A stretch of DNA of 64,000 nt from Ignavibacteriota bacterium (GTDB lineage: Bacteria; Bacteroidota; Ignavibacteria; Palsa-1295): contig CAWBEI010000004.1 in the NCBI GenBank assembly GCA_963787835.1, positions 192,001 through 256,000 of the forward strand, in the 5' to 3' direction. This document shows, piece by piece, positions 1 through 64,000 of the stretch (positions are counted from its first letter, which is position 1; the number at the start of each line of letters is the position of its first letter). The notes under the pieces were generated by a model. It searched no databases, was not told the origin of the DNA, and was given only the letters and a program-made list of their open reading frames with translations. A program made the translations under genes and the position numbers.

Positions 1-527
1 GTGAGTCGGCTTTGGTCGGTAGCCAAACTATCCGGACCTCCTGAATGGGGGCCGTCAGAGCCGTTCAGGAGGGGAGTCATGGTCTCCAACCAGACCCGTT
101 CTGCCTCGGGAGATGGAACTTTGCCATCAGCGCTGTCAACTTCTGTTTCATGATTACCCGGGATCGCTACAAACTTAATTCCAGCTTTCACAACTGGCGA
201 GGCTTCCACACGATCACGCCAGATCGAAAAGGCTTGCTTTAGTTTTGTCGTATCGTGTTCGTAACCGAATATTTCATCTCCATTGAAAAAAACGCACGAT
301 GGTTTGGGGTCGAGCTTCGCAATATCTTCCATCGAACGATCCAATTGAGGGAAATTTATGCCGGCCGGATTGGTTGCGGAGTTGGTATCAGCCTTATCGA
401 CGCGGCAGTCGCCAAGAACGACGAAGGAATATTGCACCGGGTCGTCGGTTGACTTATTGGAGCATCCTACAAATGCACAGGACACCATCAGGACAACGAG
501 TGGTGTAATCTTATTATATTGAAACAT
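1..527 (-). CDS. Calcineurin-like metallophosphoesterase lipoprotein (C-terminus runs off the window)
   Basis: Not in the ORF track. Manual translation from ATG 527: MFQYNKITPLVVLMVSCAFVGC (lipobox), then FVVLGDCR, FFNGDEI and IPGNHE, the metallophosphoesterase motifs. Confidence 0.85.
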   Translation of the reverse strand, partial: MFQYNKITPLVVLMVSCAFVGCSNKSTDDPVQYSFVVLGDCRVDKADTNSATNPAGINFPQLDRSMEDIAKLDPKPSCVFFNGDEIFGYEHDTTKLKQAFSIWRDRVEASPVVKAGIKFVAIPGNHETEVDSADGKVPSPEAERVWLETMTPLLNGSDGPHSGGPDSLATDQSRL

Positions 528-695
528 TTCTTTTGCGTCGATTTATCGAGATGAACATGTATTTCCGCACTGGTTTTGGAAACACAATTTCACCGATCGA
601 CGATGTTACGAAATGATTAAATATGGAAGCGCCTAATGCGGAGTTACGAACGTAGTGATAGGGAGGGTCGTTTTTGTGAAGTCATAATATGAGCG

Positions 696-1694
696 ATGAA
701 TTCTAATTACATTGTCATGATTCTCAAAAAGATACTTGTCCTTTCGTTCGCCGCTTCAATGCTGGCCGCCTGCTCGAAAAATTCCCCGACGGGAACGACG
801 CCCGATACGACCGCTACTACTCATGTAACAGACACTGGCACTGTCCCTCAATATGGGACGCCTTTGTATGATACAGGCATTTTTTATCCTGGAGTACAGG
901 TAGGTAAGATCACTAATGTAGTAATGTCAAGCGCTTCCGGTATGGGGGCCAGCAGGTATTATACGGGGATGTTGTGGATCGAGAATGATCAGGGCGGCGG
1001 AACGAACAACATTTACCTCGTCGATAGCACAGGCACTGAACGAGCGGCCTTCAGCGTAACAGGCGCAACCGACCGCGATTGGACCGATATGTCCATGGGA
1101 CCGGGACCCGGCGCAGATACCACATACATTTATCTTGCTGATATTGGTAATAGTAATGCTGTAAGCCGGTACAATTATATTTATCGGTTCCCGGAACCTC
1201 AAACTCCTTTGGGTTCCGGTGTTTTGACTGGGGCAACCGCTCCGGCCACTAAGATAACCTTCCTATATCCCGATGGCCCACGCGATGCAGAGACCATCCT
1301 GCTCGATCCAGTATCGAAAGATATTTATATCGTGGATAAGTTAGGGGCTTCCAATGTGTATGAGCTCCCTTACCCACAAAGCACGGATACCGTTATTATG
1401 GCCACAAAGATCATCCAAGCCATGCCGATACCTGCTGGGCCTTTACGTTCGGGTGGAATTGCCTCCGGCAGAACAGGGATCATCATGAAGACTTACACCT
1501 CAGCTTTTTATTGGACCATCACTCCCGGAGAATCCATCTTCAGCGCCCTGCTTAATACGCCTGTGCAGATTCCCGTTCCGGGCGAAATTCAGGGGGAAGC
1601 AATGTGCTTCACTCCTAACGACGCTGCCTTTTGGACGACGAGCAAGTTCTCAACCGACACGTACGCTCCCCTCGATAGGTGTACTCGAAGATAA
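696..1694 (+). CDS. Lipoprotein, probable beta-propeller (phytase-like/SdiA-regulated-like fold)
   Basis: Lipobox LAAC, Thr-rich linker and repeated DWTD/DAET/QGEA blade-like motifs. Alternative start at 717. Confidence 0.6.
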   Translation: MNSNYIVMILKKILVLSFAASMLAACSKNSPTGTTPDTTATTHVTDTGTVPQYGTPLYDTGIFYPGVQVGKITNVVMSSASGMGASRYYTGMLWIENDQGGGTNNIYLVDSTGTERAAFSVTGATDRDWTDMSMGPGPGADTTYIYLADIGNSNAVSRYNYIYRFPEPQTPLGSGVLTGATAPATKITFLYPDGPRDAETILLDPVSKDIYIVDKLGASNVYELPYPQSTDTVIMATKIIQAMPIPAGPLRSGGIASGRTGIIMKTYTSAFYWTITPGESIFSALLNTPVQIPVPGEIQGEAMCFTPNDAAFWTTSKFSTDTYAPLDRCTRR

Positions 1695-1723
1695 TTTATT
1701 TAAGTACATTTCGAATAACTAAC

Positions 1724-1865
1724 AGATCCTAAGCGCATGAACGATCATGCGCCTTTCGCGGGGATGACAATCGAAGGAAGGCGCGAAATGGATAGAACGA
1801 CCCACTTGTGTCATTCCAGCGAACTGCCAGCCCTCGACCTGATCGGGGGGGGGGCGGAAATCCTG
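1724..1865. repeat. Degenerate REP-like palindromic elements (AGATCC...GGATGACA / TGTCATTCC family)
   Basis: Hairpin GCGCATGA-ACGA-TCATGCGC at 1733-1752, then GGGGATGACA and TGTCATTCCAGCG. Ends resemble the element at 16369-16519. Confidence 0.55.
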
Positions 1866-1895
1866 ATTCAGACACATTAGATCTGGCCTGAGTTA

Positions 1896-1936
1896 AAATC
1901 AAAATGCCGAGTGTCCGTAGTGGGCACTCGGCATTT
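1896..1936 (-). terminator. Rho-independent terminator of the TonB receptor/lipoprotein operon
   Basis: Stem AAATGCCGAGTGTCC (1902-1916) / GGGCACTCGGCATTT (1922-1936), followed by a T-rich tract on the minus strand, 20 nt after the stop at 1956. Confidence 0.75.
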
Positions 1937-1955
1937 AAGCTCGCGGTAAAGGCGA

Positions 1956-3488
1956 TTACTTGCTGGGGGGTGTGAATGGGGCAGCTTGGTTTCCAGAGCC
2001 GTTCTGTTGGAAGGCTCCGAAGTCTTGTCCAAGTCCAAGAGTAGTAGTATAATCGGCGCCATAAGGGTTGGTTGCGCTCTTGATCGATACTGGTACAGCA
2101 TATTTCTCCGTGGGAAGAGTTGGATACAACGGGACCGCTATGGGCGTGGACGTGCTCGAATACACTGCAGATACGGTGGTTGGTTTGATCGTTCCGGTAT
2201 AGGCCTTGCCAACACACGGGGAACTGGGCATTAAATTGAAATTGCTGGTAAAGCTTGGAATATCGGAAAAGCGACCCGATTGGTTGAACAGCACGTTCTC
2301 CACCGGAACTTGGGCTGAGAATGGATCAGCAAAGGTGAAGCGGGCTGCGGGAACTGCTGTGGCGGGAGTGTAGCCCACGAACATCGGATCGTCGGCGCCC
2401 GTTGCCCAGGTGTGACCGAGATTGTCATGGGGTTTTTTCCATTGAACTCCACCATCGAGTCCGTCGCTACAGAAATGGTCCACCACAGAATCTGTCGCAC
2501 CATAATACCATTGGTAGTCGTAATAGGTATCCGTGGTATCGGCAAGCGGATTCGCGACGAGGCGGAATCCTGTGCGGCAATTCACGATCAAGTTATTATA
2601 CACGGTTCCATAAGCACCCTGCTCGATATCCGTCGAGCCAGCGCGAGCTGTCAGGTTACAGCGCCATCCGCAGGTAACGAATGTGTTATTATAGATGCCT
2701 CCGCCGGTCTGTGGGTTAATGCCGCCTTTATTGGCAAATTTCGCACCATTGGTGCAATTGCCAAGGAAAAGGTTGTAGGCCATATCACCGACTCCGCCAG
2801 ACTTGATGTTCGGACCGTCACCGCTCGTAAGCGAAGCGCACTCGAATACATTACGAACGATCCAAAATTGACCGCTGGTCACGCGAACCGGATCGTCAAC
2901 AGCGCCAGTGATCCAGGAATCTTCCATAATGAAGTTCGCCATTGGATTTTCGAACCATACCGCATATCGTGTGCCACCAGCTCCGTAGATCGGATCGGTT
3001 TGTGAGGCTGTCCCTCCGGCAAATTCAACGTGCGTGTATTTGAGGATAATGTCACCTGAGGTGAGCGAGCCAGCAACTCCGCCCCAGAGCCCAGTGCATA
3101 GGTTCTTGTACTGGCGAAGTGCGGCCGGTGGGGTCAGGAAGATCGGCTTTGCTTGCGTTCCGTCGCAAATAAGCGTCCCGTTAACCTGGAATTCCGGCGT
3201 CCCAGTTTGTGCCGTGGAGGCGCCTGTCACGAGCACGGTAACTCCGGCTGGAATATATAAGGTATCGCCTTTGGGGATGATGACGTCTGCCGGCATGTAG
3301 TAGAAAAGCGTATCAGGGTTCAAGGAGCCTTGTACCGCACCTTTGAGAGTGTCGCCGGTGACGAATGCTCCAACAGCAGGCTTCGGCGGATTTACAACCG
3401 TAAGCCCGGCCGGACTGCTGCACGCTGAGATAACGAGCGGTAGTACTGCCGCTAAAGCTAATTTTAAAACGAAGTTTCGTAGTTTCAT
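1956..3488 (-). CDS. Lipoprotein with right-handed beta-helix repeats, partner of the TonB receptor
   Basis: Likely start MKLRNF at 3488, lipobox ISAC, and GTLICDGT..PI, YTHVEFAG and IYNNTF/VYNNLI beta-helix-type repeats. Confidence 0.7.
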   Translation of the reverse strand: MKLRNFVLKLALAAVLPLVISACSSPAGLTVVNPPKPAVGAFVTGDTLKGAVQGSLNPDTLFYYMPADVIIPKGDTLYIPAGVTVLVTGASTAQTGTPEFQVNGTLICDGTQAKPIFLTPPAALRQYKNLCTGLWGGVAGSLTSGDIILKYTHVEFAGGTASQTDPIYGAGGTRYAVWFENPMANFIMEDSWITGAVDDPVRVTSGQFWIVRNVFECASLTSGDGPNIKSGGVGDMAYNLFLGNCTNGAKFANKGGINPQTGGGIYNNTFVTCGWRCNLTARAGSTDIEQGAYGTVYNNLIVNCRTGFRLVANPLADTTDTYYDYQWYYGATDSVVDHFCSDGLDGGVQWKKPHDNLGHTWATGADDPMFVGYTPATAVPAARFTFADPFSAQVPVENVLFNQSGRFSDIPSFTSNFNLMPSSPCVGKAYTGTIKPTTVSAVYSSTSTPIAVPLYPTLPTEKYAVPVSIKSATNPYGADYTTTLGLGQDFGAFQQNGSGNQAAPFTPPSK

Positions 3489-3601
3489 GGAAGTTATGGA
3501 ATAATGAGTTATGGAAAAAATGGATGTCGCTATCGTGCGTGACGGCCTCATCCCCATCATTGCCGATCTATCGTTACGGATTTATCGGCAGCAATGGCAA
3601 G

Positions 3602-6361
3602 TTACATTCTAAATCGAATACCGAATATATAATTGCGGTCATAAAATTCTCTACGCACGAGAACGTCCTGACCGTTGGTTTGATAACTTATTTGCTCCGG
3701 GGCATACGACGCACTATTGTACGTCTGGTGTATCACTTCCTCGCGCGGAGTATTAAGGATATTCGTCACCTTAACATAGACAGCGAGATCTCCCCAGAGC
3801 CTTTGCTCGCCAGAAAAATCGAGATCGACAAAGCCGGTGGACCACCGGTCGTTATCGTAATATGTCGAGACGACCACGATGGCCGGCCCGGTATAGTTAC
3901 CGCTTAACTGTAGGCTCGTTCCGCTTTCGAAGTCCTTATAGAGTAGTGAGAGATTCCCAATATTAGCCGATTGGTTTTCGAGTGGGCGCGTCTCCTGGGT
4001 GTACGATGTGGTGTTGTTAGTGTATATCTGCTTGGTCGTTGTGATTTGAGAATTGGTATAGGTGTAATTACCTTCTACGCCGAAATTGGAAAAGAATTTC
4101 CGAAAATCTAATTCAAACCCATAATTCGTAGCATCGCCCAAATTTTCTGGCTCGTAATATGGTGTGAATGATTGCACGATCTCCCATTCGATGGGATCGA
4201 CAAGATGTTTGTAAAATACGCCCGCCAGCAATTGGTCCAGACCACCTGGAAAATACTCCCATCGAAGATCGAGATTATCCGCTTGTGTGCGGTTCAAGCT
4301 GTCGTTTGATTGTTCAGTATAATCGTCACCGGGAGTACTCTGGCCTGGAACGAGTTCAAAAAAGTTTGGTCTGCTGATAGATTTGTAGTATGAAAGCCGC
4401 CAGTTTTGATTATCTACCGGAGAATACTTCAAACTAACGGAGGGAAGCATATCAGTGTACGTGATCGTGCCTTGTCTTGCTGGGAGCAAGCTATCAAGGC
4501 TCGTCCATCCAAAATTAGTTTGCTCAACACGAACTCCACCAATGGCAGTGAGATACCCAATGGTAAATTTCGCCTGAAGGAACCCTGCCGTGACATCCTC
4601 GTAGGCATTGTAATTAAGCGCGTTGCCCGATGATCCTTGGGGATTATAAACGTAGAGTGTATCTAAAGAAATATTTCCGTTGTAATACTGTGTCCCACTT
4701 ACGCCCGGGGGTACCCGAATCCCGTAGTCATCATAAGAGCTCGTTCGCTCTTTATTTCTATACATACCGCCATAAGAAAATTCGATCGGTGTGCTGAAAA
4801 GGTCTTCTGTTGATTTTAGGGTTAAGTAGCCGCTCTTGTCCTGATCTACGCTATTAGTCCAGGACCGGTCGCTGTTGGTGATATTGGGAGTACGAACATC
4901 TATGTTGCCAGCGCTATCACGGGTAACGCCTCCATCGAGTTCAAGGTCGGCACGATCAGGCTGGTTCATCGTGGCGCTAGAATAAGCGAGATGCCAATCG
5001 GCTTCGAGGTCTTTTCCAAAAATGCGATCTTCACCAGAAAGTGTCACATTACCGATTCCCTGAGTTTCATTGGTCGTGATGAGCGAGCTTAACACATCGA
5101 TGTCATATACCGAAAAGCCTTTCGACCTGTTTGTATCCCAATCGACTCGCAATTCATTTTTGTGAAGGCTGGCATACATGCCAAAAAGCTGAAAGGTATT
5201 ATTTTCGTCAGCACGGTAATCGATATTAGCCATTCCACCACCACGAGTAAGTTGTGTGTTATACTGCCGGTACTCGATCTCAGAAAGGTAGGGTGTATTG
5301 TCAACCTGATTGACAATAGAATAGAAGAAGTTGGTATTCGCACCTCGGAACGAATTCTGATAGCTTCCAGCGACGATCACACCAAGTTTATCGTCATCGA
5401 AGCGATTTCCATATGTGGCGGAGAGATAGGAAGGGAACGCTGGATTGCCATAGGATGGGCTCCAAGTACTTGCTGGGAAATTTGACATGGTTGCCAGGTA
5501 ATCAGGCCCGTTCAAAACCCGAGGCGATTGGGTATTCGGGTCGTCAACGAAAGATTCAACCTTTCTACCCGAATTAAAAAGCTCATCATACCCGGACCCA
5601 ACTTGGATCGAGGCAACTTCATGATCGGGCGCTTGCTTCATGACGAGGTTCATTGAGCCACCAATGGCATCTCCTTCCATCGTAGGTAGCAAGCTCTTCG
5701 ATACTTCGAGACGGTCCAGCAATTCCGAAGGGAAAATATCAAGTGGTACATAACGGTCTTCATTATCCGGACTCGGTATCTTTATCCCATTGACCGTGGT
5801 GTAGTTATAACGCTTATCCATGCCGCGAATGATAGCATATTCGGCATCTCCGGTTGCAGCGGTTCGCGTCATCGAGACCCCTGAGAGACGTTGCGAAACA
5901 TCTGCCACATCAAGATCGGGAGAAACTTCGATGCTCCGTGCAGCAATTGCATTAATCACATTGTCCGACAGACGAACTGCGACCGTCGCGCTGGCATCGC
6001 TCCCATTTTCGGCTTTGCCGCTAACGGTCACCTCTTTATTTTTCCCTGTATTCCGCTTCAATCCGATGTTTAAGGTTTGATCGGCATCGGTCACGGTGAG
6101 ATTCAGCACTGAATCAAGATATCCAGAATAGCTGATCTTCAATTTGTACTCACCGGGTGCAAGCGTTAATGTGTAACTACCATCGAATCCGGAGACTGCT
6201 CCCGTGTGCCTTCCAACGGCAGCGATCCGAACGCCGGGTAGGGGCTCGTTCGAAATACCGTCTAAGACCTTACCAGATATTGTGCCGGCTACGGCCGATG
6301 CTGTTGGCAGAATAAAAAACAAAAAAAGCAATAAGATACCGCGGGGGCTCAAAACTATCAT
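3602..6361 (-). CDS. TonB-dependent outer membrane receptor with N-terminal carboxypeptidase-regulatory-like domain
   Basis: Signal peptide, GTISGKVLD..EPLPG domain, plug motifs IIRGM..RY and LEVSK..GDAIGGSMNLV, barrel motifs RPNFFEL and NLDLRWEYF, and C-terminal YIFGIRFRM. Confidence 0.92.
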   Translation of the reverse strand: MIVLSPRGILLLFLFFILPTASAVAGTISGKVLDGISNEPLPGVRIAAVGRHTGAVSGFDGSYTLTLAPGEYKLKISYSGYLDSVLNLTVTDADQTLNIGLKRNTGKNKEVTVSGKAENGSDASATVAVRLSDNVINAIAARSIEVSPDLDVADVSQRLSGVSMTRTAATGDAEYAIIRGMDKRYNYTTVNGIKIPSPDNEDRYVPLDIFPSELLDRLEVSKSLLPTMEGDAIGGSMNLVMKQAPDHEVASIQVGSGYDELFNSGRKVESFVDDPNTQSPRVLNGPDYLATMSNFPASTWSPSYGNPAFPSYLSATYGNRFDDDKLGVIVAGSYQNSFRGANTNFFYSIVNQVDNTPYLSEIEYRQYNTQLTRGGGMANIDYRADENNTFQLFGMYASLHKNELRVDWDTNRSKGFSVYDIDVLSSLITTNETQGIGNVTLSGEDRIFGKDLEADWHLAYSSATMNQPDRADLELDGGVTRDSAGNIDVRTPNITNSDRSWTNSVDQDKSGYLTLKSTEDLFSTPIEFSYGGMYRNKERTSSYDDYGIRVPPGVSGTQYYNGNISLDTLYVYNPQGSSGNALNYNAYEDVTAGFLQAKFTIGYLTAIGGVRVEQTNFGWTSLDSLLPARQGTITYTDMLPSVSLKYSPVDNQNWRLSYYKSISRPNFFELVPGQSTPGDDYTEQSNDSLNRTQADNLDLRWEYFPGGLDQLLAGVFYKHLVDPIEWEIVQSFTPYYEPENLGDATNYGFELDFRKFFSNFGVEGNYTYTNSQITTTKQIYTNNTTSYTQETRPLENQSANIGNLSLLYKDFESGTSLQLSGNYTGPAIVVVSTYYDNDRWSTGFVDLDFSGEQRLWGDLAVYVKVTNILNTPREEVIHQTYNSASYAPEQISYQTNGQDVLVRREFYDRNYIFGIRFRM

Positions 6362-6530
6362 TAAATCGTACGGGGAAGGTTATGATTATTCGAATTTCGA
6401 ATCCTAAAAAAGATGCAAGCCGACAAAATGCAATGAATTTATAAAGACGCTATCTTACATAAGCGCAACGGAATAGCGCTCTCGTTCTAAGCATCACACC
6501 TTTTTTACAAAATTAGAGAGTTCATGTTTT

Positions 6531-6574
6531 CGAATGATTAATCATTCGTCACTCAATTGTTATCAAATGGTTGC
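6531..6574. promoter_or_regulatory. Putative operator upstream of the TonB receptor
   Basis: Perfect 18-bp palindrome CGAATGATTAATCATTCG (6531-6548). It overlaps 11-bp-spaced hexamers on the minus strand (GCAACC, ATAACA, GTGACG, TTAATC). Confidence 0.45.
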
Positions 6575-6768
6575 CGATGGACTCAGGCTCCAAATTCGTT
6601 AAATTAAGGCGATTTCAATTCGGTGTCAAACGCCTTGTTAAAAAAACCAGAATATCCGTTTTGAGTGAAAAACGAACGGATAACTAAGATTTATTTCAAT
6701 GAGATCTCAACTATTCTTATGAAACACAATGGAACATTGGAGTCAAGGCTTCGCTCAATCTGATTCTG

Positions 6769-6840
6769 CTGCCTCGCTAGGATTCGAACCTAGAACCTAC
6801 TGCTCCAGAGGCAGCCGCCATACCATTAGGCCACGAGGCA
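6769..6840 (-). tRNA. tRNA-Gln (CTG)
   Basis: Acceptor stem TGCCTCG/CGAGGCA, anticodon arm GCTGC-CTCTGGA-GCAGT, T-loop GGTTCGAATCC. CCA is not encoded. Confidence 0.95.
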
Positions 6841-6958
6841 ATTCCTGAAAATAGTGAAGAATATCATCACTATTCAAATCCGTTAACTCTCAAGAGGACT
6901 TTTGGGTTTCGCGGTTGAAATGAAGTCTGTTAGAAAGCAAAATTGAAGGCCAAAGTGA

Positions 6959-8470
6959 TTATTCTAAACATGGGACTGGTCCAGGAATAAACCATCCATA
7001 TTTTGAAAGCGTAGCATGAATCGATTCGGTTTCGGCTGGGATGGTGTAGCAAAGAATATCGTATCCTAGGTAGGTAATTCGCCCGACGCAGGAGTAACGA
7101 TCCATCATCGGCTGATGGATGAGCACTGGTGTCAGAGCACCAGCCTTACCATGACCGGCGTGGAATACATTCCAGCATACTCGAGTCTCATGAAAGGCCG
7201 GAATTAGAATAATATCTGGTTTCATCGAATCTAAAATACTACATGCTTCGAAAGGTGTTTTTGATCTGGCAATTGCCGTCGTATTAAGGCCAACAAGATC
7301 AATATTTTGCATCTCCGAATAATAGGGGATCGCGCCCACATCCTGAAAGGCGAAGGAAATATGCTCATGGTTAGGAATGGAGTGCAGCGCCAATCCAAGC
7401 TCATGATAGATCTGACGGCCTCGTTCGATCGTCGCAAGTTGCATATCTCTCCGCAGTAGCGAGATCGAAAGCGCACCTTGGAGAACTATTACAAGAATAA
7501 ATAAGAACATCGACCGCCATCTGATTTTATCGATTGAGATAACGAAAGCAGTGGCGGTAACCAATGCAGGAATAGATGGCCATTCGAACCGGAAATAAAA
7601 ACCTTGTAGCGGTTCTGGCCACAGATAGAATAGGATAAGAGCAGAAGACCAGATTAGGATCGGCAATAACATTTTCCGCTCGTTTGGATGCCGCCAAAGG
7701 GCATAGAGTGAAATCCCGAGCAAGACAGCATTGCTCACAACAAACTCTCTAAAACTCTGAACACCATGAAAACCACCATCACCTGTCTTGATATAAAAAG
7801 AGTTGGGAAGCAAATTTCCAAAATAGAATAACTTGAATGCGGCATAGACCGTCATTGGTACAATGAAGTATGTAATGATGGCGCGAATGGCTTGCGAACG
7901 CTGTGGTCTATCGATTCGATAGATGGAAGCGACCGCAAGAATGATACCTGCAAGTGCCCCTTCAGGACGTGTAAGACATAAGAAGGAAACTAAAATAAAA
8001 GCGACATCCCATTTTTTCTTTATTGCGAAATAAAATGATGCTAAGACGAGCGAAATGAACAGTGAAGTCTCAAGCCCGTTAAATGCGTTTGCCCATGTAA
8101 AAGGCAGAAGCAAATAAATGATAGAAGTTACAATTGGTTGTAGATCCGATTCAGAAATTTGTCGAATAAATTTGTAAATAAAGATACCCGTCAGGATCGT
8201 AGAAACGATCCCAATGGCCTGGCTCACCATCATCAGGTCAGCATGAAAGAATGCGAACGGCGATAAAATGAGAACCAGAAGAAAATTCGTGTAGCCTTCC
8301 GTAGGCGGCCCACCAATGTTCCAGACAATTCCGTTCCCATTCGCGAAATTCTGAGCGTAACGAAATGTGATGTACGCATCGTCAAATGGGAAGGACATTC
8401 GCCATTGCCACAACGCTGCTGCAATGAGCGATCCGATCGTGGCAATGAGCAATGCGGGACGAGATCTCAA
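6959..8470 (-). CDS. Polytopic membrane GT-C-like glycosyltransferase (AftB-like)
   Basis: DDAYITFRYAQN, EGYTNFL, GLET, TRPEG, PNSFYIK and IDLVGLN motifs with many TM segments. Confidence 0.7.
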   Translation of the reverse strand: MRSRPALLIATIGSLIAAALWQWRMSFPFDDAYITFRYAQNFANGNGIVWNIGGPPTEGYTNFLLVLILSPFAFFHADLMMVSQAIGIVSTILTGIFIYKFIRQISESDLQPIVTSIIYLLLPFTWANAFNGLETSLFISLVLASFYFAIKKKWDVAFILVSFLCLTRPEGALAGIILAVASIYRIDRPQRSQAIRAIITYFIVPMTVYAAFKLFYFGNLLPNSFYIKTGDGGFHGVQSFREFVVSNAVLLGISLYALWRHPNERKMLLPILIWSSALILFYLWPEPLQGFYFRFEWPSIPALVTATAFVISIDKIRWRSMFLFILVIVLQGALSISLLRRDMQLATIERGRQIYHELGLALHSIPNHEHISFAFQDVGAIPYYSEMQNIDLVGLNTTAIARSKTPFEACSILDSMKPDIILIPAFHETRVCWNVFHAGHGKAGALTPVLIHQPMMDRYSCVGRITYLGYDILCYTIPAETESIHATLSKYGWFIPGPVPCLE

Positions 8471-8477
8471 GTATTTA

Positions 8478-9080
8478 CTAATTCCTCGCAGTTTTCAATA
8501 GCTTTGCAAAATCGATCAATTCATGAAAGAACCGTTCCACACGGTCTCCGGCGCGGCCTTCCCTCAGCGGCTGAAATAGCGCCGGATCTATGGGAGGCGT
8601 TGCACCTCGAACCGCCATAAGCACTTCGATAGGTATATGGATCGAGCTAAAAAGCGGAACCATTTTAAGCTCGATCACCACTTGCCGCAGTTGCTCAATC
8701 GCCCGCGCACCTAATGCACTGCCGTAACTTACGAATCCGACCGGCTTCTTATTCCATTCGGAATACACCCAATCGAGCGCATTCTTCAGGACTGCAGGAT
8801 AGCCATGATTATACTCCGGCACGACCATAATATAGCCATCGGCCTCGCCTATCTTATTGGCCCACTGCTTTCCCAAAGGGTTGAGATAATTGCCCTTATT
8901 TCCCGATGGGCTCATCGGCTCGTCGTAAAAGGGAAGCGGCCAATCGCGCAAGTCGATAAGTTCGGCTTCGATGATTTCTATTTTCTTCAGCTCTTCAAAA
9001 AGATAATTTGCTGGCTTCTCACTGAATCGATTTTGCCGTGTGCTGCCGATGATGATCTGTATTTTTATTTTTTCGTTCAT
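8478..9080 (-). CDS. NADPH-dependent FMN reductase
   Basis: IIGSTR, PEYNHGYPAVLKNALD and VSYG..GARA motifs. Confidence 0.92.
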   Translation of the reverse strand: MNEKIKIQIIIGSTRQNRFSEKPANYLFEELKKIEIIEAELIDLRDWPLPFYDEPMSPSGNKGNYLNPLGKQWANKIGEADGYIMVVPEYNHGYPAVLKNALDWVYSEWNKKPVGFVSYGSALGARAIEQLRQVVIELKMVPLFSSIHIPIEVLMAVRGATPPIDPALFQPLREGRAGDRVERFFHELIDFAKLLKTARN

Positions 9081-9095
9081 GCAAGCACAACGAAC

Positions 9096-9923
9096 TTAGT
9101 AAAGATTGAATTTCATTGCAATCGAACCGGAGATCGTCGAGATCTTCCAATTGTTCCCGCTCGCACTGGTATTCGTTGAGAAGGGATAATCATAATTTAC
9201 CATCGGAGCGATTGACACTATTCCAAACCGGAAATTGTATCCTGCTGAAAACAATCCGGAAAATTGAGGACTCGTTATACCACCAATTCTCCCGCCCTGG
9301 ATCGTTTCTGTGTTAGAGCCATTCGTAAAAGTAAGATTATTAATTGTGGTGCCATTCGATAATGTAATACTATTGCTGCCTAGTGTTCTCGTCTCAGAAA
9401 ATTGGTTGCTCGAAAGGATGGAAATTCCTGCACCTAATTGAATAAAGAAGTCAGAATGCAGTATCTGATATTGAATAAAGGGCTCAAAATGGAAGAATGA
9501 AATATTCAGAGTAGCGTTTCGGTTTACAGCAAGTATGGCAGTGTCTGGTTGATAATTGTTTGGGATCTCGATGGCTACAATATCGTTTGTTGGCGTTGAC
9601 GTTGTAATATTCTCTCGATCATAGCCCGCTTTCAGCCCAACGTTGAAATCGGTACCGATAGGAAGTTCGAAGAAGGCTGAAGCCGACCATCCAGTGCCGG
9701 TACCTCCAGTAAAGGTCGTTCCACAATCGCACTCCATAGTACCTGACTGGGAATTATGTCCTTCCCCAAACTCAAAGCCTATCGATGGACTTGGATGCTC
9801 AACTACCAACGGTGGAACTCCGATCGAATTTTGAGCAATGCCTGATTTATTATATGCAATAACAAAAAGCAGTGCTACGAAGCACTGGACAGTTAATCGA
9901 AGACCCGCTTTACCACCTTTCAT
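9096..9923 (-). CDS. Outer membrane beta-barrel protein
   Basis: Signal peptide, alternating amphipathic strands, aromatic C-terminus (KFNLY). Confidence 0.6.
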   Translation of the reverse strand: MKGGKAGLRLTVQCFVALLFVIAYNKSGIAQNSIGVPPLVVEHPSPSIGFEFGEGHNSQSGTMECDCGTTFTGGTGTGWSASAFFELPIGTDFNVGLKAGYDRENITTSTPTNDIVAIEIPNNYQPDTAILAVNRNATLNISFFHFEPFIQYQILHSDFFIQLGAGISILSSNQFSETRTLGSNSITLSNGTTINNLTFTNGSNTETIQGGRIGGITSPQFSGLFSAGYNFRFGIVSIAPMVNYDYPFSTNTSASGNNWKISTISGSIAMKFNLY

Positions 9924-9955
9924 ACTTTTACACTAACACGGAAGGCAGGCGAAAG

Positions 9956-11281
9956 TTACGCTGCCATCCGTTCCGAATTTATCACCAATGGTTCGCCGCC
10001 TTCGACAGTCTCGCGCGTGATGACTATTTTCTCTGCTCGCTGATTTTCTGGAAGATCGTACATAATATCGGTCAGCGTTTCCTCCATGATCGAGCGGAGC
10101 GACCGGGCGCCGGAGCCTCGCAGCTCTGCTTTTTCGATGATCGCATCGAGCGCAGATCGCTCGAATTCGAGTTCCACGCCCTCCATTGCGAAAAGCTTGC
10201 GGTACTGCTTGACAAGTGCATTCTTCGGCTCGGTCAACACGCGGTAGAGCGCTTCTCGCGAAAGGCCATTGAGCGGAGCGATCACCGGAAGGCGTCCGAT
10301 CAGCTCGGGAATGAATCCATATTTCAACAGATCTTCTGCCTTGACGTATTGGAACAGATCGACCGCCTTTTCATCGACTCTGGATGGGATCTTTGCTCCA
10401 AATCCGATGGGACTTTGATGCAGTCGTTTCAGAATGATCTTATCCAATCCATCGAACGCGCCGCCAGCGATAAATAGAATATGCTTCGTATTAACATGCA
10501 CCAGCGGCTGCTCTGGATGTTTGCGTCCGCCCTTTGGTGGTACGCCAGCGACGGTTCCTTCCAGCAATTTCAGCAATCCCTGTTGAACGCCTTCACCGGA
10601 AACATCTCGCGTGATCGAAGCTGAATCGGATTTCCGTGCGATCTTATCGACTTCATCCAAATAAACAATTCCGCGTTCGGCTCGTGCCACATCGAAATCT
10701 GCGGCCTGAAGCAGCGCACTCAAGATGGATTCCACATCATCGCCGACGTAGCCCGCTTCGGTGAGCGTTGTGGCATCTGCGATCGAAAATGGCACATCCA
10801 GGATCTTTGCAAGCGTCTTGGCAAGCAGCGTTTTTCCAGTTCCCGTCGGGCCAAGCAGCAGGATGTTCGATTTTTCGATCTCCGTATCCTCAAAACCTTC
10901 GACTCCGACGATCGTCTCGGAATCGATACGCTTATAATGATTATAGACCGAGACCGCCAGGATACGTTTCGCACGATCCTGCTCGATCACATGCTCTGAA
11001 AGCGCCCGCTCGATCGAGCGAGGAGTAAAATTAGAAAGACCGCCCCGGCTATTTTCACCAGAAACCCGAAGATTCTTCTTCGTCGCAAATTGCGGAAGAT
11101 GCGCCCGCAGCAGATCGACGTGGTTCGAAGTGCAAATATCGCAGATCAGCGCATTTCCGAATGGCGATGAGATCAGCGTCTGGACTTCTTCGGCGGAACG
11201 TCCGCAAAACGTACAATATAGCGGACGGTCGTTGGAATCGTCGGAATTAGATTTTCGAGGTTTCTGTGGTTTTTCAGGCAT
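9956..11281 (-). CDS. clpX: ATP-dependent Clp protease ATP-binding subunit ClpX
   Basis: C4 zinc finger CTFC..ICDIC, Walker A GPTGTGKT, DVSGEGVQQ, RKHP and IGF loops. Confidence 0.98.
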   Translation of the reverse strand: MPEKPQKPRKSNSDDSNDRPLYCTFCGRSAEEVQTLISSPFGNALICDICTSNHVDLLRAHLPQFATKKNLRVSGENSRGGLSNFTPRSIERALSEHVIEQDRAKRILAVSVYNHYKRIDSETIVGVEGFEDTEIEKSNILLLGPTGTGKTLLAKTLAKILDVPFSIADATTLTEAGYVGDDVESILSALLQAADFDVARAERGIVYLDEVDKIARKSDSASITRDVSGEGVQQGLLKLLEGTVAGVPPKGGRKHPEQPLVHVNTKHILFIAGGAFDGLDKIILKRLHQSPIGFGAKIPSRVDEKAVDLFQYVKAEDLLKYGFIPELIGRLPVIAPLNGLSREALYRVLTEPKNALVKQYRKLFAMEGVELEFERSALDAIIEKAELRGSGARSLRSIMEETLTDIMYDLPENQRAEKIVITRETVEGGEPLVINSERMAA

Positions 11282-11353
11282 GGGATAGCCGAACCTCCAT
11301 TCTTCCCGCTAAAGTTCAAACGTCCTTCAATATTGGTGAAAATCAATTGCTCT

Positions 11354-12589
11354 TCAATCATTCGGCGCGCCGCGCTTGACCCAGTCTGCGATCTTAGCAA
11401 TGGTGCAGGAATCGAGCTGCGGGCCATATTGTGGCATGGAGGGATCGGGGTATTGGTGGCGTATCACATGGAGAAGCAATCCGGTTTGCGCCACTTGTTC
11501 AACCGTGCTAAAATTCGTGAAATCGAGGCTGTCGCATGTTGCGGCAAACCTTTGGGAGTGGCAGCCAATGCAGTAGTTCGCAATGGTCGGCTGGACGTAG
11601 GTAGAATATTGCGTTCCGGCGGTATCGCAATCCGACAGGCCATCATTACATTGCGAGTTCGGCGCATCGGCGACTATCCATTGCGCGACCAACGAAATTT
11701 GATAGGCCGTTAATTTCACGGTATGTGTGATGCGCTGATAAAGTTCACTATTAGCGGTATCGCCGGGAATCACTGCTGCCATCAAGCCATCGTAAGTAGT
11801 GAAGTCGAGTCCATGAATATGGTCTGTTGGGTTATGGCATCCGCTGATCGTACAATTCGAGATAAATATCGGCTGAACAACCGTTCGAAAACATGGCCCC
11901 GGATACTGGATCGTGATCACGGATTTACCAGTAACAGTACTATCGCCAAGCCAGATAGCCTCGATGACCGCAGTAGTGCTGGTATTATCATCGTCCGTTG
12001 GCGCGGTGTACCATCCTGATGAGGATAACGAACCGGAACCGGATACTAACTTCCATTGAACTCCAGCATTTGTCGAACCGGAAACAGTCACCTGAAATTG
12101 CTGCATTTGCCCCGGCTTGAGAGAAACCGATACCGGATTTACGATGATGGTTGGCCGAGGAGGAGCAGTTTTACTAAGGATCGTTATGGCGCAATCGGTA
12201 TAGTCCAGTGTATCTTCATTCGACCGGACTCGAACGTGGAGCAGAAGCGGACTCGAAGCGATCGTCGCCGGGGCTATATATTTTGCAGAAAACCCAGCCG
12301 GTTGAATCATGCCTAATTGTGCCTGTGAATTTACCGGAGTTACTTCGATAAGAGACCAGGACACGGTGCTATCGGTGGTCCATCCAGAAAGGGTTGATGT
12401 AATATTCAGTGAATCGCCTGTCGAAAGGGTATCGGTGGCAGGCAAGATCGAAATGGAGAGCGGAGTATGCTTAACCACTGGAGTTGGCGTAGGTGTAGTG
12501 TCATGGTCGCATCCCCATGCGATCCAAAGGGAACAGACCACGAAAAATGGCGGAAGGACTCGCCAATGACTATGCAAAAACTGCTTCAA
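11354..12589 (-). CDS. Lipoprotein with two Ig-like domains and two c-type cytochrome domains
   Basis: TTG start, lipobox AWGC, two Ig-like segments ending KYIAP/WYTAP, heme motifs CTISGCH and CIGCH, and a distal SMP Met. Confidence 0.75.
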   Translation of the reverse strand: MKQFLHSHWRVLPPFFVVCSLWIAWGCDHDTTPTPTPVVKHTPLSISILPATDTLSTGDSLNITSTLSGWTTDSTVSWSLIEVTPVNSQAQLGMIQPAGFSAKYIAPATIASSPLLLHVRVRSNEDTLDYTDCAITILSKTAPPRPTIIVNPVSVSLKPGQMQQFQVTVSGSTNAGVQWKLVSGSGSLSSSGWYTAPTDDDNTSTTAVIEAIWLGDSTVTGKSVITIQYPGPCFRTVVQPIFISNCTISGCHNPTDHIHGLDFTTYDGLMAAVIPGDTANSELYQRITHTVKLTAYQISLVAQWIVADAPNSQCNDGLSDCDTAGTQYSTYVQPTIANYCIGCHSQRFAATCDSLDFTNFSTVEQVAQTGLLLHVIRHQYPDPSMPQYGPQLDSCTIAKIADWVKRGAPND

Positions 12590-13085
12590 CTACCTGAACG
12601 GGATTTAATGACACCTAACCGGCATCCTCTTCAAAACCATAATTATGGCTGTTAATTCCCGCAGGAAAGAACCAGGCATCTGAGAGCATGGTACTGGTTG
12701 TCAAATAGCAATAGGTGCCATTTCTTTTTCTTGCTGAGTTCCCGGGATTACCCGTTCACCCTTCGTTTCCGTGCCAATTTCGCCATTTGTTCCAACAGGT
12801 ATTCATAAAAGTCCCTTCACAGAGAACTCGTTCATAATGAAACCTATCGCCAAGATCAATTTTCAATGAACTCATCCATCCTTCCCTCGTCCCGAGAATC
12901 CTGTAAATCGTGGTTCATCTTTCATACTTCATCTTTCATCTTTTCCCCGGACAGGTGCCCATCATCTCACCACCTAATATACGACACTTTTCCGAGTCGC
13001 CACCAAATTCGAAATTTTCTTTTGGCCACTCCTACGGATAACACAAGCCGTGTCTCGGGAGCCGTGTCTCGGGAAGCGGCGCTTC

Positions 13086-13313
13086 TTAGTCCCGAAGGGA
13101 CGGAGTACCCGCAGCCCAGGGTGAAGCGAAGCGGAACCCTGGGTAACGGAATATGAACAGGGTTTTATAGCCCTGAAAGGGCGATGTTAGCCGTGCGGCA
13201 TTTACTCCGTCCTTGCAGGACTATGGGAACCACAAGGGCATCTATACCTGGGGTTCCGTCCGCCGCGGCGGACTCCACCCCAGGCTGCGAGTACTCCGTC
13301 GCGCCGCGACTAA
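13086..13313. repeat. Nested inverted-repeat element (REPIN/MITE-like, 228 bp)
   Basis: Arm TTAGTC..GACGGAGTACCCGCAGCCCAGGGTG..GGAACCCTGGGTA pairs with TACCTGGGGTTCC..CACCCCAGGCTGCGAGTACTCCGTC..GACTAA. Inner hairpin GCCCTGAAAGGGC. Confidence 0.8.
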
Positions 13314-13384
13314 AACAATCCTGAAAATCCAGTGAATTATGGTCCATTTTTCCCGCCCGCCACCAAATTCGGAAGTTCTCCTAA

Positions 13385-13504
13385 CGTAGGGATCCGCCGC
13401 GGTGGACGCACGTCCGCGCCCGAGGAATTAGAAGGGCTATTATGATGTATATTCAAACCGAACCGACCGATAATGGGACGGACATGCACAGCACGTCCCT
13501 ACGG
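13385..13504. repeat. GTAG-type REP doublet
   Basis: CGTAGGGA at the left end and GGACATGCACAGCACGTCCCTACG at the right end. Confidence 0.65.
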
Positions 13505-13555
13505 AGCTACCGACATGCGTTCCCCGGTCCGGGAATTATCATAAATTGTTAGGAT

Positions 13556-14638
13556 ATGAAAAAAATTGCTGTTGGTTGTTTGACGATCTTGCTATGCGCT
13601 GCAGCATCTCTGCATGCGCAATCGAACAATGGAACGGACGTGCGCAGCACGTCCCTACGAACGGAACAACCGATAGGCGTACCACAAAATGTGAGTTTGG
13701 ATGCGAGGGGAACTGATGGTAGTTCAGACCCCTATCTATCGTCTCCACCGACGAGCCCTGGCCCTGTTTGCTCGGATGATGTTGATAGGTCTCACAAGAA
13801 TGGTTCTCACATACAGTCAGAATTGGACACGATTTCGTGCGATACTTGGTATGAAGATGGTGTAACCTTTGTGAGCAATGAAAACTACGAGCTTGGTAAA
13901 GATACGCTTGAAGCTTATGTGGACCATTGCTATGCTTCCGCTTACCCTGCCGTCTTTGCTCAAATAAATAATGCTGTCAGCGGTATTAATCAACAGGTTG
14001 AGTGGCTATCCTTTCGCGATTGGCTTTTCAATGTCTTATATCTCAATCTTGATACTTCCTATTACTGTGAAGATGCAAACGCACTCATTTCTACATTCAA
14101 TTATGTAAATGGCCCTCGCGGTTATGACGGAAAGGGTGAAATGGCTGTGTATCAATATCTCGCTACATCTGGAAAGTGTCCAACTTTTGAGGCGGCATTC
14201 CAAAAGGAAATCACAGCAGGTTGGAATAGTATGTATTCAAAATGGCGGGATACTGTCTCAGATTCGATTCTCACACCTTTCGATAGTACATTGCCAACCC
14301 TCCAACAAATTGGTTTTGAACTATTACTTGGCCCACAATACGCGGCAGTTCATAGAGGAATACTACCATCGAGCGTGTTAGGCAATATCGGTATCTCCCC
14401 TAACCCATTTATTGATAACACTGTAGTTGATTACACACTAAACGTTCCAGCTACTCTTACCGTTGAGGTTTTTAACTCGCTTGGGGAGAGAGTCGCTGCA
14501 CCCGTTCCCTCAGTTTTTACCAACAACGGGGATTATTCGCTGACTGTATCCGGCAGTGCTCTGGCTTCGGGAACGTATTATGTTCGATTTGCAGTGCCAG
14601 AAGGAGAAGTACGAACCATCATGATCACGAAGCAATGA
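13556..14638 (+). CDS. T9SS-secreted protein (Cys-patterned helical domain plus type A sorting domain)
   Basis: Signal peptide ending LHA-Q and CTD SPNPF..EVFNSLGERV..LASGTYYVR. Confidence 0.8.
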   Translation: MKKIAVGCLTILLCAAASLHAQSNNGTDVRSTSLRTEQPIGVPQNVSLDARGTDGSSDPYLSSPPTSPGPVCSDDVDRSHKNGSHIQSELDTISCDTWYEDGVTFVSNENYELGKDTLEAYVDHCYASAYPAVFAQINNAVSGINQQVEWLSFRDWLFNVLYLNLDTSYYCEDANALISTFNYVNGPRGYDGKGEMAVYQYLATSGKCPTFEAAFQKEITAGWNSMYSKWRDTVSDSILTPFDSTLPTLQQIGFELLLGPQYAAVHRGILPSSVLGNIGISPNPFIDNTVVDYTLNVPATLTVEVFNSLGERVAAPVPSVFTNNGDYSLTVSGSALASGTYYVRFAVPEGEVRTIMITKQ

Positions 14639-15609
14639 AAATTCGACATCTTAGTTTAGTATATTCTGCAGTGTTGGTGTTAGAAGCTCTCTTGCTTCTT
14701 ACACCATCGGGCAAAGCATTGGCACAATCAGAAGCGGAGCGCAGACTGGCGCTCCGCTTCGTGCCACACTATTCTTCCCCTTTGAAAACAGACAGCATTT
14801 CGGTGTGTCAATACCAATTGAATGAGGGATCTGCCTATCAGGATAGCTCGGATTTTATGCCTCAAAATATGGTATGGCCTCTGCGATGCTATGATACACT
14901 TCAGAACATGGTGGAACAGTGCACCAGCTTCCCCGACGCATATTATGCTTTTAGTTACATGATCAATGCTGCCGACGCTCTGGATCGCATTACCATGGAT
15001 ACAAGCTGGACATATAATTACCGCTTATGGCTGGAGTCTGTACTTTATACTAATACAGCAGACTCTGAGTATTTTTGTGCGGATGTAAGAACGATCGTAG
15101 CAACCTTTTATGACATAAATCAGAATGTGGCGATCTTGCGGTGGTTAGAACAAAATACGGATTGCGATTCAGAAGGAGTGCGTCAAGAAGACTCAACTTT
15201 ACGCGCCGTCCAACTTGCAAATTGGAAGGAAGGCGATACCACAATTCCTCTCGATACTACACTACCGTCCATGCATGACCTTGGTCTTGATACTGCTTTA
15301 GATAAGCACCTTCTCTCAATGGTAAGTGGTGCACAGCAGTATAGTATTCTTTCAAACGCGACCGCTAATCCCAACCCTATATCTTCGGGAACCGTAATTT
15401 CTTTCAGCATCAGCAAAGAGGCTTATGTAAAGATCGAGCTTTTCGATGTGCTGGGTAAGCAGGCATCCTCTTATGGGTATGAAAGCCTGTTCGAACCGGG
15501 GAATAAATCGGTTTCCTTCTCACTTGCCGGGCTTCCTTCGGGCACTTACTACGCCCGCATCATCACAGCGTACGGCGAAGTGCAAACCGTGAAATTGGTG
15601 AAGGAATAA
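14635..15609 (+). CDS. T9SS-secreted protein, paralog of 13556..14638
   Basis: Signal ending ALA-Q, shared WL..VLY.N.D..Y.C.D and D.TLP motifs, CTD NPNP..LFDVLGKQ..LPSGTYYAR..VKLVKE. Confidence 0.8.
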   Translation: MKIRHLSLVYSAVLVLEALLLLTPSGKALAQSEAERRLALRFVPHYSSPLKTDSISVCQYQLNEGSAYQDSSDFMPQNMVWPLRCYDTLQNMVEQCTSFPDAYYAFSYMINAADALDRITMDTSWTYNYRLWLESVLYTNTADSEYFCADVRTIVATFYDINQNVAILRWLEQNTDCDSEGVRQEDSTLRAVQLANWKEGDTTIPLDTTLPSMHDLGLDTALDKHLLSMVSGAQQYSILSNATANPNPISSGTVISFSISKEAYVKIELFDVLGKQASSYGYESLFEPGNKSVSFSLAGLPSGTYYARIITAYGEVQTVKLVKE

Positions 15610-15621
15610 CTTCTTCGATGG

Positions 15622-15657
15622 CAACACTTTTCTCCTCTGCGGGGGAGGGAAATGTTG
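15622..15657. terminator. Hairpin between convergent genes, possible bidirectional terminator
   Basis: CAACA-CTTTTCTCCTC...GGAGGGAAA-TGTTG imperfect stem between stops at 15609 and 15673. Confidence 0.45.
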
Positions 15658-15672
15658 GCTCTGTGCTCAGTA

Positions 15673-16320
15673 TTATTTCACCAATTCCGGAAAATCTCTT
15701 CGAAATTTCTCAACTTCTGGTTTCGTCACGGCTGCGATATATCCTTGATCGGGGTGGTTGCGGTAATATCGTAGGTGATAATCCTCTGCGCGGTAAAATT
15801 TGGTAAATGGCGCGAGCTGTGTTACGATCGGTGCAGAATATTTCCCTGCGATCTCTTTCATGTAGGCTTCGGCCTCTTGCTTTTGTTCGTCGTTATGATA
15901 GAAGATTGCAGACCGGTACTGCGGTCCTTCGTCTGGGCCAGCACGGTCGGGGGTGGTTGGATCGTGCTCGGCAAAAAATACCTCCAGAAGCTTATGATAA
16001 CTGATCTGTGAGGGATCGTACGCCACATCGACGGATTCGGCATAGCGCGTTTCGCCGGAGCCAACCATTTCATACGAAGGATCGGCTTCTGTTCCACCGC
16101 AATAACCGGGCAGGGCATTCTGCACGCCCTTGATCTCGAGGAAAATTTCCTCAGAATGCCAAAAACATCCCAATGCGAACGTGGCGTGTTGGAGGGTGGA
16201 ATCCTCCTGCTGCACAACGGGTGGTGCAACCTCGCGCTTAGCCGAGCCATTGCATGAGATGACGATGATAACCGTTACCGCCATCGAGGCGGCGAGAAAA
16301 AGCATTCCTTTACGTACCAT
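15673..16320 (-). CDS. msrA: Peptide-methionine (S)-S-oxide reductase, exported/lipoprotein form
   Basis: GCFW active site, GYCGG, QYRSAIF and AEDYH motifs. Likely start MVRKG at 16320 with lipobox VISC. Confidence 0.93.
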   Translation of the reverse strand: MVRKGMLFLAASMAVTVIIVISCNGSAKREVAPPVVQQEDSTLQHATFALGCFWHSEEIFLEIKGVQNALPGYCGGTEADPSYEMVGSGETRYAESVDVAYDPSQISYHKLLEVFFAEHDPTTPDRAGPDEGPQYRSAIFYHNDEQKQEAEAYMKEIAGKYSAPIVTQLAPFTKFYRAEDYHLRYYRNHPDQGYIAAVTKPEVEKFRRDFPELVK

Positions 16321-16368
16321 AGAAATTATGTGACGATATTTTGACCTGCGAGTTTCATTTGTAAATTC

Positions 16369-16519
16369 CATGTCATCCTGAGCGGAGCGAGACGCAGCGG
16401 CAGCGGAGACTCGCGCAGTCGAAGGATCTCTTCAAGTTTGACAACACGGTAAACTGCCGGAGATCCTTCGACTCCGCACATTGTGCTTTCGCACAATATG
16501 CTCCGCTCAGGATGACATG
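16369..16519. repeat. Inverted-repeat element CATGTCATCCTGAGCGGAGC...GCTCCGCTCAGGATGACATG
   Basis: 20-bp perfect terminal inverted repeat plus inner pair AGTCGAAGGATCTC / GAGATCCTTCGACT. Confidence 0.85.
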
Positions 16520-16595
16520 ACTAACAATAGCTCTTTAGGAGATTGAACGCAATGACAATATGCTTGTTTTCATGAGATAAATCGGATTATTACGC

Positions 16596-17342
16596 TTGCA
16601 TTCTCATTCGACCACAGATCTCGTCGGTATCATTCTCGCCGGGGGCACTGGCTCCCGGCTGCATCCCTGCACGACCGTCACGAACAAGCATTTGCTCCCT
16701 ATCGGTGAAATGCCGATGATCTTTTATCCGATCCAAAAGCTTGTTTCTGCTGGAATCGAAGACATTCTCATCGTGACCGGTACCGAGCACATGGGCGATT
16801 TTATCGAGCTTTTGGGTTCCGGGCACGAGTTCGATTGCGCGCTTACGTACCGTGTGCAGGATGAAGCCGGCGGTATTGCTCAGGCATTAGCGCTTGCAGA
16901 GCGCTTCGCCGGGGCACAGCCGATGTGCGTCATGCTGGGAGATAACATATTCGAGAATTCTATCTCGGCGATGATCGAGCAGTTCCAAACGCATCCGAAT
17001 AACGCGCATATTCTTCTGAAGGAAGTTCCAGATGCCGAGCGATTCGGTGTCGCAGAAATGAACGGAACGAAAGTAGTGAGTATTATCGAAAAGCCGGAAA
17101 TTCCGCCATCGAATTTCGCCGTGACGGGCGTCTATTGCTACCCTCCAGACGTGTTCGATATTATCCGTACCCTGACGCCCTCCGAGCGCGGCGAACTTGA
17201 GATCACCGACGTCAATAATGCCTATTTGGCCCAAGGCCGGCTTCATGCCTCGATGCTCGAAGGGTATTGGTCGGATGCCGGAACCTTCCCGTCGCTGGCG
17301 CGCGCGAACGAACTGGTGCGTCAATCCCCGCCGAGGAAGTGA
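16596..17342 (+). CDS. rmlA: Glucose-1-phosphate thymidylyltransferase (short form)
   Basis: GIILAGGTGSRL, LGDNIF, EKP, RGELEITD and WSDAGT motifs. Confidence 0.9.
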   Translation: MHSHSTTDLVGIILAGGTGSRLHPCTTVTNKHLLPIGEMPMIFYPIQKLVSAGIEDILIVTGTEHMGDFIELLGSGHEFDCALTYRVQDEAGGIAQALALAERFAGAQPMCVMLGDNIFENSISAMIEQFQTHPNNAHILLKEVPDAERFGVAEMNGTKVVSIIEKPEIPPSNFAVTGVYCYPPDVFDIIRTLTPSERGELEITDVNNAYLAQGRLHASMLEGYWSDAGTFPSLARANELVRQSPPRK

Positions 17343-17505
17343 ACCAGGATTACGCGGATGGAAGGGGATTACGCGGACGATTCCAGGATTATGAAGAAAC
17401 ACCGAATAAGAAATTAACGACACTAAAAAGAGTATATCCATTGGAGTCCACAACAATCCTTAAAATCGTCCGCGTAATCCGGCTAAATCCGCGAAATCCC
17501 GGTTC
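17341..17505. repeat. Long-armed inverted-repeat element built from GGATTACGC-like 9-mers
   Basis: About 50-bp arms GAACCAGGATTACGCGGAT..GGATTACGCGGACGATT and AATCGTCCGCGTAATCC..ATCCGCGAAATCCCGGTTC. Confidence 0.85.
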
Positions 17506-17511
17506 TGAATT

Positions 17512-18507
17512 ATGAATCTTCTTATAACCGGTGGCGCCGGATTCATCGGGGCAAATTTTGCCCACTATGCCGTTCGACATGGGCATACTGTGCTCATCTA
17601 TGATGTCCTGACCTACGCTGGGAACCCGAAAAATGTTGGACATCTGAAGCATTTTGTTCGAGGCGATATTCGGGATGCCGCTGCGCTTGACCGGGTGTTC
17701 CGTGATGGCGTGGATGGCAAACCATTCGATGCAGTAATCAATTTTGCGGCGGAAAGCCATGTCGATCGGTCTATTTCGCTGGCCATGCCATTTGTAGAAA
17801 CGAATGTAGTGGGTGCTGTAACGTTACTCGAAGCAGCGCGGCGCCACAATGTTCCAACATTCATCCAGATCTCTACCGATGAAGTCTATGGGTCGATCGA
17901 AGGCACTGGGAAGTTTATGAGTTCTTCTCCGCTTCGGCCATCGAGCGCGTACTCCGCATCGAAGGCGTCTGCCGATCTGATGCTCCTCTCGTATCATCAT
18001 ACGCATGGCATGGATGTGCGTATCACCCGCTGCACCAATAATTACGGACGCTTTCAGCATCCGGAAAAATTCATTCCCACCATTATTTCCAACGCGCTTG
18101 CTGGCAAGCCTATCCCCATCTTCGGCGATGGAAAACAAGTGCGCGATTGGATCTTTGTCGAAGATCATTGCACTGGAATTTTTGCGACATTGGAGCGAGG
18201 CAAGCCGGGCGAGATATATCACTTCGGCGGTCCAGGTATAGAATCGAATGATGCTGGAATTTCAAATTTCGAACTCGTGCATCTCGTTTTCCGAATTCTT
18301 GCGGAAAAATCAGGCCGCGATATTTCTGAATTCACACCGCTCATCAGAAATGTTGCAGATCGCCCCGGCCACGATCGCCGCTACGCGCTCGATTGGTCGG
18401 AATCAACACTCGAACTCGGCTGGAGTCCCCAAACCAGGCTTAAAGATGGGTTAGTGAATACAATAACATGGTGGCTTGCCAACCAAGATTGGTGGAACGG
18501 CGTTTAG
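17512..18507 (+). CDS. rmlB: dTDP-glucose 4,6-dehydratase
   Basis: TGGAGFIG, AAESHVDRS, STDEVYG, YSASK and DRPGHDRRY motifs. Confidence 0.95.
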   Translation: MNLLITGGAGFIGANFAHYAVRHGHTVLIYDVLTYAGNPKNVGHLKHFVRGDIRDAAALDRVFRDGVDGKPFDAVINFAAESHVDRSISLAMPFVETNVVGAVTLLEAARRHNVPTFIQISTDEVYGSIEGTGKFMSSSPLRPSSAYSASKASADLMLLSYHHTHGMDVRITRCTNNYGRFQHPEKFIPTIISNALAGKPIPIFGDGKQVRDWIFVEDHCTGIFATLERGKPGEIYHFGGPGIESNDAGISNFELVHLVFRILAEKSGRDISEFTPLIRNVADRPGHDRRYALDWSESTLELGWSPQTRLKDGLVNTITWWLANQDWWNGV

Positions 18508-18514
18508 CATCATA

Positions 18515-19345
18515 GTGAAAAAAATTCTACTTCTTGGCAAAGGCCAGATCGGCTCCGCGCTTATGCGGGACTTGAAAAATTTCGAAGTCCATTTATGGCC
18601 GCACGATATTGATGACCTTACGCGAGATGAACTCGAAGTCATCGCGCCAGACGCCATCATCAATGCTGCTGGCAAAACCGATCTTGCATGGTGCGAGGCA
18701 AACGCGCGCGAAGCTATGCGCTCGAATCTTGAAGCGCCGGTTCGTCTTTATCAACGGATACTCGGAAGCAACCGTGATATTCGCTTCATCCATTTTTCCA
18801 GTGGGTGTGTGTGGGATGGCCCGTACGATTCGGATGGGAAGCCGTTCACTCCCGATGTTGCCCCTACGCCTGCGTGCCTGTATTCCTGGACGAAAGCCGC
18901 CGCTGACGCGATGTTGCTCGATCTGGGTCGGGAACGAATAGCAATTTTGCGACCACGACAGGTGTATTCCGGCTACGAGCATCCGCGCAACTCGCTGATC
19001 AAATTAATGAGATACCCGAAACTGATCGATACCCCAAATTCGGTGAGCAGCATTGCGGTAATTGAGAAGAGTGTTCGGCATGTTATAGACACAGAGGATT
19101 GGAGTGGCATCTGGAATGTGTACGATCGCGGCATCACGACACCGCTCGAGATCGGCGAAATGCTCTGGAAAGCCGGACTTCGCGAACAACCATTTCGCAT
19201 TTCGAAAGAGGAGCTTGACGTATTTCACAAGCCGAAACGGGTCGATACCGTGTTGTTCGATCAGCGTTTCGAAACGCACATTCAGCCGGAAGATGTTAAT
19301 TCTCAATTATCGAAAGCGATTGACGAATTAAAAAATACTTCCTAA
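18515..19345 (+). CDS. rmlD: RmlD-like sugar nucleotide reductase (SDR)
   Basis: GTG start, GKGQIG, INAAG.T..WCE and YSWTK motifs; lies after rmlAB. Confidence 0.65.
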   Translation: MKKILLLGKGQIGSALMRDLKNFEVHLWPHDIDDLTRDELEVIAPDAIINAAGKTDLAWCEANAREAMRSNLEAPVRLYQRILGSNRDIRFIHFSSGCVWDGPYDSDGKPFTPDVAPTPACLYSWTKAAADAMLLDLGRERIAILRPRQVYSGYEHPRNSLIKLMRYPKLIDTPNSVSSIAVIEKSVRHVIDTEDWSGIWNVYDRGITTPLEIGEMLWKAGLREQPFRISKEELDVFHKPKRVDTVLFDQRFETHIQPEDVNSQLSKAIDELKNTS

Positions 19346-19350
19346 ATCCC

Positions 19351-21201
19351 GTGAATTCCCCGAATAATCCCATAGATCCGAGTTTGCTTGGGGCGTTCTT
19401 CGAACGCACTGCCGGGCCGGGCAATAGCAGGGTCTATTTGCGGTATAAACCTGTGCATGCCGAGCCCTATCGGGACATGACCTTTGCAGAGTTCGGTGCA
19501 AAAGTTCGAGACACGTTCGATGGTTTTGCTCGGCTTGGTGTCGATCGAGGTGATAGGATAGCGATCGTATCTGAGTCCAGGCCGGAATGGCTCATCGCAG
19601 AGTTCGCAGCGATGGCCCTCGGCGCGATCTGGGTACCGATGTTCCCAACACTTACCGCGCAACAGATCGAGTACATCATTAATGATTGTGAAGCGAAAGT
19701 GCTCATCGTTTCGAACGATCTGCAATTGGGGAAGGCGATAAAACTGGTGAGTAATACGCCGTCGGTAAAAGCCGTGCTCCTTTTGAACAACAAGACCAGG
19801 CTTTCGCTGGCATCGAACCTTCCTCTGATCTTTTTCAAAGATATTTCAAATCGTACAGGTGATGTTCCGGATTTCGATGCCGAAGCTAAAAAGGCGAAAT
19901 CGAGCGACACGGTTGCGATCATCTACACCAGCGGAACGACTGGGAACCCGAAAGGCGTCATGCTTTCGCATGGGAACATTCTTGTGAATATCGAGGGTGC
20001 GCTTGCCGCGATCCCGACGTTGACCGAGGAGGATGTCGCGCTCTCGTTCCTGCCGCTCTGTCACGCGTTCGAGCATATCGCGATGCACTTCTTTTTCTAT
20101 CGTGGAATGACGGTCGCATTCGCGGAATCGACGGATACCGTTGCCGACAACCTCCTCGAAATTCGCCCGACGATGATGACGGGCGTGCCACGCTTTTACG
20201 AACGCATTCATGTTCGCATCATGCGCATGCGGGAAAAGCTTTCGCCAATGAAGCGAGCCATGTTTGATTGGTCGCTTCGGATCGGTACAAAAAATGGGCT
20301 TTCCCTCGAAGGAAATTCTGTCCCGCTTCTTGCGAAAGCGCTGCGTTCGGTTGCCGATCTATTGGTTCTTAAAAAGATACGAGATCGAACCGGCGGAAGA
20401 ATACGATTTTTTGTATCCGGAGCCGCTGCGCTGCCGGCCGAAGTTGGGCGGGCATTCGCTGCGTTTGGGCTTCTGATCATTGAAGGCTACGGCCTCACCG
20501 AGACTTCTCCTGTATTGAGTGTAAACCCTTACCATAAGCTAAAATGGGGGACTGTCGGTAAGCCGCTACACAATGTGGAGATCGAAATTGCGCCCGATGG
20601 CGAAATTCTGGCTCGGGGCCCAAATATTATGCAGGGTTACTACCGGCAGCCCGAAGCCACAGCGGAAATGATCGACGAGCAGGGATGGCTGCACACCGGG
20701 GACATCGGAACGATCGATTCGGAGGGCTATATCAAGATCACCGATCGCAAAAAGCATATTTTTGTATCGAGTGGCGGCAAGAATATTGCTCCGGCCCCGA
20801 TCGAATCTCTTCTCGGCGAATCGCGTTTCATTCACCAGATCATGCTTGTTGGGGATAAACGGCAATTCTGTACGGCACTTATCGTTCCAGATTACGATGC
20901 CTTGCAAGAAGCGGGTATCGCGCACGATAGAGGAATAGATGGTGAGAACGATCGTTCCAGTGCCGCCCTTGCTACGAGCGAACCCGTTCGTTCTGCGATC
21001 GCTGCGGAGTTGGATCGTTTGCAGTCCGGGATCGCAAGCTACGAGCGTGTTCGAAGGTTTATGCTTTTGCCAGAACAGTTTACGATCGAGAACGGCATGA
21101 TGACGCCAACGCTGAAGATCCGGCGTAAGGCCGTGGAAGACCGTTATCGTGAACTCATCGATTCCATGTATCAGATCCGGCCAACGACCGAATCAAGTTG
21201 A
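19351..21201 (+). CDS. Long-chain fatty acid-CoA ligase
   Basis: YTSGTTGNPKG, EGYGLTET, WLHTGDIG and TPTLK motifs. Confidence 0.93.
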   Translation: MNSPNNPIDPSLLGAFFERTAGPGNSRVYLRYKPVHAEPYRDMTFAEFGAKVRDTFDGFARLGVDRGDRIAIVSESRPEWLIAEFAAMALGAIWVPMFPTLTAQQIEYIINDCEAKVLIVSNDLQLGKAIKLVSNTPSVKAVLLLNNKTRLSLASNLPLIFFKDISNRTGDVPDFDAEAKKAKSSDTVAIIYTSGTTGNPKGVMLSHGNILVNIEGALAAIPTLTEEDVALSFLPLCHAFEHIAMHFFFYRGMTVAFAESTDTVADNLLEIRPTMMTGVPRFYERIHVRIMRMREKLSPMKRAMFDWSLRIGTKNGLSLEGNSVPLLAKALRSVADLLVLKKIRDRTGGRIRFFVSGAAALPAEVGRAFAAFGLLIIEGYGLTETSPVLSVNPYHKLKWGTVGKPLHNVEIEIAPDGEILARGPNIMQGYYRQPEATAEMIDEQGWLHTGDIGTIDSEGYIKITDRKKHIFVSSGGKNIAPAPIESLLGESRFIHQIMLVGDKRQFCTALIVPDYDALQEAGIAHDRGIDGENDRSSAALATSEPVRSAIAAELDRLQSGIASYERVRRFMLLPEQFTIENGMMTPTLKIRRKAVEDRYRELIDSMYQIRPTTESS

Positions 21202-21218
21202 TTTTTTAATAAGCTCCC

Positions 21219-23282
21219 ATGAAAAGAACGATTCTCATTTGTTTTCTCCTTCTTTCTTCTTCTGCGATCCATGTTGTGCGTTCCCAGCCGAGTCCGGCGG
21301 CTTATACCGTGCAGGCATGGGCTACGGTTCAGGAGAATCCGCCGGTGATCACGCTCCATTGGAAGCACGATCCGCTCGCTCAACAGTATGAAGTGTTCGA
21401 GCGGAATCTTGGAGATTTTTATAATTGGTCCGATCTGGGGCCGGTTGCCGCAACCGATTCCGTGTTCGCGGATAGTTCCGAAAACGCTGGAGTCACCTTG
21501 GAATACGAAATTGTAGATTCCGCGAAATCCGATTCCGTTTATGCGGCCTTTGGATTTGTTGCAACGGGGATTGATGTACAGCTTCCGGTCACTCCGGGTA
21601 AAGTGATACTGCTGGTCGATAACACGTATAGCACTCCGCTTGCAAGCGAAATTTCCCGTTTAATAGCGGATCTTCAGGCCGAAGGCTGGGGGGTTATCCG
21701 CCACGATGTCAACCGGACGGATGCTGTTCCTTCTGTGAAAGCACTGGTCAAGCAAGATTACCTTGCGGATTCTGCCCATGTTCGTACGCTCTTTATTTTG
21801 GGGCATGTACCGGTGCCTTATTCGGGCGATATTGCCCCAGATGGACATACGCCCGGCAATGGGAACCATCAGGGAGCGTGGCCTGCCGATATTTATTATG
21901 GAAATTTCTATACCAAATGGACGGACACGAAAGTAAACGATACAACAGCGGGGGATCCTCGAAATAAGAATGTGCCGGGAGACGGAAAATTCGATCAAGA
22001 CTCGATCAGCGCCAGCGTTGCTCCCGAAGAGCTTGAAGTCGGACGTGTGGACTTATTCAACATGCCGAGCTTTGCGCTATCCGACACGGCATTGATACAG
22101 CAATATCTCGACCGCGATCATGCCTTCCGAACGGGAGCTTTTCAGGCTCCACAGCGCGCTTTGATCGACGATAACTTCGGGATCATCCAAAATGAATACG
22201 ATGTACCGGGTAGCAATGGATGGCGCAATCTACCTCCGCTTGTGGGAGCCGATAATGTATTCAATAGTCCGGGTACCTGGTTCGGGACTCTGGATACTGC
22301 AGCATACTTGTGGGCGTATGGATGCGGCGGAGGGTGGTTTCAGGGTGCCAGTGGCGTTGGGAATACCGGGAATTTTGCAACGGAGGGATCGAAAGCCATC
22401 TTTAACATGATGTTCGGAAGTTTTTTTGGCGATTGGGATGAGAATGACAATTTTTTGCGTGCGCCGCTTGCCACCTCGTATGGACTTACCAATTGCTGGG
22501 CCGGACGCCCCTATTGGTACTTTCATCCGCTCGGGATGGGCGAAACGTTTGGGTACTGCGCAAAACTGACGCAAAATGTTGTAAACTCCCCGCTCTACAT
22601 CACCAACGATCGGAAGCACCTGATCTTTCTTAGCGATTATATCTGGAGCCTTTCGATGTCGGGTGTTCATGTCGCGCTCATGGGTGACCCAACGCTGCGC
22701 ATGCAATATCTTTCCGCTCCGCCATCGGCGCTTTCTGCAAGTTTAGGAACGAATACGGTGAAGCTTCAATGGAATGCTCCGGAACTTAGTGTCCCCGGAT
22801 ACAACATCTATCGTGCCGATAAGTCCGGTGACACACTCCTGCAAATTAATACCTCGCTCGTGACCACTACGACCTTCACGGATAATGCACCGCTAAACGA
22901 CAGCAATATCTATGTGGTACGTGCGGCCCAGCTCACTACTACGCCAAGTGGGTCCTGGTGGAACGAAAGTGGAGGAGTAACGCTGGGAGTGAAGATCGCG
23001 CTCGAAGGAGTTCCCGAAGCTCCCGTTGCACAGAACACACTTACTGTTCAACAGAACGCAGCATTTCTCGACATTCGCGTAGCAGAGCAAAACACTTCCT
23101 CGATGCGGCTCTCTATTGTGGACATTGCCGGAAGGGAAATAGCGGTTCTTGCCGATGGATCGTTCTCGCCGGGAGTGTATAATTATCACTATGGGACGGC
23201 GTCGCTTGCGTCGGCAGCATATTTCGTAAGGATGGTAAGCCCCGATGGAGTGCAGAGCGCGAAGGTTGCGCTTATTCGGTAA
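21219..23282 (+). CDS. T9SS-secreted protein with peptidase C25 (gingipain)-like core and Fn3 domains
   Basis: Signal peptide, LFILGHVPVP, EVGRVD, LMGDPTLR, Fn3 LQWNAP..GYNIYR, and CTD DIAGREIA..YFVR. Confidence 0.7.
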   Translation: MKRTILICFLLLSSSAIHVVRSQPSPAAYTVQAWATVQENPPVITLHWKHDPLAQQYEVFERNLGDFYNWSDLGPVAATDSVFADSSENAGVTLEYEIVDSAKSDSVYAAFGFVATGIDVQLPVTPGKVILLVDNTYSTPLASEISRLIADLQAEGWGVIRHDVNRTDAVPSVKALVKQDYLADSAHVRTLFILGHVPVPYSGDIAPDGHTPGNGNHQGAWPADIYYGNFYTKWTDTKVNDTTAGDPRNKNVPGDGKFDQDSISASVAPEELEVGRVDLFNMPSFALSDTALIQQYLDRDHAFRTGAFQAPQRALIDDNFGIIQNEYDVPGSNGWRNLPPLVGADNVFNSPGTWFGTLDTAAYLWAYGCGGGWFQGASGVGNTGNFATEGSKAIFNMMFGSFFGDWDENDNFLRAPLATSYGLTNCWAGRPYWYFHPLGMGETFGYCAKLTQNVVNSPLYITNDRKHLIFLSDYIWSLSMSGVHVALMGDPTLRMQYLSAPPSALSASLGTNTVKLQWNAPELSVPGYNIYRADKSGDTLLQINTSLVTTTTFTDNAPLNDSNIYVVRAAQLTTTPSGSWWNESGGVTLGVKIALEGVPEAPVAQNTLTVQQNAAFLDIRVAEQNTSSMRLSIVDIAGREIAVLADGSFSPGVYNYHYGTASLASAAYFVRMVSPDGVQSAKVALIR

Positions 23283-23285
23283 CTG

Positions 23286-24287
23286 CTACATCCAACGCGT
23301 CAGCCACGGGCCGGTGACGTGTGCATCTTCTTCGCTTACGGGTCGTTCCCGTTCGGCGAGTACATCATGCAGACCGACCTGCCTGCTGCGTGCGCCCCAT
23401 TCTGCCCAATTCGGTGTGTAATTCGCATCGCGGGCCGTTCGCATCAGAATGGGTTCTTTGATTCCTTCCATGCCACTGACTTCGCCGGGACGCTGCCAGC
23501 GCAGGTCGATCGACCAGCGAATGATATCGGAATAATTCTCCGTCGAGCGATGAGGAACGAGATTATTTAGCAGCAGCACCGACCCTTTGTTCATCGTGCA
23601 TGTAACTATTTCGCCTTCCGGCAGATCCTGCTCGTCGATATAAAGATACCACGAGTCCTTGCGGCCACGAGTGTTTTCGAGTTTGTGCCTGTAAACTACT
23701 CCCCCTCCTATGGAGCGGAGCGGAATAGGAGGGGGAAGCGCATGACCGATCATGCGCTGGGGGGTGGTTCCCCTATTCACGCGGATAACCTGCATACATC
23801 CATTCACCTCATTCGCATCGACAAGTGGTATCCAAGCGGTGGGCTGGAACGTATGTTGCGAACCAGCCGCGAGATACGCCGTATCCTGATGCCATGGAAC
23901 CGTCGCAAGCGGATTATGCGGCGTTTTCGAGCGTAAATTCCACACCGGATGCCCCGCGATCTCCGGCCCAAGAATTTGCTCGATGATGTCCAGCAATTTT
24001 TTGCTCGACCAAATATCGGAGAATGCTTTTGGCAGGATTCCTCCGGTGTGGATCAGCGTAGCAGCACCGGGGAATGCCTGCTCCAGTTTTGTGAGGCGTG
24101 TTAGAAATCCCTCGTTCTCGAATTTATCGTTTATCTTTTCACTCGCACACAACCGTTCTGCCAGGGCATCAACTTTCTCGTTGATTGCGTCTATTACCGG
24201 CTGAAGTTCCGCATCCGAAAAGAGATCGCGCACAATGAGGAAACCATCGGTGCGGTATTGTTGAAGTTGTGCAGAAGAGAGGCTCAT
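23286..24287 (-). CDS. Phytanoyl-CoA dioxygenase (PhyH) family Fe/2OG oxygenase with an in-frame palindromic insert
   Basis: Y..DGFL, WHQD, W.PL.DA...NGCM, HRS and RWSIDLR motifs; about 24 extra residues encoded at 23699-23770. Confidence 0.85.
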   Translation of the reverse strand: MSLSSAQLQQYRTDGFLIVRDLFSDAELQPVIDAINEKVDALAERLCASEKINDKFENEGFLTRLTKLEQAFPGAATLIHTGGILPKAFSDIWSSKKLLDIIEQILGPEIAGHPVWNLRSKTPHNPLATVPWHQDTAYLAAGSQHTFQPTAWIPLVDANEVNGCMQVIRVNRGTTPQRMIGHALPPPIPLRSIGGGVVYRHKLENTRGRKDSWYLYIDEQDLPEGEIVTCTMNKGSVLLLNNLVPHRSTENYSDIIRWSIDLRWQRPGEVSGMEGIKEPILMRTARDANYTPNWAEWGARSRQVGLHDVLAERERPVSEEDAHVTGPWLTRWM

Positions 24288-24296
24288 ATTAATTCG

Positions 24297-24989
24297 CTAC
24301 TTCGGCAAATAATTAATTAGATCCACCTCTGATTGTGGACTCACAACGCCATCCGTCGTTCCATTATTAACAACCTTCACATAGATGCCGAGCGCTGGTG
24401 CAAACCACGTATCTGTGACAGCAGTATCGCTCGCATTACAACCAAGAGTGCTATCATTTCCGATGATGTTAATGGAAGTCTCGCGTACGTGCAGTGTCGC
24501 CAATGGCCCGGCAGCCGTGATGATATTTTCAGCGCCGACAAAGGTACGCACATCCGACCGGAAGATCGGAATGCCTGCCTCGATGGTATCGACCAATGGG
24601 TTAGCAATGGGCTTCTGGCTTCCGGTTGGGAAGGTGGTCCATTCATACGTAAAGCCGCCGGCATCATTCGGGGTGGAGTCGCCATAGGAAAGGTCTCCAT
24701 TGGTCTCGATATTATAGAAGAAGGTACCGGCCGATCCGGTTCTATCGAGACAGCCGATCACGCCCGTTTTGCCACCGAGGTGCTGGCCCGTTTGGAGAAT
24801 GCTCAGTGTATCGAAAATTGACTTAGGAAAGCCTTGCGTTGTGGACTGAAACACATACTCCGTTCCAACCGCAGGAATGATCCAATTAACGGAGTTTCCG
24901 CCACCGATATTCTGCGACGTATCGGAGCTTTGGCTGCAGGAAGCAAGGACACTCGCGAGCAGGAAACAAGGGATCCAGAGGTTTTTCAT
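24297..24989 (-). CDS. Hypothetical lipoprotein
   Basis: Lipobox LASC; I.TAAG...T and WFAPALGIYVK motifs of small beta-rich lipoproteins. Confidence 0.65.
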   Translation of the reverse strand: MKNLWIPCFLLASVLASCSQSSDTSQNIGGGNSVNWIIPAVGTEYVFQSTTQGFPKSIFDTLSILQTGQHLGGKTGVIGCLDRTGSAGTFFYNIETNGDLSYGDSTPNDAGGFTYEWTTFPTGSQKPIANPLVDTIEAGIPIFRSDVRTFVGAENIITAAGPLATLHVRETSINIIGNDSTLGCNASDTAVTDTWFAPALGIYVKVVNNGTTDGVVSPQSEVDLINYLPK

Positions 24990-25126
24990 GGTATTTTTAT
25001 GGATGATGTGGAAAATAAAGGAGTTGTGGTGAACTTTAGTTCGTTGTTAAAAGGACTGTTCCTTGCCGAACCAGCATGGGTGCGGTATGGTTAGATTTGG
25101 CAACATACATTTCGCCAATATCCGCA

Positions 25127-27010
25127 ATGACCATCCGCCGCACACTGCTCGCAGTAAGTTTAGTACTCTGTTTCACTTCCATTGGCTTTGCTAATGCGAA
25201 GATGCAATTTACCGTCGATCTTCGTGATACCCGGACGCACATGGTGCATGTAACGCTGGTGACAACCGGATTCCACGCCCGAACCGCCGTGTATCAAATG
25301 CCGATCTGGGCCCCGGGGGCGTATAGCGTCTCTCATTATGGGAAGTATGTTCAAAATTTCAAGGCGTACAATAAGTACCGTCATACCCTGACCGTCAATC
25401 AATTGAATGACGACCGGTGGGAGATCGCCAGCGGGCAATCCGTCCAGAGGATAGAGTATGATGTGATGGATTCGCATCTCGATACGACCAGCCTTTATTT
25501 CGCGATGGCCAATATGGATACCTCGCTGTTCTTCGCCAACGGAACCGCGCTCTTTGGATATTACGATGACGATAAAAAAGCGGGCGTCCAGGTGATCTAT
25601 CAGTTTCCTTCGGATTGGAAGCTCGTTTGTGCGCTGCCTCCAACCGGCGGATACACTAAAGACACCAATGCGACCTTCAAGAATACAACATTCGTCGCTA
25701 AAGATTACGATGAACTCGCCGATGCTCCCGTCCTTGCCTCCGCAGAATCCAAGGACGCTGCACATCTGGATCACATGGTCACGAAGAGTTTCTTAGAGGG
25801 TAACGTCGTCTATGATGTTGCATTGGTAACCGATGGCAGTTGGTCGGATGCGAAAATGGATTCGTTATCCGAAAACCTTCGCAAGATCGTTCATGCAGAA
25901 ACGGATTTCTTTCACGATACTCCCTACAAGCATTATACCTTCGAGATCGTGGCACCGACAGTCTCGCACATGCCTGGTTTTGCGCAGGGCGCATTGGAAC
26001 ATGCCAATTCAAGCGATTATCTGCTTATGGATCTCGGATGGTCCATGTTCAAGGGCTATTTCCTGAGCACATTTTCGCATGAGTTCTTTCATTTATGGAA
26101 TGTCAAGCGCATTCATTCCAACTTGCTTGGACCTTTCGATTACACCAAACGAGTGATGACGACCAGCCTCTGGATGGCCGAAGGCATCACGGAATACTAC
26201 GCACACACACTCCTTTCGCGATATGGTATTATTAGCCCGAAACGGTTTTATGCTGATATCGAGCAATGGCGGCAGGAGATGGCAATGGCTCCTGCGTCGG
26301 CTACGGTGAAATCAATGGAAGAGCTTTCGATCGATGAAAGTACGTTCGAAATGGATGAAGCCACGTTATTCTATTCGCGTGGCCCGCTCATTGCATTGAT
26401 GCTGGATATTGAGATCCGCACAAGAACCAACAATAAAAAATCCCTTGACGATGTGATGTTCGCTCTCAACAACGATGCAAAGCATGGCAAGACGTTCCCC
26501 GAAGAGGACTTGATGCACAAGGTCGAACAATATGCCGGGATCGATCTCACGGAGTTCTATAATAAGTATATTCATGGCACCGATTCGCTGCCGATCGATG
26601 AGTATTTGGCTAAGATGGGATACACGGGAAATTCTAAACAGCAAACCAATCAACCAAAATCTCAGGAAACACTCGCACCGTATAACGATAGTACTTATGT
26701 CGTCGAGCTTCTTGATACGACAAGTGCGCTCGCTGCCGCAGGTGTAAAACAAGGTGATCTTATAGAAAAGATCAATGGCAATCGAATTTCAAGCACGAAT
26801 ATCATGGAACTCTACATATCAGAGGATGATATGCACTTGACGCTTGACCGAAAAGGCCAACAGATCGAAGCAATTGTAAAGTCGAGCATAAAAGCTGCTG
26901 AGTCTATCTCTCCTGGCCCACCAGTATATTCTTCTCAAGGTTCAAAAAATATTGATTCGAATGCCACACCGCTTGCAGCGGCCATCCGAAAAGGGATTGT
27001 CGGGCAATAA
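25127..27010 (+). CDS. M61 family glycyl aminopeptidase with PDZ domain
   Basis: P.WAPGAY, GALEH..S, HEFFH.WNVKR, LWMAEGITEYY and a C-terminal PDZ (AGVKQGD.I.KING). Confidence 0.92.
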   Translation: MTIRRTLLAVSLVLCFTSIGFANAKMQFTVDLRDTRTHMVHVTLVTTGFHARTAVYQMPIWAPGAYSVSHYGKYVQNFKAYNKYRHTLTVNQLNDDRWEIASGQSVQRIEYDVMDSHLDTTSLYFAMANMDTSLFFANGTALFGYYDDDKKAGVQVIYQFPSDWKLVCALPPTGGYTKDTNATFKNTTFVAKDYDELADAPVLASAESKDAAHLDHMVTKSFLEGNVVYDVALVTDGSWSDAKMDSLSENLRKIVHAETDFFHDTPYKHYTFEIVAPTVSHMPGFAQGALEHANSSDYLLMDLGWSMFKGYFLSTFSHEFFHLWNVKRIHSNLLGPFDYTKRVMTTSLWMAEGITEYYAHTLLSRYGIISPKRFYADIEQWRQEMAMAPASATVKSMEELSIDESTFEMDEATLFYSRGPLIALMLDIEIRTRTNNKKSLDDVMFALNNDAKHGKTFPEEDLMHKVEQYAGIDLTEFYNKYIHGTDSLPIDEYLAKMGYTGNSKQQTNQPKSQETLAPYNDSTYVVELLDTTSALAAAGVKQGDLIEKINGNRISSTNIMELYISEDDMHLTLDRKGQQIEAIVKSSIKAAESISPGPPVYSSQGSKNIDSNATPLAAAIRKGIVGQ

Positions 27011-27012
27011 CG

Positions 27013-27047
27013 ACCCCTCACCTAATCTCTCCACGAAGGGGGAGAGG
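27013..27047 (+). repeat. ACCCCTCACC..CTCTCC..GGAGAGG palindromic element, possibly acting as a terminator
   Basis: Hairpin beginning 3 nt after the M61 stop; same general type as the PhyH insert. Confidence 0.55.
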
Positions 27048-27121
27048 AATAAGAAAAAAAACTCTGCCGGGGCAGCGGCTTTGCGGGGGATTTTGTCACA
27101 GAACATCAATGTTATGCTGTC

Positions 27122-28075
27122 GTGACTATAGAATACGTTCGAGAATTATACCATACACCGTTCCTCAAACTCATCGCACAGGCGAGCCGGGTACATGAGG
27201 CGAATAATACCTACGATGACATTCAGCGCTGCACGCTGCTCTCGGTGAAGACCGGAGGCTGTCCAGAGGACTGCGCGTATTGCCCGCAAGCCGCTCGCTA
27301 TCATACCGGCGTCAAAGCAGAAAAGCTGATGCGCACTCCGGAAGTGCTTGAAGCCGCTCGCAACGCAAAAGCAAATGGCGCAACCCGATTTTGCATGGGT
27401 GCGGCCTGGCGCGAAGTGCGCGATGGCCGGGATTTCGAGGAAGTCCTCGAAATGGTGAAGGGCGTGACCGATCTTGGGCTTGAAGCGTGTGCTACGCTCG
27501 GTATGCTCAACGAATCCCAAGCGCAGCGTTTGAAAGAAGCTGGACTTTACGCTTACAATCACAATCTCGATACGTCCCGTAATTTTTATTCCGAGATCAT
27601 CCATACGCGCGATTATGACGATCGTTTAGGAACCATCCAGAATGTCCGCGATGCCGGTATTACTGTTTGTTGCGGTGGTATCGTTGGCATGGGCGAGACC
27701 GATGAAGATCGCATTCAATTCCTGCTCACGCTTGCTTCACTAAGTCCGCAGCCAGAAAGCGTTCCAATTAATGCGTTGGTCGCAGTTCCCGGCACGCCGC
27801 TTGGTGAGCAGAAGCCGATCGATTCCTTCTCGTTCATTCGCACTATCGCGTGCGCGCGTATCCTTATGCCGAAAGCGAAAGTGCGTTTAAGTGCTGGAAG
27901 GATGAGCCTTTCCGATGAGGCTCAAACGCTTGCGTTCCTTGCCGGAGCGAATTCCATCTTTTTGGGTGATAAACTTCTCACCACTCCAAATCCAGAACCG
28001 GACGCGGATTATCGTCTCTTCAAAAAACTCGGCCTGGAAACTTCCGCCATGACTTCCGTCGAGCACAGTGCGTGA
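27122..28075 (+). CDS. bioB: Biotin synthase
   Basis: CPEDCAYC radical SAM motif, [14 protein letters not shown] and AGANSIF. Confidence 0.97.
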
Positions 28076-29225
28076 AAACTGGCTTCTGAAGTTAGAACAC
28101 GAGTTAAGCGGTCTAAAAGAGAAAGGCCGTTATCGCTCTCTTCGAACGTATAGTGGAATTGATTTCGGCTCGAACGATTATCTTGGCTTTGCAACCAATA
28201 CAAAGTTAAGATTAGAAGCTGTAGAGGCATTCAAAAATCTTGCTCTTTCGTCATCAAGTTCGCGGCTTCTGCCAGGACATCACTCAGAGCACCTCGAAGC
28301 CGAAAAAGTTTTTGCAGATTTCGTAGGTGCCGAATCTGCGTTGCTTTTTAATTCCGGTTACGATGCGAATCATGCGTTGCTAACGACGCTCCCATCCCGC
28401 CACGATCTCATTCTTTACGATGAACGTTCCCACGCCAGCATTTACGATGGCGTTCATTCCTCGCTTGCGAAGAGCCAACGCTTCGCGCATAATTCTGCCG
28501 AGGATTTAGCTCTCCAGCTAAAACGCGTAGGTCAGCGCGTACAGCCGGCCCAAATATTCATTGTGCTCGAAAGCGTGTATTCCATGGATGGCGATGTAGC
28601 TAATCTCCATGAAATTGTTGAGGTTGCGAATGAATTCGGGGCTATCATTATTGTCGATGAAGCACATGCGACCGGTGTGCTCGGTAAGCGGGGCGAAGGA
28701 CTTGTAAAAGATACTATTGAGAGATACGATAACATCATTACAATTCACACCTGCGGCAAAGCGATTGGTGCGGCGGGAGCTTTCGTTTGCGGCAGCAAAA
28801 CGATTACAGAATATCTCATTAATAAGGCGCGTGGATTTATTTATACGACTGCCTTACCGCCGATCGTCCCGTTACAAATAATCAGCGCCATTAAGCGTCT
28901 TGAGTCCGAAGGTTCCGAACTAATAAAGTCCCTTCGGGAAAGATCAGATTATGTGCGAGCAGAATTGCGACGATCCTTGACAAAATGGTCAGTTCCTGAT
29001 GGCATCACGCCAATTATTTCGATCATCATAGGCAAAGACGAGGATGCCATTAACGCGGCTGGAGCTTTAGCCGATGCTGGGTTTGATGTGCCCGCTATTC
29101 GTCCGCCAACAGTTCCGGAAGGCACGGCCAGACTGCGCTTGAATGTTAGCCTGCGGCATTCAGAACAAGATTTGCGAAATGTGATCGGAGCAATTGTGCG
29201 AGCCGAAGGAGAAATAGTGAAATGA
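28068..29225 (+). CDS. bioF: 8-amino-7-oxononanoate synthase
   Basis: SNDYLG, SMDGD, VDEAHA, TCGKA and IRPPTVP motifs. Confidence 0.93.
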
Positions 29226-29848
29226 AGAGCATTATTATTTCCGGGACGGATACGGGAGTGGGAAAGACCATGCTTTCCTCATTGCTCATGGCATCGTTGC
29301 CGGAATACGTGTATTGGAAGCCAGTTCAATCTGGGACTGTTGATGGAACAGATAGCCAGACCGTCCTTTCTCTTTCAGAATGTTCTCCGGAACGAATCTT
29401 GCCAGAGGCCTACGTCTTCTCACAGCCGTTTTCTCCCCATCTTGCTTCACGGCTCGATGGAACAGTGGTAGATCCTACCAGGCTTTCATTGCCGAGATCG
29501 TCAGATCTGATAATCGAAGGGGCCGGCGGACTCCTGGTCCCGCTCACGGATGATCTACTTTTTATTGACCAATTCAAAACGTGGAACGTGCCAGTTCTGC
29601 TGGCATGCCGTTCTATACTTGGAACGATAAATCATACCTTGCTTTCCATTGAAGCATTACGCAGTCGAGACATTCCACTTCTCGGATGCATTCTCATTGG
29701 CGAACCCAATCCCGAGAATGAAAAAGCGATCGAGCGCTTCAGCAATGCAAAGATTATTGGACGAATTCCACCGATCACCTCCTTCTCGGCAGAATCACTG
29801 CGAAGCACATTCAATCAACATTTAATTTTTCTTAAATCCCTCCTGTGA
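29222..29848 (+). CDS. bioD: Dethiobiotin synthase
   Basis: GTDTGVGKT, KPVQSG, IEGAGG and LGTINHT motifs. Confidence 0.96.
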   Translation: MKSIIISGTDTGVGKTMLSSLLMASLPEYVYWKPVQSGTVDGTDSQTVLSLSECSPERILPEAYVFSQPFSPHLASRLDGTVVDPTRLSLPRSSDLIIEGAGGLLVPLTDDLLFIDQFKTWNVPVLLACRSILGTINHTLLSIEALRSRDIPLLGCILIGEPNPENEKAIERFSNAKIIGRIPPITSFSAESLRSTFNQHLIFLKSLL

Positions 29849-31146
29849 ATCCATCCAATTCTATGAATCGTGATTCTTCCTGGATCGACCTCGACGAGCG
29901 GTACATCTGGCATCCCTACACGCAGATGCAGCTTGTGCCCCGCTCGATCGGTGTGGAGCGTGGGGAGGGTGCATATCTTTATCTTTCGGATGGACGCCGG
30001 ATTCTCGATGGTATAAGTTCCTGGTGGGTAACGCTGCATGGACACGCACACCCAAAGGTCGCAAGAGCCATTGCAGAACAAGCGGCGCAATTAGAGCAAG
30101 TCATCTTTGCCGGATTTACCCACGAACCCGCTTCGCGACTGGCAGAAAAACTTGTAAAAATTACTCCAGACGGACTGGATAAAGTTTTCTTCAGCGATAA
30201 TGGATCAACGGCCGTTGAAGTTGCGATAAAAATGGCCATCCAATATTGGAAGCTGATGGGAGAGAATAGAACGGAGATCCTCGCGCTCGATCATGCCTAC
30301 CATGGCGATACTTTCGGCGCGATGTCCGCAAGTGCGCGTGGATATTTTACGCAGCCATTCGAGGATTTTCTTTTCCACGTAAATCGTCTTCCATTTCCTG
30401 ATCCTGCAGGACCGGAGAGTGAGAGCAGATTCCTCGAAGCGTTACGATCAGCAGGGAAACGGAACACCATTGCCGCATTCATCTACGAACCGCTCTTGCT
30501 TGGATCAGGCGGAATGCTTATGTGGCGACCAGCTATTCTCGAAGAAGCCCTGAAAATTGCGAAAGAGTTTGGAATTCTCTGCATCGCCGATGAAGTGCTA
30601 ACGGGTTTCGGTCGCACTGGAACGATGTTCGCGTCCGATCAAGCTGAAACCAAGCCCGATCTGATGACGCTCTCGAAAGGCATAACCGGTGGGTTCCTGC
30701 CAATGGGCATAACGATGGCGTCCAACACGGTCTTCGAGGCATTCCTAAGCAAAGATCGCGCAAAGACATTTTTTCATGGTCATAGCTACACGGGGAACCC
30801 GATCAGTGCGGCAGCGGCACTGGCTTCAATAGATATTTTCGAAACAGAGCCGGTTTTCGATCGAATTAATGCGATAGCTTCTGCTCACACCCAATATGCT
30901 GCTGCATTCGCAGAGAAGTATAAACTAAATCATCGGCAGATCGGTACTATCGCAGCGTTCGAGCCGAAGGATCATGCGGGTTATTTAAGCACAAAATCGC
31001 TCGAATGGAGTAAGCGAGCGTTGCAGATGGGCCTGCTCATTCGTCCATTGGGAGATACGCTATATTTGCTTCCACCCTATGCGGCGATGGCTGAAGACAT
31101 TGCGTTTGCATATGAAGTTTTCGAGGCCATTTTAAGTCATTCTTGA
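29845..31146 (+). CDS. bioA: Adenosylmethionine-8-amino-7-oxononanoate transaminase
   Basis: WHPYTQ, SSWWV, YHGDT, DEVLTGFGRTG and SKGITGG motifs. Confidence 0.96.
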   Translation: MNPSNSMNRDSSWIDLDERYIWHPYTQMQLVPRSIGVERGEGAYLYLSDGRRILDGISSWWVTLHGHAHPKVARAIAEQAAQLEQVIFAGFTHEPASRLAEKLVKITPDGLDKVFFSDNGSTAVEVAIKMAIQYWKLMGENRTEILALDHAYHGDTFGAMSASARGYFTQPFEDFLFHVNRLPFPDPAGPESESRFLEALRSAGKRNTIAAFIYEPLLLGSGGMLMWRPAILEEALKIAKEFGILCIADEVLTGFGRTGTMFASDQAETKPDLMTLSKGITGGFLPMGITMASNTVFEAFLSKDRAKTFFHGHSYTGNPISAAAALASIDIFETEPVFDRINAIASAHTQYAAAFAEKYKLNHRQIGTIAAFEPKDHAGYLSTKSLEWSKRALQMGLLIRPLGDTLYLLPPYAAMAEDIAFAYEVFEAILSHS

Positions 31147-31247
31147 GTTTGATCGGAACGTCCCCATTTTTCCCCTGTTTTCGTGTCCCAAGAAGTGGAA
31201 TAAGCTGCCTCCCAGTTTTGTTATAGCACTTCTACCTACTCAAAATA

Positions 31248-33074
31248 ATGCCAGGAATCAACGATTTTGCAATAAAACTCGCAACCGTCAACGGGACAGG
31301 CTCGGCGAGCGCCAGTAATCTGCTGATGCAGTCTATCTTCCGCATGGGAGTCCCCGTTGCGGGCAAGAACCTCTTTCCATCGAATATTCAGGGGCTGCCG
31401 ACGTGGTATGAGATCCGCGTGAGTGGAGCAGGCTATGGTGGTCGCGCGCTCGATTACGACCTGATTGTGGCGATGAACGCACAGACGTATGCGAAGGACG
31501 TACAGGAAGTGCGCTCCGGCGGTTACCTGCTCTATGACTCAACCTGGCCATTGCCACAGGAGCTTCATCGGGAAGATGTAACGTTTCTTGGTGTGCCGCT
31601 TTCCCAGATGCTTATCGAAACGGTTCCCGAACCTCGCACGCGCATCTTGCTGAAGAATATCATGTATTCCGGATCGCTTGCGGCGATGCTGAATCTCGAC
31701 ATGAACATTCTCGAAGAACTTATCAAAGAGTCCTATGGTAAAAAGCAGTCGCTTCTCGATGTCAATCGCAAGGCGCTTCATTCTGGCTTTGATTACGCCC
31801 GGAAGAACCTTCTCAAGCTTCCGTTCGGATGTGAGAAGATGGATGCCAATAATAATAAGATACTCATCGACGGTAACTCCGCAACGGCGCTTGGTGCGAT
31901 CTATGCCGGAGCGACCGTGGCCGCATGGTATCCGATCACACCCGCTACTTCGGTGATGGATTCATTCAAAGCGTTTGCAGATCGTTTTCGAGTCGATCCC
32001 GTTACGAAGAAAAATAATTATGCGTTTCTTCAGGCTGAAGATGAGCTTGCTGCTATCGGCATGGTCATCGGCGCATCGTGGGCGGGTGCAAGAGCATTTA
32101 CTTCCACTGCTGGCCCCGGCATTTCGCTGATGAACGAGCTGATCGGACTTGCATACTACGCGGAAATTCCCTCCGTGATCGTTGACGTGCAGCGCACTGG
32201 CCCCTCGACAGGAATGCCGACACGCACCCAGCAATCGGATATTATGGAATGTGCGTATGCTTCCCATGGCGATACAAAGCATATTTTACTTTTCGCCGCG
32301 AATCCAAACGAGTGTTTTGATTTTACGGTAAAGGCATTCGACCTTGCGGAGCAATTCCAAACGCCCGTCTTCATGATGAGCGATCTCGATATTGGTATGA
32401 ACGATTGGGTGGTAGATCGCTTGAAATGGGACGATAATTACAAGCCGAATCGCGGGAAAGTGCTTACGAGTGAAGAACTTGATAAGCTGAAAACGTACTA
32501 TCGCTATTCTCCAGAGGATGAGGATTTCGTTGCTGCGCGAACGCTTCCGGGCATCAATGCAAAGGGATCGTTCTTCACTCGAGGCTCCGGTCACAACCGG
32601 CTCGGCGGATACACAGAAACGCCAGCAGAATATCAGGAAGTGATGGATCGCCTGCTTAAGAAACACAGTGCCGCCGCGAAATATGTGCCGGAAGCTATCA
32701 TTGAGCATCACAATGGTGCAACATTCGGAATTATTACGGTTGGCGGCTGTGACCCGGCGTGCAGAGAAGCCATTGATATATTAGAATCCGAAGGCGTGCA
32801 TGCTAATTATATGCGGGTACGCGGATTCCCATTTGGTAAAGAGGTTGAGCAGTTCATTGCCGAGCAGGAGTTCTGCTATGTGGTCGAGCAGAACCGCGAT
32901 GGGCAGCTCCGCTCGCTTCTCATTCTTGAAACTCGCGTGCCGAAAGAGAAACTGCGCTCGATCCTGGTATATGGTGGGTTCCCGCTTTCTGCAAAATCTG
33001 TTGTCGAAGGGATTCAGCATAAGAAATCGAAGAAGAAAGTAGCCGCGAAAGATATGGTTATGATGGAGGAATAG
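31248..33074 (+). CDS. korA: 2-oxoacid:acceptor oxidoreductase alpha subunit
   Basis: YPITP, QAEDELAA, QRTGPSTGMPT and VEQNRDGQL motifs. Confidence 0.93.
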   Translation: MPGINDFAIKLATVNGTGSASASNLLMQSIFRMGVPVAGKNLFPSNIQGLPTWYEIRVSGAGYGGRALDYDLIVAMNAQTYAKDVQEVRSGGYLLYDSTWPLPQELHREDVTFLGVPLSQMLIETVPEPRTRILLKNIMYSGSLAAMLNLDMNILEELIKESYGKKQSLLDVNRKALHSGFDYARKNLLKLPFGCEKMDANNNKILIDGNSATALGAIYAGATVAAWYPITPATSVMDSFKAFADRFRVDPVTKKNNYAFLQAEDELAAIGMVIGASWAGARAFTSTAGPGISLMNELIGLAYYAEIPSVIVDVQRTGPSTGMPTRTQQSDIMECAYASHGDTKHILLFAANPNECFDFTVKAFDLAEQFQTPVFMMSDLDIGMNDWVVDRLKWDDNYKPNRGKVLTSEELDKLKTYYRYSPEDEDFVAARTLPGINAKGSFFTRGSGHNRLGGYTETPAEYQEVMDRLLKKHSAAAKYVPEAIIEHHNGATFGIITVGGCDPACREAIDILESEGVHANYMRVRGFPFGKEVEQFIAEQEFCYVVEQNRDGQLRSLLILETRVPKEKLRSILVYGGFPLSAKSVVEGIQHKKSKKKVAAKDMVMMEE

Positions 33075-33080
33075 TCCGAA

Positions 33081-33110
33081 TTCATACTTCATAATTCATA
33101 CTTCATAATT
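33081..33110 (+). repeat. Heptamer tandem (TTCATAC/TTCATAA) x4, single arm before the korB start
   Basis: TTCATACTTCATAATTCATACTTCATAATT, ending 8 nt before ATG 33119. Confidence 0.7.
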
Positions 33111-33118
33111 TTCAGACT

Positions 33119-34174
33119 ATGCCATCTATTTCAAAACCTATTGTAACTCATCCCAGCCTTGAAAAGAATGCGCTGGGACTTAATCTCCGCGCCTACGAAG
33201 GTGCTATGTCCACGCTCTGCGCGGGCTGCGGACACGATTCCGTCACCGCCGCCATCGTTCGCGCGGCGTGGAAGCTATCCATAGAGCCATACAAAATGGC
33301 GAAGTTTTCCGGCATCGGATGTTCGTCCAAAACGCCGACGTATTTCGTTAGCGGTGCGCACGGTTTCAATTCCGCGCACGGACGTATGCCCGCCATCGCG
33401 ACAGGCGCAGGCGCAGCAAACCGTTCGCTTCTTTCTATCGGTATTTCCGGTGATGGCGATTCGCTTTCCATTGGCATCGGCCAGTTGGCTCACGCTATTC
33501 GCAGGAATCTTAATGTTGTCTATATCATCGAGAACAACGGTGTCTATGGACTTACAAAAGGACAATTCTCTGCTTCTGCGGATATTGGTTCCAAAAGCAA
33601 GAAGGGCGAGGCAAACCGCATTTCGCCGATCGATCCCGTGATGCTCGCACTCAGTTTGGGAGCGACGTTTGTTGCAAGAAGTTTCTCGGGAGATAAAGAG
33701 CAGCTTGTTCCGATCATTGAAGCGGCTGTCAAACATAACGGACTTGCGCTCATTGACGTTATTTCGCCATGCGTTACCTTTAACGATCACGAAGGCTCGA
33801 CCAAAAGCTATGCCTATACCCGCAAGCACGAATATCATGTCACCGATTCTGATGTTGTTTTTCCAATGGATGAGATCGTTGCAAATATCGGCGTCAATGG
33901 CGCCACGACGGTCATGATGCACGATGGCAGCCTCATAAAGTTCACCCGCACACCTGATGGCTACGACCCACGTGACCGTGCTAAAGTGTTTGCATATCTT
34001 CAGGAGCATCAACAGGAAGGAAAAGTACCGACCGGAATTCTATTTATCGACGAATCCGCGCCGGATATGCATGGTGTCATGGGTACGACCGATGTGCCAC
34101 TATCGCAAATCCCGTATGAGGTGCTCTGCCCTGGCAGCGCGGAATTGGAAAAGTTACAGGAGGAATTTAGATAG
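33119..34174 (+). CDS. korB: 2-oxoacid:ferredoxin oxidoreductase beta subunit
   Basis: LCAGCGH, SGIGCSS, GDGD..NNGVYGLTKGQ TPP motif and SPCVTFN. Confidence 0.95.
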   Translation: MPSISKPIVTHPSLEKNALGLNLRAYEGAMSTLCAGCGHDSVTAAIVRAAWKLSIEPYKMAKFSGIGCSSKTPTYFVSGAHGFNSAHGRMPAIATGAGAANRSLLSIGISGDGDSLSIGIGQLAHAIRRNLNVVYIIENNGVYGLTKGQFSASADIGSKSKKGEANRISPIDPVMLALSLGATFVARSFSGDKEQLVPIIEAAVKHNGLALIDVISPCVTFNDHEGSTKSYAYTRKHEYHVTDSDVVFPMDEIVANIGVNGATTVMMHDGSLIKFTRTPDGYDPRDRAKVFAYLQEHQQEGKVPTGILFIDESAPDMHGVMGTTDVPLSQIPYEVLCPGSAELEKLQEEFR

Positions 34175-34180
34175 AATGAT

Positions 34181-34426
34181 ATGAATGTTGTCACAATTCT
34201 TCTTGTAGTTTTAGGGGTCATGATCATAGTTTATATGATTCAAAGGTCTAATAAACTAAATCAAAAACCTTTCCATAATTCTGAGGATCTTCTATCGAGT
34301 TGGCCGAATAGGTCTCCAACGTATTACCGAGATCATCCCTGGGGCACGACGAAATTCGAACCAGGGGATTTAACTCGACTTGAGAAAGAGTTACGTAGTG
34401 CTTCTCGAGAAGAAGAAAAAGAATAG
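34181..34426 (+). CDS. Small hypothetical membrane-anchored protein
   Basis: N-terminal TM helix; fills the gap in a co-oriented gene run. Confidence 0.5.
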   Translation: MNVVTILLVVLGVMIIVYMIQRSNKLNQKPFHNSEDLLSSWPNRSPTYYRDHPWGTTKFEPGDLTRLEKELRSASREEEKE

Positions 34427-34472
34427 ATTGAATCTTCGCTCAAGGAAGCAGATTTTTTCGTATTTTTGCTCC

Positions 34473-35051
34473 ATGAGGGTTTTTGTTCTCATTATATTAA
34501 TTTTGATTCCATACATATCCCATGCCCAGCAGGGGCAAACATGGGTTGCCGGAATCGGATTGGGCCAGGCTTTTGGGGTAAATGAAGACCGGACTCGCCC
34601 GCTCGTGCTGGTGGGACGTGCGGAGTGCGTGGCATTCAATAGTATTGTGCCGGGAGTAAGTCCGGAATTTGGTATTAGTCTGTTTACCTTGCACAGCACA
34701 AATTCTGGCGCCCCGACCGATTACCGCACCCAGATGATTACACCGGATCTACGATTTCGGTTTAGTCCGCTTACATCGCTCACCTGGTTCCCTTATTTGT
34801 ACGGAGGAGCAGGGATGGCAATTTACAAAGTTCTGCAAGTTCCGCCGGCCGCATCGCCGGAAGCTTACCTATCCAGCGCAGTACCATTCCTCACCGCTGG
34901 AATTGGAATCTCACATCAGATTTCAGAAAATATCGGGCTTGATGTTAATCTCGGTCCAGCCGTTGCGCTTTCGGACGACATCAATCCTGTGCATGATGGT
35001 GAGGACGATGGATGGTGGAATGGTGTGCTTAGTATCTATTGGATCTTCTAA
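34473..35051 (+). CDS. Outer membrane beta-barrel protein (OmpA-TM-like)
   Basis: Signal ending SHA-Q, PYLYGGAG strand and terminal Phe. Confidence 0.65.
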   Translation: MRVFVLIILILIPYISHAQQGQTWVAGIGLGQAFGVNEDRTRPLVLVGRAECVAFNSIVPGVSPEFGISLFTLHSTNSGAPTDYRTQMITPDLRFRFSPLTSLTWFPYLYGGAGMAIYKVLQVPPAASPEAYLSSAVPFLTAGIGISHQISENIGLDVNLGPAVALSDDINPVHDGEDDGWWNGVLSIYWIF

Positions 35052-35090
35052 GATAAAACTATAAGCTCATCGTTTGCCGTTAAGATAATC

Positions 35091-36236
35091 ATGTGGACGA
35101 ACGTCATCGGTGACACGCGAGTAAAGCATATCTTAAAGAATGCACTGGAGCACGAAAAGCTTCCGGGCGCGTATCTTTTTTCTGGGCCGGAAGGCACAGG
35201 CAAGGATGCGGCAGCTATCGAGCTTGCGAAAGCTGTGAATTGTCTGAATCCGGCGATGGGCGGTATTGAGGCGTGTGATGCATGTGAAAGCTGCGTTTCT
35301 ATTTCAAGCTTCACATCACCGGCGGTATTATTCATTCATGCGCTGCCAAAAAAATCTGATGACGATGGCGCAGATCTGAAAGAAGAAGATGTCGCTATCG
35401 TGCGTGAGCAACGAATGGCAAAAGCAGCCGATCCTTATTATAATTTCGAGATACCTCGCGCAATGGCCATTCATATCGGTCAGATCCGGGAACTTCGGCT
35501 ATTATTGGCGCGGAGTATGTCCGGCGCAAAAAAGCGCGTAGTCATTATCAGCGAAGCGCAAATGATGAACGATAAATCTCAGAACGCTTTTCTGAAAACG
35601 CTCGAAGAACCTCATGCCAATACCGTTATTATTCTCACCAGTTCGAATGCCAATGGTTTGCTCCCAACGGTACACTCGCGATGTCAGGAAGTTCGCTTCG
35701 ATGTTCTGAGTGTAGATGAGATTAAACAAGCACTTGCGGAGCGTGAGTCACTTTCTGAAGAAGAAGCATCGTTTCTCGCCCGTCTTGCAGCGGGAAGTTA
35801 TTCGCGCGCTCGCGCAATGATCGGTGAGGATGTGAAAGAGATGCGCAAAGAAATTGTCACTTTTTTACGCATGGGTCTTTCGAAAAGTCGTCGCAATGCT
35901 GTTGTGGAGATCAACAAACTTCTGCCTCGCTCCGGAGGAAATTTTTTGGAAAAGCGGCAATCCGTCGAACAGTGCCTTGCGCTGCTCATGCTCTGGCTCC
36001 GCGATGCTCTGTCACTCTCTGTGGCAAAGGGCTCTTCGGGAATTGATGATCGCGAGATCATCAATCTTGATCAAATAGAGGACTTGATGAAATTTGTTGC
36101 ACGGTTTGGAGATCCTCGGCGTATCATTGCGGCAATTGAGGCGATCGATCGCGCTATGCACCGCACGAAACTTCAATTACAGCTTCGCCCTATTATGCTG
36201 CAATTAGTAGTGGATCTTGAAGCAGCATTGGTTTGA
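35091..36236 (+). CDS. holB: DNA polymerase III delta-prime subunit
   Basis: AYLFSGPEGTGK, C..C..C zinc site, NAFLKTLEEP and LLPTVHSRCQ. Confidence 0.93.
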   Translation: MWTNVIGDTRVKHILKNALEHEKLPGAYLFSGPEGTGKDAAAIELAKAVNCLNPAMGGIEACDACESCVSISSFTSPAVLFIHALPKKSDDDGADLKEEDVAIVREQRMAKAADPYYNFEIPRAMAIHIGQIRELRLLLARSMSGAKKRVVIISEAQMMNDKSQNAFLKTLEEPHANTVIILTSSNANGLLPTVHSRCQEVRFDVLSVDEIKQALAERESLSEEEASFLARLAAGSYSRARAMIGEDVKEMRKEIVTFLRMGLSKSRRNAVVEINKLLPRSGGNFLEKRQSVEQCLALLMLWLRDALSLSVAKGSSGIDDREIINLDQIEDLMKFVARFGDPRRIIAAIEAIDRAMHRTKLQLQLRPIMLQLVVDLEAALV

Positions 36237-36550
36237 GAAATTCGGGATCAATATAGCTTTCTTCGTGAATATTAATTGAATGACCTTCGATCATTTCCTT
36301 CAAGATCATTGGGCATTTTTCTTGTTAATAGGGGGTTCTTTTCTACTTAGAATACGATTCTGTGATGTAGTCGTAATGTTATTGCGATTTCTTGGTTTCG
36401 AAATTGGCGTGGAGCAATGATTTGCGAGCATTGCGGGTACGCTGTTTTTCCTTAAGCCTTTCTTGGTTCGGTTTTCGGATATGAAGTTTTTGTATCGTTC
36501 GGTTGCGCTAAGCCGTGGTGGCTTGGAATTATTAATTGGGTGCACATCCT

Positions 36551-37143
36551 ATGTATGATGTAATCGATTCACCGTGGTCGCTACGAAGCGATGCACCGGG
36601 TATGTGGGAACGGTTAAACGGTAACCGTTCCGGTTTCCCATCTCATGGATTTCTTTCTTCAGACCCCCAGGTGGGCTTTGACGAAAAGATTCCTGACATT
36701 TCCCTTGAGGAGGTCGAGGAACTCAAGCGTGCCTACGCTTCCCTCATCATTCAATTGGATCGCCTGCGTCCGAAGCTTGCCGCTGCTGATGCCCTTGCGC
36801 TTCGAGGAGAAAGTGGATGCTCCGTGAAAGAGATCCTCGGTAAGCTCATCGATACAGACCGCGAAATATGGTGGCCGCCTATTACGGCTATTTTGGAACG
36901 AAAAAAATGGCATTTATGCCGATGGAGGACGTCTTCGCGCAGGTGATGCGGACCCGTTGGGAGTTCGCAATGAAGTTGCAAGAAATTGCAGCGTCTGATT
37001 TCGAGAAGACCGGTGAACACCCCACGCTGGGTGAAGTATCTATTCTGCGGATCTTACAGATCCTTGTTGCCAACGATGCTCGCTATATCGAGAATATCAA
37101 TTCGATGATCGAGGGCCGGGCGGAAATGGCTTACGCTTCCTAA
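36551..37143 (+). pseudogene. DinB-like protein split by a frameshift near 36900-36915
   Basis: The first ORF has SVKEILGKLIDTDRE and the second has GEHPTLGEVS..LVAND, the two halves of a DinB fold in different frames. Start uncertain. Confidence 0.6.
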
Positions 37144-37182
37144 TAGAAGGAAGCCATACAGGGATAATCCACATCTTCCGGG

Positions 37183-38143
37183 TTAATCGAGTACGCGCTC
37201 CATTACCGTGATCCTTGTCTGTTTTTTTAACGACTCGATCATAATTTTTGCCCCAAAAGGTAGGGTCCACATTCGGCTCTCATGACCAAAAGGAAGGTTC
37301 GATAAAACCGGAATTCGTAGTTTCGAGAAGTAATCAGAAAAGACCTCGCTCAAGGTTGCAGTTGGCGCATCCGCATCCGTGTTACAATTAGTGAATCGGC
37401 CGAGCAAAATAGCCTTTGCATTATCAAAGGCTCCGGCAAGGCGGAGCTGAGCTGAAATGCGCATCGATCTTGCGGGGCTTTTCGTCGATCTCCTCGAAAA
37501 AAGGAATGGTTCCCTTGAAAGATAGCTGATACGGGGTGCCACGTAAACTTGAAAAAACAGTAAGATTTCCGCCGATGATTCTACCATGCACATCAAACGA
37601 AGTATGTCTATTCAAGAACACACCTTCGTTCGTTACGAGTGGTAGTTCGTCCAATGGTTTTGTGCTTGTCATCGCTCGCCAGAAATTCTCTTCTGTAAAG
37701 GGGTCGATGTTGTTCCACAAATCCACACCTGGCATGGGGCCGAAAAAACAGGAGGCTAATCTGGCCTTCTTATAGATAGCTGCAAACAGCGCGGTGGCAT
37801 CGGAATAACCGACGATGATCTTGGGGTGCTTGCGTATGAGATCATAGTCGAGCTTGTCCAGCAGCCGAATAGATCCGTATCCCCCACGATGGTAAAATAT
37901 TGCTCGAATGTGTTTGGATCGAAACATCGCGTGGATGTCCGCAACGCGATCTTTATCGGACGCAGCAAGATAGGTCTGCTTATCGATTCCATCCCGCAAA
38001 TGCTTGCCAAGTTCAACACGATACCCGAGCGATTCGAAATATTTAACCGACAACGCGATACGTTCCTCCGAACGAGGCGGACTTGCGGGAGCGATTATAC
38101 CGATCACGTCCCCTGGGCGAAGCGCTTTTGCTTTGAGTTGCAC
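37183..38143 (-). pseudogene. ldcA: LD-carboxypeptidase (S66) with a single-base frameshift at about 37453
   Basis: RGGYGS, GYSD and GGNL..FFEE lie in one frame and LPFGH in another. Removing one base gives KIDAHFAQLRLAG. Confidence 0.85.
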
Positions 38144-38184
38144 AATATAATAAACAGCAGGGTGTGAGAAAGCATGTCCAACAC

Positions 38185-38652
38185 TTAACGATTATCCAGA
38201 GGCAGATCTGGCCGTTGGGATGCTGCAACCGCCAGTTCATCGCAGCGTTCGTTCTCGATATTTCCGGCGTGGCCTTTGGTCCAACGAAACTCGATATTAT
38301 GTTCTTCGAGCTTCGGCAGCAATCGCTGCCAGAGGTCTATATTCATTACCGGCTTTTTGTCTGCTTTGCGCCAACCTTTCATCTGCCAGTTGATAAGCCA
38401 GCCTTTCGTGATGGCATTGATGACATACTCTGAGTCTGAGATAAGCGTGACGTCACATGGCTTGTTCAGTGCTTCAAGTCCTGAGATTACGCCTAGAAGT
38501 TCCATCCGGTTATTCGTGGTATTGCGAAAACCGCCGGATAGTTCACGCCGGCGTCCCGACGAATCGAGGAGCACAACGCCGAATCCACCCGGCCCGGGAT
38601 TGCCGGAGCAAGCGCCGTCGGTGTAGATCGTGACGTGGGGGCGGCGGGTCAC
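38185..38652 (-). CDS. rnhA: Ribonuclease HI
   Basis: YTDGACSGNPGPGG, TTNNRMEL and KGHAGNIENERCD. GTG start overlaps the upstream stop. Confidence 0.97.
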   Translation of the reverse strand: MTRRPHVTIYTDGACSGNPGPGGFGVVLLDSSGRRRELSGGFRNTTNNRMELLGVISGLEALNKPCDVTLISDSEYVINAITKGWLINWQMKGWRKADKKPVMNIDLWQRLLPKLEEHNIEFRWTKGHAGNIENERCDELAVAASQRPDLPLDNR

Positions 38653-39608
38653 GCGGTAGCCGCCTTTAGCGTAATCTGCGTGATCTCCGGCGGGCAATTG
38701 ATTCGGATCGGTACACCGACCACGCCGATCCCTCTGGAAACATACATCTGCGTTTTGGATTTATTACCCTCCGGCCGGTAAAGGCCTTCGACATACTCCG
38801 AAGCGATCGAACTGAAGGTAAGCACGGTCTTTCCAATTCTTCCAAGCACGATCTGCCCACCATGGGTGTGGCCGGAAAGCATCAGGCCGGTATTCGTTTG
38901 AGCGAATTCAGGGAACATATAGGGTTTATGGCAAAGCAGAACAGTGGATGCATTCGAGGGAACCCCGCGCCATGCTGCTTCGATATGCGGCGCTGGTTTG
39001 CCTTCAACAAAACCTTTGACAGATTCGGCATCCGTATCATCAACTCCTATAAAATAAAGCGATTGCCCCTGGATCGTAATGACGGCATTCTCGTTACGGA
39101 GCAGCCTGATGCCAGTATCTTCTATACCTCGGCTCACCAGATCGATTCCGGCATAATAATCGTGGTTCCCTGTGCAGGCATACACGCCGAGAGGCGCCTT
39201 CAGATCGGACATAGCCTCTGCAAACGGGCCAACCTCATTGACATGAGAGGTTACAAAATCGCCGGGAATAACGATGATATCGCTTCTCAGATCATTGACT
39301 AATGTTGCGATGTGCTTCATTTCATCGACGTCCATGAAGGGCCCGGCATGAATATCGCTGAGGAAGGTGATCGTTTTTCCTTCGAAGGCAGGAGGAAGAT
39401 GCGGCAGGGCGAACGTTTGGTGTGTGATCTCGACATCATTCCGTTGCATGATGCCCTGAGTGCAGCTCGCAAGCGCTATACCGCTTACGCCAAGAATACT
39501 GGTATGCAGAAATGCCCTGCGTGTAAGACTGCCGGGAGCGCCGATCTCTTTTTTGAGAGGCGTTTGCTCTTGTGTTGGTGGCTGCCCTAAATCCGTCCGT
39601 GATGTCAT
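38649..39608 (-). CDS. Tat-signal metallophosphoesterase (YkuE-like)
   Basis: TRRAFL, SDIH, PGDFV, GNHDY and LSGHTHGGQ motifs. Confidence 0.9.
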   Translation of the reverse strand: MTSRTDLGQPPTQEQTPLKKEIGAPGSLTRRAFLHTSILGVSGIALASCTQGIMQRNDVEITHQTFALPHLPPAFEGKTITFLSDIHAGPFMDVDEMKHIATLVNDLRSDIIVIPGDFVTSHVNEVGPFAEAMSDLKAPLGVYACTGNHDYYAGIDLVSRGIEDTGIRLLRNENAVITIQGQSLYFIGVDDTDAESVKGFVEGKPAPHIEAAWRGVPSNASTVLLCHKPYMFPEFAQTNTGLMLSGHTHGGQIVLGRIGKTVLTFSSIASEYVEGLYRPEGNKSKTQMYVSRGIGVVGVPIRINCPPEITQITLKAATA

Positions 39609-39614
39609 AAATTC

Positions 39615-40031
39615 CTACTCTGCTGCAACCTCTAAACCGATCTTTTCTTTTACCTCAGCAGTGTGTTTTGGAAGACTTCCAAATGAGCTTTTTAATTTTA
39701 CACCAAGTTTCCCCAAAAGACGCCATAGTGTGATCGGGAAAAGAATGATCACCCACATGAGCATAATAGTTTGCCAAACCAGGAAAGGGTACAGAAGAAC
39801 CCTTGTAAGCTCGGTCATTGCGGCATGAATGAACCCGCGAAAATAGAGGAATAAAAATGGGCTGTCCAATCCGATAAATGCCCATAGTGCAATTTTCGCC
39901 AGTTTTCTTCCAATTTTTGGGTAATCTCGAAGAAGCACTCGCCGCAAATTTGCGAAGACGTACCAATGCAACCCCGTCGAAACGAGGAGCACGATAAAAA
40001 AGGCAATATGTTGAGATGTCTTAGACGGCAA
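39615..40031 (-). CDS. Three-TM membrane protein resembling the N-terminal region of fused metallophosphoesterases
   Basis: Three hydrophobic helices; in frame with the downstream phosphoesterase. Confidence 0.7.
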   Translation of the reverse strand: MPSKTSQHIAFFIVLLVSTGLHWYVFANLRRVLLRDYPKIGRKLAKIALWAFIGLDSPFLFLYFRGFIHAAMTELTRVLLYPFLVWQTIMLMWVIILFPITLWRLLGKLGVKLKSSFGSLPKHTAEVKEKIGLEVAAE

Positions 40032-40144
40032 TGGCGCGTAGGTCTCTAAACCACTAATCTCCTAACCCATTCAGGAACATCTCTGTTCACTTCTCAATCG
40101 AGGCGGGGATGGAAAGGCCGTTACCCTGTGTTCGAAGTCCTTCA

Positions 40145-40963
40145 ATGATAGATGAACAGCATCAGGAGCATTTGCCCCAGCCGATGGTACCCTTGGGGTT
40201 CGAGCCGCCGCGTCCTTTCTGGAAAAAGCGGTGGGTATTGGCTTTGCTGATCGTGTTGGGATCTTTCATCATTTTCATTCTTTTGCTCGATAATGTCATC
40301 ATGCCACTTTACGTAAAGCAGGGTGCGGTAGCGACCGTCCCCAACGTGGTTGGCGTGCAAAAAGATGGTGCGTTGCAAACACTGAAAACTGCTGGATATG
40401 AACCTATCCTATATGAAGTACGCTTTGATGAGAAAGCCCCCGAGGGAACGATCATTCGGCAAACTCCGGAAGGTGGCGAAGAGACGAAGCCGGGCCGAAA
40501 AGTATATCTAATTATTTCCGGCGGGAAAGAAATGGCGAGTGTACCCGATCTGCGTGGTAAATCCCTGCGTGATGCCAAGATGCTGATGATCAAATCGAAT
40601 ATGTCCATTGGCAAAGTGAATTACGCGTATTCGGACAGTGTGACGAATGGAACCGTGTTCGAGCAATCTCCCTGGCCAGGAACGAAAACATCGGCCAGCA
40701 CCGAGGTAAGCGTAACGGTATCGCAGGGGCCGCTGTTGGGCCGTGTGCCGGTGCCGAGTCTCGCAAATCTTTCACTTTCTGAAGCGATCGAGAAATTGAA
40801 GAGTGTGAAATTGGAACTTGGCAAGGTCAATTACCAGAATGGTATCCCTGCAAACCAAGTGCTCGATCAATATCCTCCTGCTGGCGATCTGGTCAACGAA
40901 GGCGCAACGATCGACGTTTTTGTTGCGCGTGGTGATGAGCCGCCACCTGTGATCACTCCGTAA
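40145..40963 (+). CDS. PASTA domain-containing protein (three PASTA repeats)
   Basis: TM helix followed by VPNVVG, VPDLRG and VPSLAN repeats with Q.P..G motifs. Confidence 0.9.
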   Translation: MIDEQHQEHLPQPMVPLGFEPPRPFWKKRWVLALLIVLGSFIIFILLLDNVIMPLYVKQGAVATVPNVVGVQKDGALQTLKTAGYEPILYEVRFDEKAPEGTIIRQTPEGGEETKPGRKVYLIISGGKEMASVPDLRGKSLRDAKMLMIKSNMSIGKVNYAYSDSVTNGTVFEQSPWPGTKTSASTEVSVTVSQGPLLGRVPVPSLANLSLSEAIEKLKSVKLELGKVNYQNGIPANQVLDQYPPAGDLVNEGATIDVFVARGDEPPPVITP

Positions 40964-41005
40964 TTTTTATCTATCCAGTTCGTTCCGGACGATCGCTCTA
41001 TCTGC

Positions 41006-41926
41006 ATGGACCGCTTTGATCTTGCTATCGGCTGGCTGTGGGAGTATGACGAAGAGTTTGTCCTTGCCTTAGAACGGGAAGCTCAGGATCATCGCAACCT
41101 TTCCACGTTTCAGATCCACGATAACAATATCGAAGAAGTTCTTGACCGTGTTCGAAAACGGACACTCCATTTTGGGATGTATTTAGATCGCGGGTTCGAC
41201 ATTGATGAGCGCTTCGAACATCTTGGGAAGCTTATTATGCGGCATGGCGGATCGGTCGTTAACTCCTATGATCATACGATCGAAGCCATAGATAAAGCCA
41301 GCATGCACTTACAGTTCATCACCGCAGGGCTTCACGTTCCATTCACGATCATTATTTCACCATACTCGCAACGGAAGGAGATCGGCCTTTCTATCGAGGA
41401 CTTAGCCCATCTTGGACGTCCCTTTATAATCAAACCTGCGAACACGACCGGAGGAGGTATCGGCGTGGTCATGGGCGCAGAGACGCTTTCCGATGTGCTC
41501 CATGCGCGCACCGAATTTGGAGAAGACAAATATCTTCTACAGGAGCATATCGAGCCGCGTGAGATCAACGGGCGCCGGTGCTGGTTCCGATGCTTTTACG
41601 TCTATGGAAAAGTGTTCCTTGTCTGGTGGGATGATCGGACGCACATCTATGATATTGTTACACCGGATGAAGAGCATTTTTATAAACTTCGCTCGCTCCG
41701 AACCATCATGCGGACGATCGCCAACGTCTCCGGCCTTAACTTTTTTTCAAGCGAGATCGCGCTTCGGCAGCCCTCGCCATACGAGCCTTCGCGATTTATC
41801 GTCATCGACTATGTAAATGATATGTGCGATATGCGCTCACTTACTCATGCTCCGGATGGACTTGTGCCTGAACTTCGCGAAGGCATCATCTCACGTATCG
41901 CACTCGAAGCAAAAAAGAGGGCGTAA
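41006..41926 (+). CDS. ATP-grasp-like conserved protein
   Basis: IDKA, PFIIKPA..GGGIGV, YLLQEHI and IDYVND motifs. Confidence 0.7.
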   Translation: MDRFDLAIGWLWEYDEEFVLALEREAQDHRNLSTFQIHDNNIEEVLDRVRKRTLHFGMYLDRGFDIDERFEHLGKLIMRHGGSVVNSYDHTIEAIDKASMHLQFITAGLHVPFTIIISPYSQRKEIGLSIEDLAHLGRPFIIKPANTTGGGIGVVMGAETLSDVLHARTEFGEDKYLLQEHIEPREINGRRCWFRCFYVYGKVFLVWWDDRTHIYDIVTPDEEHFYKLRSLRTIMRTIANVSGLNFFSSEIALRQPSPYEPSRFIVIDYVNDMCDMRSLTHAPDGLVPELREGIISRIALEAKKRA

Positions 41927-41935
41927 GTTTGAGTG

Positions 41936-43174
41936 TTACTTCGGGATAGCCTCTGTCAGATTTCGTGGTCCCTTTGCTGTAACAAGAATATTATCTTCTA
42001 TCCTTACGCCGAGTTTTCCGATTAGTGGTTCGATGGCAGCCCAATCCACCAAATCGCGGTATTTGTTTCGCCGCTCTTCATCGCGAAGTAATGCTGGAAT
42101 GAAATAAAGTCCAGGCTCAACGGTAACAAGGTAGCCATCAGCCAGAGGAAGATCCATTCGAATAGCTACTCCGGCAACCTTGCACTGTCCATCACGACCG
42201 GGGAAGGCGCCACCGGCATCGCGAACGCCAAGTCCTACCATGTGCCCAATCCCATGCGGGAAAAATAGCGAGATGAGTTCCGAATCGAATGCTTCCTGCG
42301 CAGAGCATCGGATAAGTCCCATTTTTTGCAACGATCCAGCCATACTGAGCGCCGCCAATTTGTGAAGTTCTCTCCATTCTGTTCCACCAATACATCCCGC
42401 GATTACTTGCTCATTAGCAAGGAGCACCGCATCGTAGATCATTTGCTGATCTGCAGTAAATGTTCCATTTGCAGGATGCGTCCGCGTAACATCGGCGGTA
42501 TAGCTGTTCACTTCGCCACCTGCATCAATAAGTACAACTTCACCCTCGCCAACCTGCCGGTTCGTCGGGGCAAAATGAAGCACTGCTGAATTAGGCCCCG
42601 AACCAACGATTGTGGCATAACCCAAACCATCCGCTCCCGCGCGAAACATTTCCGCTTCTAGCTCGATCTGCAATTGGCGCTCGGTTATTCCCGGCTTGAT
42701 AAGTGAACGCGCTACTTCATGCCCAACGGCCGTGGCTTTTATAGCTTCTGCCATCAGTTCGATCTCGAAGGCGTCTTTCGGTCTGCGCGCATGCGTGAGT
42801 TTGGTGCGAAGCTCATCGTCTGCGGTGGCATCCTTGGGAACCCCGAGCCAACGGACTTTGCGGTCAGCGCGACTTTTCAGCCACTCCTCAAGTTCTGTTA
42901 CAGGATGTCCAACAGGATGTTCGCTCCCACCCCAAATTTGTTCACCAACGCTGAGCGGCGTTTCGAAAAGCGTCCAGCCTTCGCGCGGATCGTAGGCCAT
43001 CACGCCGCCCTCACGATGCCGGCCCGTAAGCCAAAAATATTCCGGATGTGGTTTGTATGGGAAGCACTGATCGGCGCCGCCGGGGATGGAGATGGGCATA
43101 CCAGCACCGATGAGGACGATGTCATCCGTGGTGCCAAAGGCCGATGCCGCTCGTTGTTGTCGTTGTTCAATCAT
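41936..43174 (-). CDS. Xaa-Pro aminopeptidase (M24)
   Basis: LIDAG..YTADVTRT, HGIGH.VGL, TVEPG and GVRIED motifs. Confidence 0.92.
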   Translation of the reverse strand: MIEQRQQRAASAFGTTDDIVLIGAGMPISIPGGADQCFPYKPHPEYFWLTGRHREGGVMAYDPREGWTLFETPLSVGEQIWGGSEHPVGHPVTELEEWLKSRADRKVRWLGVPKDATADDELRTKLTHARRPKDAFEIELMAEAIKATAVGHEVARSLIKPGITERQLQIELEAEMFRAGADGLGYATIVGSGPNSAVLHFAPTNRQVGEGEVVLIDAGGEVNSYTADVTRTHPANGTFTADQQMIYDAVLLANEQVIAGCIGGTEWRELHKLAALSMAGSLQKMGLIRCSAQEAFDSELISLFFPHGIGHMVGLGVRDAGGAFPGRDGQCKVAGVAIRMDLPLADGYLVTVEPGLYFIPALLRDEERRNKYRDLVDWAAIEPLIGKLGVRIEDNILVTAKGPRNLTEAIPK

Positions 43175-43198
43175 AATTGATGGATAAAGATTTTAAGT

Positions 43199-44629
43199 TT
43201 ATTTCTCCGGTTCTGCCTGAATGAGAATGCGCGTTAGTTGCGGAAATTGTTTTCGCAGATTTTTCTCGACGCTCGTCATGATCTCATGTGCATCGTGAAG
43301 CAATAAGTTTCGTGGCAGATCGACAGTCAGAATTAGTTTGAGGCTCTCGTCGCGCTCGTCGCGGAAAAGATGTAGATCTCGCACCCCCTGTACTAACGGA
43401 TTAGTAGCCTTGGCGAACGTAGAGGCTTCGTTGAGCATCGGAGCGTGATCGATCTCTTCGACATGCGGCATCGCGCGATCGGAACGTTCTTCTTCCAGAT
43501 GGACGAATATCCTTCCGATCTCCGGCAACTCGTGGCGTATGCGGGCTTCGATCTCACCTGCCATTGTTTCAGCACGGACAAGCGGCGTCCCAGGCGGGAA
43601 CTCAACATGGTAATCGAGCGAGGTTAGGTCATCCTCCATTCGCGAAAGTTCGATGTTATGCGGCATCAGCCCATACTCTGCGGCGATCATCTTTAGGGTA
43701 TCGAACGGCATCTCGGATGCGGTTCGAATGGCGCGCCAGTGAACGGTCACTTCGGATTGAGGAAACTCGGCAATAATACTTCGCTCCACTTGAGCAATAA
43801 TACGTTGCACCGCTGCAAAGGGAAGCACACGCGAAATCTGAACGCTGACCTCTACAAACAACACCGGCCCTGCGATCCGCATGCGCATACTGCTCACATT
43901 TTCTACTCCTGAGATCTTTTCGAGTATCGCTTTGAGCCTGTCGTAATCTCCGGTTTTTGTGTAGCGATCGGTAAGACCATCGACGGCACGAGAAATAAGG
44001 CGGACGCTGAGATATGCAACGAACACCGCAACAAGGATCGCAGCCCAGTTATCCGCTTGAGGAAAATTTCCGAACCGCACCAGCAGTAACGCAACCAATG
44101 CAATAAGTGCCGATAGCGAATCGGTGAAAAAATGCAGCGAGCTTGCTTCCAGCGCGGCAGAATGCTGCTCTTTACTCGTTCCCTGCAATAATTTTGCGCG
44201 CCAGAGATCGAGCGCCATGGATAATAGGAGCACGCCGAAGCTCCAGAAATTCACTTCGATTGTTTCCAGAGTTCCCATTAATCGCTGAATGGCGCTGAAG
44301 GCGATCCAGATGGTAACAATAAGCAGCAGCAAACCCTGCGCGAGTGCCGAAAGGCTTTCGAACTTGCCATGGCCGTAGGGATGATCCTCGTCAGGTGGGA
44401 TGGAGCTAACACGAACTGCGAGGAGGGTGATAACAACTGCCGCGAGATCGATGCCGGACTCTGCAGCGAGCGATAACAGCGCGAGGGAACCTGTAACGAT
44501 CCCAACCGTCAGCTTCGCGACCATAAGCACCAGCGTAACCACCAGCGAAACCCAGGCGACCTGAAGCTTCTTCACAGACGGACGGGGGCCTTGGGATGGG
44601 GAAAGATCGGAAGAATAACCCGATGACAT
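43199..44629 (-). CDS. Cation diffusion facilitator transporter with three C-terminal dimerisation-type domains
   Basis: HPYGHGKFE and H..TD in the TM part; repeated VTVH, IFVHLE and AHEI..ILIQAEP domains. Confidence 0.88.
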   Translation of the reverse strand: MSSGYSSDLSPSQGPRPSVKKLQVAWVSLVVTLVLMVAKLTVGIVTGSLALLSLAAESGIDLAAVVITLLAVRVSSIPPDEDHPYGHGKFESLSALAQGLLLLIVTIWIAFSAIQRLMGTLETIEVNFWSFGVLLLSMALDLWRAKLLQGTSKEQHSAALEASSLHFFTDSLSALIALVALLLVRFGNFPQADNWAAILVAVFVAYLSVRLISRAVDGLTDRYTKTGDYDRLKAILEKISGVENVSSMRMRIAGPVLFVEVSVQISRVLPFAAVQRIIAQVERSIIAEFPQSEVTVHWRAIRTASEMPFDTLKMIAAEYGLMPHNIELSRMEDDLTSLDYHVEFPPGTPLVRAETMAGEIEARIRHELPEIGRIFVHLEEERSDRAMPHVEEIDHAPMLNEASTFAKATNPLVQGVRDLHLFRDERDESLKLILTVDLPRNLLLHDAHEIMTSVEKNLRKQFPQLTRILIQAEPEK

Positions 44630-44678
44630 GAGGCCGCTATAATTATTGGCAATATCTCAACATTGCGCTCAAGAAAAT

Positions 44679-44767
44679 GCATCGTCAACTATGCAGGCAT
44701 CGTCAGCGATGCAGGCATCGTCAGCGATGCAGGCATCGTCAGCGATGCGTGCATCATCAAAGATGCA
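44679..44767. repeat. Five tandem 18-bp palindromic units GCATCG-TCAG-CGATGC-AG
   Basis: Units start at 44679, 44697, 44715, 44733 and 44751. The last unit abuts the tRNA CCA. Confidence 0.9.
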
Positions 44768-44854
44768 TGGTGCCCGAGGCGGGACTCGAACCCGCACAGC
44801 CTCACGACTACTGCGTTCTGAGCACAGCGTGTCTACCAATTCCACCACCCAGGC
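44768..44854 (-). tRNA. tRNA-Leu (CAG)
   Basis: GCCTGGG/CTCGGGC acceptor, GGAATTGGTAGAC D-arm, CTGTG-CTCAGAA-CGCAG anticodon arm, long variable arm, encoded CCA. Confidence 0.95.
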
Positions 44855-44896
44855 ATGTTTTCCCCGGTATAATTCATCCGGGGGACGGCCTAACAG

Positions 44897-45955
44897 CTAT
44901 GATTCTACGCCTGTTCCGCACGTCCGTAGGCATTCTTTGCCGCCCTCACGAATGCCCCGCGCATTCTCCGGATCGACATCCGGCGTAATGCCATGCCCCA
45001 GATTGAAAATATGACCTCTTGGCTCGCCCATTCGTTTTGCAATAGCACGGACTTTTTCTTCGATCACCTCAGGTGTGGTATAAAGAAGGGAGGGATCGAG
45101 GTTCCCTTGCAGTGCGACTGAATCGCCAAGCAATGCTTTCACCTCCGAAATATCTATTGTCCAATCGAGGCCGATGACATCACAGCCCGACATCGCGATC
45201 TCCGAAAGGGAATGATTCGCGCCTTTGCAAAATAGGATGATCGGTGCTTTGCGCTTCGTGTGCTGCTTCACAAGCTGTACGATCTCGATAAGATACCCAA
45301 GCGAGAATTCGATGAAATCTTCTGGTGTGAGAACCCCAGCCCATGTATCGAAGATCTGCACAACATCTGCGCCAGCCTCGATCTGCGCGATGAGATATTG
45401 GGCGACAGCATCCGAAATTTTGCGAAGCAGAAGATGTGCGTCCTCTTTGCGGGTATAGAGCATCTGCTTCGCATACCTGAAATCCTTCGAGCCTTGGCCT
45501 TCGACCATATAGGCAAAAAGCGTCCACGGCGCGCCGGAAAATCCGATAAGCGGTACGCGGCCATTCAGCTTTTCTTTCGTGAGCTTGATGGCGTCTGTGA
45601 CGTAACTGAGCTTCGAATTAATATCTTTATCCGTCAGCGATTTAATTTGTGTGTAGAGACGAATGGGGTCAGGGAATCTCGGGCCTTCGCCTTCCTCGAA
45701 CACCAAATTCATTCCCATCGCCTCTGGCACGACGAGAATATCCGAAAAGATGATCGCCGCATCGACATCCATAAGATCGACGGGCTGGATCGTCACCGCT
45801 GCGGCAAGCTCCGGCGTGCGCACCATGTCGAGGAAGCTATGCTGCGCGCGAATGGCGCGGTACTCCGGCAAATACCGTCCCGCCTGACGCATGAACCACA
45901 CCGGCGCTCGCTCGATCGGCTCCATCCGAGCGGCACGAATTAGAAGATCATTCAT
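44897..45955 (-). CDS. hemE: Uroporphyrinogen decarboxylase (probable one-base error near the C-terminus)
   Basis: WFMRQAGRYLPEY, FSDIL, QGNLDP and FNLGHG motifs. Confidence 0.96.
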   Translation of the reverse strand: MNDLLIRAARMEPIERAPVWFMRQAGRYLPEYRAIRAQHSFLDMVRTPELAAAVTIQPVDLMDVDAAIIFSDILVVPEAMGMNLVFEEGEGPRFPDPIRLYTQIKSLTDKDINSKLSYVTDAIKLTKEKLNGRVPLIGFSGAPWTLFAYMVEGQGSKDFRYAKQMLYTRKEDAHLLLRKISDAVAQYLIAQIEAGADVVQIFDTWAGVLTPEDFIEFSLGYLIEIVQLVKQHTKRKAPIILFCKGANHSLSEIAMSGCDVIGLDWTIDISEVKALLGDSVALQGNLDPSLLYTTPEVIEEKVRAIAKRMGEPRGHIFNLGHGITPDVDPENARGIREGGKECLRTCGTGVES

Positions 45956-45959
45956 AATA

Positions 45960-46155
45960 TCTGAACCAGGATGACGCGGATCAGGACGGATGACGCGGAT
46001 GAGTTAATAGAAATATTCACGTATCGTTTAACAAATACGGGCTCCTTTCGTCCCGCGCCCGCCTCAAAATATATTGCAATGTCAATCCCGCTTTTGCGGG
46101 AATGACACGAAACCATCCGCGTCATCCGACTTAATCCGCGTAATCCAGGTTCAGA
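45960..46155. repeat. Long-armed inverted-repeat element of the 17341 family with a nested hairpin
   Basis: TCTGAACCAGGATGACGCGGAT..GGATGACGCGGATG pairs with CATCCGCGTCATCC..ATCCGCGTAATCCAGGTTCAGA. The loop contains TGTCAATCCCGCTTTTGCGGGAATGACA. Confidence 0.88.
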
Positions 46156-47424
46156 CTAATGCATCAACTCGATCGGCAGCGTCTCCATCTTACCATTCAT
46201 CCGGACAAGGCTCTGGTATGTCCCATCGGGTAATCCTGTAGGATTACCCCACATGAAGCTGTGCTCTCCCGCACCAATCTCGCCCGAAAACAGCCGCGCA
46301 ACCTCCACGCCAAGCATATTCACAATGGATACTTCCGCATACCCGGCAGCTTGCGAGGTGAAGGTGATTTGGGTGGATTGGGAGAAGGGGTTGGGGAAGA
46401 CGTGAAATTCACCTTCGAATGGTGAATTTCCCGCAACGCTTTCTTTCTGCAGATTCATTTCCGAAAGCGGACGTCGCCATATTCCACTATCGGTTCCAGC
46501 AAGCAGGAATGACCCATAGACTTCAAGAGACTCGACCCACGTCTTGCCTGGAATGCCGGAATTGACGGATGCCCAGCTTTGTCCGGTATCAATGGTTAGA
46601 AAAATTCCACCGGTGTCATCACTGACAAATAAATTTGAGTCTTTCGCGGCAAACCCATTCAGTCCAGTATTATATGGAACTGTAATTGTTGTCGGTGACC
46701 AGGTATTGCCACTATCAGTCGACATTCTTATGCCTCCTTCAATAGTGCCAGCAAAAAGATCGGCGCCATATGTGAAAAGGGTATTGATGGATTCTGCACC
46801 CTGTTCTGGGCCTTGCCAAGTTGCCCCGTCATCCATTGACCGAAATATACCATATCCGCCAGGGCCTTCAAAAAGTATGGTGCCAAGCAGAGTGAGAGAA
46901 GTGACAAATCTAGCGTAATGAGACAATCCCGTATCTCGGGCATTCCAACTTATACCACCATTAGTAGAAAAATAAACACCCCCGTCTTGTCCATAGAGGC
47001 CATTGGCATTAACGCCCGCAAAAATAAACGTTCCATCTACTGCGAATGCATCAACAATGGCAGAATCAGGTAAACCAATGTTGGCGCCTTTCCAGCTTTT
47101 CCCACTATCGGTAGAGAGAAGAATTCCATGCCACCACGTTCCAGCGAAGATATTCTTACCACTAACTTTCAATGCGACGACTAGCGTCGTATCTGTTATA
47201 CCTAAATTTAATGGTGCCCAATTTTGCCCACTATCAGTTGAAACGAAAATTCCTCCAGATGGCCAACCGTCAGATGCAAATAAGTAAGGACCAAGTGCGG
47301 AAAAGGCAGTAAACGTTTCTTGGTGTGGAGCATTCATTTGTTTCCACTGCGCATGCAGCCCACACGCAGGCATCACCGCGAGCGTGGCGAAGAGGGTGAG
47401 TGCGAGAAGTCGTTTCAGGAACAT
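46156..47424 (-). CDS. T9SS-secreted BNR/Asp-box beta-propeller protein
   Basis: Signal ending LHA-QW, repeated S.D.G..W boxes, CTD FPNPF..VNMLGVEVA. Confidence 0.85.
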   Translation of the reverse strand: MFLKRLLALTLFATLAVMPACGLHAQWKQMNAPHQETFTAFSALGPYLFASDGWPSGGIFVSTDSGQNWAPLNLGITDTTLVVALKVSGKNIFAGTWWHGILLSTDSGKSWKGANIGLPDSAIVDAFAVDGTFIFAGVNANGLYGQDGGVYFSTNGGISWNARDTGLSHYARFVTSLTLLGTILFEGPGGYGIFRSMDDGATWQGPEQGAESINTLFTYGADLFAGTIEGGIRMSTDSGNTWSPTTITVPYNTGLNGFAAKDSNLFVSDDTGGIFLTIDTGQSWASVNSGIPGKTWVESLEVYGSFLLAGTDSGIWRRPLSEMNLQKESVAGNSPFEGEFHVFPNPFSQSTQITFTSQAAGYAEVSIVNMLGVEVARLFSGEIGAGEHSFMWGNPTGLPDGTYQSLVRMNGKMETLPIELMH

Positions 47425-47526
47425 GGTTTTATGCTGCCCTGAAAAGTATTGCACGGCGCAAATAGTGCCCAATGTCTGAACTGGGATTTATGGGATGCAT
47501 GGGATTATTTGGATGCGATGCAAACG

Positions 47527-47665
47527 CCATAGGCGTGGCCCGTTTGTAGAAAAAATAATATTTGATATCATTAGCTCCGTAGGAGCGACCTATTGGCCGC
47601 TCCTACGGAGCTTGATAATGCCAAATAAAATGATTTTCTACAAACGGGCCGCTCCTAACGGAGCT
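47527..47665. repeat. Nested inverted-repeat element (GCTCCGTAGGAGC family)
   Basis: GGCCCGTTTGTAGAAAA / TTTTCTACAAACGGGCC outer arms and AGCTCCGTAGGAGCGACC / GGCCGCTCCTACGGAGCT inner arms. The hemD stop lies in its end. Confidence 0.8.
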
Positions 47666-48434
47666 TGCGAACGATTTCATTCGCCAAGCTTGTCATGTCT
47701 GCTCTCGGCGCAACAATTTCCGGCGCGCGGTGCAATGTTTCCTCAATGGCTTGTGCCGTCGTTCTGCCGATCGCGGCGAGAGTGGGGAGAGTATCGAGCA
47801 ATTCGGTTCCGGCAAGCGTTAGCGCAAAATTGATGACGGAGGATGGCGAAAAGAATGCGATCACATTGGGGCGCTCATTGCTTTGCATTAGTTGGATGAG
47901 CCGCACGGCATCGGCTGGCTTGGGCCCGTTCGTATGATACAACGTAACTCGCTCCGGCAAAGCACCAATTTCGCGAAGAGCATTCTCCAAAGTATTCAAC
48001 CCGATCTGCGATTGTAGCAGCAGGATGTGTTTTCCTGAGAGATCACTTTTAGAAAATGATGCAATTAATTCTCTGCTGCCGCCTTCGGAAGGAATGGGAA
48101 AGTGAATTTCAAAACCAAATTGTGTCAATTCTCTTGCCGTAGTTTCACCAACGGCTCCAAAGCAAGCATTCTTTCGAAGCGCATCAATCAGCCCAAGTTT
48201 TCGTGACCGTTGTTCGAAGAAATATACTGCGGTGGGACTGGAAAGAATAATACAGTCGAATTCTCCTCTCGCAGCACGACCAAGAGCAGAATTAAGCTCG
48301 CTTAGATCGGGTGGGAGCGAAAACGAGATCATCGGTATCTCTTCGATGACAATTCCCGCGCCGTTCAGAATGCGGTGCAGATCGTCATCATCAGAAGAAC
48401 GAATGCGAGGGCGCGTGAGCAGGACTCTTGGCAA
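47655..48434 (-). CDS. hemD: Uroporphyrinogen-III synthase
   Basis: VLLTRP, SSPTAV..F, AVGETTA, FFSPSSV and AIGRTTA; directly after hemC. Confidence 0.88.
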   Translation of the reverse strand: MPRVLLTRPRIRSSDDDDLHRILNGAGIVIEEIPMISFSLPPDLSELNSALGRAARGEFDCIILSSPTAVYFFEQRSRKLGLIDALRKNACFGAVGETTARELTQFGFEIHFPIPSEGGSRELIASFSKSDLSGKHILLLQSQIGLNTLENALREIGALPERVTLYHTNGPKPADAVRLIQLMQSNERPNVIAFFSPSSVINFALTLAGTELLDTLPTLAAIGRTTAQAIEETLHRAPEIVAPRADMTSLANEIVRKLR

Positions 48435-48510
48435 TTATGAATGATGAATTCTGAATGATGAAAAATCCTTCGTTAGACATAACATAATTCATCATTCATA
48501 ATTCATCATT
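48433..48510. repeat. Heptamer-repeat inverted element between hemC and hemD
   Basis: AATTATGAATGATGAATT (48433-48450) is the exact reverse complement of 48486-48503. Confidence 0.85.
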
Positions 48511-49424
48511 GCCAACAACTCTTTCCCACCCATATCGAGCAATGTTCTCGCAAGGTCTGCACCAATTTGCTCTGCTGTGCTAACATCGCCGGTATGAACA
48601 GCACGCACAAGCGATTCACCATTCATTGCAGCGATACAGCCGGAAAGCTCCAGCACGTTGTCAACGATCTTTCCATGAGTACCGATAGGAACCTGACATC
48701 CACCACCGAGCGCTAGTAATAATGCGCGTTCTGCGGTTACGCTTTGCTTTGTCGCGTCATGATTGAGCGGAGCAAGAAGTTCTAGCGTTTTTGCATCACC
48801 ACTTCTGCATTCAATTCCCAGCGCGCCCTGTCCAGCAGCAGGTAATACCCATTCGAGTGAGATCGTATGGGCAATGTGCTCCGTTAGTCCAAGCCGTTCG
48901 AGACCTGCGCGAGCAAGGATCATTCCATCCCAATTGGATTCGAGCATTTTACGAATGCGTGTCGGCACGTTACCGCGAATATCGACAATACGGAAATCAG
49001 GGCGTTTGGTTAGGAGTTGTGCGATCCGGCGCAGGCTTCCAGTTGCTATGGTCGCGCCATCTGGCAGGTCCATCAGGCGAGTGTTCGTGTCTTTGGCGAG
49101 GAACACATCCTCTACATTTGCGCGCTCGGGAATAGCTCCAAGGGTAAGGGCATCGGGCAATGATGTCGGAAGATCTTTCAAGCTGTGAACGGCAATATCG
49201 ATTTCATTTGCCAGGAGTGCGGTTTCTAACTCTTTTGTGAAAACACCTTTTCCGCCGATCATCGAGAGTGAAGAATCGAGTATCTTATCGCCGGTGGTGT
49301 GAATATGCTTGATGGTAACTTCGAGGTCTGGATGTGCGGCACGCAGGCGGTCGCGGATATAGTTCGATTGCCATAGCGCAAGGTCGCTTGCTCGGGAACC
49401 AATAGTGAGATGCCGCACGCTCAC
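48492..49424 (-). CDS. hemC: Hydroxymethylbilane synthase
   Basis: GSRASDLALWQ, GKGVFTKE, AVHSLKD, IRGNV.TR and GGCQVPIG motifs. Confidence 0.97.
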   Translation of the reverse strand: MSVRHLTIGSRASDLALWQSNYIRDRLRAAHPDLEVTIKHIHTTGDKILDSSLSMIGGKGVFTKELETALLANEIDIAVHSLKDLPTSLPDALTLGAIPERANVEDVFLAKDTNTRLMDLPDGATIATGSLRRIAQLLTKRPDFRIVDIRGNVPTRIRKMLESNWDGMILARAGLERLGLTEHIAHTISLEWVLPAAGQGALGIECRSGDAKTLELLAPLNHDATKQSVTAERALLLALGGGCQVPIGTHGKIVDNVLELSGCIAAMNGESLVRAVHTGDVSTAEQIGADLARTLLDMGGKELLAMMNYE

Positions 49425-50023
49425 TTCACAAAAATGGCGCGTAACTCCAGCAGCGCCTGCTTCATCGAATGGATCTCTTCAAGGGAAAGGGATGCCGTGG
49501 GAACGGAGGGTTTTGTATCAGAGACGAGCGCTATTTGATCCGGGTCATTGACCTGAACCGGTTCATCCTGAGGCTTTCCTTCACCCAGGCGTTCAGCTTT
49601 TAAGATAGCTTTTGCTCCCTCGATGGTGTAACGCTGCTCGCGCAACAGTTCCTTAATGCGGAGGGTGAACTTGATGTCGCGATTCGAATAAATCCGGTTC
49701 CCAGCGCGATTTTTCTGCGGGCGGAGTTCATCGAATTCTGTTTCCCAATATCGCAGCACATACGGTTCAAGCCCCGTGAGGCGGCTGACCTCGGAGATCG
49801 AATAGTACAATTTCGGGATCGAAAGATCTTTCATGCTGCGGCGGGACGATGCAGTGCTGGTCGGTGCAGCCGTTTCATTGGTCTGGGCGTTTTCATCAGC
49901 CAGTGGGAGTGGCGGCGGAATCGTCTCTTCGGCTACCACGATCAGAGGAGCGGATACTTCCTCGGTTGTGGCAGTTGCAAGTACGATTCCGGGTCTCTCG
50001 AAAAACTCTCCCTGAGTGCCCAT
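49421..50023 (-). CDS. MerR family transcriptional regulator
   Basis: KLYYSISEV..YVLRYWETEF..L.P.KNRAGNR.Y..YTIEGA signature. Confidence 0.9.
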   Translation of the reverse strand: MGTQGEFFERPGIVLATATTEEVSAPLIVVAEETIPPPLPLADENAQTNETAAPTSTASSRRSMKDLSIPKLYYSISEVSRLTGLEPYVLRYWETEFDELRPQKNRAGNRIYSNRDIKFTLRIKELLREQRYTIEGAKAILKAERLGEGKPQDEPVQVNDPDQIALVSDTKPSVPTASLSLEEIHSMKQALLELRAIFVK

Positions 50024-50105
50024 GGAGCAATATCAAATAAACAAAAAAATTGCAGAATGTGGAAAACTTTAACCGTTACGGGTTATGCTAAGTTCATTTG
50101 CGAAC

Positions 50106-50492
50106 TCAGACTCTTTCGATCGTGACGATCGCTTCGGCGATCTCTTTGGTGTGCGTGATGGATAGCTTGATAATGAACTCACCGCCGATGATATGCTGTG
50201 CCCGTTCGGTCATTTTTCCTCGAAGCTCGATAAACGGCCGCCCCGACCATTCTTTCAGCACACAAACCTGGCTCCAGTGGAAGCCACGCCGCACGCCTGT
50301 TCCAAGCGCTTTGGCATACGCTTCTTTAGCTGCAAACCGAGCGGCGAAATGCTCGGCGGCATGTGGCCTTTTGGCACAATATTGAATCTCCTCTTCGCAA
50401 TAAATGCGCCTCAGGAATTGATCGCCATAGGTTGCCACCGAGCGCGCAATGCGCGACACCTCGATGGTATCGATGCCAATTCCGAAAAGCAT
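50106..50492 (-). CDS. acpS: Holo-ACP synthase
   Basis: GIGID, ARFAAKEAYAKALGTG and SITH motifs. Confidence 0.95.
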   Translation of the reverse strand: MLFGIGIDTIEVSRIARSVATYGDQFLRRIYCEEEIQYCAKRPHAAEHFAARFAAKEAYAKALGTGVRRGFHWSQVCVLKEWSGRPFIELRGKMTERAQHIIGGEFIIKLSITHTKEIAEAIVTIERV

Positions 50493-51181
50493 TATGCAAA
50501 ATCATTATTTTGAGCATCGACAATATCGAGGATATTGCTGATGTCCGCAAGGTCGAAATCTGCGCCGGGGTCTTTTGTATCGAATTGATCACCGTAACGC
50601 GCGAACGCCGTTTGCATTCCAACGGCTTTTGCACCCGCGATGTCGCGCTCGGCCCAGTCGCCGACCATGAGCGCATTCTGCGGCGCGGTTCCCAGATGTT
50701 CCAGCACGGTCAGGAAAGGACGCGCGGAGGGTTTGCGCTCGCCGGTTTCATCGAACGTAACGGCAATGCTAAAAATATGATGAAACCCAATGTGGCACAA
50801 ACGAAGCCATGCCTCGCGGCTGGGGGCATCCGTTAGAACGGCAAGCTTAATGCCGCGTCGCAAAAGTTGCATCAGGGTTGATGTCGCGTGAGGGTATGGC
50901 TTCAGTGCGGCCTCGCGCGCACGGCGGTATGCAATCACTCCTGCGGCAAGGATACGATGATCTATTTTATTGAATACGCCGAAAATGAGATCGTCGAAGA
51001 CTTGTTGGTATTCAATGCCGCGTTCTTTGTAAATGGCATCGATTCGAGATTTAATATCAGTTCGTTCCAGATCCAGGCCAGCATCGAGCATGGCGTCGAT
51101 GGCGGCTTCGATGGCCTGACGCTTCATCGCCATAAAATCGACGAGCGTGTTATCGAGATCGAATACGATGGATTGGATCAT
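50492..51181 (-). CDS. HAD family hydrolase
   Basis: FDLDNTL, KP and MVGD...DIAGA motifs. Confidence 0.9.
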   Translation of the reverse strand: MIQSIVFDLDNTLVDFMAMKRQAIEAAIDAMLDAGLDLERTDIKSRIDAIYKERGIEYQQVFDDLIFGVFNKIDHRILAAGVIAYRRAREAALKPYPHATSTLMQLLRRGIKLAVLTDAPSREAWLRLCHIGFHHIFSIAVTFDETGERKPSARPFLTVLEHLGTAPQNALMVGDWAERDIAGAKAVGMQTAFARYGDQFDTKDPGADFDLADISNILDIVDAQNNDFA

Positions 51182-51639
51182 GCAGAGGTTTGAATTAGAG
51201 CCTGGATTTTATCCAATTGCTCATCGCTCATTCGAGGTCCATCATGGGTCGAAAGATAGCCTTGATAACGCTCGTTGAATTCATCAAGTTGGCTATGGAT
51301 GGGTTTCCACTCACCATCGGGAATGCCGTGCATCGGAATGAGCTTCACATGAGCATGATCAATCCCCATTCCTTCCATCACAATTCCTGTTCGTTTTGTC
51401 CCAAGTTTACGGTCGAGTATCAGAGCCAGGTTGCGCGCCGTTGTCAGTAATTCAGAATAGCGATCTGCATCGAGAGTGGGAACGTAACTTGGTTGGTGTT
51501 CTCGGGTCGCAAGTACCGTAAAACCCGGAGTATTTGGAAACGGCGTAAGAAAAGCTACGTGATGCTCGTCTTCATAAACTATCCATCGTTTTTCATTACC
51601 CTGAATCAGACGGCAAAAAAAGCACTCTTCTTTGTTCAT
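51178..51639 (-). CDS. HIT family protein
   Basis: Start MNKEECFFC at 51639; FLTPFPNTPGFT and HAHVKL motifs. Confidence 0.85.
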   Translation of the reverse strand: MNKEECFFCRLIQGNEKRWIVYEDEHHVAFLTPFPNTPGFTVLATREHQPSYVPTLDADRYSELLTTARNLALILDRKLGTKRTGIVMEGMGIDHAHVKLIPMHGIPDGEWKPIHSQLDEFNERYQGYLSTHDGPRMSDEQLDKIQALIQTSA

Positions 51640-51655
51640 TCTAAAATATGGGAAA

Positions 51656-51877
51656 TTAAAGAGCGAGAATTTTATCAAGCCCCGTCGTTCGACCAGCACG
51701 ATATTCTTCCATTGCCACTTGCCCCATTCCTGCCAACTCATCCTGCGATTGCTCGAATAATTCATTCCAACGAAGTTCGGATTCCATTTCCGCCATAAAA
51801 AGCGCGCCAAATTCATCCTGAAGCTCTGGTGGTAATGACGTTGCTTTTTCAAACGCCTTTTCCAGAAGTTGTGTCAT
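51656..51877 (-). CDS. Small antitoxin-like protein
   Basis: MTQLLEKAF..LP.E.QD...E.RW..LF..SQD.L......EEYRAG pattern, typical of small proteins found before RelE-like toxins. Confidence 0.55.
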   Translation of the reverse strand: MTQLLEKAFEKATSLPPELQDEFGALFMAEMESELRWNELFEQSQDELAGMGQVAMEEYRAGRTTGLDKILAL

Positions 51878-51920
51878 AAAACGTTCAACCGGATAGGACA
51901 AACACGGGTTCCACCTTGCT

Positions 51921-52691
51921 TTATTCAGGCATTTCAAAAGTTAATCCATCATACCCAAGTCGCACATTCGTTGGCAGATCGCGTTCCGTTGGTTCGTGTT
52001 TTACATCGTGATTGATATGGGTGAGATAGGTTATGCGCGGAGCAATGCGCCCAGCCTGTTCGATGGCTTGCTCGATCGTTAGATGAGTGGGGTGGGGCTT
52101 GAAACGGAGTCCATCCAGAACAAGTGTGTCAAGTCCTTCGAGGAGTGGATACGATGGTTCCGGAATCTCGCTGCAATCTGTTAGATATGCGAATTTACCA
52201 ATTCGAAAGCCGAGGATTGGCAGTGTGCCATGTAGTATCGGAATTGGAATGATCTCCAAATCGAAAAGAGGAAATGGGCGGTCGCTAATTTCAACAATAT
52301 TTACTTCCGGTAATCCGCCGCCGGTTTGGATCGCTGCACCGAAAGCATAATCGAATGTTTTCCGGAGACGCTCGGTAACAGATGCAGTTGCATAACAAAC
52401 CGGAGCCTTCTGCCGTAAAAATTGAAACGCTCGGAGATCGTCAAAGCCCGCAATATGATCGTAATGCTCATGCGTATAAAGCACTGCTTCGAGATGGGTC
52501 ACATGATGCAAAAGCATCTGCTGACGGAAATCCGCGCTGGTATCGATTACGATATTCTTATTGCCATGCTCGATGAGCACACTGACACGCAGCCGTTTAT
52601 CGCGAGGGTCGTCCGATCGGCATGTCTTGCAATTGCAGCCGATCATCGGTACTCCGACCGAGGTGCCCGTGCCAAGCAGCGTGAATCGCAT
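51921..52691 (-). CDS. MBL-fold metallo-hydrolase (PhnP/YycJ-like)
   Basis: LGTGTSVGVP..C.C..C, THEHYDH, YLTDC and LTHINH motifs. Confidence 0.92.
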   Translation of the reverse strand: MRFTLLGTGTSVGVPMIGCNCKTCRSDDPRDKRLRVSVLIEHGNKNIVIDTSADFRQQMLLHHVTHLEAVLYTHEHYDHIAGFDDLRAFQFLRQKAPVCYATASVTERLRKTFDYAFGAAIQTGGGLPEVNIVEISDRPFPLFDLEIIPIPILHGTLPILGFRIGKFAYLTDCSEIPEPSYPLLEGLDTLVLDGLRFKPHPTHLTIEQAIEQAGRIAPRITYLTHINHDVKHEPTERDLPTNVRLGYDGLTFEMPE

Positions 52692-52803
52692 AGTGGATAG
52701 TTAAAAAGTGGAGAGTGGATAGTGATTCATTCTTGCTTGATGTAGATTTAATTGAGAGCGATTTACTGCCCCATTTTCCACTATCCACTGTCAACTATCC
52801 ACT
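52692..52803. repeat. Heptamer-repeat (AGTGGAT) inverted element
   Basis: AGTGGATAGTTAAAAAGTGGAGAGTGGATAGTG pairs with CCATTTTCCACTATCCACTGTCAACTATCCACT. Confidence 0.85.
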
Positions 52804-53057
52804 GACTTCGCTACTTCTTCCTCAATGGCCTCGCGCAGGGCCGGGCGGATAAAGTTATTCCCAAGCCCATATTCATTCAGGCCGAGTGCGAGGGTCCGAA
52901 TTTTCTTCGGCACCGTGAACCGGCGGTTAATAACAAGTAATTTCTCTTCGCGCAGCAGGCAATAGCCACCGCCGAAATTTCCATTCTCGAAACGGAGCTT
53001 AATGCCAAGCTCGCTCGCGAGGCCCTTTAATTCTTCAAATAATTCTTCGTGAGTCAT
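52791..53057 (-). CDS. Conserved hypothetical protein
   Basis: ELK.LA.ELGI.LRFE.GNF.GG.C.L pattern; lies in a co-oriented run. Confidence 0.7.
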   Translation of the reverse strand: MTHEELFEELKGLASELGIKLRFENGNFGGGYCLLREEKLLVINRRFTVPKKIRTLALGLNEYGLGNNFIRPALREAIEEEVAKSVDS

Positions 53058-53158
53058 GTAGTAATAATGCAACCGAACCACAGCAACAGAAAAAGCAATG
53101 GATTTAGTTGAGATGGTGAACAGGATTCATTTGTATAAGATGGACATTTCTATCTGCA

Positions 53159-53602
53159 ATGATACATTACACGGAAGTTACTGAGGAAGATGTCTCCGAA
53201 TGGGTATCCCTCGCACTCGCGCTATGGCCCTACGAAACCCAGGCGGATATGCGGGCGCTGTTCCTCAAACGGCTTCCATTATCCAAAGAAAAGAGCATTC
53301 TCTGTAGAGATGAAAAGGGCGAACCGGTTGCATTTATCGATCTTTCGATTCGGGAGGAATATGTCGAAGGCAGTAATTCCAGCCCCGTCGGTTATGTGGA
53401 GGGAATTTATGTGAAGCCGGAGTATAGGATGAAGGGGGTCGCGAGAGAGTTGCTTCGATTAGGCGAGGAATGGTCTCGCTTGAATGGGTGTGCAGAGTTT
53501 GGATCAGATACCGAGTTGGAAAATGTCGAAAGCCAGGCGTTCCATCTGAGAGCTGGCTTTGAGGAGGCCCAGAAGATCGTACACTTCATCAAGAAGCTGT
53601 AG
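53159..53602 (+). CDS. aac(6')-I: Aminoglycoside 6'-N-acetyltransferase-like GNAT
   Basis: ALWP, SIREEYVEGSNSSPVGYVEGIYV and EFGSDTELENVESQAFH are AAC(6')-I signatures. Confidence 0.8.
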   Translation: MIHYTEVTEEDVSEWVSLALALWPYETQADMRALFLKRLPLSKEKSILCRDEKGEPVAFIDLSIREEYVEGSNSSPVGYVEGIYVKPEYRMKGVARELLRLGEEWSRLNGCAEFGSDTELENVESQAFHLRAGFEEAQKIVHFIKKL

Positions 53603-53849
53603 CATGTTCCCCGAGTGCGCGCTCGATGATCGCGATCACTTCCGATTGCATAAATCCACGCGGACGAAACCGCGAGCGCGCAAGATGAACGGCTTCTTCG
53701 AGCGTACTGACCTCGCCGCGCAGGTAGAGCCACACATGGTAGCCAAGCCGGTTTCTATCGTTCTCTTCGACAACGGGAACGTTCGCTACGGCAGCATACG
53801 CCTTTTGAGCCAGTTCCGTATCATGCGCTTTGGAGATATGAAGGGACAT
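53589..53849 (-). CDS. Hypothetical protein
   Basis: 86-aa ORF starting 5 nt after the M1 peptidase stop. Confidence 0.55.
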   Translation of the reverse strand: MSLHISKAHDTELAQKAYAAVANVPVVEENDRNRLGYHVWLYLRGEVSTLEEAVHLARSRFRPRGFMQSEVIAIIERALGEHATAS

Positions 53850-53853
53850 CTAT

Positions 53854-55836
53854 TTATTGTGTTATTGACACCCGTTGAGAAACTTGCTCCTGTTGTGACT
53901 TCGCGATCACCAGATAACTACCATTTGCGAGGCCCGCGACTGAGATCGCCCGATCCGCTTGCGAATCTTCCGAAGAAAATTCGTACGATCTAACGGTCTT
54001 TCCAGACGGATCGCAGATGAGGATCGCGACCTGACCGAGAAGATGTGAGCCTCGTAATTCTATCTCAAGCATTTGCTTATGATCGGGATTCGGAAACACG
54101 CCGAGCGTTAAGCCATCCGGTTGTGCTGTGGCTGGTGCAACACCGGCAGTGCCTTCGATGGATTTAACGATCCTCCATAATAACAACCCGTCCGGATCGA
54201 AGATGAGGGTGTCCGGTTGGAATCCAATATTGATGACCGCATTGGTTACGGCAGTCGAATCCATCATAACGGTGTCGAAGGCAATTAGGCCAGACTTCGT
54301 TGTAGCCTTGACCGGCACGAACATGCGGAAATAATTCGTCGAATCATTGTTCTTGACCTGATGGAACGAAATAGTGGCACCCGTGGGCTGTTTGTTCCAC
54401 AGGATCGTGTCCTTCGCATACCCCGTTCCGAACACCCAGGGCTTGAAGAACCATCCGAGATCTTGTTTGGAGATCGTATCGAAATCATTCCAAAGATCGT
54501 GGCTGGTCACGACGCCATACGCATGGGTGTTGCCATAATAACGCACTGCATTAAAAAAGATGGAATCGCCAAGATATTGCCGAAGCATTCCGAGTACGGC
54601 TGCGCCTTTTTGATAGATCGTCGAATACGGATAGTTACTATTATGATGATCGACCGTCGGAGCGCCAAAAAGTGGCAGTGTACTTCCTTTTGCTCCGGCA
54701 ATATTCTCATGCTGGCGCGTAATATATTTTTCTCGCCCGAATAAATGTTCCAGATCGAGCGATTCGCAGAAATGGGCGAAGCCTTCGTTCAGCCAGGCAT
54801 CGTCGAAGGTTTTGCAGGTTACGCGGTCACCCCACCACATGTGCGAAAGCTCGTGGACCGCAATAGTGCTGTTATCCGTGGTATCGGTAAGTGGATTCCC
54901 GCCAAGAATAGTTCTGTCGAGCGAGATCATGGTCTGGTGTTCCATCGAGCCAAAATCTGTTACCGCATATCCGACCTTCTGAAAAGGATAGGGCGCAAAC
55001 AGCGAATCGTAGAACGTGAGGATGGGGCTGACGCGCTCATTCATTTCCTGAGCAGCATTGTTGCTATCGCTTTCTAACGCATAGACATCGAAAGGCACGC
55101 CAAGCGAATTGGTGATGGATTGCATCGTAAATGGCCCGGTCGCAAACGTCAACAGATACGTCGCGATAGGGTAACTTTCATGCCAGTGCACGATGCGTTC
55201 GCCTTTATGGACTCCATCTGGAGTGAGCGAATTCGAAACGAGCGTCCCATTCGAAGCAGTAATATCTCCTGGTACCGTAATAAACGTAAGATCGACGGAA
55301 TCCGCCTTATCATCGGGCAGATCGTAACAGGGAAGCCAATGGCGCGTGCATCCAGTGTAGGGCGCATAAAAGCCAACGCCCATCGCGAACATCATAGTAT
55401 CCGCATCGGTCACGCCGCCCCAGCCGGTGCCATAAGCAGGAGGTTCATATTGCTCAGGTAATGGATGTCCGTGATAATAGGTCAGAACTTGGAATTGGGA
55501 ACCAGTAGGAATAAAACTAAGAAACGTCGGCACAGCTACCAGATATTCGCCCGACTGTGTATCGACCATAGAAATTGCGGATTTCAAGCCATTCACAAAT
55601 ACGCTGTCGATCGTTAAGTATTTGATATATTGAAGAATCTGGAAAATGGAACTATCAGCCGTGGCCATCATCGTCACCTGACCCCAAAGCGAGTCATCGG
55701 CGCGGTCGAGCTGGATCGTGGCATTATAGTAGTGGACATCGTATCCTTTTTCGGGCTGAGCACGTATAATGCCGCCAGCCACGAATACGAGTGTAAGAAA
55801 AATAAATGCGGATTTCACGGTAGTTCTTGTTAACAA
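53854..55836 (-). CDS. M1 family aminopeptidase with T9SS sorting domain
   Basis: GSMEHQT, HELSHMWWGD, WLNEGFA, YQKGA and CTD FPNP..LANGSYLV. Confidence 0.92.
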   Translation of the reverse strand: MLTRTTVKSAFIFLTLVFVAGGIIRAQPEKGYDVHYYNATIQLDRADDSLWGQVTMMATADSSIFQILQYIKYLTIDSVFVNGLKSAISMVDTQSGEYLVAVPTFLSFIPTGSQFQVLTYYHGHPLPEQYEPPAYGTGWGGVTDADTMMFAMGVGFYAPYTGCTRHWLPCYDLPDDKADSVDLTFITVPGDITASNGTLVSNSLTPDGVHKGERIVHWHESYPIATYLLTFATGPFTMQSITNSLGVPFDVYALESDSNNAAQEMNERVSPILTFYDSLFAPYPFQKVGYAVTDFGSMEHQTMISLDRTILGGNPLTDTTDNSTIAVHELSHMWWGDRVTCKTFDDAWLNEGFAHFCESLDLEHLFGREKYITRQHENIAGAKGSTLPLFGAPTVDHHNSNYPYSTIYQKGAAVLGMLRQYLGDSIFFNAVRYYGNTHAYGVVTSHDLWNDFDTISKQDLGWFFKPWVFGTGYAKDTILWNKQPTGATISFHQVKNNDSTNYFRMFVPVKATTKSGLIAFDTVMMDSTAVTNAVINIGFQPDTLIFDPDGLLLWRIVKSIEGTAGVAPATAQPDGLTLGVFPNPDHKQMLEIELRGSHLLGQVAILICDPSGKTVRSYEFSSEDSQADRAISVAGLANGSYLVIAKSQQEQVSQRVSITQ

Positions 55837-55875
55837 GAAGCCGTACCGAGAAGTGGCATCGAGAAGTTCTCATAT

Positions 55876-57144
55876 TTGAAAATGCCGGAAACGACCGAAA
55901 TTCAGCCGAAATCGCTAGCCATTCGCACTATTCCGAATGGGGCAGAGGTGCGTCTGCCGCGCAGCCAGACCACGCCTCTTCCTGACCACATTATCGCTGC
56001 AAGCGAGGAAATGCGGGAGATCGTCTCCGTCGTTCGGGCGATTGCGCCGACGGCCATCACGGTTCTCCTGATCGGCGAAAGTGGGACGGGTAAGGAAGTA
56101 TTTGCCGAACTCATCCACGATCTGAGCGAGCGAAAAGGGCCATTTGTCACTGTTAATTGTGGCGCGATACCGGAGGGACTGATCGAGTCCGAATTATTCG
56201 GACATGAAAAAGGATCGTTCACCGGGGCGGTCGGTCAGCGCAAAGGATTTTTCGAAGCCGCGCAGGATGGCACGCTATTCTTGGATGAGATCGGTGACAT
56301 GCCCTTGCAATTGCAGGTAAAGCTTTTGCGTGCGATAGAAACGGGAACATTTACCCGTGTCGGTTCAACGACTCAGCAAAAGACGAACGCTCGCATTATT
56401 GCTGCTACGAATCGCGATCTTGAGATTGATGTACGCGCCGGTACCTTCCGGGCCGATCTCTATTACCGGTTGCGAGCCGTGATGCTTCGCATTCCGCCGT
56501 TACGCAACCGGCGCGAAGATATTCCGTTCCTTATCGAGACGATGCTCGAAGAGTTCGTCCACAAGCATCATATTGTTGGGCCGGATGGCAAGCCCCGTAT
56601 GCCACAGTTGATGCCGGATGCTACTCAGGCGCTGATCGATCACGAATGGCGGGGGAATATTCGGGAATTAAAAAATACGCTGGAACAGCTCGTCGTCCTG
56701 GTGTGCGCGGTGCAGCAAAATGATGGTCGTTGCATTATTTCCGCGCGCGATGTTGAGCGCTCGCTTGCATCGAGCGCGAATGGATGGGACGGCCAGCGGT
56801 TCGAGCGAACGCTGCCCGCGCCGGCGGTACCACGCGAAAATCCGCAGACGGAACGGGAGCTTATTTACCGCGCATTGCTCGAACTTCGCAGCGATATTGC
56901 CGAGATCAAGAACATCCTTCATGAGCGTGGCACGAACCCACCTCCAACGAATACGCTGGCGCTTCCTGCATCCTCTGCTGGGAGTGCGGAGCCAATTCGT
57001 TCGTTAGACGATCTCGAAACCGAAGCCATTCAGCACGCACTTAATTTTTATCATGGCAACCGCCGCCACGCCGCGAAAGCCCTCGGCATCAGCGAACGAT
57101 CGCTGTACCGAAAACTGAAGGAGAAAGGACTTGAGCAAGTATGA
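55876..57144 (+). CDS. Sigma-54-interacting transcriptional regulator (no receiver domain)
   Basis: GESGTGKE, ESELFGHEKGSFTGA, FLDEIG, FRADLYYRL, WRGNIREL and a C-terminal HTH. Confidence 0.93.
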   Translation: MKMPETTEIQPKSLAIRTIPNGAEVRLPRSQTTPLPDHIIAASEEMREIVSVVRAIAPTAITVLLIGESGTGKEVFAELIHDLSERKGPFVTVNCGAIPEGLIESELFGHEKGSFTGAVGQRKGFFEAAQDGTLFLDEIGDMPLQLQVKLLRAIETGTFTRVGSTTQQKTNARIIAATNRDLEIDVRAGTFRADLYYRLRAVMLRIPPLRNRREDIPFLIETMLEEFVHKHHIVGPDGKPRMPQLMPDATQALIDHEWRGNIRELKNTLEQLVVLVCAVQQNDGRCIISARDVERSLASSANGWDGQRFERTLPAPAVPRENPQTERELIYRALLELRSDIAEIKNILHERGTNPPPTNTLALPASSAGSAEPIRSLDDLETEAIQHALNFYHGNRRHAAKALGISERSLYRKLKEKGLEQV

Positions 57145-57255
57145 GGTATGAAGTATGAAGTATGAAAGGGGAAATGTTTTTCGTCGTGTGATGGAGGGCG
57201 GAGTAATTTATTTTTCTCTTCTTTTTATACTTCATACTTCATACTTCATACTTGC
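57135..57255. repeat. Heptamer-repeat (ATGAAGT) inverted element overlapping two genes
   Basis: GCAAGTATGAGGTATGAAGTATGAAGTATGAAAG pairs with TTTTTATACTTCATACTTCATACTTCATACTTGC. Confidence 0.88.
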
Positions 57256-57712
57256 AACAGGATGTTATTCCTTCACCGGCGCCAGCATCCCGCCGCATAT
57301 TCATACCATTGGCATTCCGCTGGTCGAGGATAATTCCGGGTTCGGACAATCGGCGGTGCATCAGGACCTGACGGATCAGCTTACGCAGAAATTCACCAGC
57401 GAGGGTTCGCTGCGCGTGGGAAGTGTTTCGTCTTCGGATGCCAAGATCGAAGCATCCATCCCGGCTTCCGGTATCGATGACGAGCCTGTAAGCGTCAAAG
57501 CCGGTGAGATCGTAACCACAAAGCAGATCACGCTAAAAGTTCACGCCATCTACACCGACCAGAAAAAGCAAAAAGTGTTTTGGGAACGCGATTTCGCCGA
57601 AACTGCTCCCTATGCCATCTCCGGCGGGCTCTCTGCCCAACATACCGCCCTTTCCCAGGCCGAAGATAAAGTTACCAGCGATATTCTGATCGCCGTTATT
57701 TCGAATTGGTAA
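57155..57712 (+). CDS. lptE: LPS assembly lipoprotein LptE family protein
   Basis: GC-YSFTGASIP.HI.TI.IP N-terminus and W..DF; C-terminal ..NW. Follows a sigma-54 regulator. Start uncertain (57155 or 57191). Confidence 0.8.
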   Translation: MKYERGNVFRRVMEGGVIYFSLLFILHTSYFILATGCYSFTGASIPPHIHTIGIPLVEDNSGFGQSAVHQDLTDQLTQKFTSEGSLRVGSVSSSDAKIEASIPASGIDDEPVSVKAGEIVTTKQITLKVHAIYTDQKKQKVFWERDFAETAPYAISGGLSAQHTALSQAEDKVTSDILIAVISNW

Positions 57713-57716
57713 AACC

Positions 57717-59810
57717 CTATTTTAACAGGGATATCGCTGTTCGCTGAACATTTCCATTCTCGCGGACGACGCACTCATACATTCCCGGCGCGGCACCGCT
57801 GGCATCCCAGGTGAAGGAATGCTCGCCAGCCGATAACTCACCCTCGTAAACACGCGCAACCTCCGCGCCAAGGAGATTGACGATGGTAACTTCTGCCGCG
57901 CCGCTTTCCGAGCAGGAAAATGTTATTGTTGAAGAGGAACTGCAGGGATTGGGGTAGGCTGATATTGATAGCTGCATAGAGGCCGTCGGGGTTACAGCAC
58001 TGGTGTTTATCATTTGGGATAGAGGACGGCTCCAGACGCCGCTAATTTCTGTTCCAGCGAAAAGATCTGTGTCCTGAATTGCGAAGGTATTAACAATATC
58101 AGTCAGACCATCACCAACTGATGTCCAACTCATCCCGTTGTTTGTAGAAAGATAAACACCAAATCCCGAATTCATGCCGCTTGTAGAAGCAAAAATATTC
58201 TCGCCACGTACGAAAAGAGCACTAATGGAAAGTCTTTCATCTGGTAAGCCAGTGCTAGACGAAGCCCAGGTATTTCCACTATTTGTGGAGACAATAATAC
58301 CATTGCCATAGGTGCCAGCAAAAATGTAATTCCCGCTTACCACCAAAGCCGCGATATCATAGTTGCCAGCATTAAGGGAATTCCAACTTGAACCGCTGTC
58401 GGTTGAGAGAAAGACCCCAGAATAAGTGCCAGCGAAAAGGCTCGTTCCGCTCTCTGCAAGAGTATTAATGTAAAAGGAATAACCCGTTAGCCCAATATTA
58501 CTAGCAACCCATTCGTTGCCATTATTGGACGATTTATAAATGCCATTGCCATAAGAACCGGCAAAAAGCATTGTTCCTATTGTTGAAACGGCTCGGATCA
58601 CTACATTTGAAGGAAATCCGTTATTGATAGCATTCCAAGTTGAACCACTGTCTATTGATTGATAAACTCCCCCCGAACTTCCAGACGCCAAAAGGTTTTC
58701 GGGGCTTCCCGCAAAGTTAAAAACTATAGCATCGGTCAAGACGCTGTTCCAAAGAGTTCCATTATTTGTCGATAGATAGATGCCACCATCGGACAAATTT
58801 CCATCCAAGAGGTTTGAGCCCACTGGATATAGTGCGGCAACTGGAAAGCCTGTAAGAGCCTTATTCTTCGCAATCCAACTCATGCCATCATTTGTAGAAA
58901 GAAAAACCCCGTCAATAGTTCCGGCGAAAATATTTGAATCCTCTACAAGGAGTGAAACCACAGCGTCAGTAAGGCCATTGTTGTGCAGCGTCCATGTCTT
59001 TCCACTATCGTTAGATAGATATATTCCGGTATCAGTACCAACTAAAAGAGTGGTTCCACTGGTTGCGAGACAATATGCAGGTCTTCCAAATCCCGTTTGA
59101 GTCCAGCTTCCACCATTGTTCGTCGAAATAAAAACACCTGTGCTCGTGCCAGCAAAAAAATTCGAACCATTGACTTCAAGTGTTATTACATAAAGCCCAT
59201 ACCCCGTCAAGCCATTAGATGCGAGTGTCCAACTTGTACCCTGATTCGTTGATTCATAAATTCCCCCACCTAACGTCCCAGCAAAAATGTTCGTACCGAC
59301 AACCTTAAGGGTATAAATATTAAGGCCTGCGCCATCAATACCGCTATCGATAGCAATCCAGTTTGCTCCACTGTTGGTTGAAAGGTAAATCCCGCTATCA
59401 CCTGTGCCTGCAAAAAGATTTGAGCCGCTTACTGCAAAACAAGTTATATCAGTCGTGGGAGAATTGGCATTAGGAAGGCCCGTGCTCTCTGAATTCCAAC
59501 TCATTCCACTATCCGAAGAAATATAGACACCATAATAACCTCCTTTGTAGAGATTTGATCCACTCGAATAGAGCGAAAAAATTGGGAAATTTCCTTCTAA
59601 GGGATTTCCTGTTTGTTCCCAGGTTGCGCCATTATTGGACGAGGTAAAAACGCATCCTCCATAAGTCCCGGCAAAGATATCGGATCCGATTGCAGCGAGC
59701 CCAGAAATATACCCTCCTAATGGCCCGTTTGTTGGCGTCCACTGGGCATGCACATCAGTGCCAAAGCTGAGTAAACCAATGATAATACCAAGGAAAAAAT
59801 ATTGACGCAT
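57717..59810 (-). CDS. T9SS-secreted BNR/Asp-box double beta-propeller protein
   Basis: Start MRQYFF at 59810, signal ending VHA-QW, many FAGT..G...STN.G..W repeats, CTD YPNP..VNLLGAEVA. Confidence 0.87.
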   Translation of the reverse strand: MRQYFFLGIIIGLLSFGTDVHAQWTPTNGPLGGYISGLAAIGSDIFAGTYGGCVFTSSNNGATWEQTGNPLEGNFPIFSLYSSGSNLYKGGYYGVYISSDSGMSWNSESTGLPNANSPTTDITCFAVSGSNLFAGTGDSGIYLSTNSGANWIAIDSGIDGAGLNIYTLKVVGTNIFAGTLGGGIYESTNQGTSWTLASNGLTGYGLYVITLEVNGSNFFAGTSTGVFISTNNGGSWTQTGFGRPAYCLATSGTTLLVGTDTGIYLSNDSGKTWTLHNNGLTDAVVSLLVEDSNIFAGTIDGVFLSTNDGMSWIAKNKALTGFPVAALYPVGSNLLDGNLSDGGIYLSTNNGTLWNSVLTDAIVFNFAGSPENLLASGSSGGVYQSIDSGSTWNAINNGFPSNVVIRAVSTIGTMLFAGSYGNGIYKSSNNGNEWVASNIGLTGYSFYINTLAESGTSLFAGTYSGVFLSTDSGSSWNSLNAGNYDIAALVVSGNYIFAGTYGNGIIVSTNSGNTWASSSTGLPDERLSISALFVRGENIFASTSGMNSGFGVYLSTNNGMSWTSVGDGLTDIVNTFAIQDTDLFAGTEISGVWSRPLSQMINTSAVTPTASMQLSISAYPNPCSSSSTITFSCSESGAAEVTIVNLLGAEVARVYEGELSAGEHSFTWDASGAAPGMYECVVRENGNVQRTAISLLK

Positions 59811-59997
59811 AGAAGGGATCAATTTAATTAATGACAATTCATCATATTTCCTAAATACTAAAATACGAAAGAATTGCTTGGCTATTTCAAAAACCAAACT
59901 ATGGGTAGCCAATGAGATAAATGTGAACCGGTATTTGCCGAATATTACTCGACGAACTCGGGGTCATGGCAGCGGAAAACATTAACGCCGGATGGAA

Positions 59998-60402
59998 TTA
60001 ACCTAAACCCATAACCAACAGTCCAGGAACGCGATTGAAGTCCCGCTCATTCAAGGTAACTATTGCGTGTCCGTTACGAATGCAGGATGCGGCGATCCAC
60101 AAATCGTGTAACCCAATGATCTCACCTCTCGTCAGTAGGTCTGCCCATATCACGGCGTGGACGCGGGCCGTTTCCTCATCGATGGGAACGATGGGATATC
60201 GTGCAATGATCGGAGTGAGGAATCGGATTCGCTCTTGCCGGTATTTAGCGGTTGTTGCTCGCTCAACGCCATGCAATAATTCACTGAGCGTAATGACGGA
60301 GAGTAAGCATTCCGAGTTTGCATACTCACGCAACGTTTCGTGAAGCGGCAATCCATTACGCTCGGCGTGGATAATGACGCCGGAATCAATTATGAAGCCC
60401 AC
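59998..60402 (-). CDS. vapC: VapC-type PIN domain toxin
   Basis: IIDSGV, ITLSEL..G, HDLWIAA and VTLNERDF.RVPGL motifs. Confidence 0.88.
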   Translation of the reverse strand: MGFIIDSGVIIHAERNGLPLHETLREYANSECLLSVITLSELLHGVERATTAKYRQERIRFLTPIIARYPIVPIDEETARVHAVIWADLLTRGEIIGLHDLWIAASCIRNGHAIVTLNERDFNRVPGLLVMGLG

Positions 60403-60668
60403 GGGTCGCGGATGGTTTGAGCGTTAGCCAGTCGGCGTAATTCTGCCACATCTTTCGCGAATGCCTCGGCATTTTCAGAGGAAAGATGCGGAAGCGATTC
60501 AAAAAAATCGGAGAGTTCGCCAACGCGTATGCCAGATTTCGGCGCCGGTTGCACCTCGTCTGCGGAAGTGATAGAGATTCGGATCGTCTCATGGGCGAAG
60601 AGCGCCTTGATCTTATCGACCAGCGGCGACCCGAGTTCATCCGAATTTAGTTGAAAGATTGCTTCCAT
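60390..60668 (-). CDS. Putative antitoxin
   Basis: Small ORF overlapping the vapC start, ending RDPWAS. Confidence 0.7.
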   Translation of the reverse strand: MEAIFQLNSDELGSPLVDKIKALFAHETIRISITSADEVQPAPKSGIRVGELSDFFESLPHLSSENAEAFAKDVAELRRLANAQTIRDPWAS

Positions 60669-60998
60669 GTATTCCCTAACGGCAAGGCTGAGATAACAGT
60701 TGCCAGAATAATATCCGGATTTCAAGCGCGGGGGAAAATAATGACGTAGATTAGTGTTTGCTTTGATGGGCACCTGTATCAATTTTCAATTAAGAATTGA
60801 GAATTAAGAATGGGGGCTGCGATCGTTCATTGAAAATTGCGATGGGTTTCGATATGAACGAGTTCTTTGTGAAAGGGAATTTTTAATAACTTTTACAACA
60901 AATGGCGAAATTAGCTCAAATTCGAGGGTGGTCGGGAACTCAACAAGAAAAAAAATGGCACCTATTTCTTTGGGCAAGTGAGCACCATTTTCCAGTAG

Positions 60999-62195
60999 CT
61001 AATGAGTACCTTGTTTCTCATACCGCTCCACAAACTCGGGGTCGCGGCGGCGGAGATTTTCGTGATCTACTTTGCCGGAGCGGGTCATGAGCTTGTAGGC
61101 AAAGGGGAGCGGGTCGAGGTGCATGTAGTCCTTGAGGTTTTCGAACATGAGCAGGCTTTCCATGGCTGCTTCCTGGTATTCGTCCACCACGGGCCGGCGC
61201 CGCGCTTCGAATTCGATGAGGGCATCGGGAAGTTTATCGGTTGTTTGGAGCGCGTGGAATAAGGCGATCGAATCCTCCAGCGCAAGCTTGGTTCCCGAAC
61301 CGATCGAGAAATGGACGGTGGCGAGGGAATCGCCAAGCAATGTAGCGCAAACTTCAGTTTGCGATCGGGCGTAAGGGTCGCGAACTGAAGTTCGCGCAAC
61401 ATTTTGCGCCACGCACCACCAATGCCGGTTACGAACGAAGGTAAAATTCAGCCATTTGGAATTATTCGAGAGCAAGGGTTCACCCTGAAGATCGAGATGA
61501 AACACTTGTTCGAGATAGTGACGAGCAGAGTCATCATCCATATCTTCGAAACCTGCGGATTCCCATGTTTCGGGATCGCACTCGACGATGAAGGTGCTGG
61601 TATTTTTATCGAATTTGTACGCATGAGCAGCAAACACTCCGGCGCTATTCTCTCGGAAGATGAGAGTCAGCCCATGGAACAAATGCCGTGTACCGAACCA
61701 GATATATTTATTGCTTCGCGTGGAAAGATCGGGCTTGAACTGCTCCTGGAACTCGGAACGAACTCCGCTGGCAACGCCATCGGCGCCAACAACGAGATCG
61801 TATCCACCGCCGCGCACCAGGGATTCTATATGATTCACAGGCAAACGAAAATGAAGATTTACTCCAAGCTCGCCGCATCGATCCTGAAGAACTTTCAGCA
61901 TTTCGATGCGCGCGATGCCGGAAAATTTATTTCCACGCACGGTGATCTTTTCATCGCGATAAATAATATCGACGTTCTCCCAGCGTTCGAAGCGGTCGAT
62001 AATTCCTTGCCACGATGGGACGTCCTCCGCTTCGAGATAACTGAGCGTTTTATCCGAGAACACGACGCCCCAGCCGAAGGTATCGGTTGGTGCGTTGCGC
62101 TCGAAGAGGTCGATGTGGACTTCGGGACGCCATTTTTTTACGAGGAGCGAAAAATACAAACCCGCCGGTCCGCCGCCGATAACTGCGATCTTCAT
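60999..62195 (-). CDS. FAD-dependent monooxygenase (stand-alone salicylyl-CoA 5-hydroxylase N-terminal type) with in-frame REP insert
   Basis: GGGPAGL, TFGWGVVFS, GADG, AHAY.F..STFIVEC and GD....HFSIGSGTKLALED motifs. Confidence 0.88.
   Translation of the reverse strand: MKIAVIGGGPAGLYFSLLVKKWRPEVHIDLFERNAPTDTFGWGVVFSDKTLSYLEAEDVPSWQGIIDRFERWENVDIIYRDEKITVRGNKFSGIARIEMLKVLQDRCGELGVNLHFRLPVNHIESLVRGGGYDLVVGADGVASGVRSEFQEQFKPDLSTRSNKYIWFGTRHLFHGLTLIFRENSAGVFAAHAYKFDKNTSTFIVECDPETWESAGFEDMDDDSARHYLEQVFHLDLQGEPLLSNNSKWLNFTFVRNRHWWCVAQNVARTSVRDPYARSQTEVCATLLGDSLATVHFSIGSGTKLALEDSIALFHALQTTDKLPDALIEFEARRRPVVDEYQEAAMESLLMFENLKDYMHLDPLPFAYKLMTRSGKVDHENLRRRDPEFVERYEKQGTH
61339..61403. repeat. GTAG-type REP doublet (REPIN) inside the monooxygenase gene
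   Basis: GTAG-CGCAAACT-TC-AGTTTGCG and the inverted copy CGCGAACT-GA-AGTTCGCG-CAAC. Confidence 0.88.
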
Positions 62196-62263
62196 TTAAT
62201 AATTTTGAAGGATGACAGGGATAATAAAATAGTCTTTGTTGGTTGTATAACCCAATTCTACTT

Positions 62264-62980
62264 ATGGAAATTTCAAAACATATCGTAGCCTTTGGCGGGG
62301 ACGCCATGATCGCCGAGCCGGAGAATAAACGTTCAGCGCAGTTCGTGCTAAGTTTGGCCCGAAAACCTCAACCAGATACTAAACAACGCGTTTGCTTTCT
62401 CCCAACTGCGAGCGGCGATCCCGACACTTACATTCAAGCATTTCATACGCGATATGAGGGGCTTGCAGAAACTTCGCATCTCAAGCTTTTCCTGCGAACG
62501 GTCAAGGACTTGCGCGGTTTTCTGCTTTCGCAAGATGTTATTTACGTCGGTGGTGGCAACACAGCGAATATGCTGGCTGTGTGGCGAGTGCATGGGGTCG
62601 ATAAAATTTTGCGCGAGGCATACGATTCAGGAATTGTGATGTGCGGTACGAGCGCAGGCTCGCTCTGCTGGTTCGAATGCGGGGTGACGGATTCGTTCGG
62701 ACTTGATCTTGCTACTCTGAATGATGGTCTCGGGTTTATCAAAGGAAGTAACTGCCCCCACTACGATTCCGAAGCATTACGCAAGCCGCAATATCATAAA
62801 TTTATCATGGAAGGACTTCCTGGTGGCTACGCCGCTGATGATGGCGCGGCGCTTCATTTCGTCAATGGCGAGTTTTCTGAAGCGGTAAGTTCCAAACCAC
62901 ATGCTCGAGCGTTTGAGGTGCGGAAGCAGGGGGATGAGGTTGTTGAAAAACAACTGAACGTTCGATTTCTTGGCGCTTAG
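62264..62980 (+). CDS. pepE: Peptidase E (S51 family)
   Basis: FLPTASGD, YVGGGNT, GTSAG and CPHYD motifs. Confidence 0.9.
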   Translation: MEISKHIVAFGGDAMIAEPENKRSAQFVLSLARKPQPDTKQRVCFLPTASGDPDTYIQAFHTRYEGLAETSHLKLFLRTVKDLRGFLLSQDVIYVGGGNTANMLAVWRVHGVDKILREAYDSGIVMCGTSAGSLCWFECGVTDSFGLDLATLNDGLGFIKGSNCPHYDSEALRKPQYHKFIMEGLPGGYAADDGAALHFVNGEFSEAVSSKPHARAFEVRKQGDEVVEKQLNVRFLGA

Positions 62981-63036
62981 CCAAGCAGTTAATATTAGTA
63001 TGGAACGGATCCTTCGCTAAGGGAATTGTGACCATT

Positions 63037-63294
63037 ATGCAGAACGAACATACACACCTTTATACCGTGGAAGTACCGGAATCGGCTGGATTGACCGAGC
63101 AATCGTTAAAAGAATACCTTGCGGCGAAGCTTTATGGCGATGGGACTCTCTCTCTGTATGAAGCTGCGGAAATGGCCGGAATGAAGAAGTGGGAATTCCC
63201 GAAAGTGCTGAAGCATTTTGGTGTTCCATACTTCAATCTTACCTCGGAAGAACTTGCCAGGGATATTGTGAATGCAAGACCTCGTAATTTCTGA
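63037..63294 (+). CDS. UPF0175 family antitoxin-like protein
   Basis: LA.KLY..G.LSL..AAE.AG....F pattern. Confidence 0.8.
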   Translation: MQNEHTHLYTVEVPESAGLTEQSLKEYLAAKLYGDGTLSLYEAAEMAGMKKWEFPKVLKHFGVPYFNLTSEELARDIVNARPRNF

Positions 63295-63757
63295 TACGAG
63301 TTGCCTTATTCTTCTTTCCAAAATAGATCGGTTAGAAATCCTCCGAGATATTTATGGGGTTGTTCTCATCCCGCCGGAAGTTCAGGTAGAATATGAGGCA
63401 GCCTATGGCCGACTTCTTCCCGAGTGGATCAATATTCTTCGACCTTCGGACGAATCCATATCGAAATTTCAATTGCCGGGGTTGGATCTGGGTGAACAAA
63501 ACGCATTTGCGCTTGCCTCGGAACATCCCGGAGCATTATTAATTGTCGATGATGAACGCGCTCGAAAAATTGCAAAACGTCTCGGATTTCGTTTCACAGG
63601 AACGTTAGGAGTTCTCTTAGTCGCAAAAGAACTTGGAAAGATACCCTCGATCAGACCTTTACTGATGCAAATTCAGCGAACAGATTTTCATCTTAGCGAG
63701 GAAATCGTTCAGCAGACGTTGAAGGATGCAAAGGAATCCGATTTACGAACAGAGTAA
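63272..63757 (+). CDS. DUF3368 family PIN-like protein
   Basis: ISDTSCLI.L.KI, LDLGE, DDERAR..A and GTLGVL..AK motifs. Confidence 0.85.
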   Translation: MQDLVISDTSCLILLSKIDRLEILRDIYGVVLIPPEVQVEYEAAYGRLLPEWINILRPSDESISKFQLPGLDLGEQNAFALASEHPGALLIVDDERARKIAKRLGFRFTGTLGVLLVAKELGKIPSIRPLLMQIQRTDFHLSEEIVQQTLKDAKESDLRTE

Positions 63758-63759
63758 GT

Positions 63760-64000
63760 ATGCTCGGACTTCACAACACCACATCTGAACAATGGATCGA
63801 AGCGGCGAACCGTGATTACGCTTCTGTGCTTATCGATCACGCTCATTGCGAAAAGAAGGCCGCAACGATGGCGATCTCCTTGCTGAATCGTTATCCCGAA
63901 AAAACGGATTTAGTCGAACAAATGGCTGAACTAGCGGAAGAAGAAATGGGACACTTCCGACAGGTGTTAAAAGAAATGAGTGTGCGGGGAATTGGGCTTA
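63760..64000 (+). CDS. miaE: tRNA-(ms2io6A) hydroxylase (partial)
   Basis: Manual translation MLGLHNTTSEQW..LIDHAHCEKKAA..LAEEEMGHF shows the MiaE diiron motifs. Confidence 0.9.
   Translation, partial: MLGLHNTTSEQWIEAANRDYASVLIDHAHCEKKAATMAISLLNRYPEKTDLVEQMAELAEEEMGHFRQVLKEMSVRGIGL

Follow-up and report, generated by a model that had tools for sequence, protein, structure and literature searches.

Unrelated small palindromic repeats lie in frame in conserved genes of a soil bacterium related to Kapabacteria

The window analysed here, a 64,000-nucleotide stretch of contig CAWBEI010000004.1 from an Ignavibacteriota bacterium, carries hairpin-forming repeats inside open genes as well as between them; an Rfam scan of the window returned two tRNAs only. 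The genome to which it belongs (G000), that of a soil bacterium related to Kapabacteria, measures 3.57 Mb and is 97.9% complete with 3.4% contamination. The features of the window that concern us are as follows.

1735..1750, + strand: free intergenic copy of the mini-hairpin
13472..13504, − strand: intergenic copy of family A, 91% identical to 13628-13659
13556..14638, + strand: secreted protein whose C-terminal domain is T9SS-like (weak PF18962 match, below cut-off), host of family A
13628..13660, − strand: family A, a GTAG-type REP, in frame just past the signal peptide of the secreted protein
14721..14765, + strand: strong hairpin past the signal peptide of gene 14635-15609; two copies, both in a duplicated gene
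23286..24287, − strand: PhyH-family dioxygenase (PF05721), host of the composite insert
23699..23770, − strand: composite insert of a family C G/C-run hairpin with a 21-nt mini-hairpin nested inside, for a net gain of 21 aa
23740..23755, + strand: mini-hairpin core of 16 nt (6-bp stem, 4-nt loop), nested in the 23699-23770 insert
44679..44768, no strand assigned: tandem array of five 18-nt mini-hairpin units, directly beside tRNA gene 44771-44854
46228..46249, no strand assigned: perfect 9-bp hairpin within the loop of a C-terminal domain; present once and adding no length
57135..57255, + strand: inverted heptamer arrays over the LptE start, coding part of the signal-peptide h-region
60999..62195, − strand: FAD-dependent monooxygenase (VioD / salicylyl-CoA 5-hydroxylase-like; PDB 3c4a, E 1e-52), host of family E
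61339..61403, − strand: family E, a REPIN made of two inverted GTAG-type REPs, in frame at monooxygenase residues ~264-285

An earlier sequence-only reading of this DNA had reported five in-frame hairpins (13628, 14721, 23699, 46228 and 61339); all five were found there in open frames, as were the two intergenic copies that it named (13472-13504 and 1733-1752, the latter being the free mini-hairpin copy). Each of the five folds better than 200 of 200 shuffles of its own sequence, with z from −3.5 to −7.8, and the LptE pair reaches −10.8. The same reading took all five to be mobile elements; three belong to dispersed families. When repeat matches were counted across the 3.57-Mb genome against a reversed-sequence control, family A (13628) gave 37 copies, family C (23699) 45 and family E (61339) 41-43, each with 0 in the control. 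The hairpins at 14721 and 46228 failed this copy-number test and were rejected as members of dispersed families. The first has two copies only, both in one duplicated gene, and among 24 relatives it shows no exact copy and one match with three mismatches. The second is single-copy in the genome and adds no length relative to paralogous C-terminal domains that read WSKPTGLPDG; a perfect 9-bp stem arose in 3 of 10 shuffles of the window. It may be a relic or a product of chance, the former being possible because 3 of 24 relatives carry paired variants. The heptamer-coded h-region of LptE is common to the orthologue in a sister genome (G001) and is therefore taken to be older; no empty site was seen.

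Family A is present in three of five paralogues that have a common leader and missing from the other two. It was not among the families with repeat-flanked ORFs in the genome; a RAYT-like gene also lies at C6:115190. Family E is a multi-copy, short GTAG-ended palindrome that forms inverted doublets at 61339-61403 and in several other copies, and 15-17 of its 41-43 copies fall within genes as called by a custom simple gene caller. Copies at C2:1501589 and C2:1502350 flank a RAYT gene (C2:1501702-1502052; it matches NF047646 with 84 bits, above the cut-off of 80), an arrangement suggesting that this RAYT moves the family. Family C has neither the GTAG/CGTC tag nor the RAYT association: it is a G/C-run hairpin whose copies flank, instead, the gene of a DUF559 nuclease (C2:1483396), and that gene is the candidate mover. 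Family C behaves as a REP does without being classed as one, and a search of largely open-access literature turned up no publication that connects DUF559 with repeats of this kind. Both repeat-nuclease ties are associations by flanking. These repeat-flanked nuclease genes had escaped the sequence-only reading, as had the repeated use of single loops by different families and the separate 16-base hairpin nested in 23699-23770. A further nuclease gene lies at C5:324220.

Alignment with orthologues, the check that had been proposed, showed inserts C and E to be missing from part of the orthologous loci. The site in the PhyH-family dioxygenase (dN/dS 0.06-0.07) is empty in 5 of 10 loci; one relative (G006) carries the C hairpin there without the mini-hairpin, and another (G014) carries an unrelated hairpin in that position. 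In the monooxygenase (dN/dS 0.08-0.12), whose orthologue in the sister genome matches NF006101, insert E is missing from all 6 loci in other genera and from 3 of 14 loci within the genus, the loop being filled in 11 of 14. The predicted structure models residues 263-279 as a disordered loop (pLDDT < 50) and the repeat-coded residues 280-286 as a strand ahead of the GD motif. Hairpin E is 65 nt long and yields a net gain of 60 nt, its 3′ end taking the place of native strand residues. Clean removal would therefore shift the frame and delete the strand, which speaks against the suggestion that hairpins are lost or passed over, in the RNA or at the ribosome, leaving proteins without the peptides. 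The stability of the hairpins in the folding test would suit such skipping; however, nearly all sites preserve the frame, a property that would not be needed under skipping. Skipping is unlikely, and we assign it a very small probability. Neither RNA run X5 nor a set of low-share runs covers the insert, and they yield no sign of expression or habitat. The inserts are likely translated as floppy protein loops.

Comparison with 78% of the sister genome extended these observations to 1408 orthologues. In the genome studied, 44 repeat-bearing sites lie in 38 of these, including murB, dxs, coaBC, ribE and mnmE, with a net gain of at least 3 residues at 32 sites and none at 12. The sister genome has 24 such sites in 23 genes, one being a conserved native peptide that matches the mini-hairpin pattern by chance. 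Segments longer in G000 matched at least 3 intergenic copies in 30 of 262 cases (controls, 1 of 786), and segments longer in the sister genome did so in 14 of 273 (controls, 0 of 819). Different families occupy the same site in the two genomes at 5 sites, against 0.12 expected under uniform placement, a permissive null, since only a small fraction of a protein consists of tolerant loops. The proposal that several unrelated repeat families have entered coding sequence in frame thus stands: the families are multi-copy, different families occur at the same site, orthologous sites are empty and the hosts are intact. Host proteins are 74.8% identical between the genomes and non-hosts 73.8%, and hosts evolve under purifying selection, with dN/dS of 0.06-0.12 in 6 of 7 pairs (one saturated), not at the pseudogene-like values named in advance as a refutation.

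Contamination of 3.4% and 40 frame-changing breaks among 1618 matched loci could be read as signs of an assembly or binning artefact, or of decaying pseudogenes. Against this, short-read DNA contigs X1 and X3, possibly from the source sample itself, span insert E with 0 differences, inserts are common to independently assembled genomes, and the host genes are conserved in identity and dN/dS; this reading is largely refuted and we give it next to no weight. Only 1 of the 40 breaks falls at a repeat, whereas, of the mini-hairpin gains measured relative to empty repeat copies, 16 of 26 are not multiples of 3.

We consider it quite probable that unrelated small palindromic repeats, with the mini-hairpin as a separate case, have been copied as selfish DNA into conserved genes by nucleases encoded elsewhere in the genome and are kept, in frame and translated, in tolerant loops. 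Inserts would likely survive only where the frame is kept and the loop is tolerant. A loop that already holds a hairpin would be close to neutral as DNA and open to the entry of more repeats, and such loops would therefore become slots that are refilled, extended or overwritten. Stop-codon content was rejected as the one filter that decides which families get into genes: it explains only part of the pattern, as one CGTC-type family has 4-5 open frames yet only 1 of its 47 copies in genes.

Retention by selection for function, be it through the structure of the mRNA, pauses in translation or novel peptide surfaces, would instead make the shared sites regulatory positions. Nearly perfect hairpins in several hosts, the frequent filling of the monooxygenase loop and the repeat-coded strand before its GD motif fit such a view. 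Insert length, family, strand and frame nevertheless vary freely between species, many inserts are decayed, and outgroups and some genus members lack them, and we regard functional retention as decidedly unlikely. With filled and empty alleles spread across the genus, the selfish-copying reading has tiny repeats steadily supplying core enzymes with new peptide loops, and the repeat sites map where those enzymes tolerate insertions. It also names two candidate enzyme-repeat pairs for testing, family E with its RAYT and family C with the DUF559 nuclease.

The basic phenomenon is already published, and its novelty had been overstated; what we describe is a known type of event in a new lineage. 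Di Nocera et al. 2013 (PMC3733652) describe intragenic GTAG/CGTC REPs and REPtrons in many species, with dimers coding 20-30 aa in the ORFs of known proteins, and REPs at about the same site of recB in two Xanthomonas species. The present genome shares with those accounts GTAG palindromes, in-ORF dimers, repeat-specific RAYT genes and several families per genome; it differs in lineage, in that site re-use by unrelated families is counted, and in that non-GTAG families (the DUF559-flanking G/C-run hairpins, the heptamer arrays and the mini-hairpin) enter genes. Family E resembles the REPIN-RAYT systems outlined in Bertels and Rainey 2011 (PMC3116915) in being an inverted REP doublet that flanks a RAYT above the NF047646 cut-off, and is set apart from them by the share of its copies in called genes. 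Three of ten families of Rickettsia palindromic elements enter ORFs, according to PMC10969869. As with those elements, palindromic repeats of more than one family stand in frame in unrelated, intact housekeeping genes and are missing from orthologues; unlike them (~150 bp, with a conserved peptide), the units here are 15-70 bp, are read in several frames and on both strands, and belong to a free-living soil bacterium whose genome encodes candidate nucleases. Nothing on palindromic repeats in Kapabacteria turned up in the literature search, which covered largely open-access papers.

The mini-hairpin occurs in 102 perfect-stem copies in the genome and 0 in controls, within other repeats, within genes and beside itself, and often replaces the GAA loop of a host hairpin. 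Both sides of its stem change together, and the variants differ by species. Its load differs among genomes, low in G010 and high in G017. We put its net addition at about +15 to +21 nt; comparison of paralogous copies, as distinct from copies at the same locus, gives +13 to +21 nt with ragged junctions. A clean filled/empty pair differing by 21 nt is found in ribE, filled in 2 of 7 genomes and empty in 5. Ragged junctions, flanking bases that often lengthen the stem and copies that coincide with native-looking peptides without length gain would agree with formation in situ, whereby template switching or repair perfects local quasi-palindromes around a favoured, HIP1-like over-represented motif. 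The same 16-nt core, however, adds net length in contexts unrelated to one another, the copy number and the paired, species-specific stem variants argue otherwise, and at species level ribE points to core bases of the filled allele that could not be templated from the empty one; formation in situ seems to us unlikely.

For family A and the mini-hairpin, neither the repeat-flanked ORFs nor an RVT_1 search of the genome yielded an associated enzyme. A reverse transcriptase was rejected as the mover of the mini-hairpin by the lack of a PF00078 (RVT_1) match in this 97.9% complete genome, and gene lists of both genomes, inspected by eye, revealed no evident mover gene beside a dense mini-hairpin cluster near rimO. 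Strand bias of the mini-hairpin by replichore was also set aside, with a weak flip in contig C2 of G000 and none in G001. The spread of the mini-hairpin would most likely proceed by templated repair at nicks made in hairpins. Tentatively, and with more doubt than belief, we propose that the 16-nt hairpin moves as a unit in its own right, has no enzyme of its own and uses the nicks of hairpin-cutting nucleases (RAYT, IS200-like, DUF559, GIY-YIG), and that with those families it may make loops of essential enzymes into refillable slots, even supplying a structural strand. If so, the mini-hairpin would come close to the smallest size that mobile DNA can have, and the genus would amount to a natural insertion-scanning experiment on its proteome.

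The mini-hairpin represents an SDR-like element outside cyanobacteria. The small dispersed repeats (SDRs) of the Nostocaceae are not known to have a mover, and among them SDR5 is reported, in the 2008 work of Elhai and colleagues, to insert precisely into HIP1. The targets seen for the mini-hairpin are the loops of several REP-like families and genes, not HIP1. SDRs, discussed in PMC4390886, PMC5861425 and PMC2884548, and the mini-hairpin are alike in being ~20-nt dispersed repeats with conserved structure, filled and empty sites, tandem copies and precise insertion into another repeat. The mini-hairpin differs in its phylum, its 16-nt core and its ragged junctions.

The in-frame entry of repeats into conserved genes is real and larger in scale than the sequence-only reading could see, and its basic kind is already known. 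PMC3733652 places REPs within ORFs in many species, with dimers encoding 20-30 aa, and describes repeat-specific REPtrons and one same-site case; PMC10969869 gives RPEs as ~150 bp, with 3 of 10 families in ORFs. Passages in citing papers (PMC4390886, PMC5861425 and PMC2884548) describe SDRs as repeats of ~20 nt, SDR5 inserting in HIP1, and report that in HIP1-rich cyanobacteria SDRs were not found outside Nostocaceae. Our literature search for such repeats in the present lineage found no account. Worth following are the counted re-use of loops by different families, and a 16-nt mini-hairpin and its mover.

The genome studied (G000), in which the window is C4:192001-256000, is 3.57 Mb and 97.9% complete, and its best read holders are soil metagenomes. 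The window features concerned are:

13628-13660, GTAG-type REP (family A), with an intergenic copy at 13472-13504
14721-14765, hairpin in a duplicated gene
23699-23770, G/C-run hairpin (family C) in a PhyH-family dioxygenase gene (23286-24287), with a nested mini-hairpin
1733-1752, free intergenic copy of the mini-hairpin
46228-46249, hairpin in the gene at 46156-47472
57135-57255, pair of inverted heptamer arrays at LptE
61339-61403, GTAG REPIN (family E) in a VioD-like monooxygenase gene (60999-62195)

All five hairpins that the sequence-only reading had called in open genes, and both intergenic copies, lie where it put them, and each hairpin folds better than 200/200 of its shuffles. Three of the five belong to dispersed families. 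Counted over the whole genome, family A has 37 copies (9 inside called genes), family C 45 (29) and family E 41 (15; 43 with 17 when unmerged); the reversed-genome controls gave no matches to these three families. The hairpins at 14721 and 46228 had been over-called. The former has two copies, both within one duplicated gene, and the latter is single-copy, adds no length relative to paralogous domains and has a stem found in 3/10 shuffles, so that its size is within reach of chance. Paired variants of the 46228 hairpin occur in 3/24 relatives, so it may yet be a relic. At LptE, the heptamer pair is multi-copy; no empty site is seen there, because the coded h-region is shared with the sister genome, G001. 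Several paralogues of the 46156-47472 gene read KNACAT or KNVCAT at the 46228 loop in its C-terminal domain, resembling GTAG-type repeat ends, and two carry the mini-hairpin peptide DRSS further along; this loop is possibly another slot.

Orthologues of the window genes reveal both filled and empty sites. At the monooxygenase site, the short form occurs in 6/6 loci of other genera and 3/14 loci of the genus, while the other 11/14 carry 4-21 extra residues, encoded by family E in G000 and three relatives (G002, G005 and G006) and by other sequences elsewhere. Two short-read DNA contigs, which may derive from the source sample, bridge this insert with 0 differences. A second loop of the same protein is empty in G000 and holds another hairpin family in G002, G005, G006 and G014; in one G014 locus (L010, contig C25) the gene breaks exactly at this hairpin, either because the insert breaks the frame or because the G/C run was misassembled. 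The PhyH site is empty in 5/10 loci, contains the C hairpin alone in G006 and the C hairpin with a nested 21-nt hairpin in G000, and is occupied at the same place by an unrelated hairpin in G014. Among seven genomes compared, ribE carries differing inserts at several loops.

Genome-wide, G000 was compared with G001 over the first 2.8 Mb of the latter's 3.58 Mb, with genes called by a purpose-made simple caller. Internal segments longer in G000 matched at least three intergenic copies in 30/262 cases (controls, 1/786), and those longer in G001 in 14/273 (controls, 0/819). A direct scan identified 44 repeat-bearing sites in 38 of 1,408 aligned G000 orthologues, 32 with a net gain of at least three residues and 12 without such gain; in G001 it identified 24, spread over 23 genes. 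The two genomes share five sites, at each of which their families differ; uniform placement, a lenient null, predicts 0.12. An NCBIfam scan of the orthologues of 40 hosts included murB, dxs, coaBC, mnmE, nusB, xseA, ribE, hutH, purD, lon, rimO, ribD, yidC and dnaX. Hosts are as conserved between G000 and G001 as non-hosts (74.8% versus 73.8% identity), and dN/dS for the two window genes, monooxygenase and PhyH, is 0.06-0.12 in 6/7 pairs; they are thus not pseudogene-like, a point on which the sequence-only reading had made itself refutable. Frame-changing breaks number 40 among 1,618 matched loci, only one of them at a repeat, and most look like one-base assembly errors. Separately, a gene with two repeat inserts (G000:C2:835836-837116), either a prophage relic or a domesticated shell, lies amid housekeeping genes, and its G001 orthologue matches the HK97 major capsid model. 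The window's LD-carboxypeptidase (S66) gene (37183-38143) is apparently split between two frames.

Judged from sequence, the inserts are likely translated as peptide loops. RNA-level skipping of the hairpins is a poor fit: hairpin E measures 65 nt but the net gain is 60 nt, and skipping would not demand that the frame be kept. An AlphaFold model of the monooxygenase has a mean pLDDT of 82.7, with residues 263-279 below 50, and places repeat-coded residues 280-286 in the strand preceding the GD motif, indicating that the repeat has overwritten native residues there. If translated, persisting in-frame copies would be read as Pro/Gly/Ser-rich peptide. Copies disrupting a needed gene would be purged and frame-keeping copies in tolerant loops would persist; a filled loop, as nearly neutral hairpin DNA, could then be entered by further repeats and the mini-hairpin.

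The families are likely copied to new sites in trans by nucleases, each acting on its own hairpins, as suggested by repeats flanking nuclease genes and by REPIN-RAYT biology as outlined in PMC3116915. Among the ORFs with copies of a single family on either side are two RAYTs that pass the NF047646 cut-off (family E flanks one of them), a DUF559 gene (family C), a GIY-YIG gene (a CGTC-type family) and IS200-like Y1 transposases. Other small bracketed ORFs presumably encode GxxExxY and four-helix-bundle proteins. Gene entry accounts for 24-64% of copies in families A, C, E and two others and for 6/195 copies in three CGTC-type families, differences that stop codons explain in part, not wholly. 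Within the window, 13086-13313 is a gene-less inverted pair of the family flanking IS200-like Y1 transposases and heads a module that has been duplicated upstream of paralogous genes for secreted proteins. Inverted pairs at 17341-17505 and 45960-46155 belong to a further family of 47 copies, which elsewhere bracket what we take to be GxxExxY-like ORFs, and 12688-12991 and 60737-60988 hold two copies, ~75% alike and in inverted orientation, of a structured intergenic element of ~300 nt that recurs many times across the genome.

The part of 23699-23770 matching 1733-1752 is an element separate from the family C insert, whose 16-nt core is made up of a 6-bp stem closed by a 4-nt loop. G000 has 102 perfect-stem copies, 29 of them inside called genes, and the 2.8 Mb of G001 has 77; two controls gave none. 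Stem variants differ between species, with changes on both sides of the stem. When pairing is not required, the pattern matches 38-222 times in 13/14 genus relatives and 46 times in G017, compared with 11 times in G010 and 0-20 times in each of the remaining 25 genomes from the family and class. A narrower pattern matches 40 times in G000 and never more than once in any of 250 phylum genomes. Mini-hairpins sit inside other repeat families, where they often replace a GAA loop; they also form tandem arrays (44679-44768) and occur in genes. The ribE gene shows a clean 21-nt gain, filled in 2/7 genomes and empty in 5/7. Relative to empty host-repeat copies, filled ones are longer by a net 13-21 nt (mostly 15-18), in 16/26 cases by a length that is not a multiple of 3; these lengths, from paralogous copies, are approximate (1 of 27 rows, aligned to another filled copy, was dropped). 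A search of G000 for a reverse transcriptase as mover found none. Dense clusters surround rimO in both genomes (G000:C2:1630000-1648000 and G001:C1:2029000-2037000) with differing stem variants and positions, suggesting local hopping or regional bias. On G001:C1, few mini-hairpins (7 of ~80) fall within the initial 1.0 Mb; they become common between 1.0 and 2.8 Mb, a stretch that surrounds a dnaA-like gene at 1836538. In G000, contig C2, with a dnaA-like gene at 1019337, has the highest repeat density, and repeats are possibly enriched near the origin.
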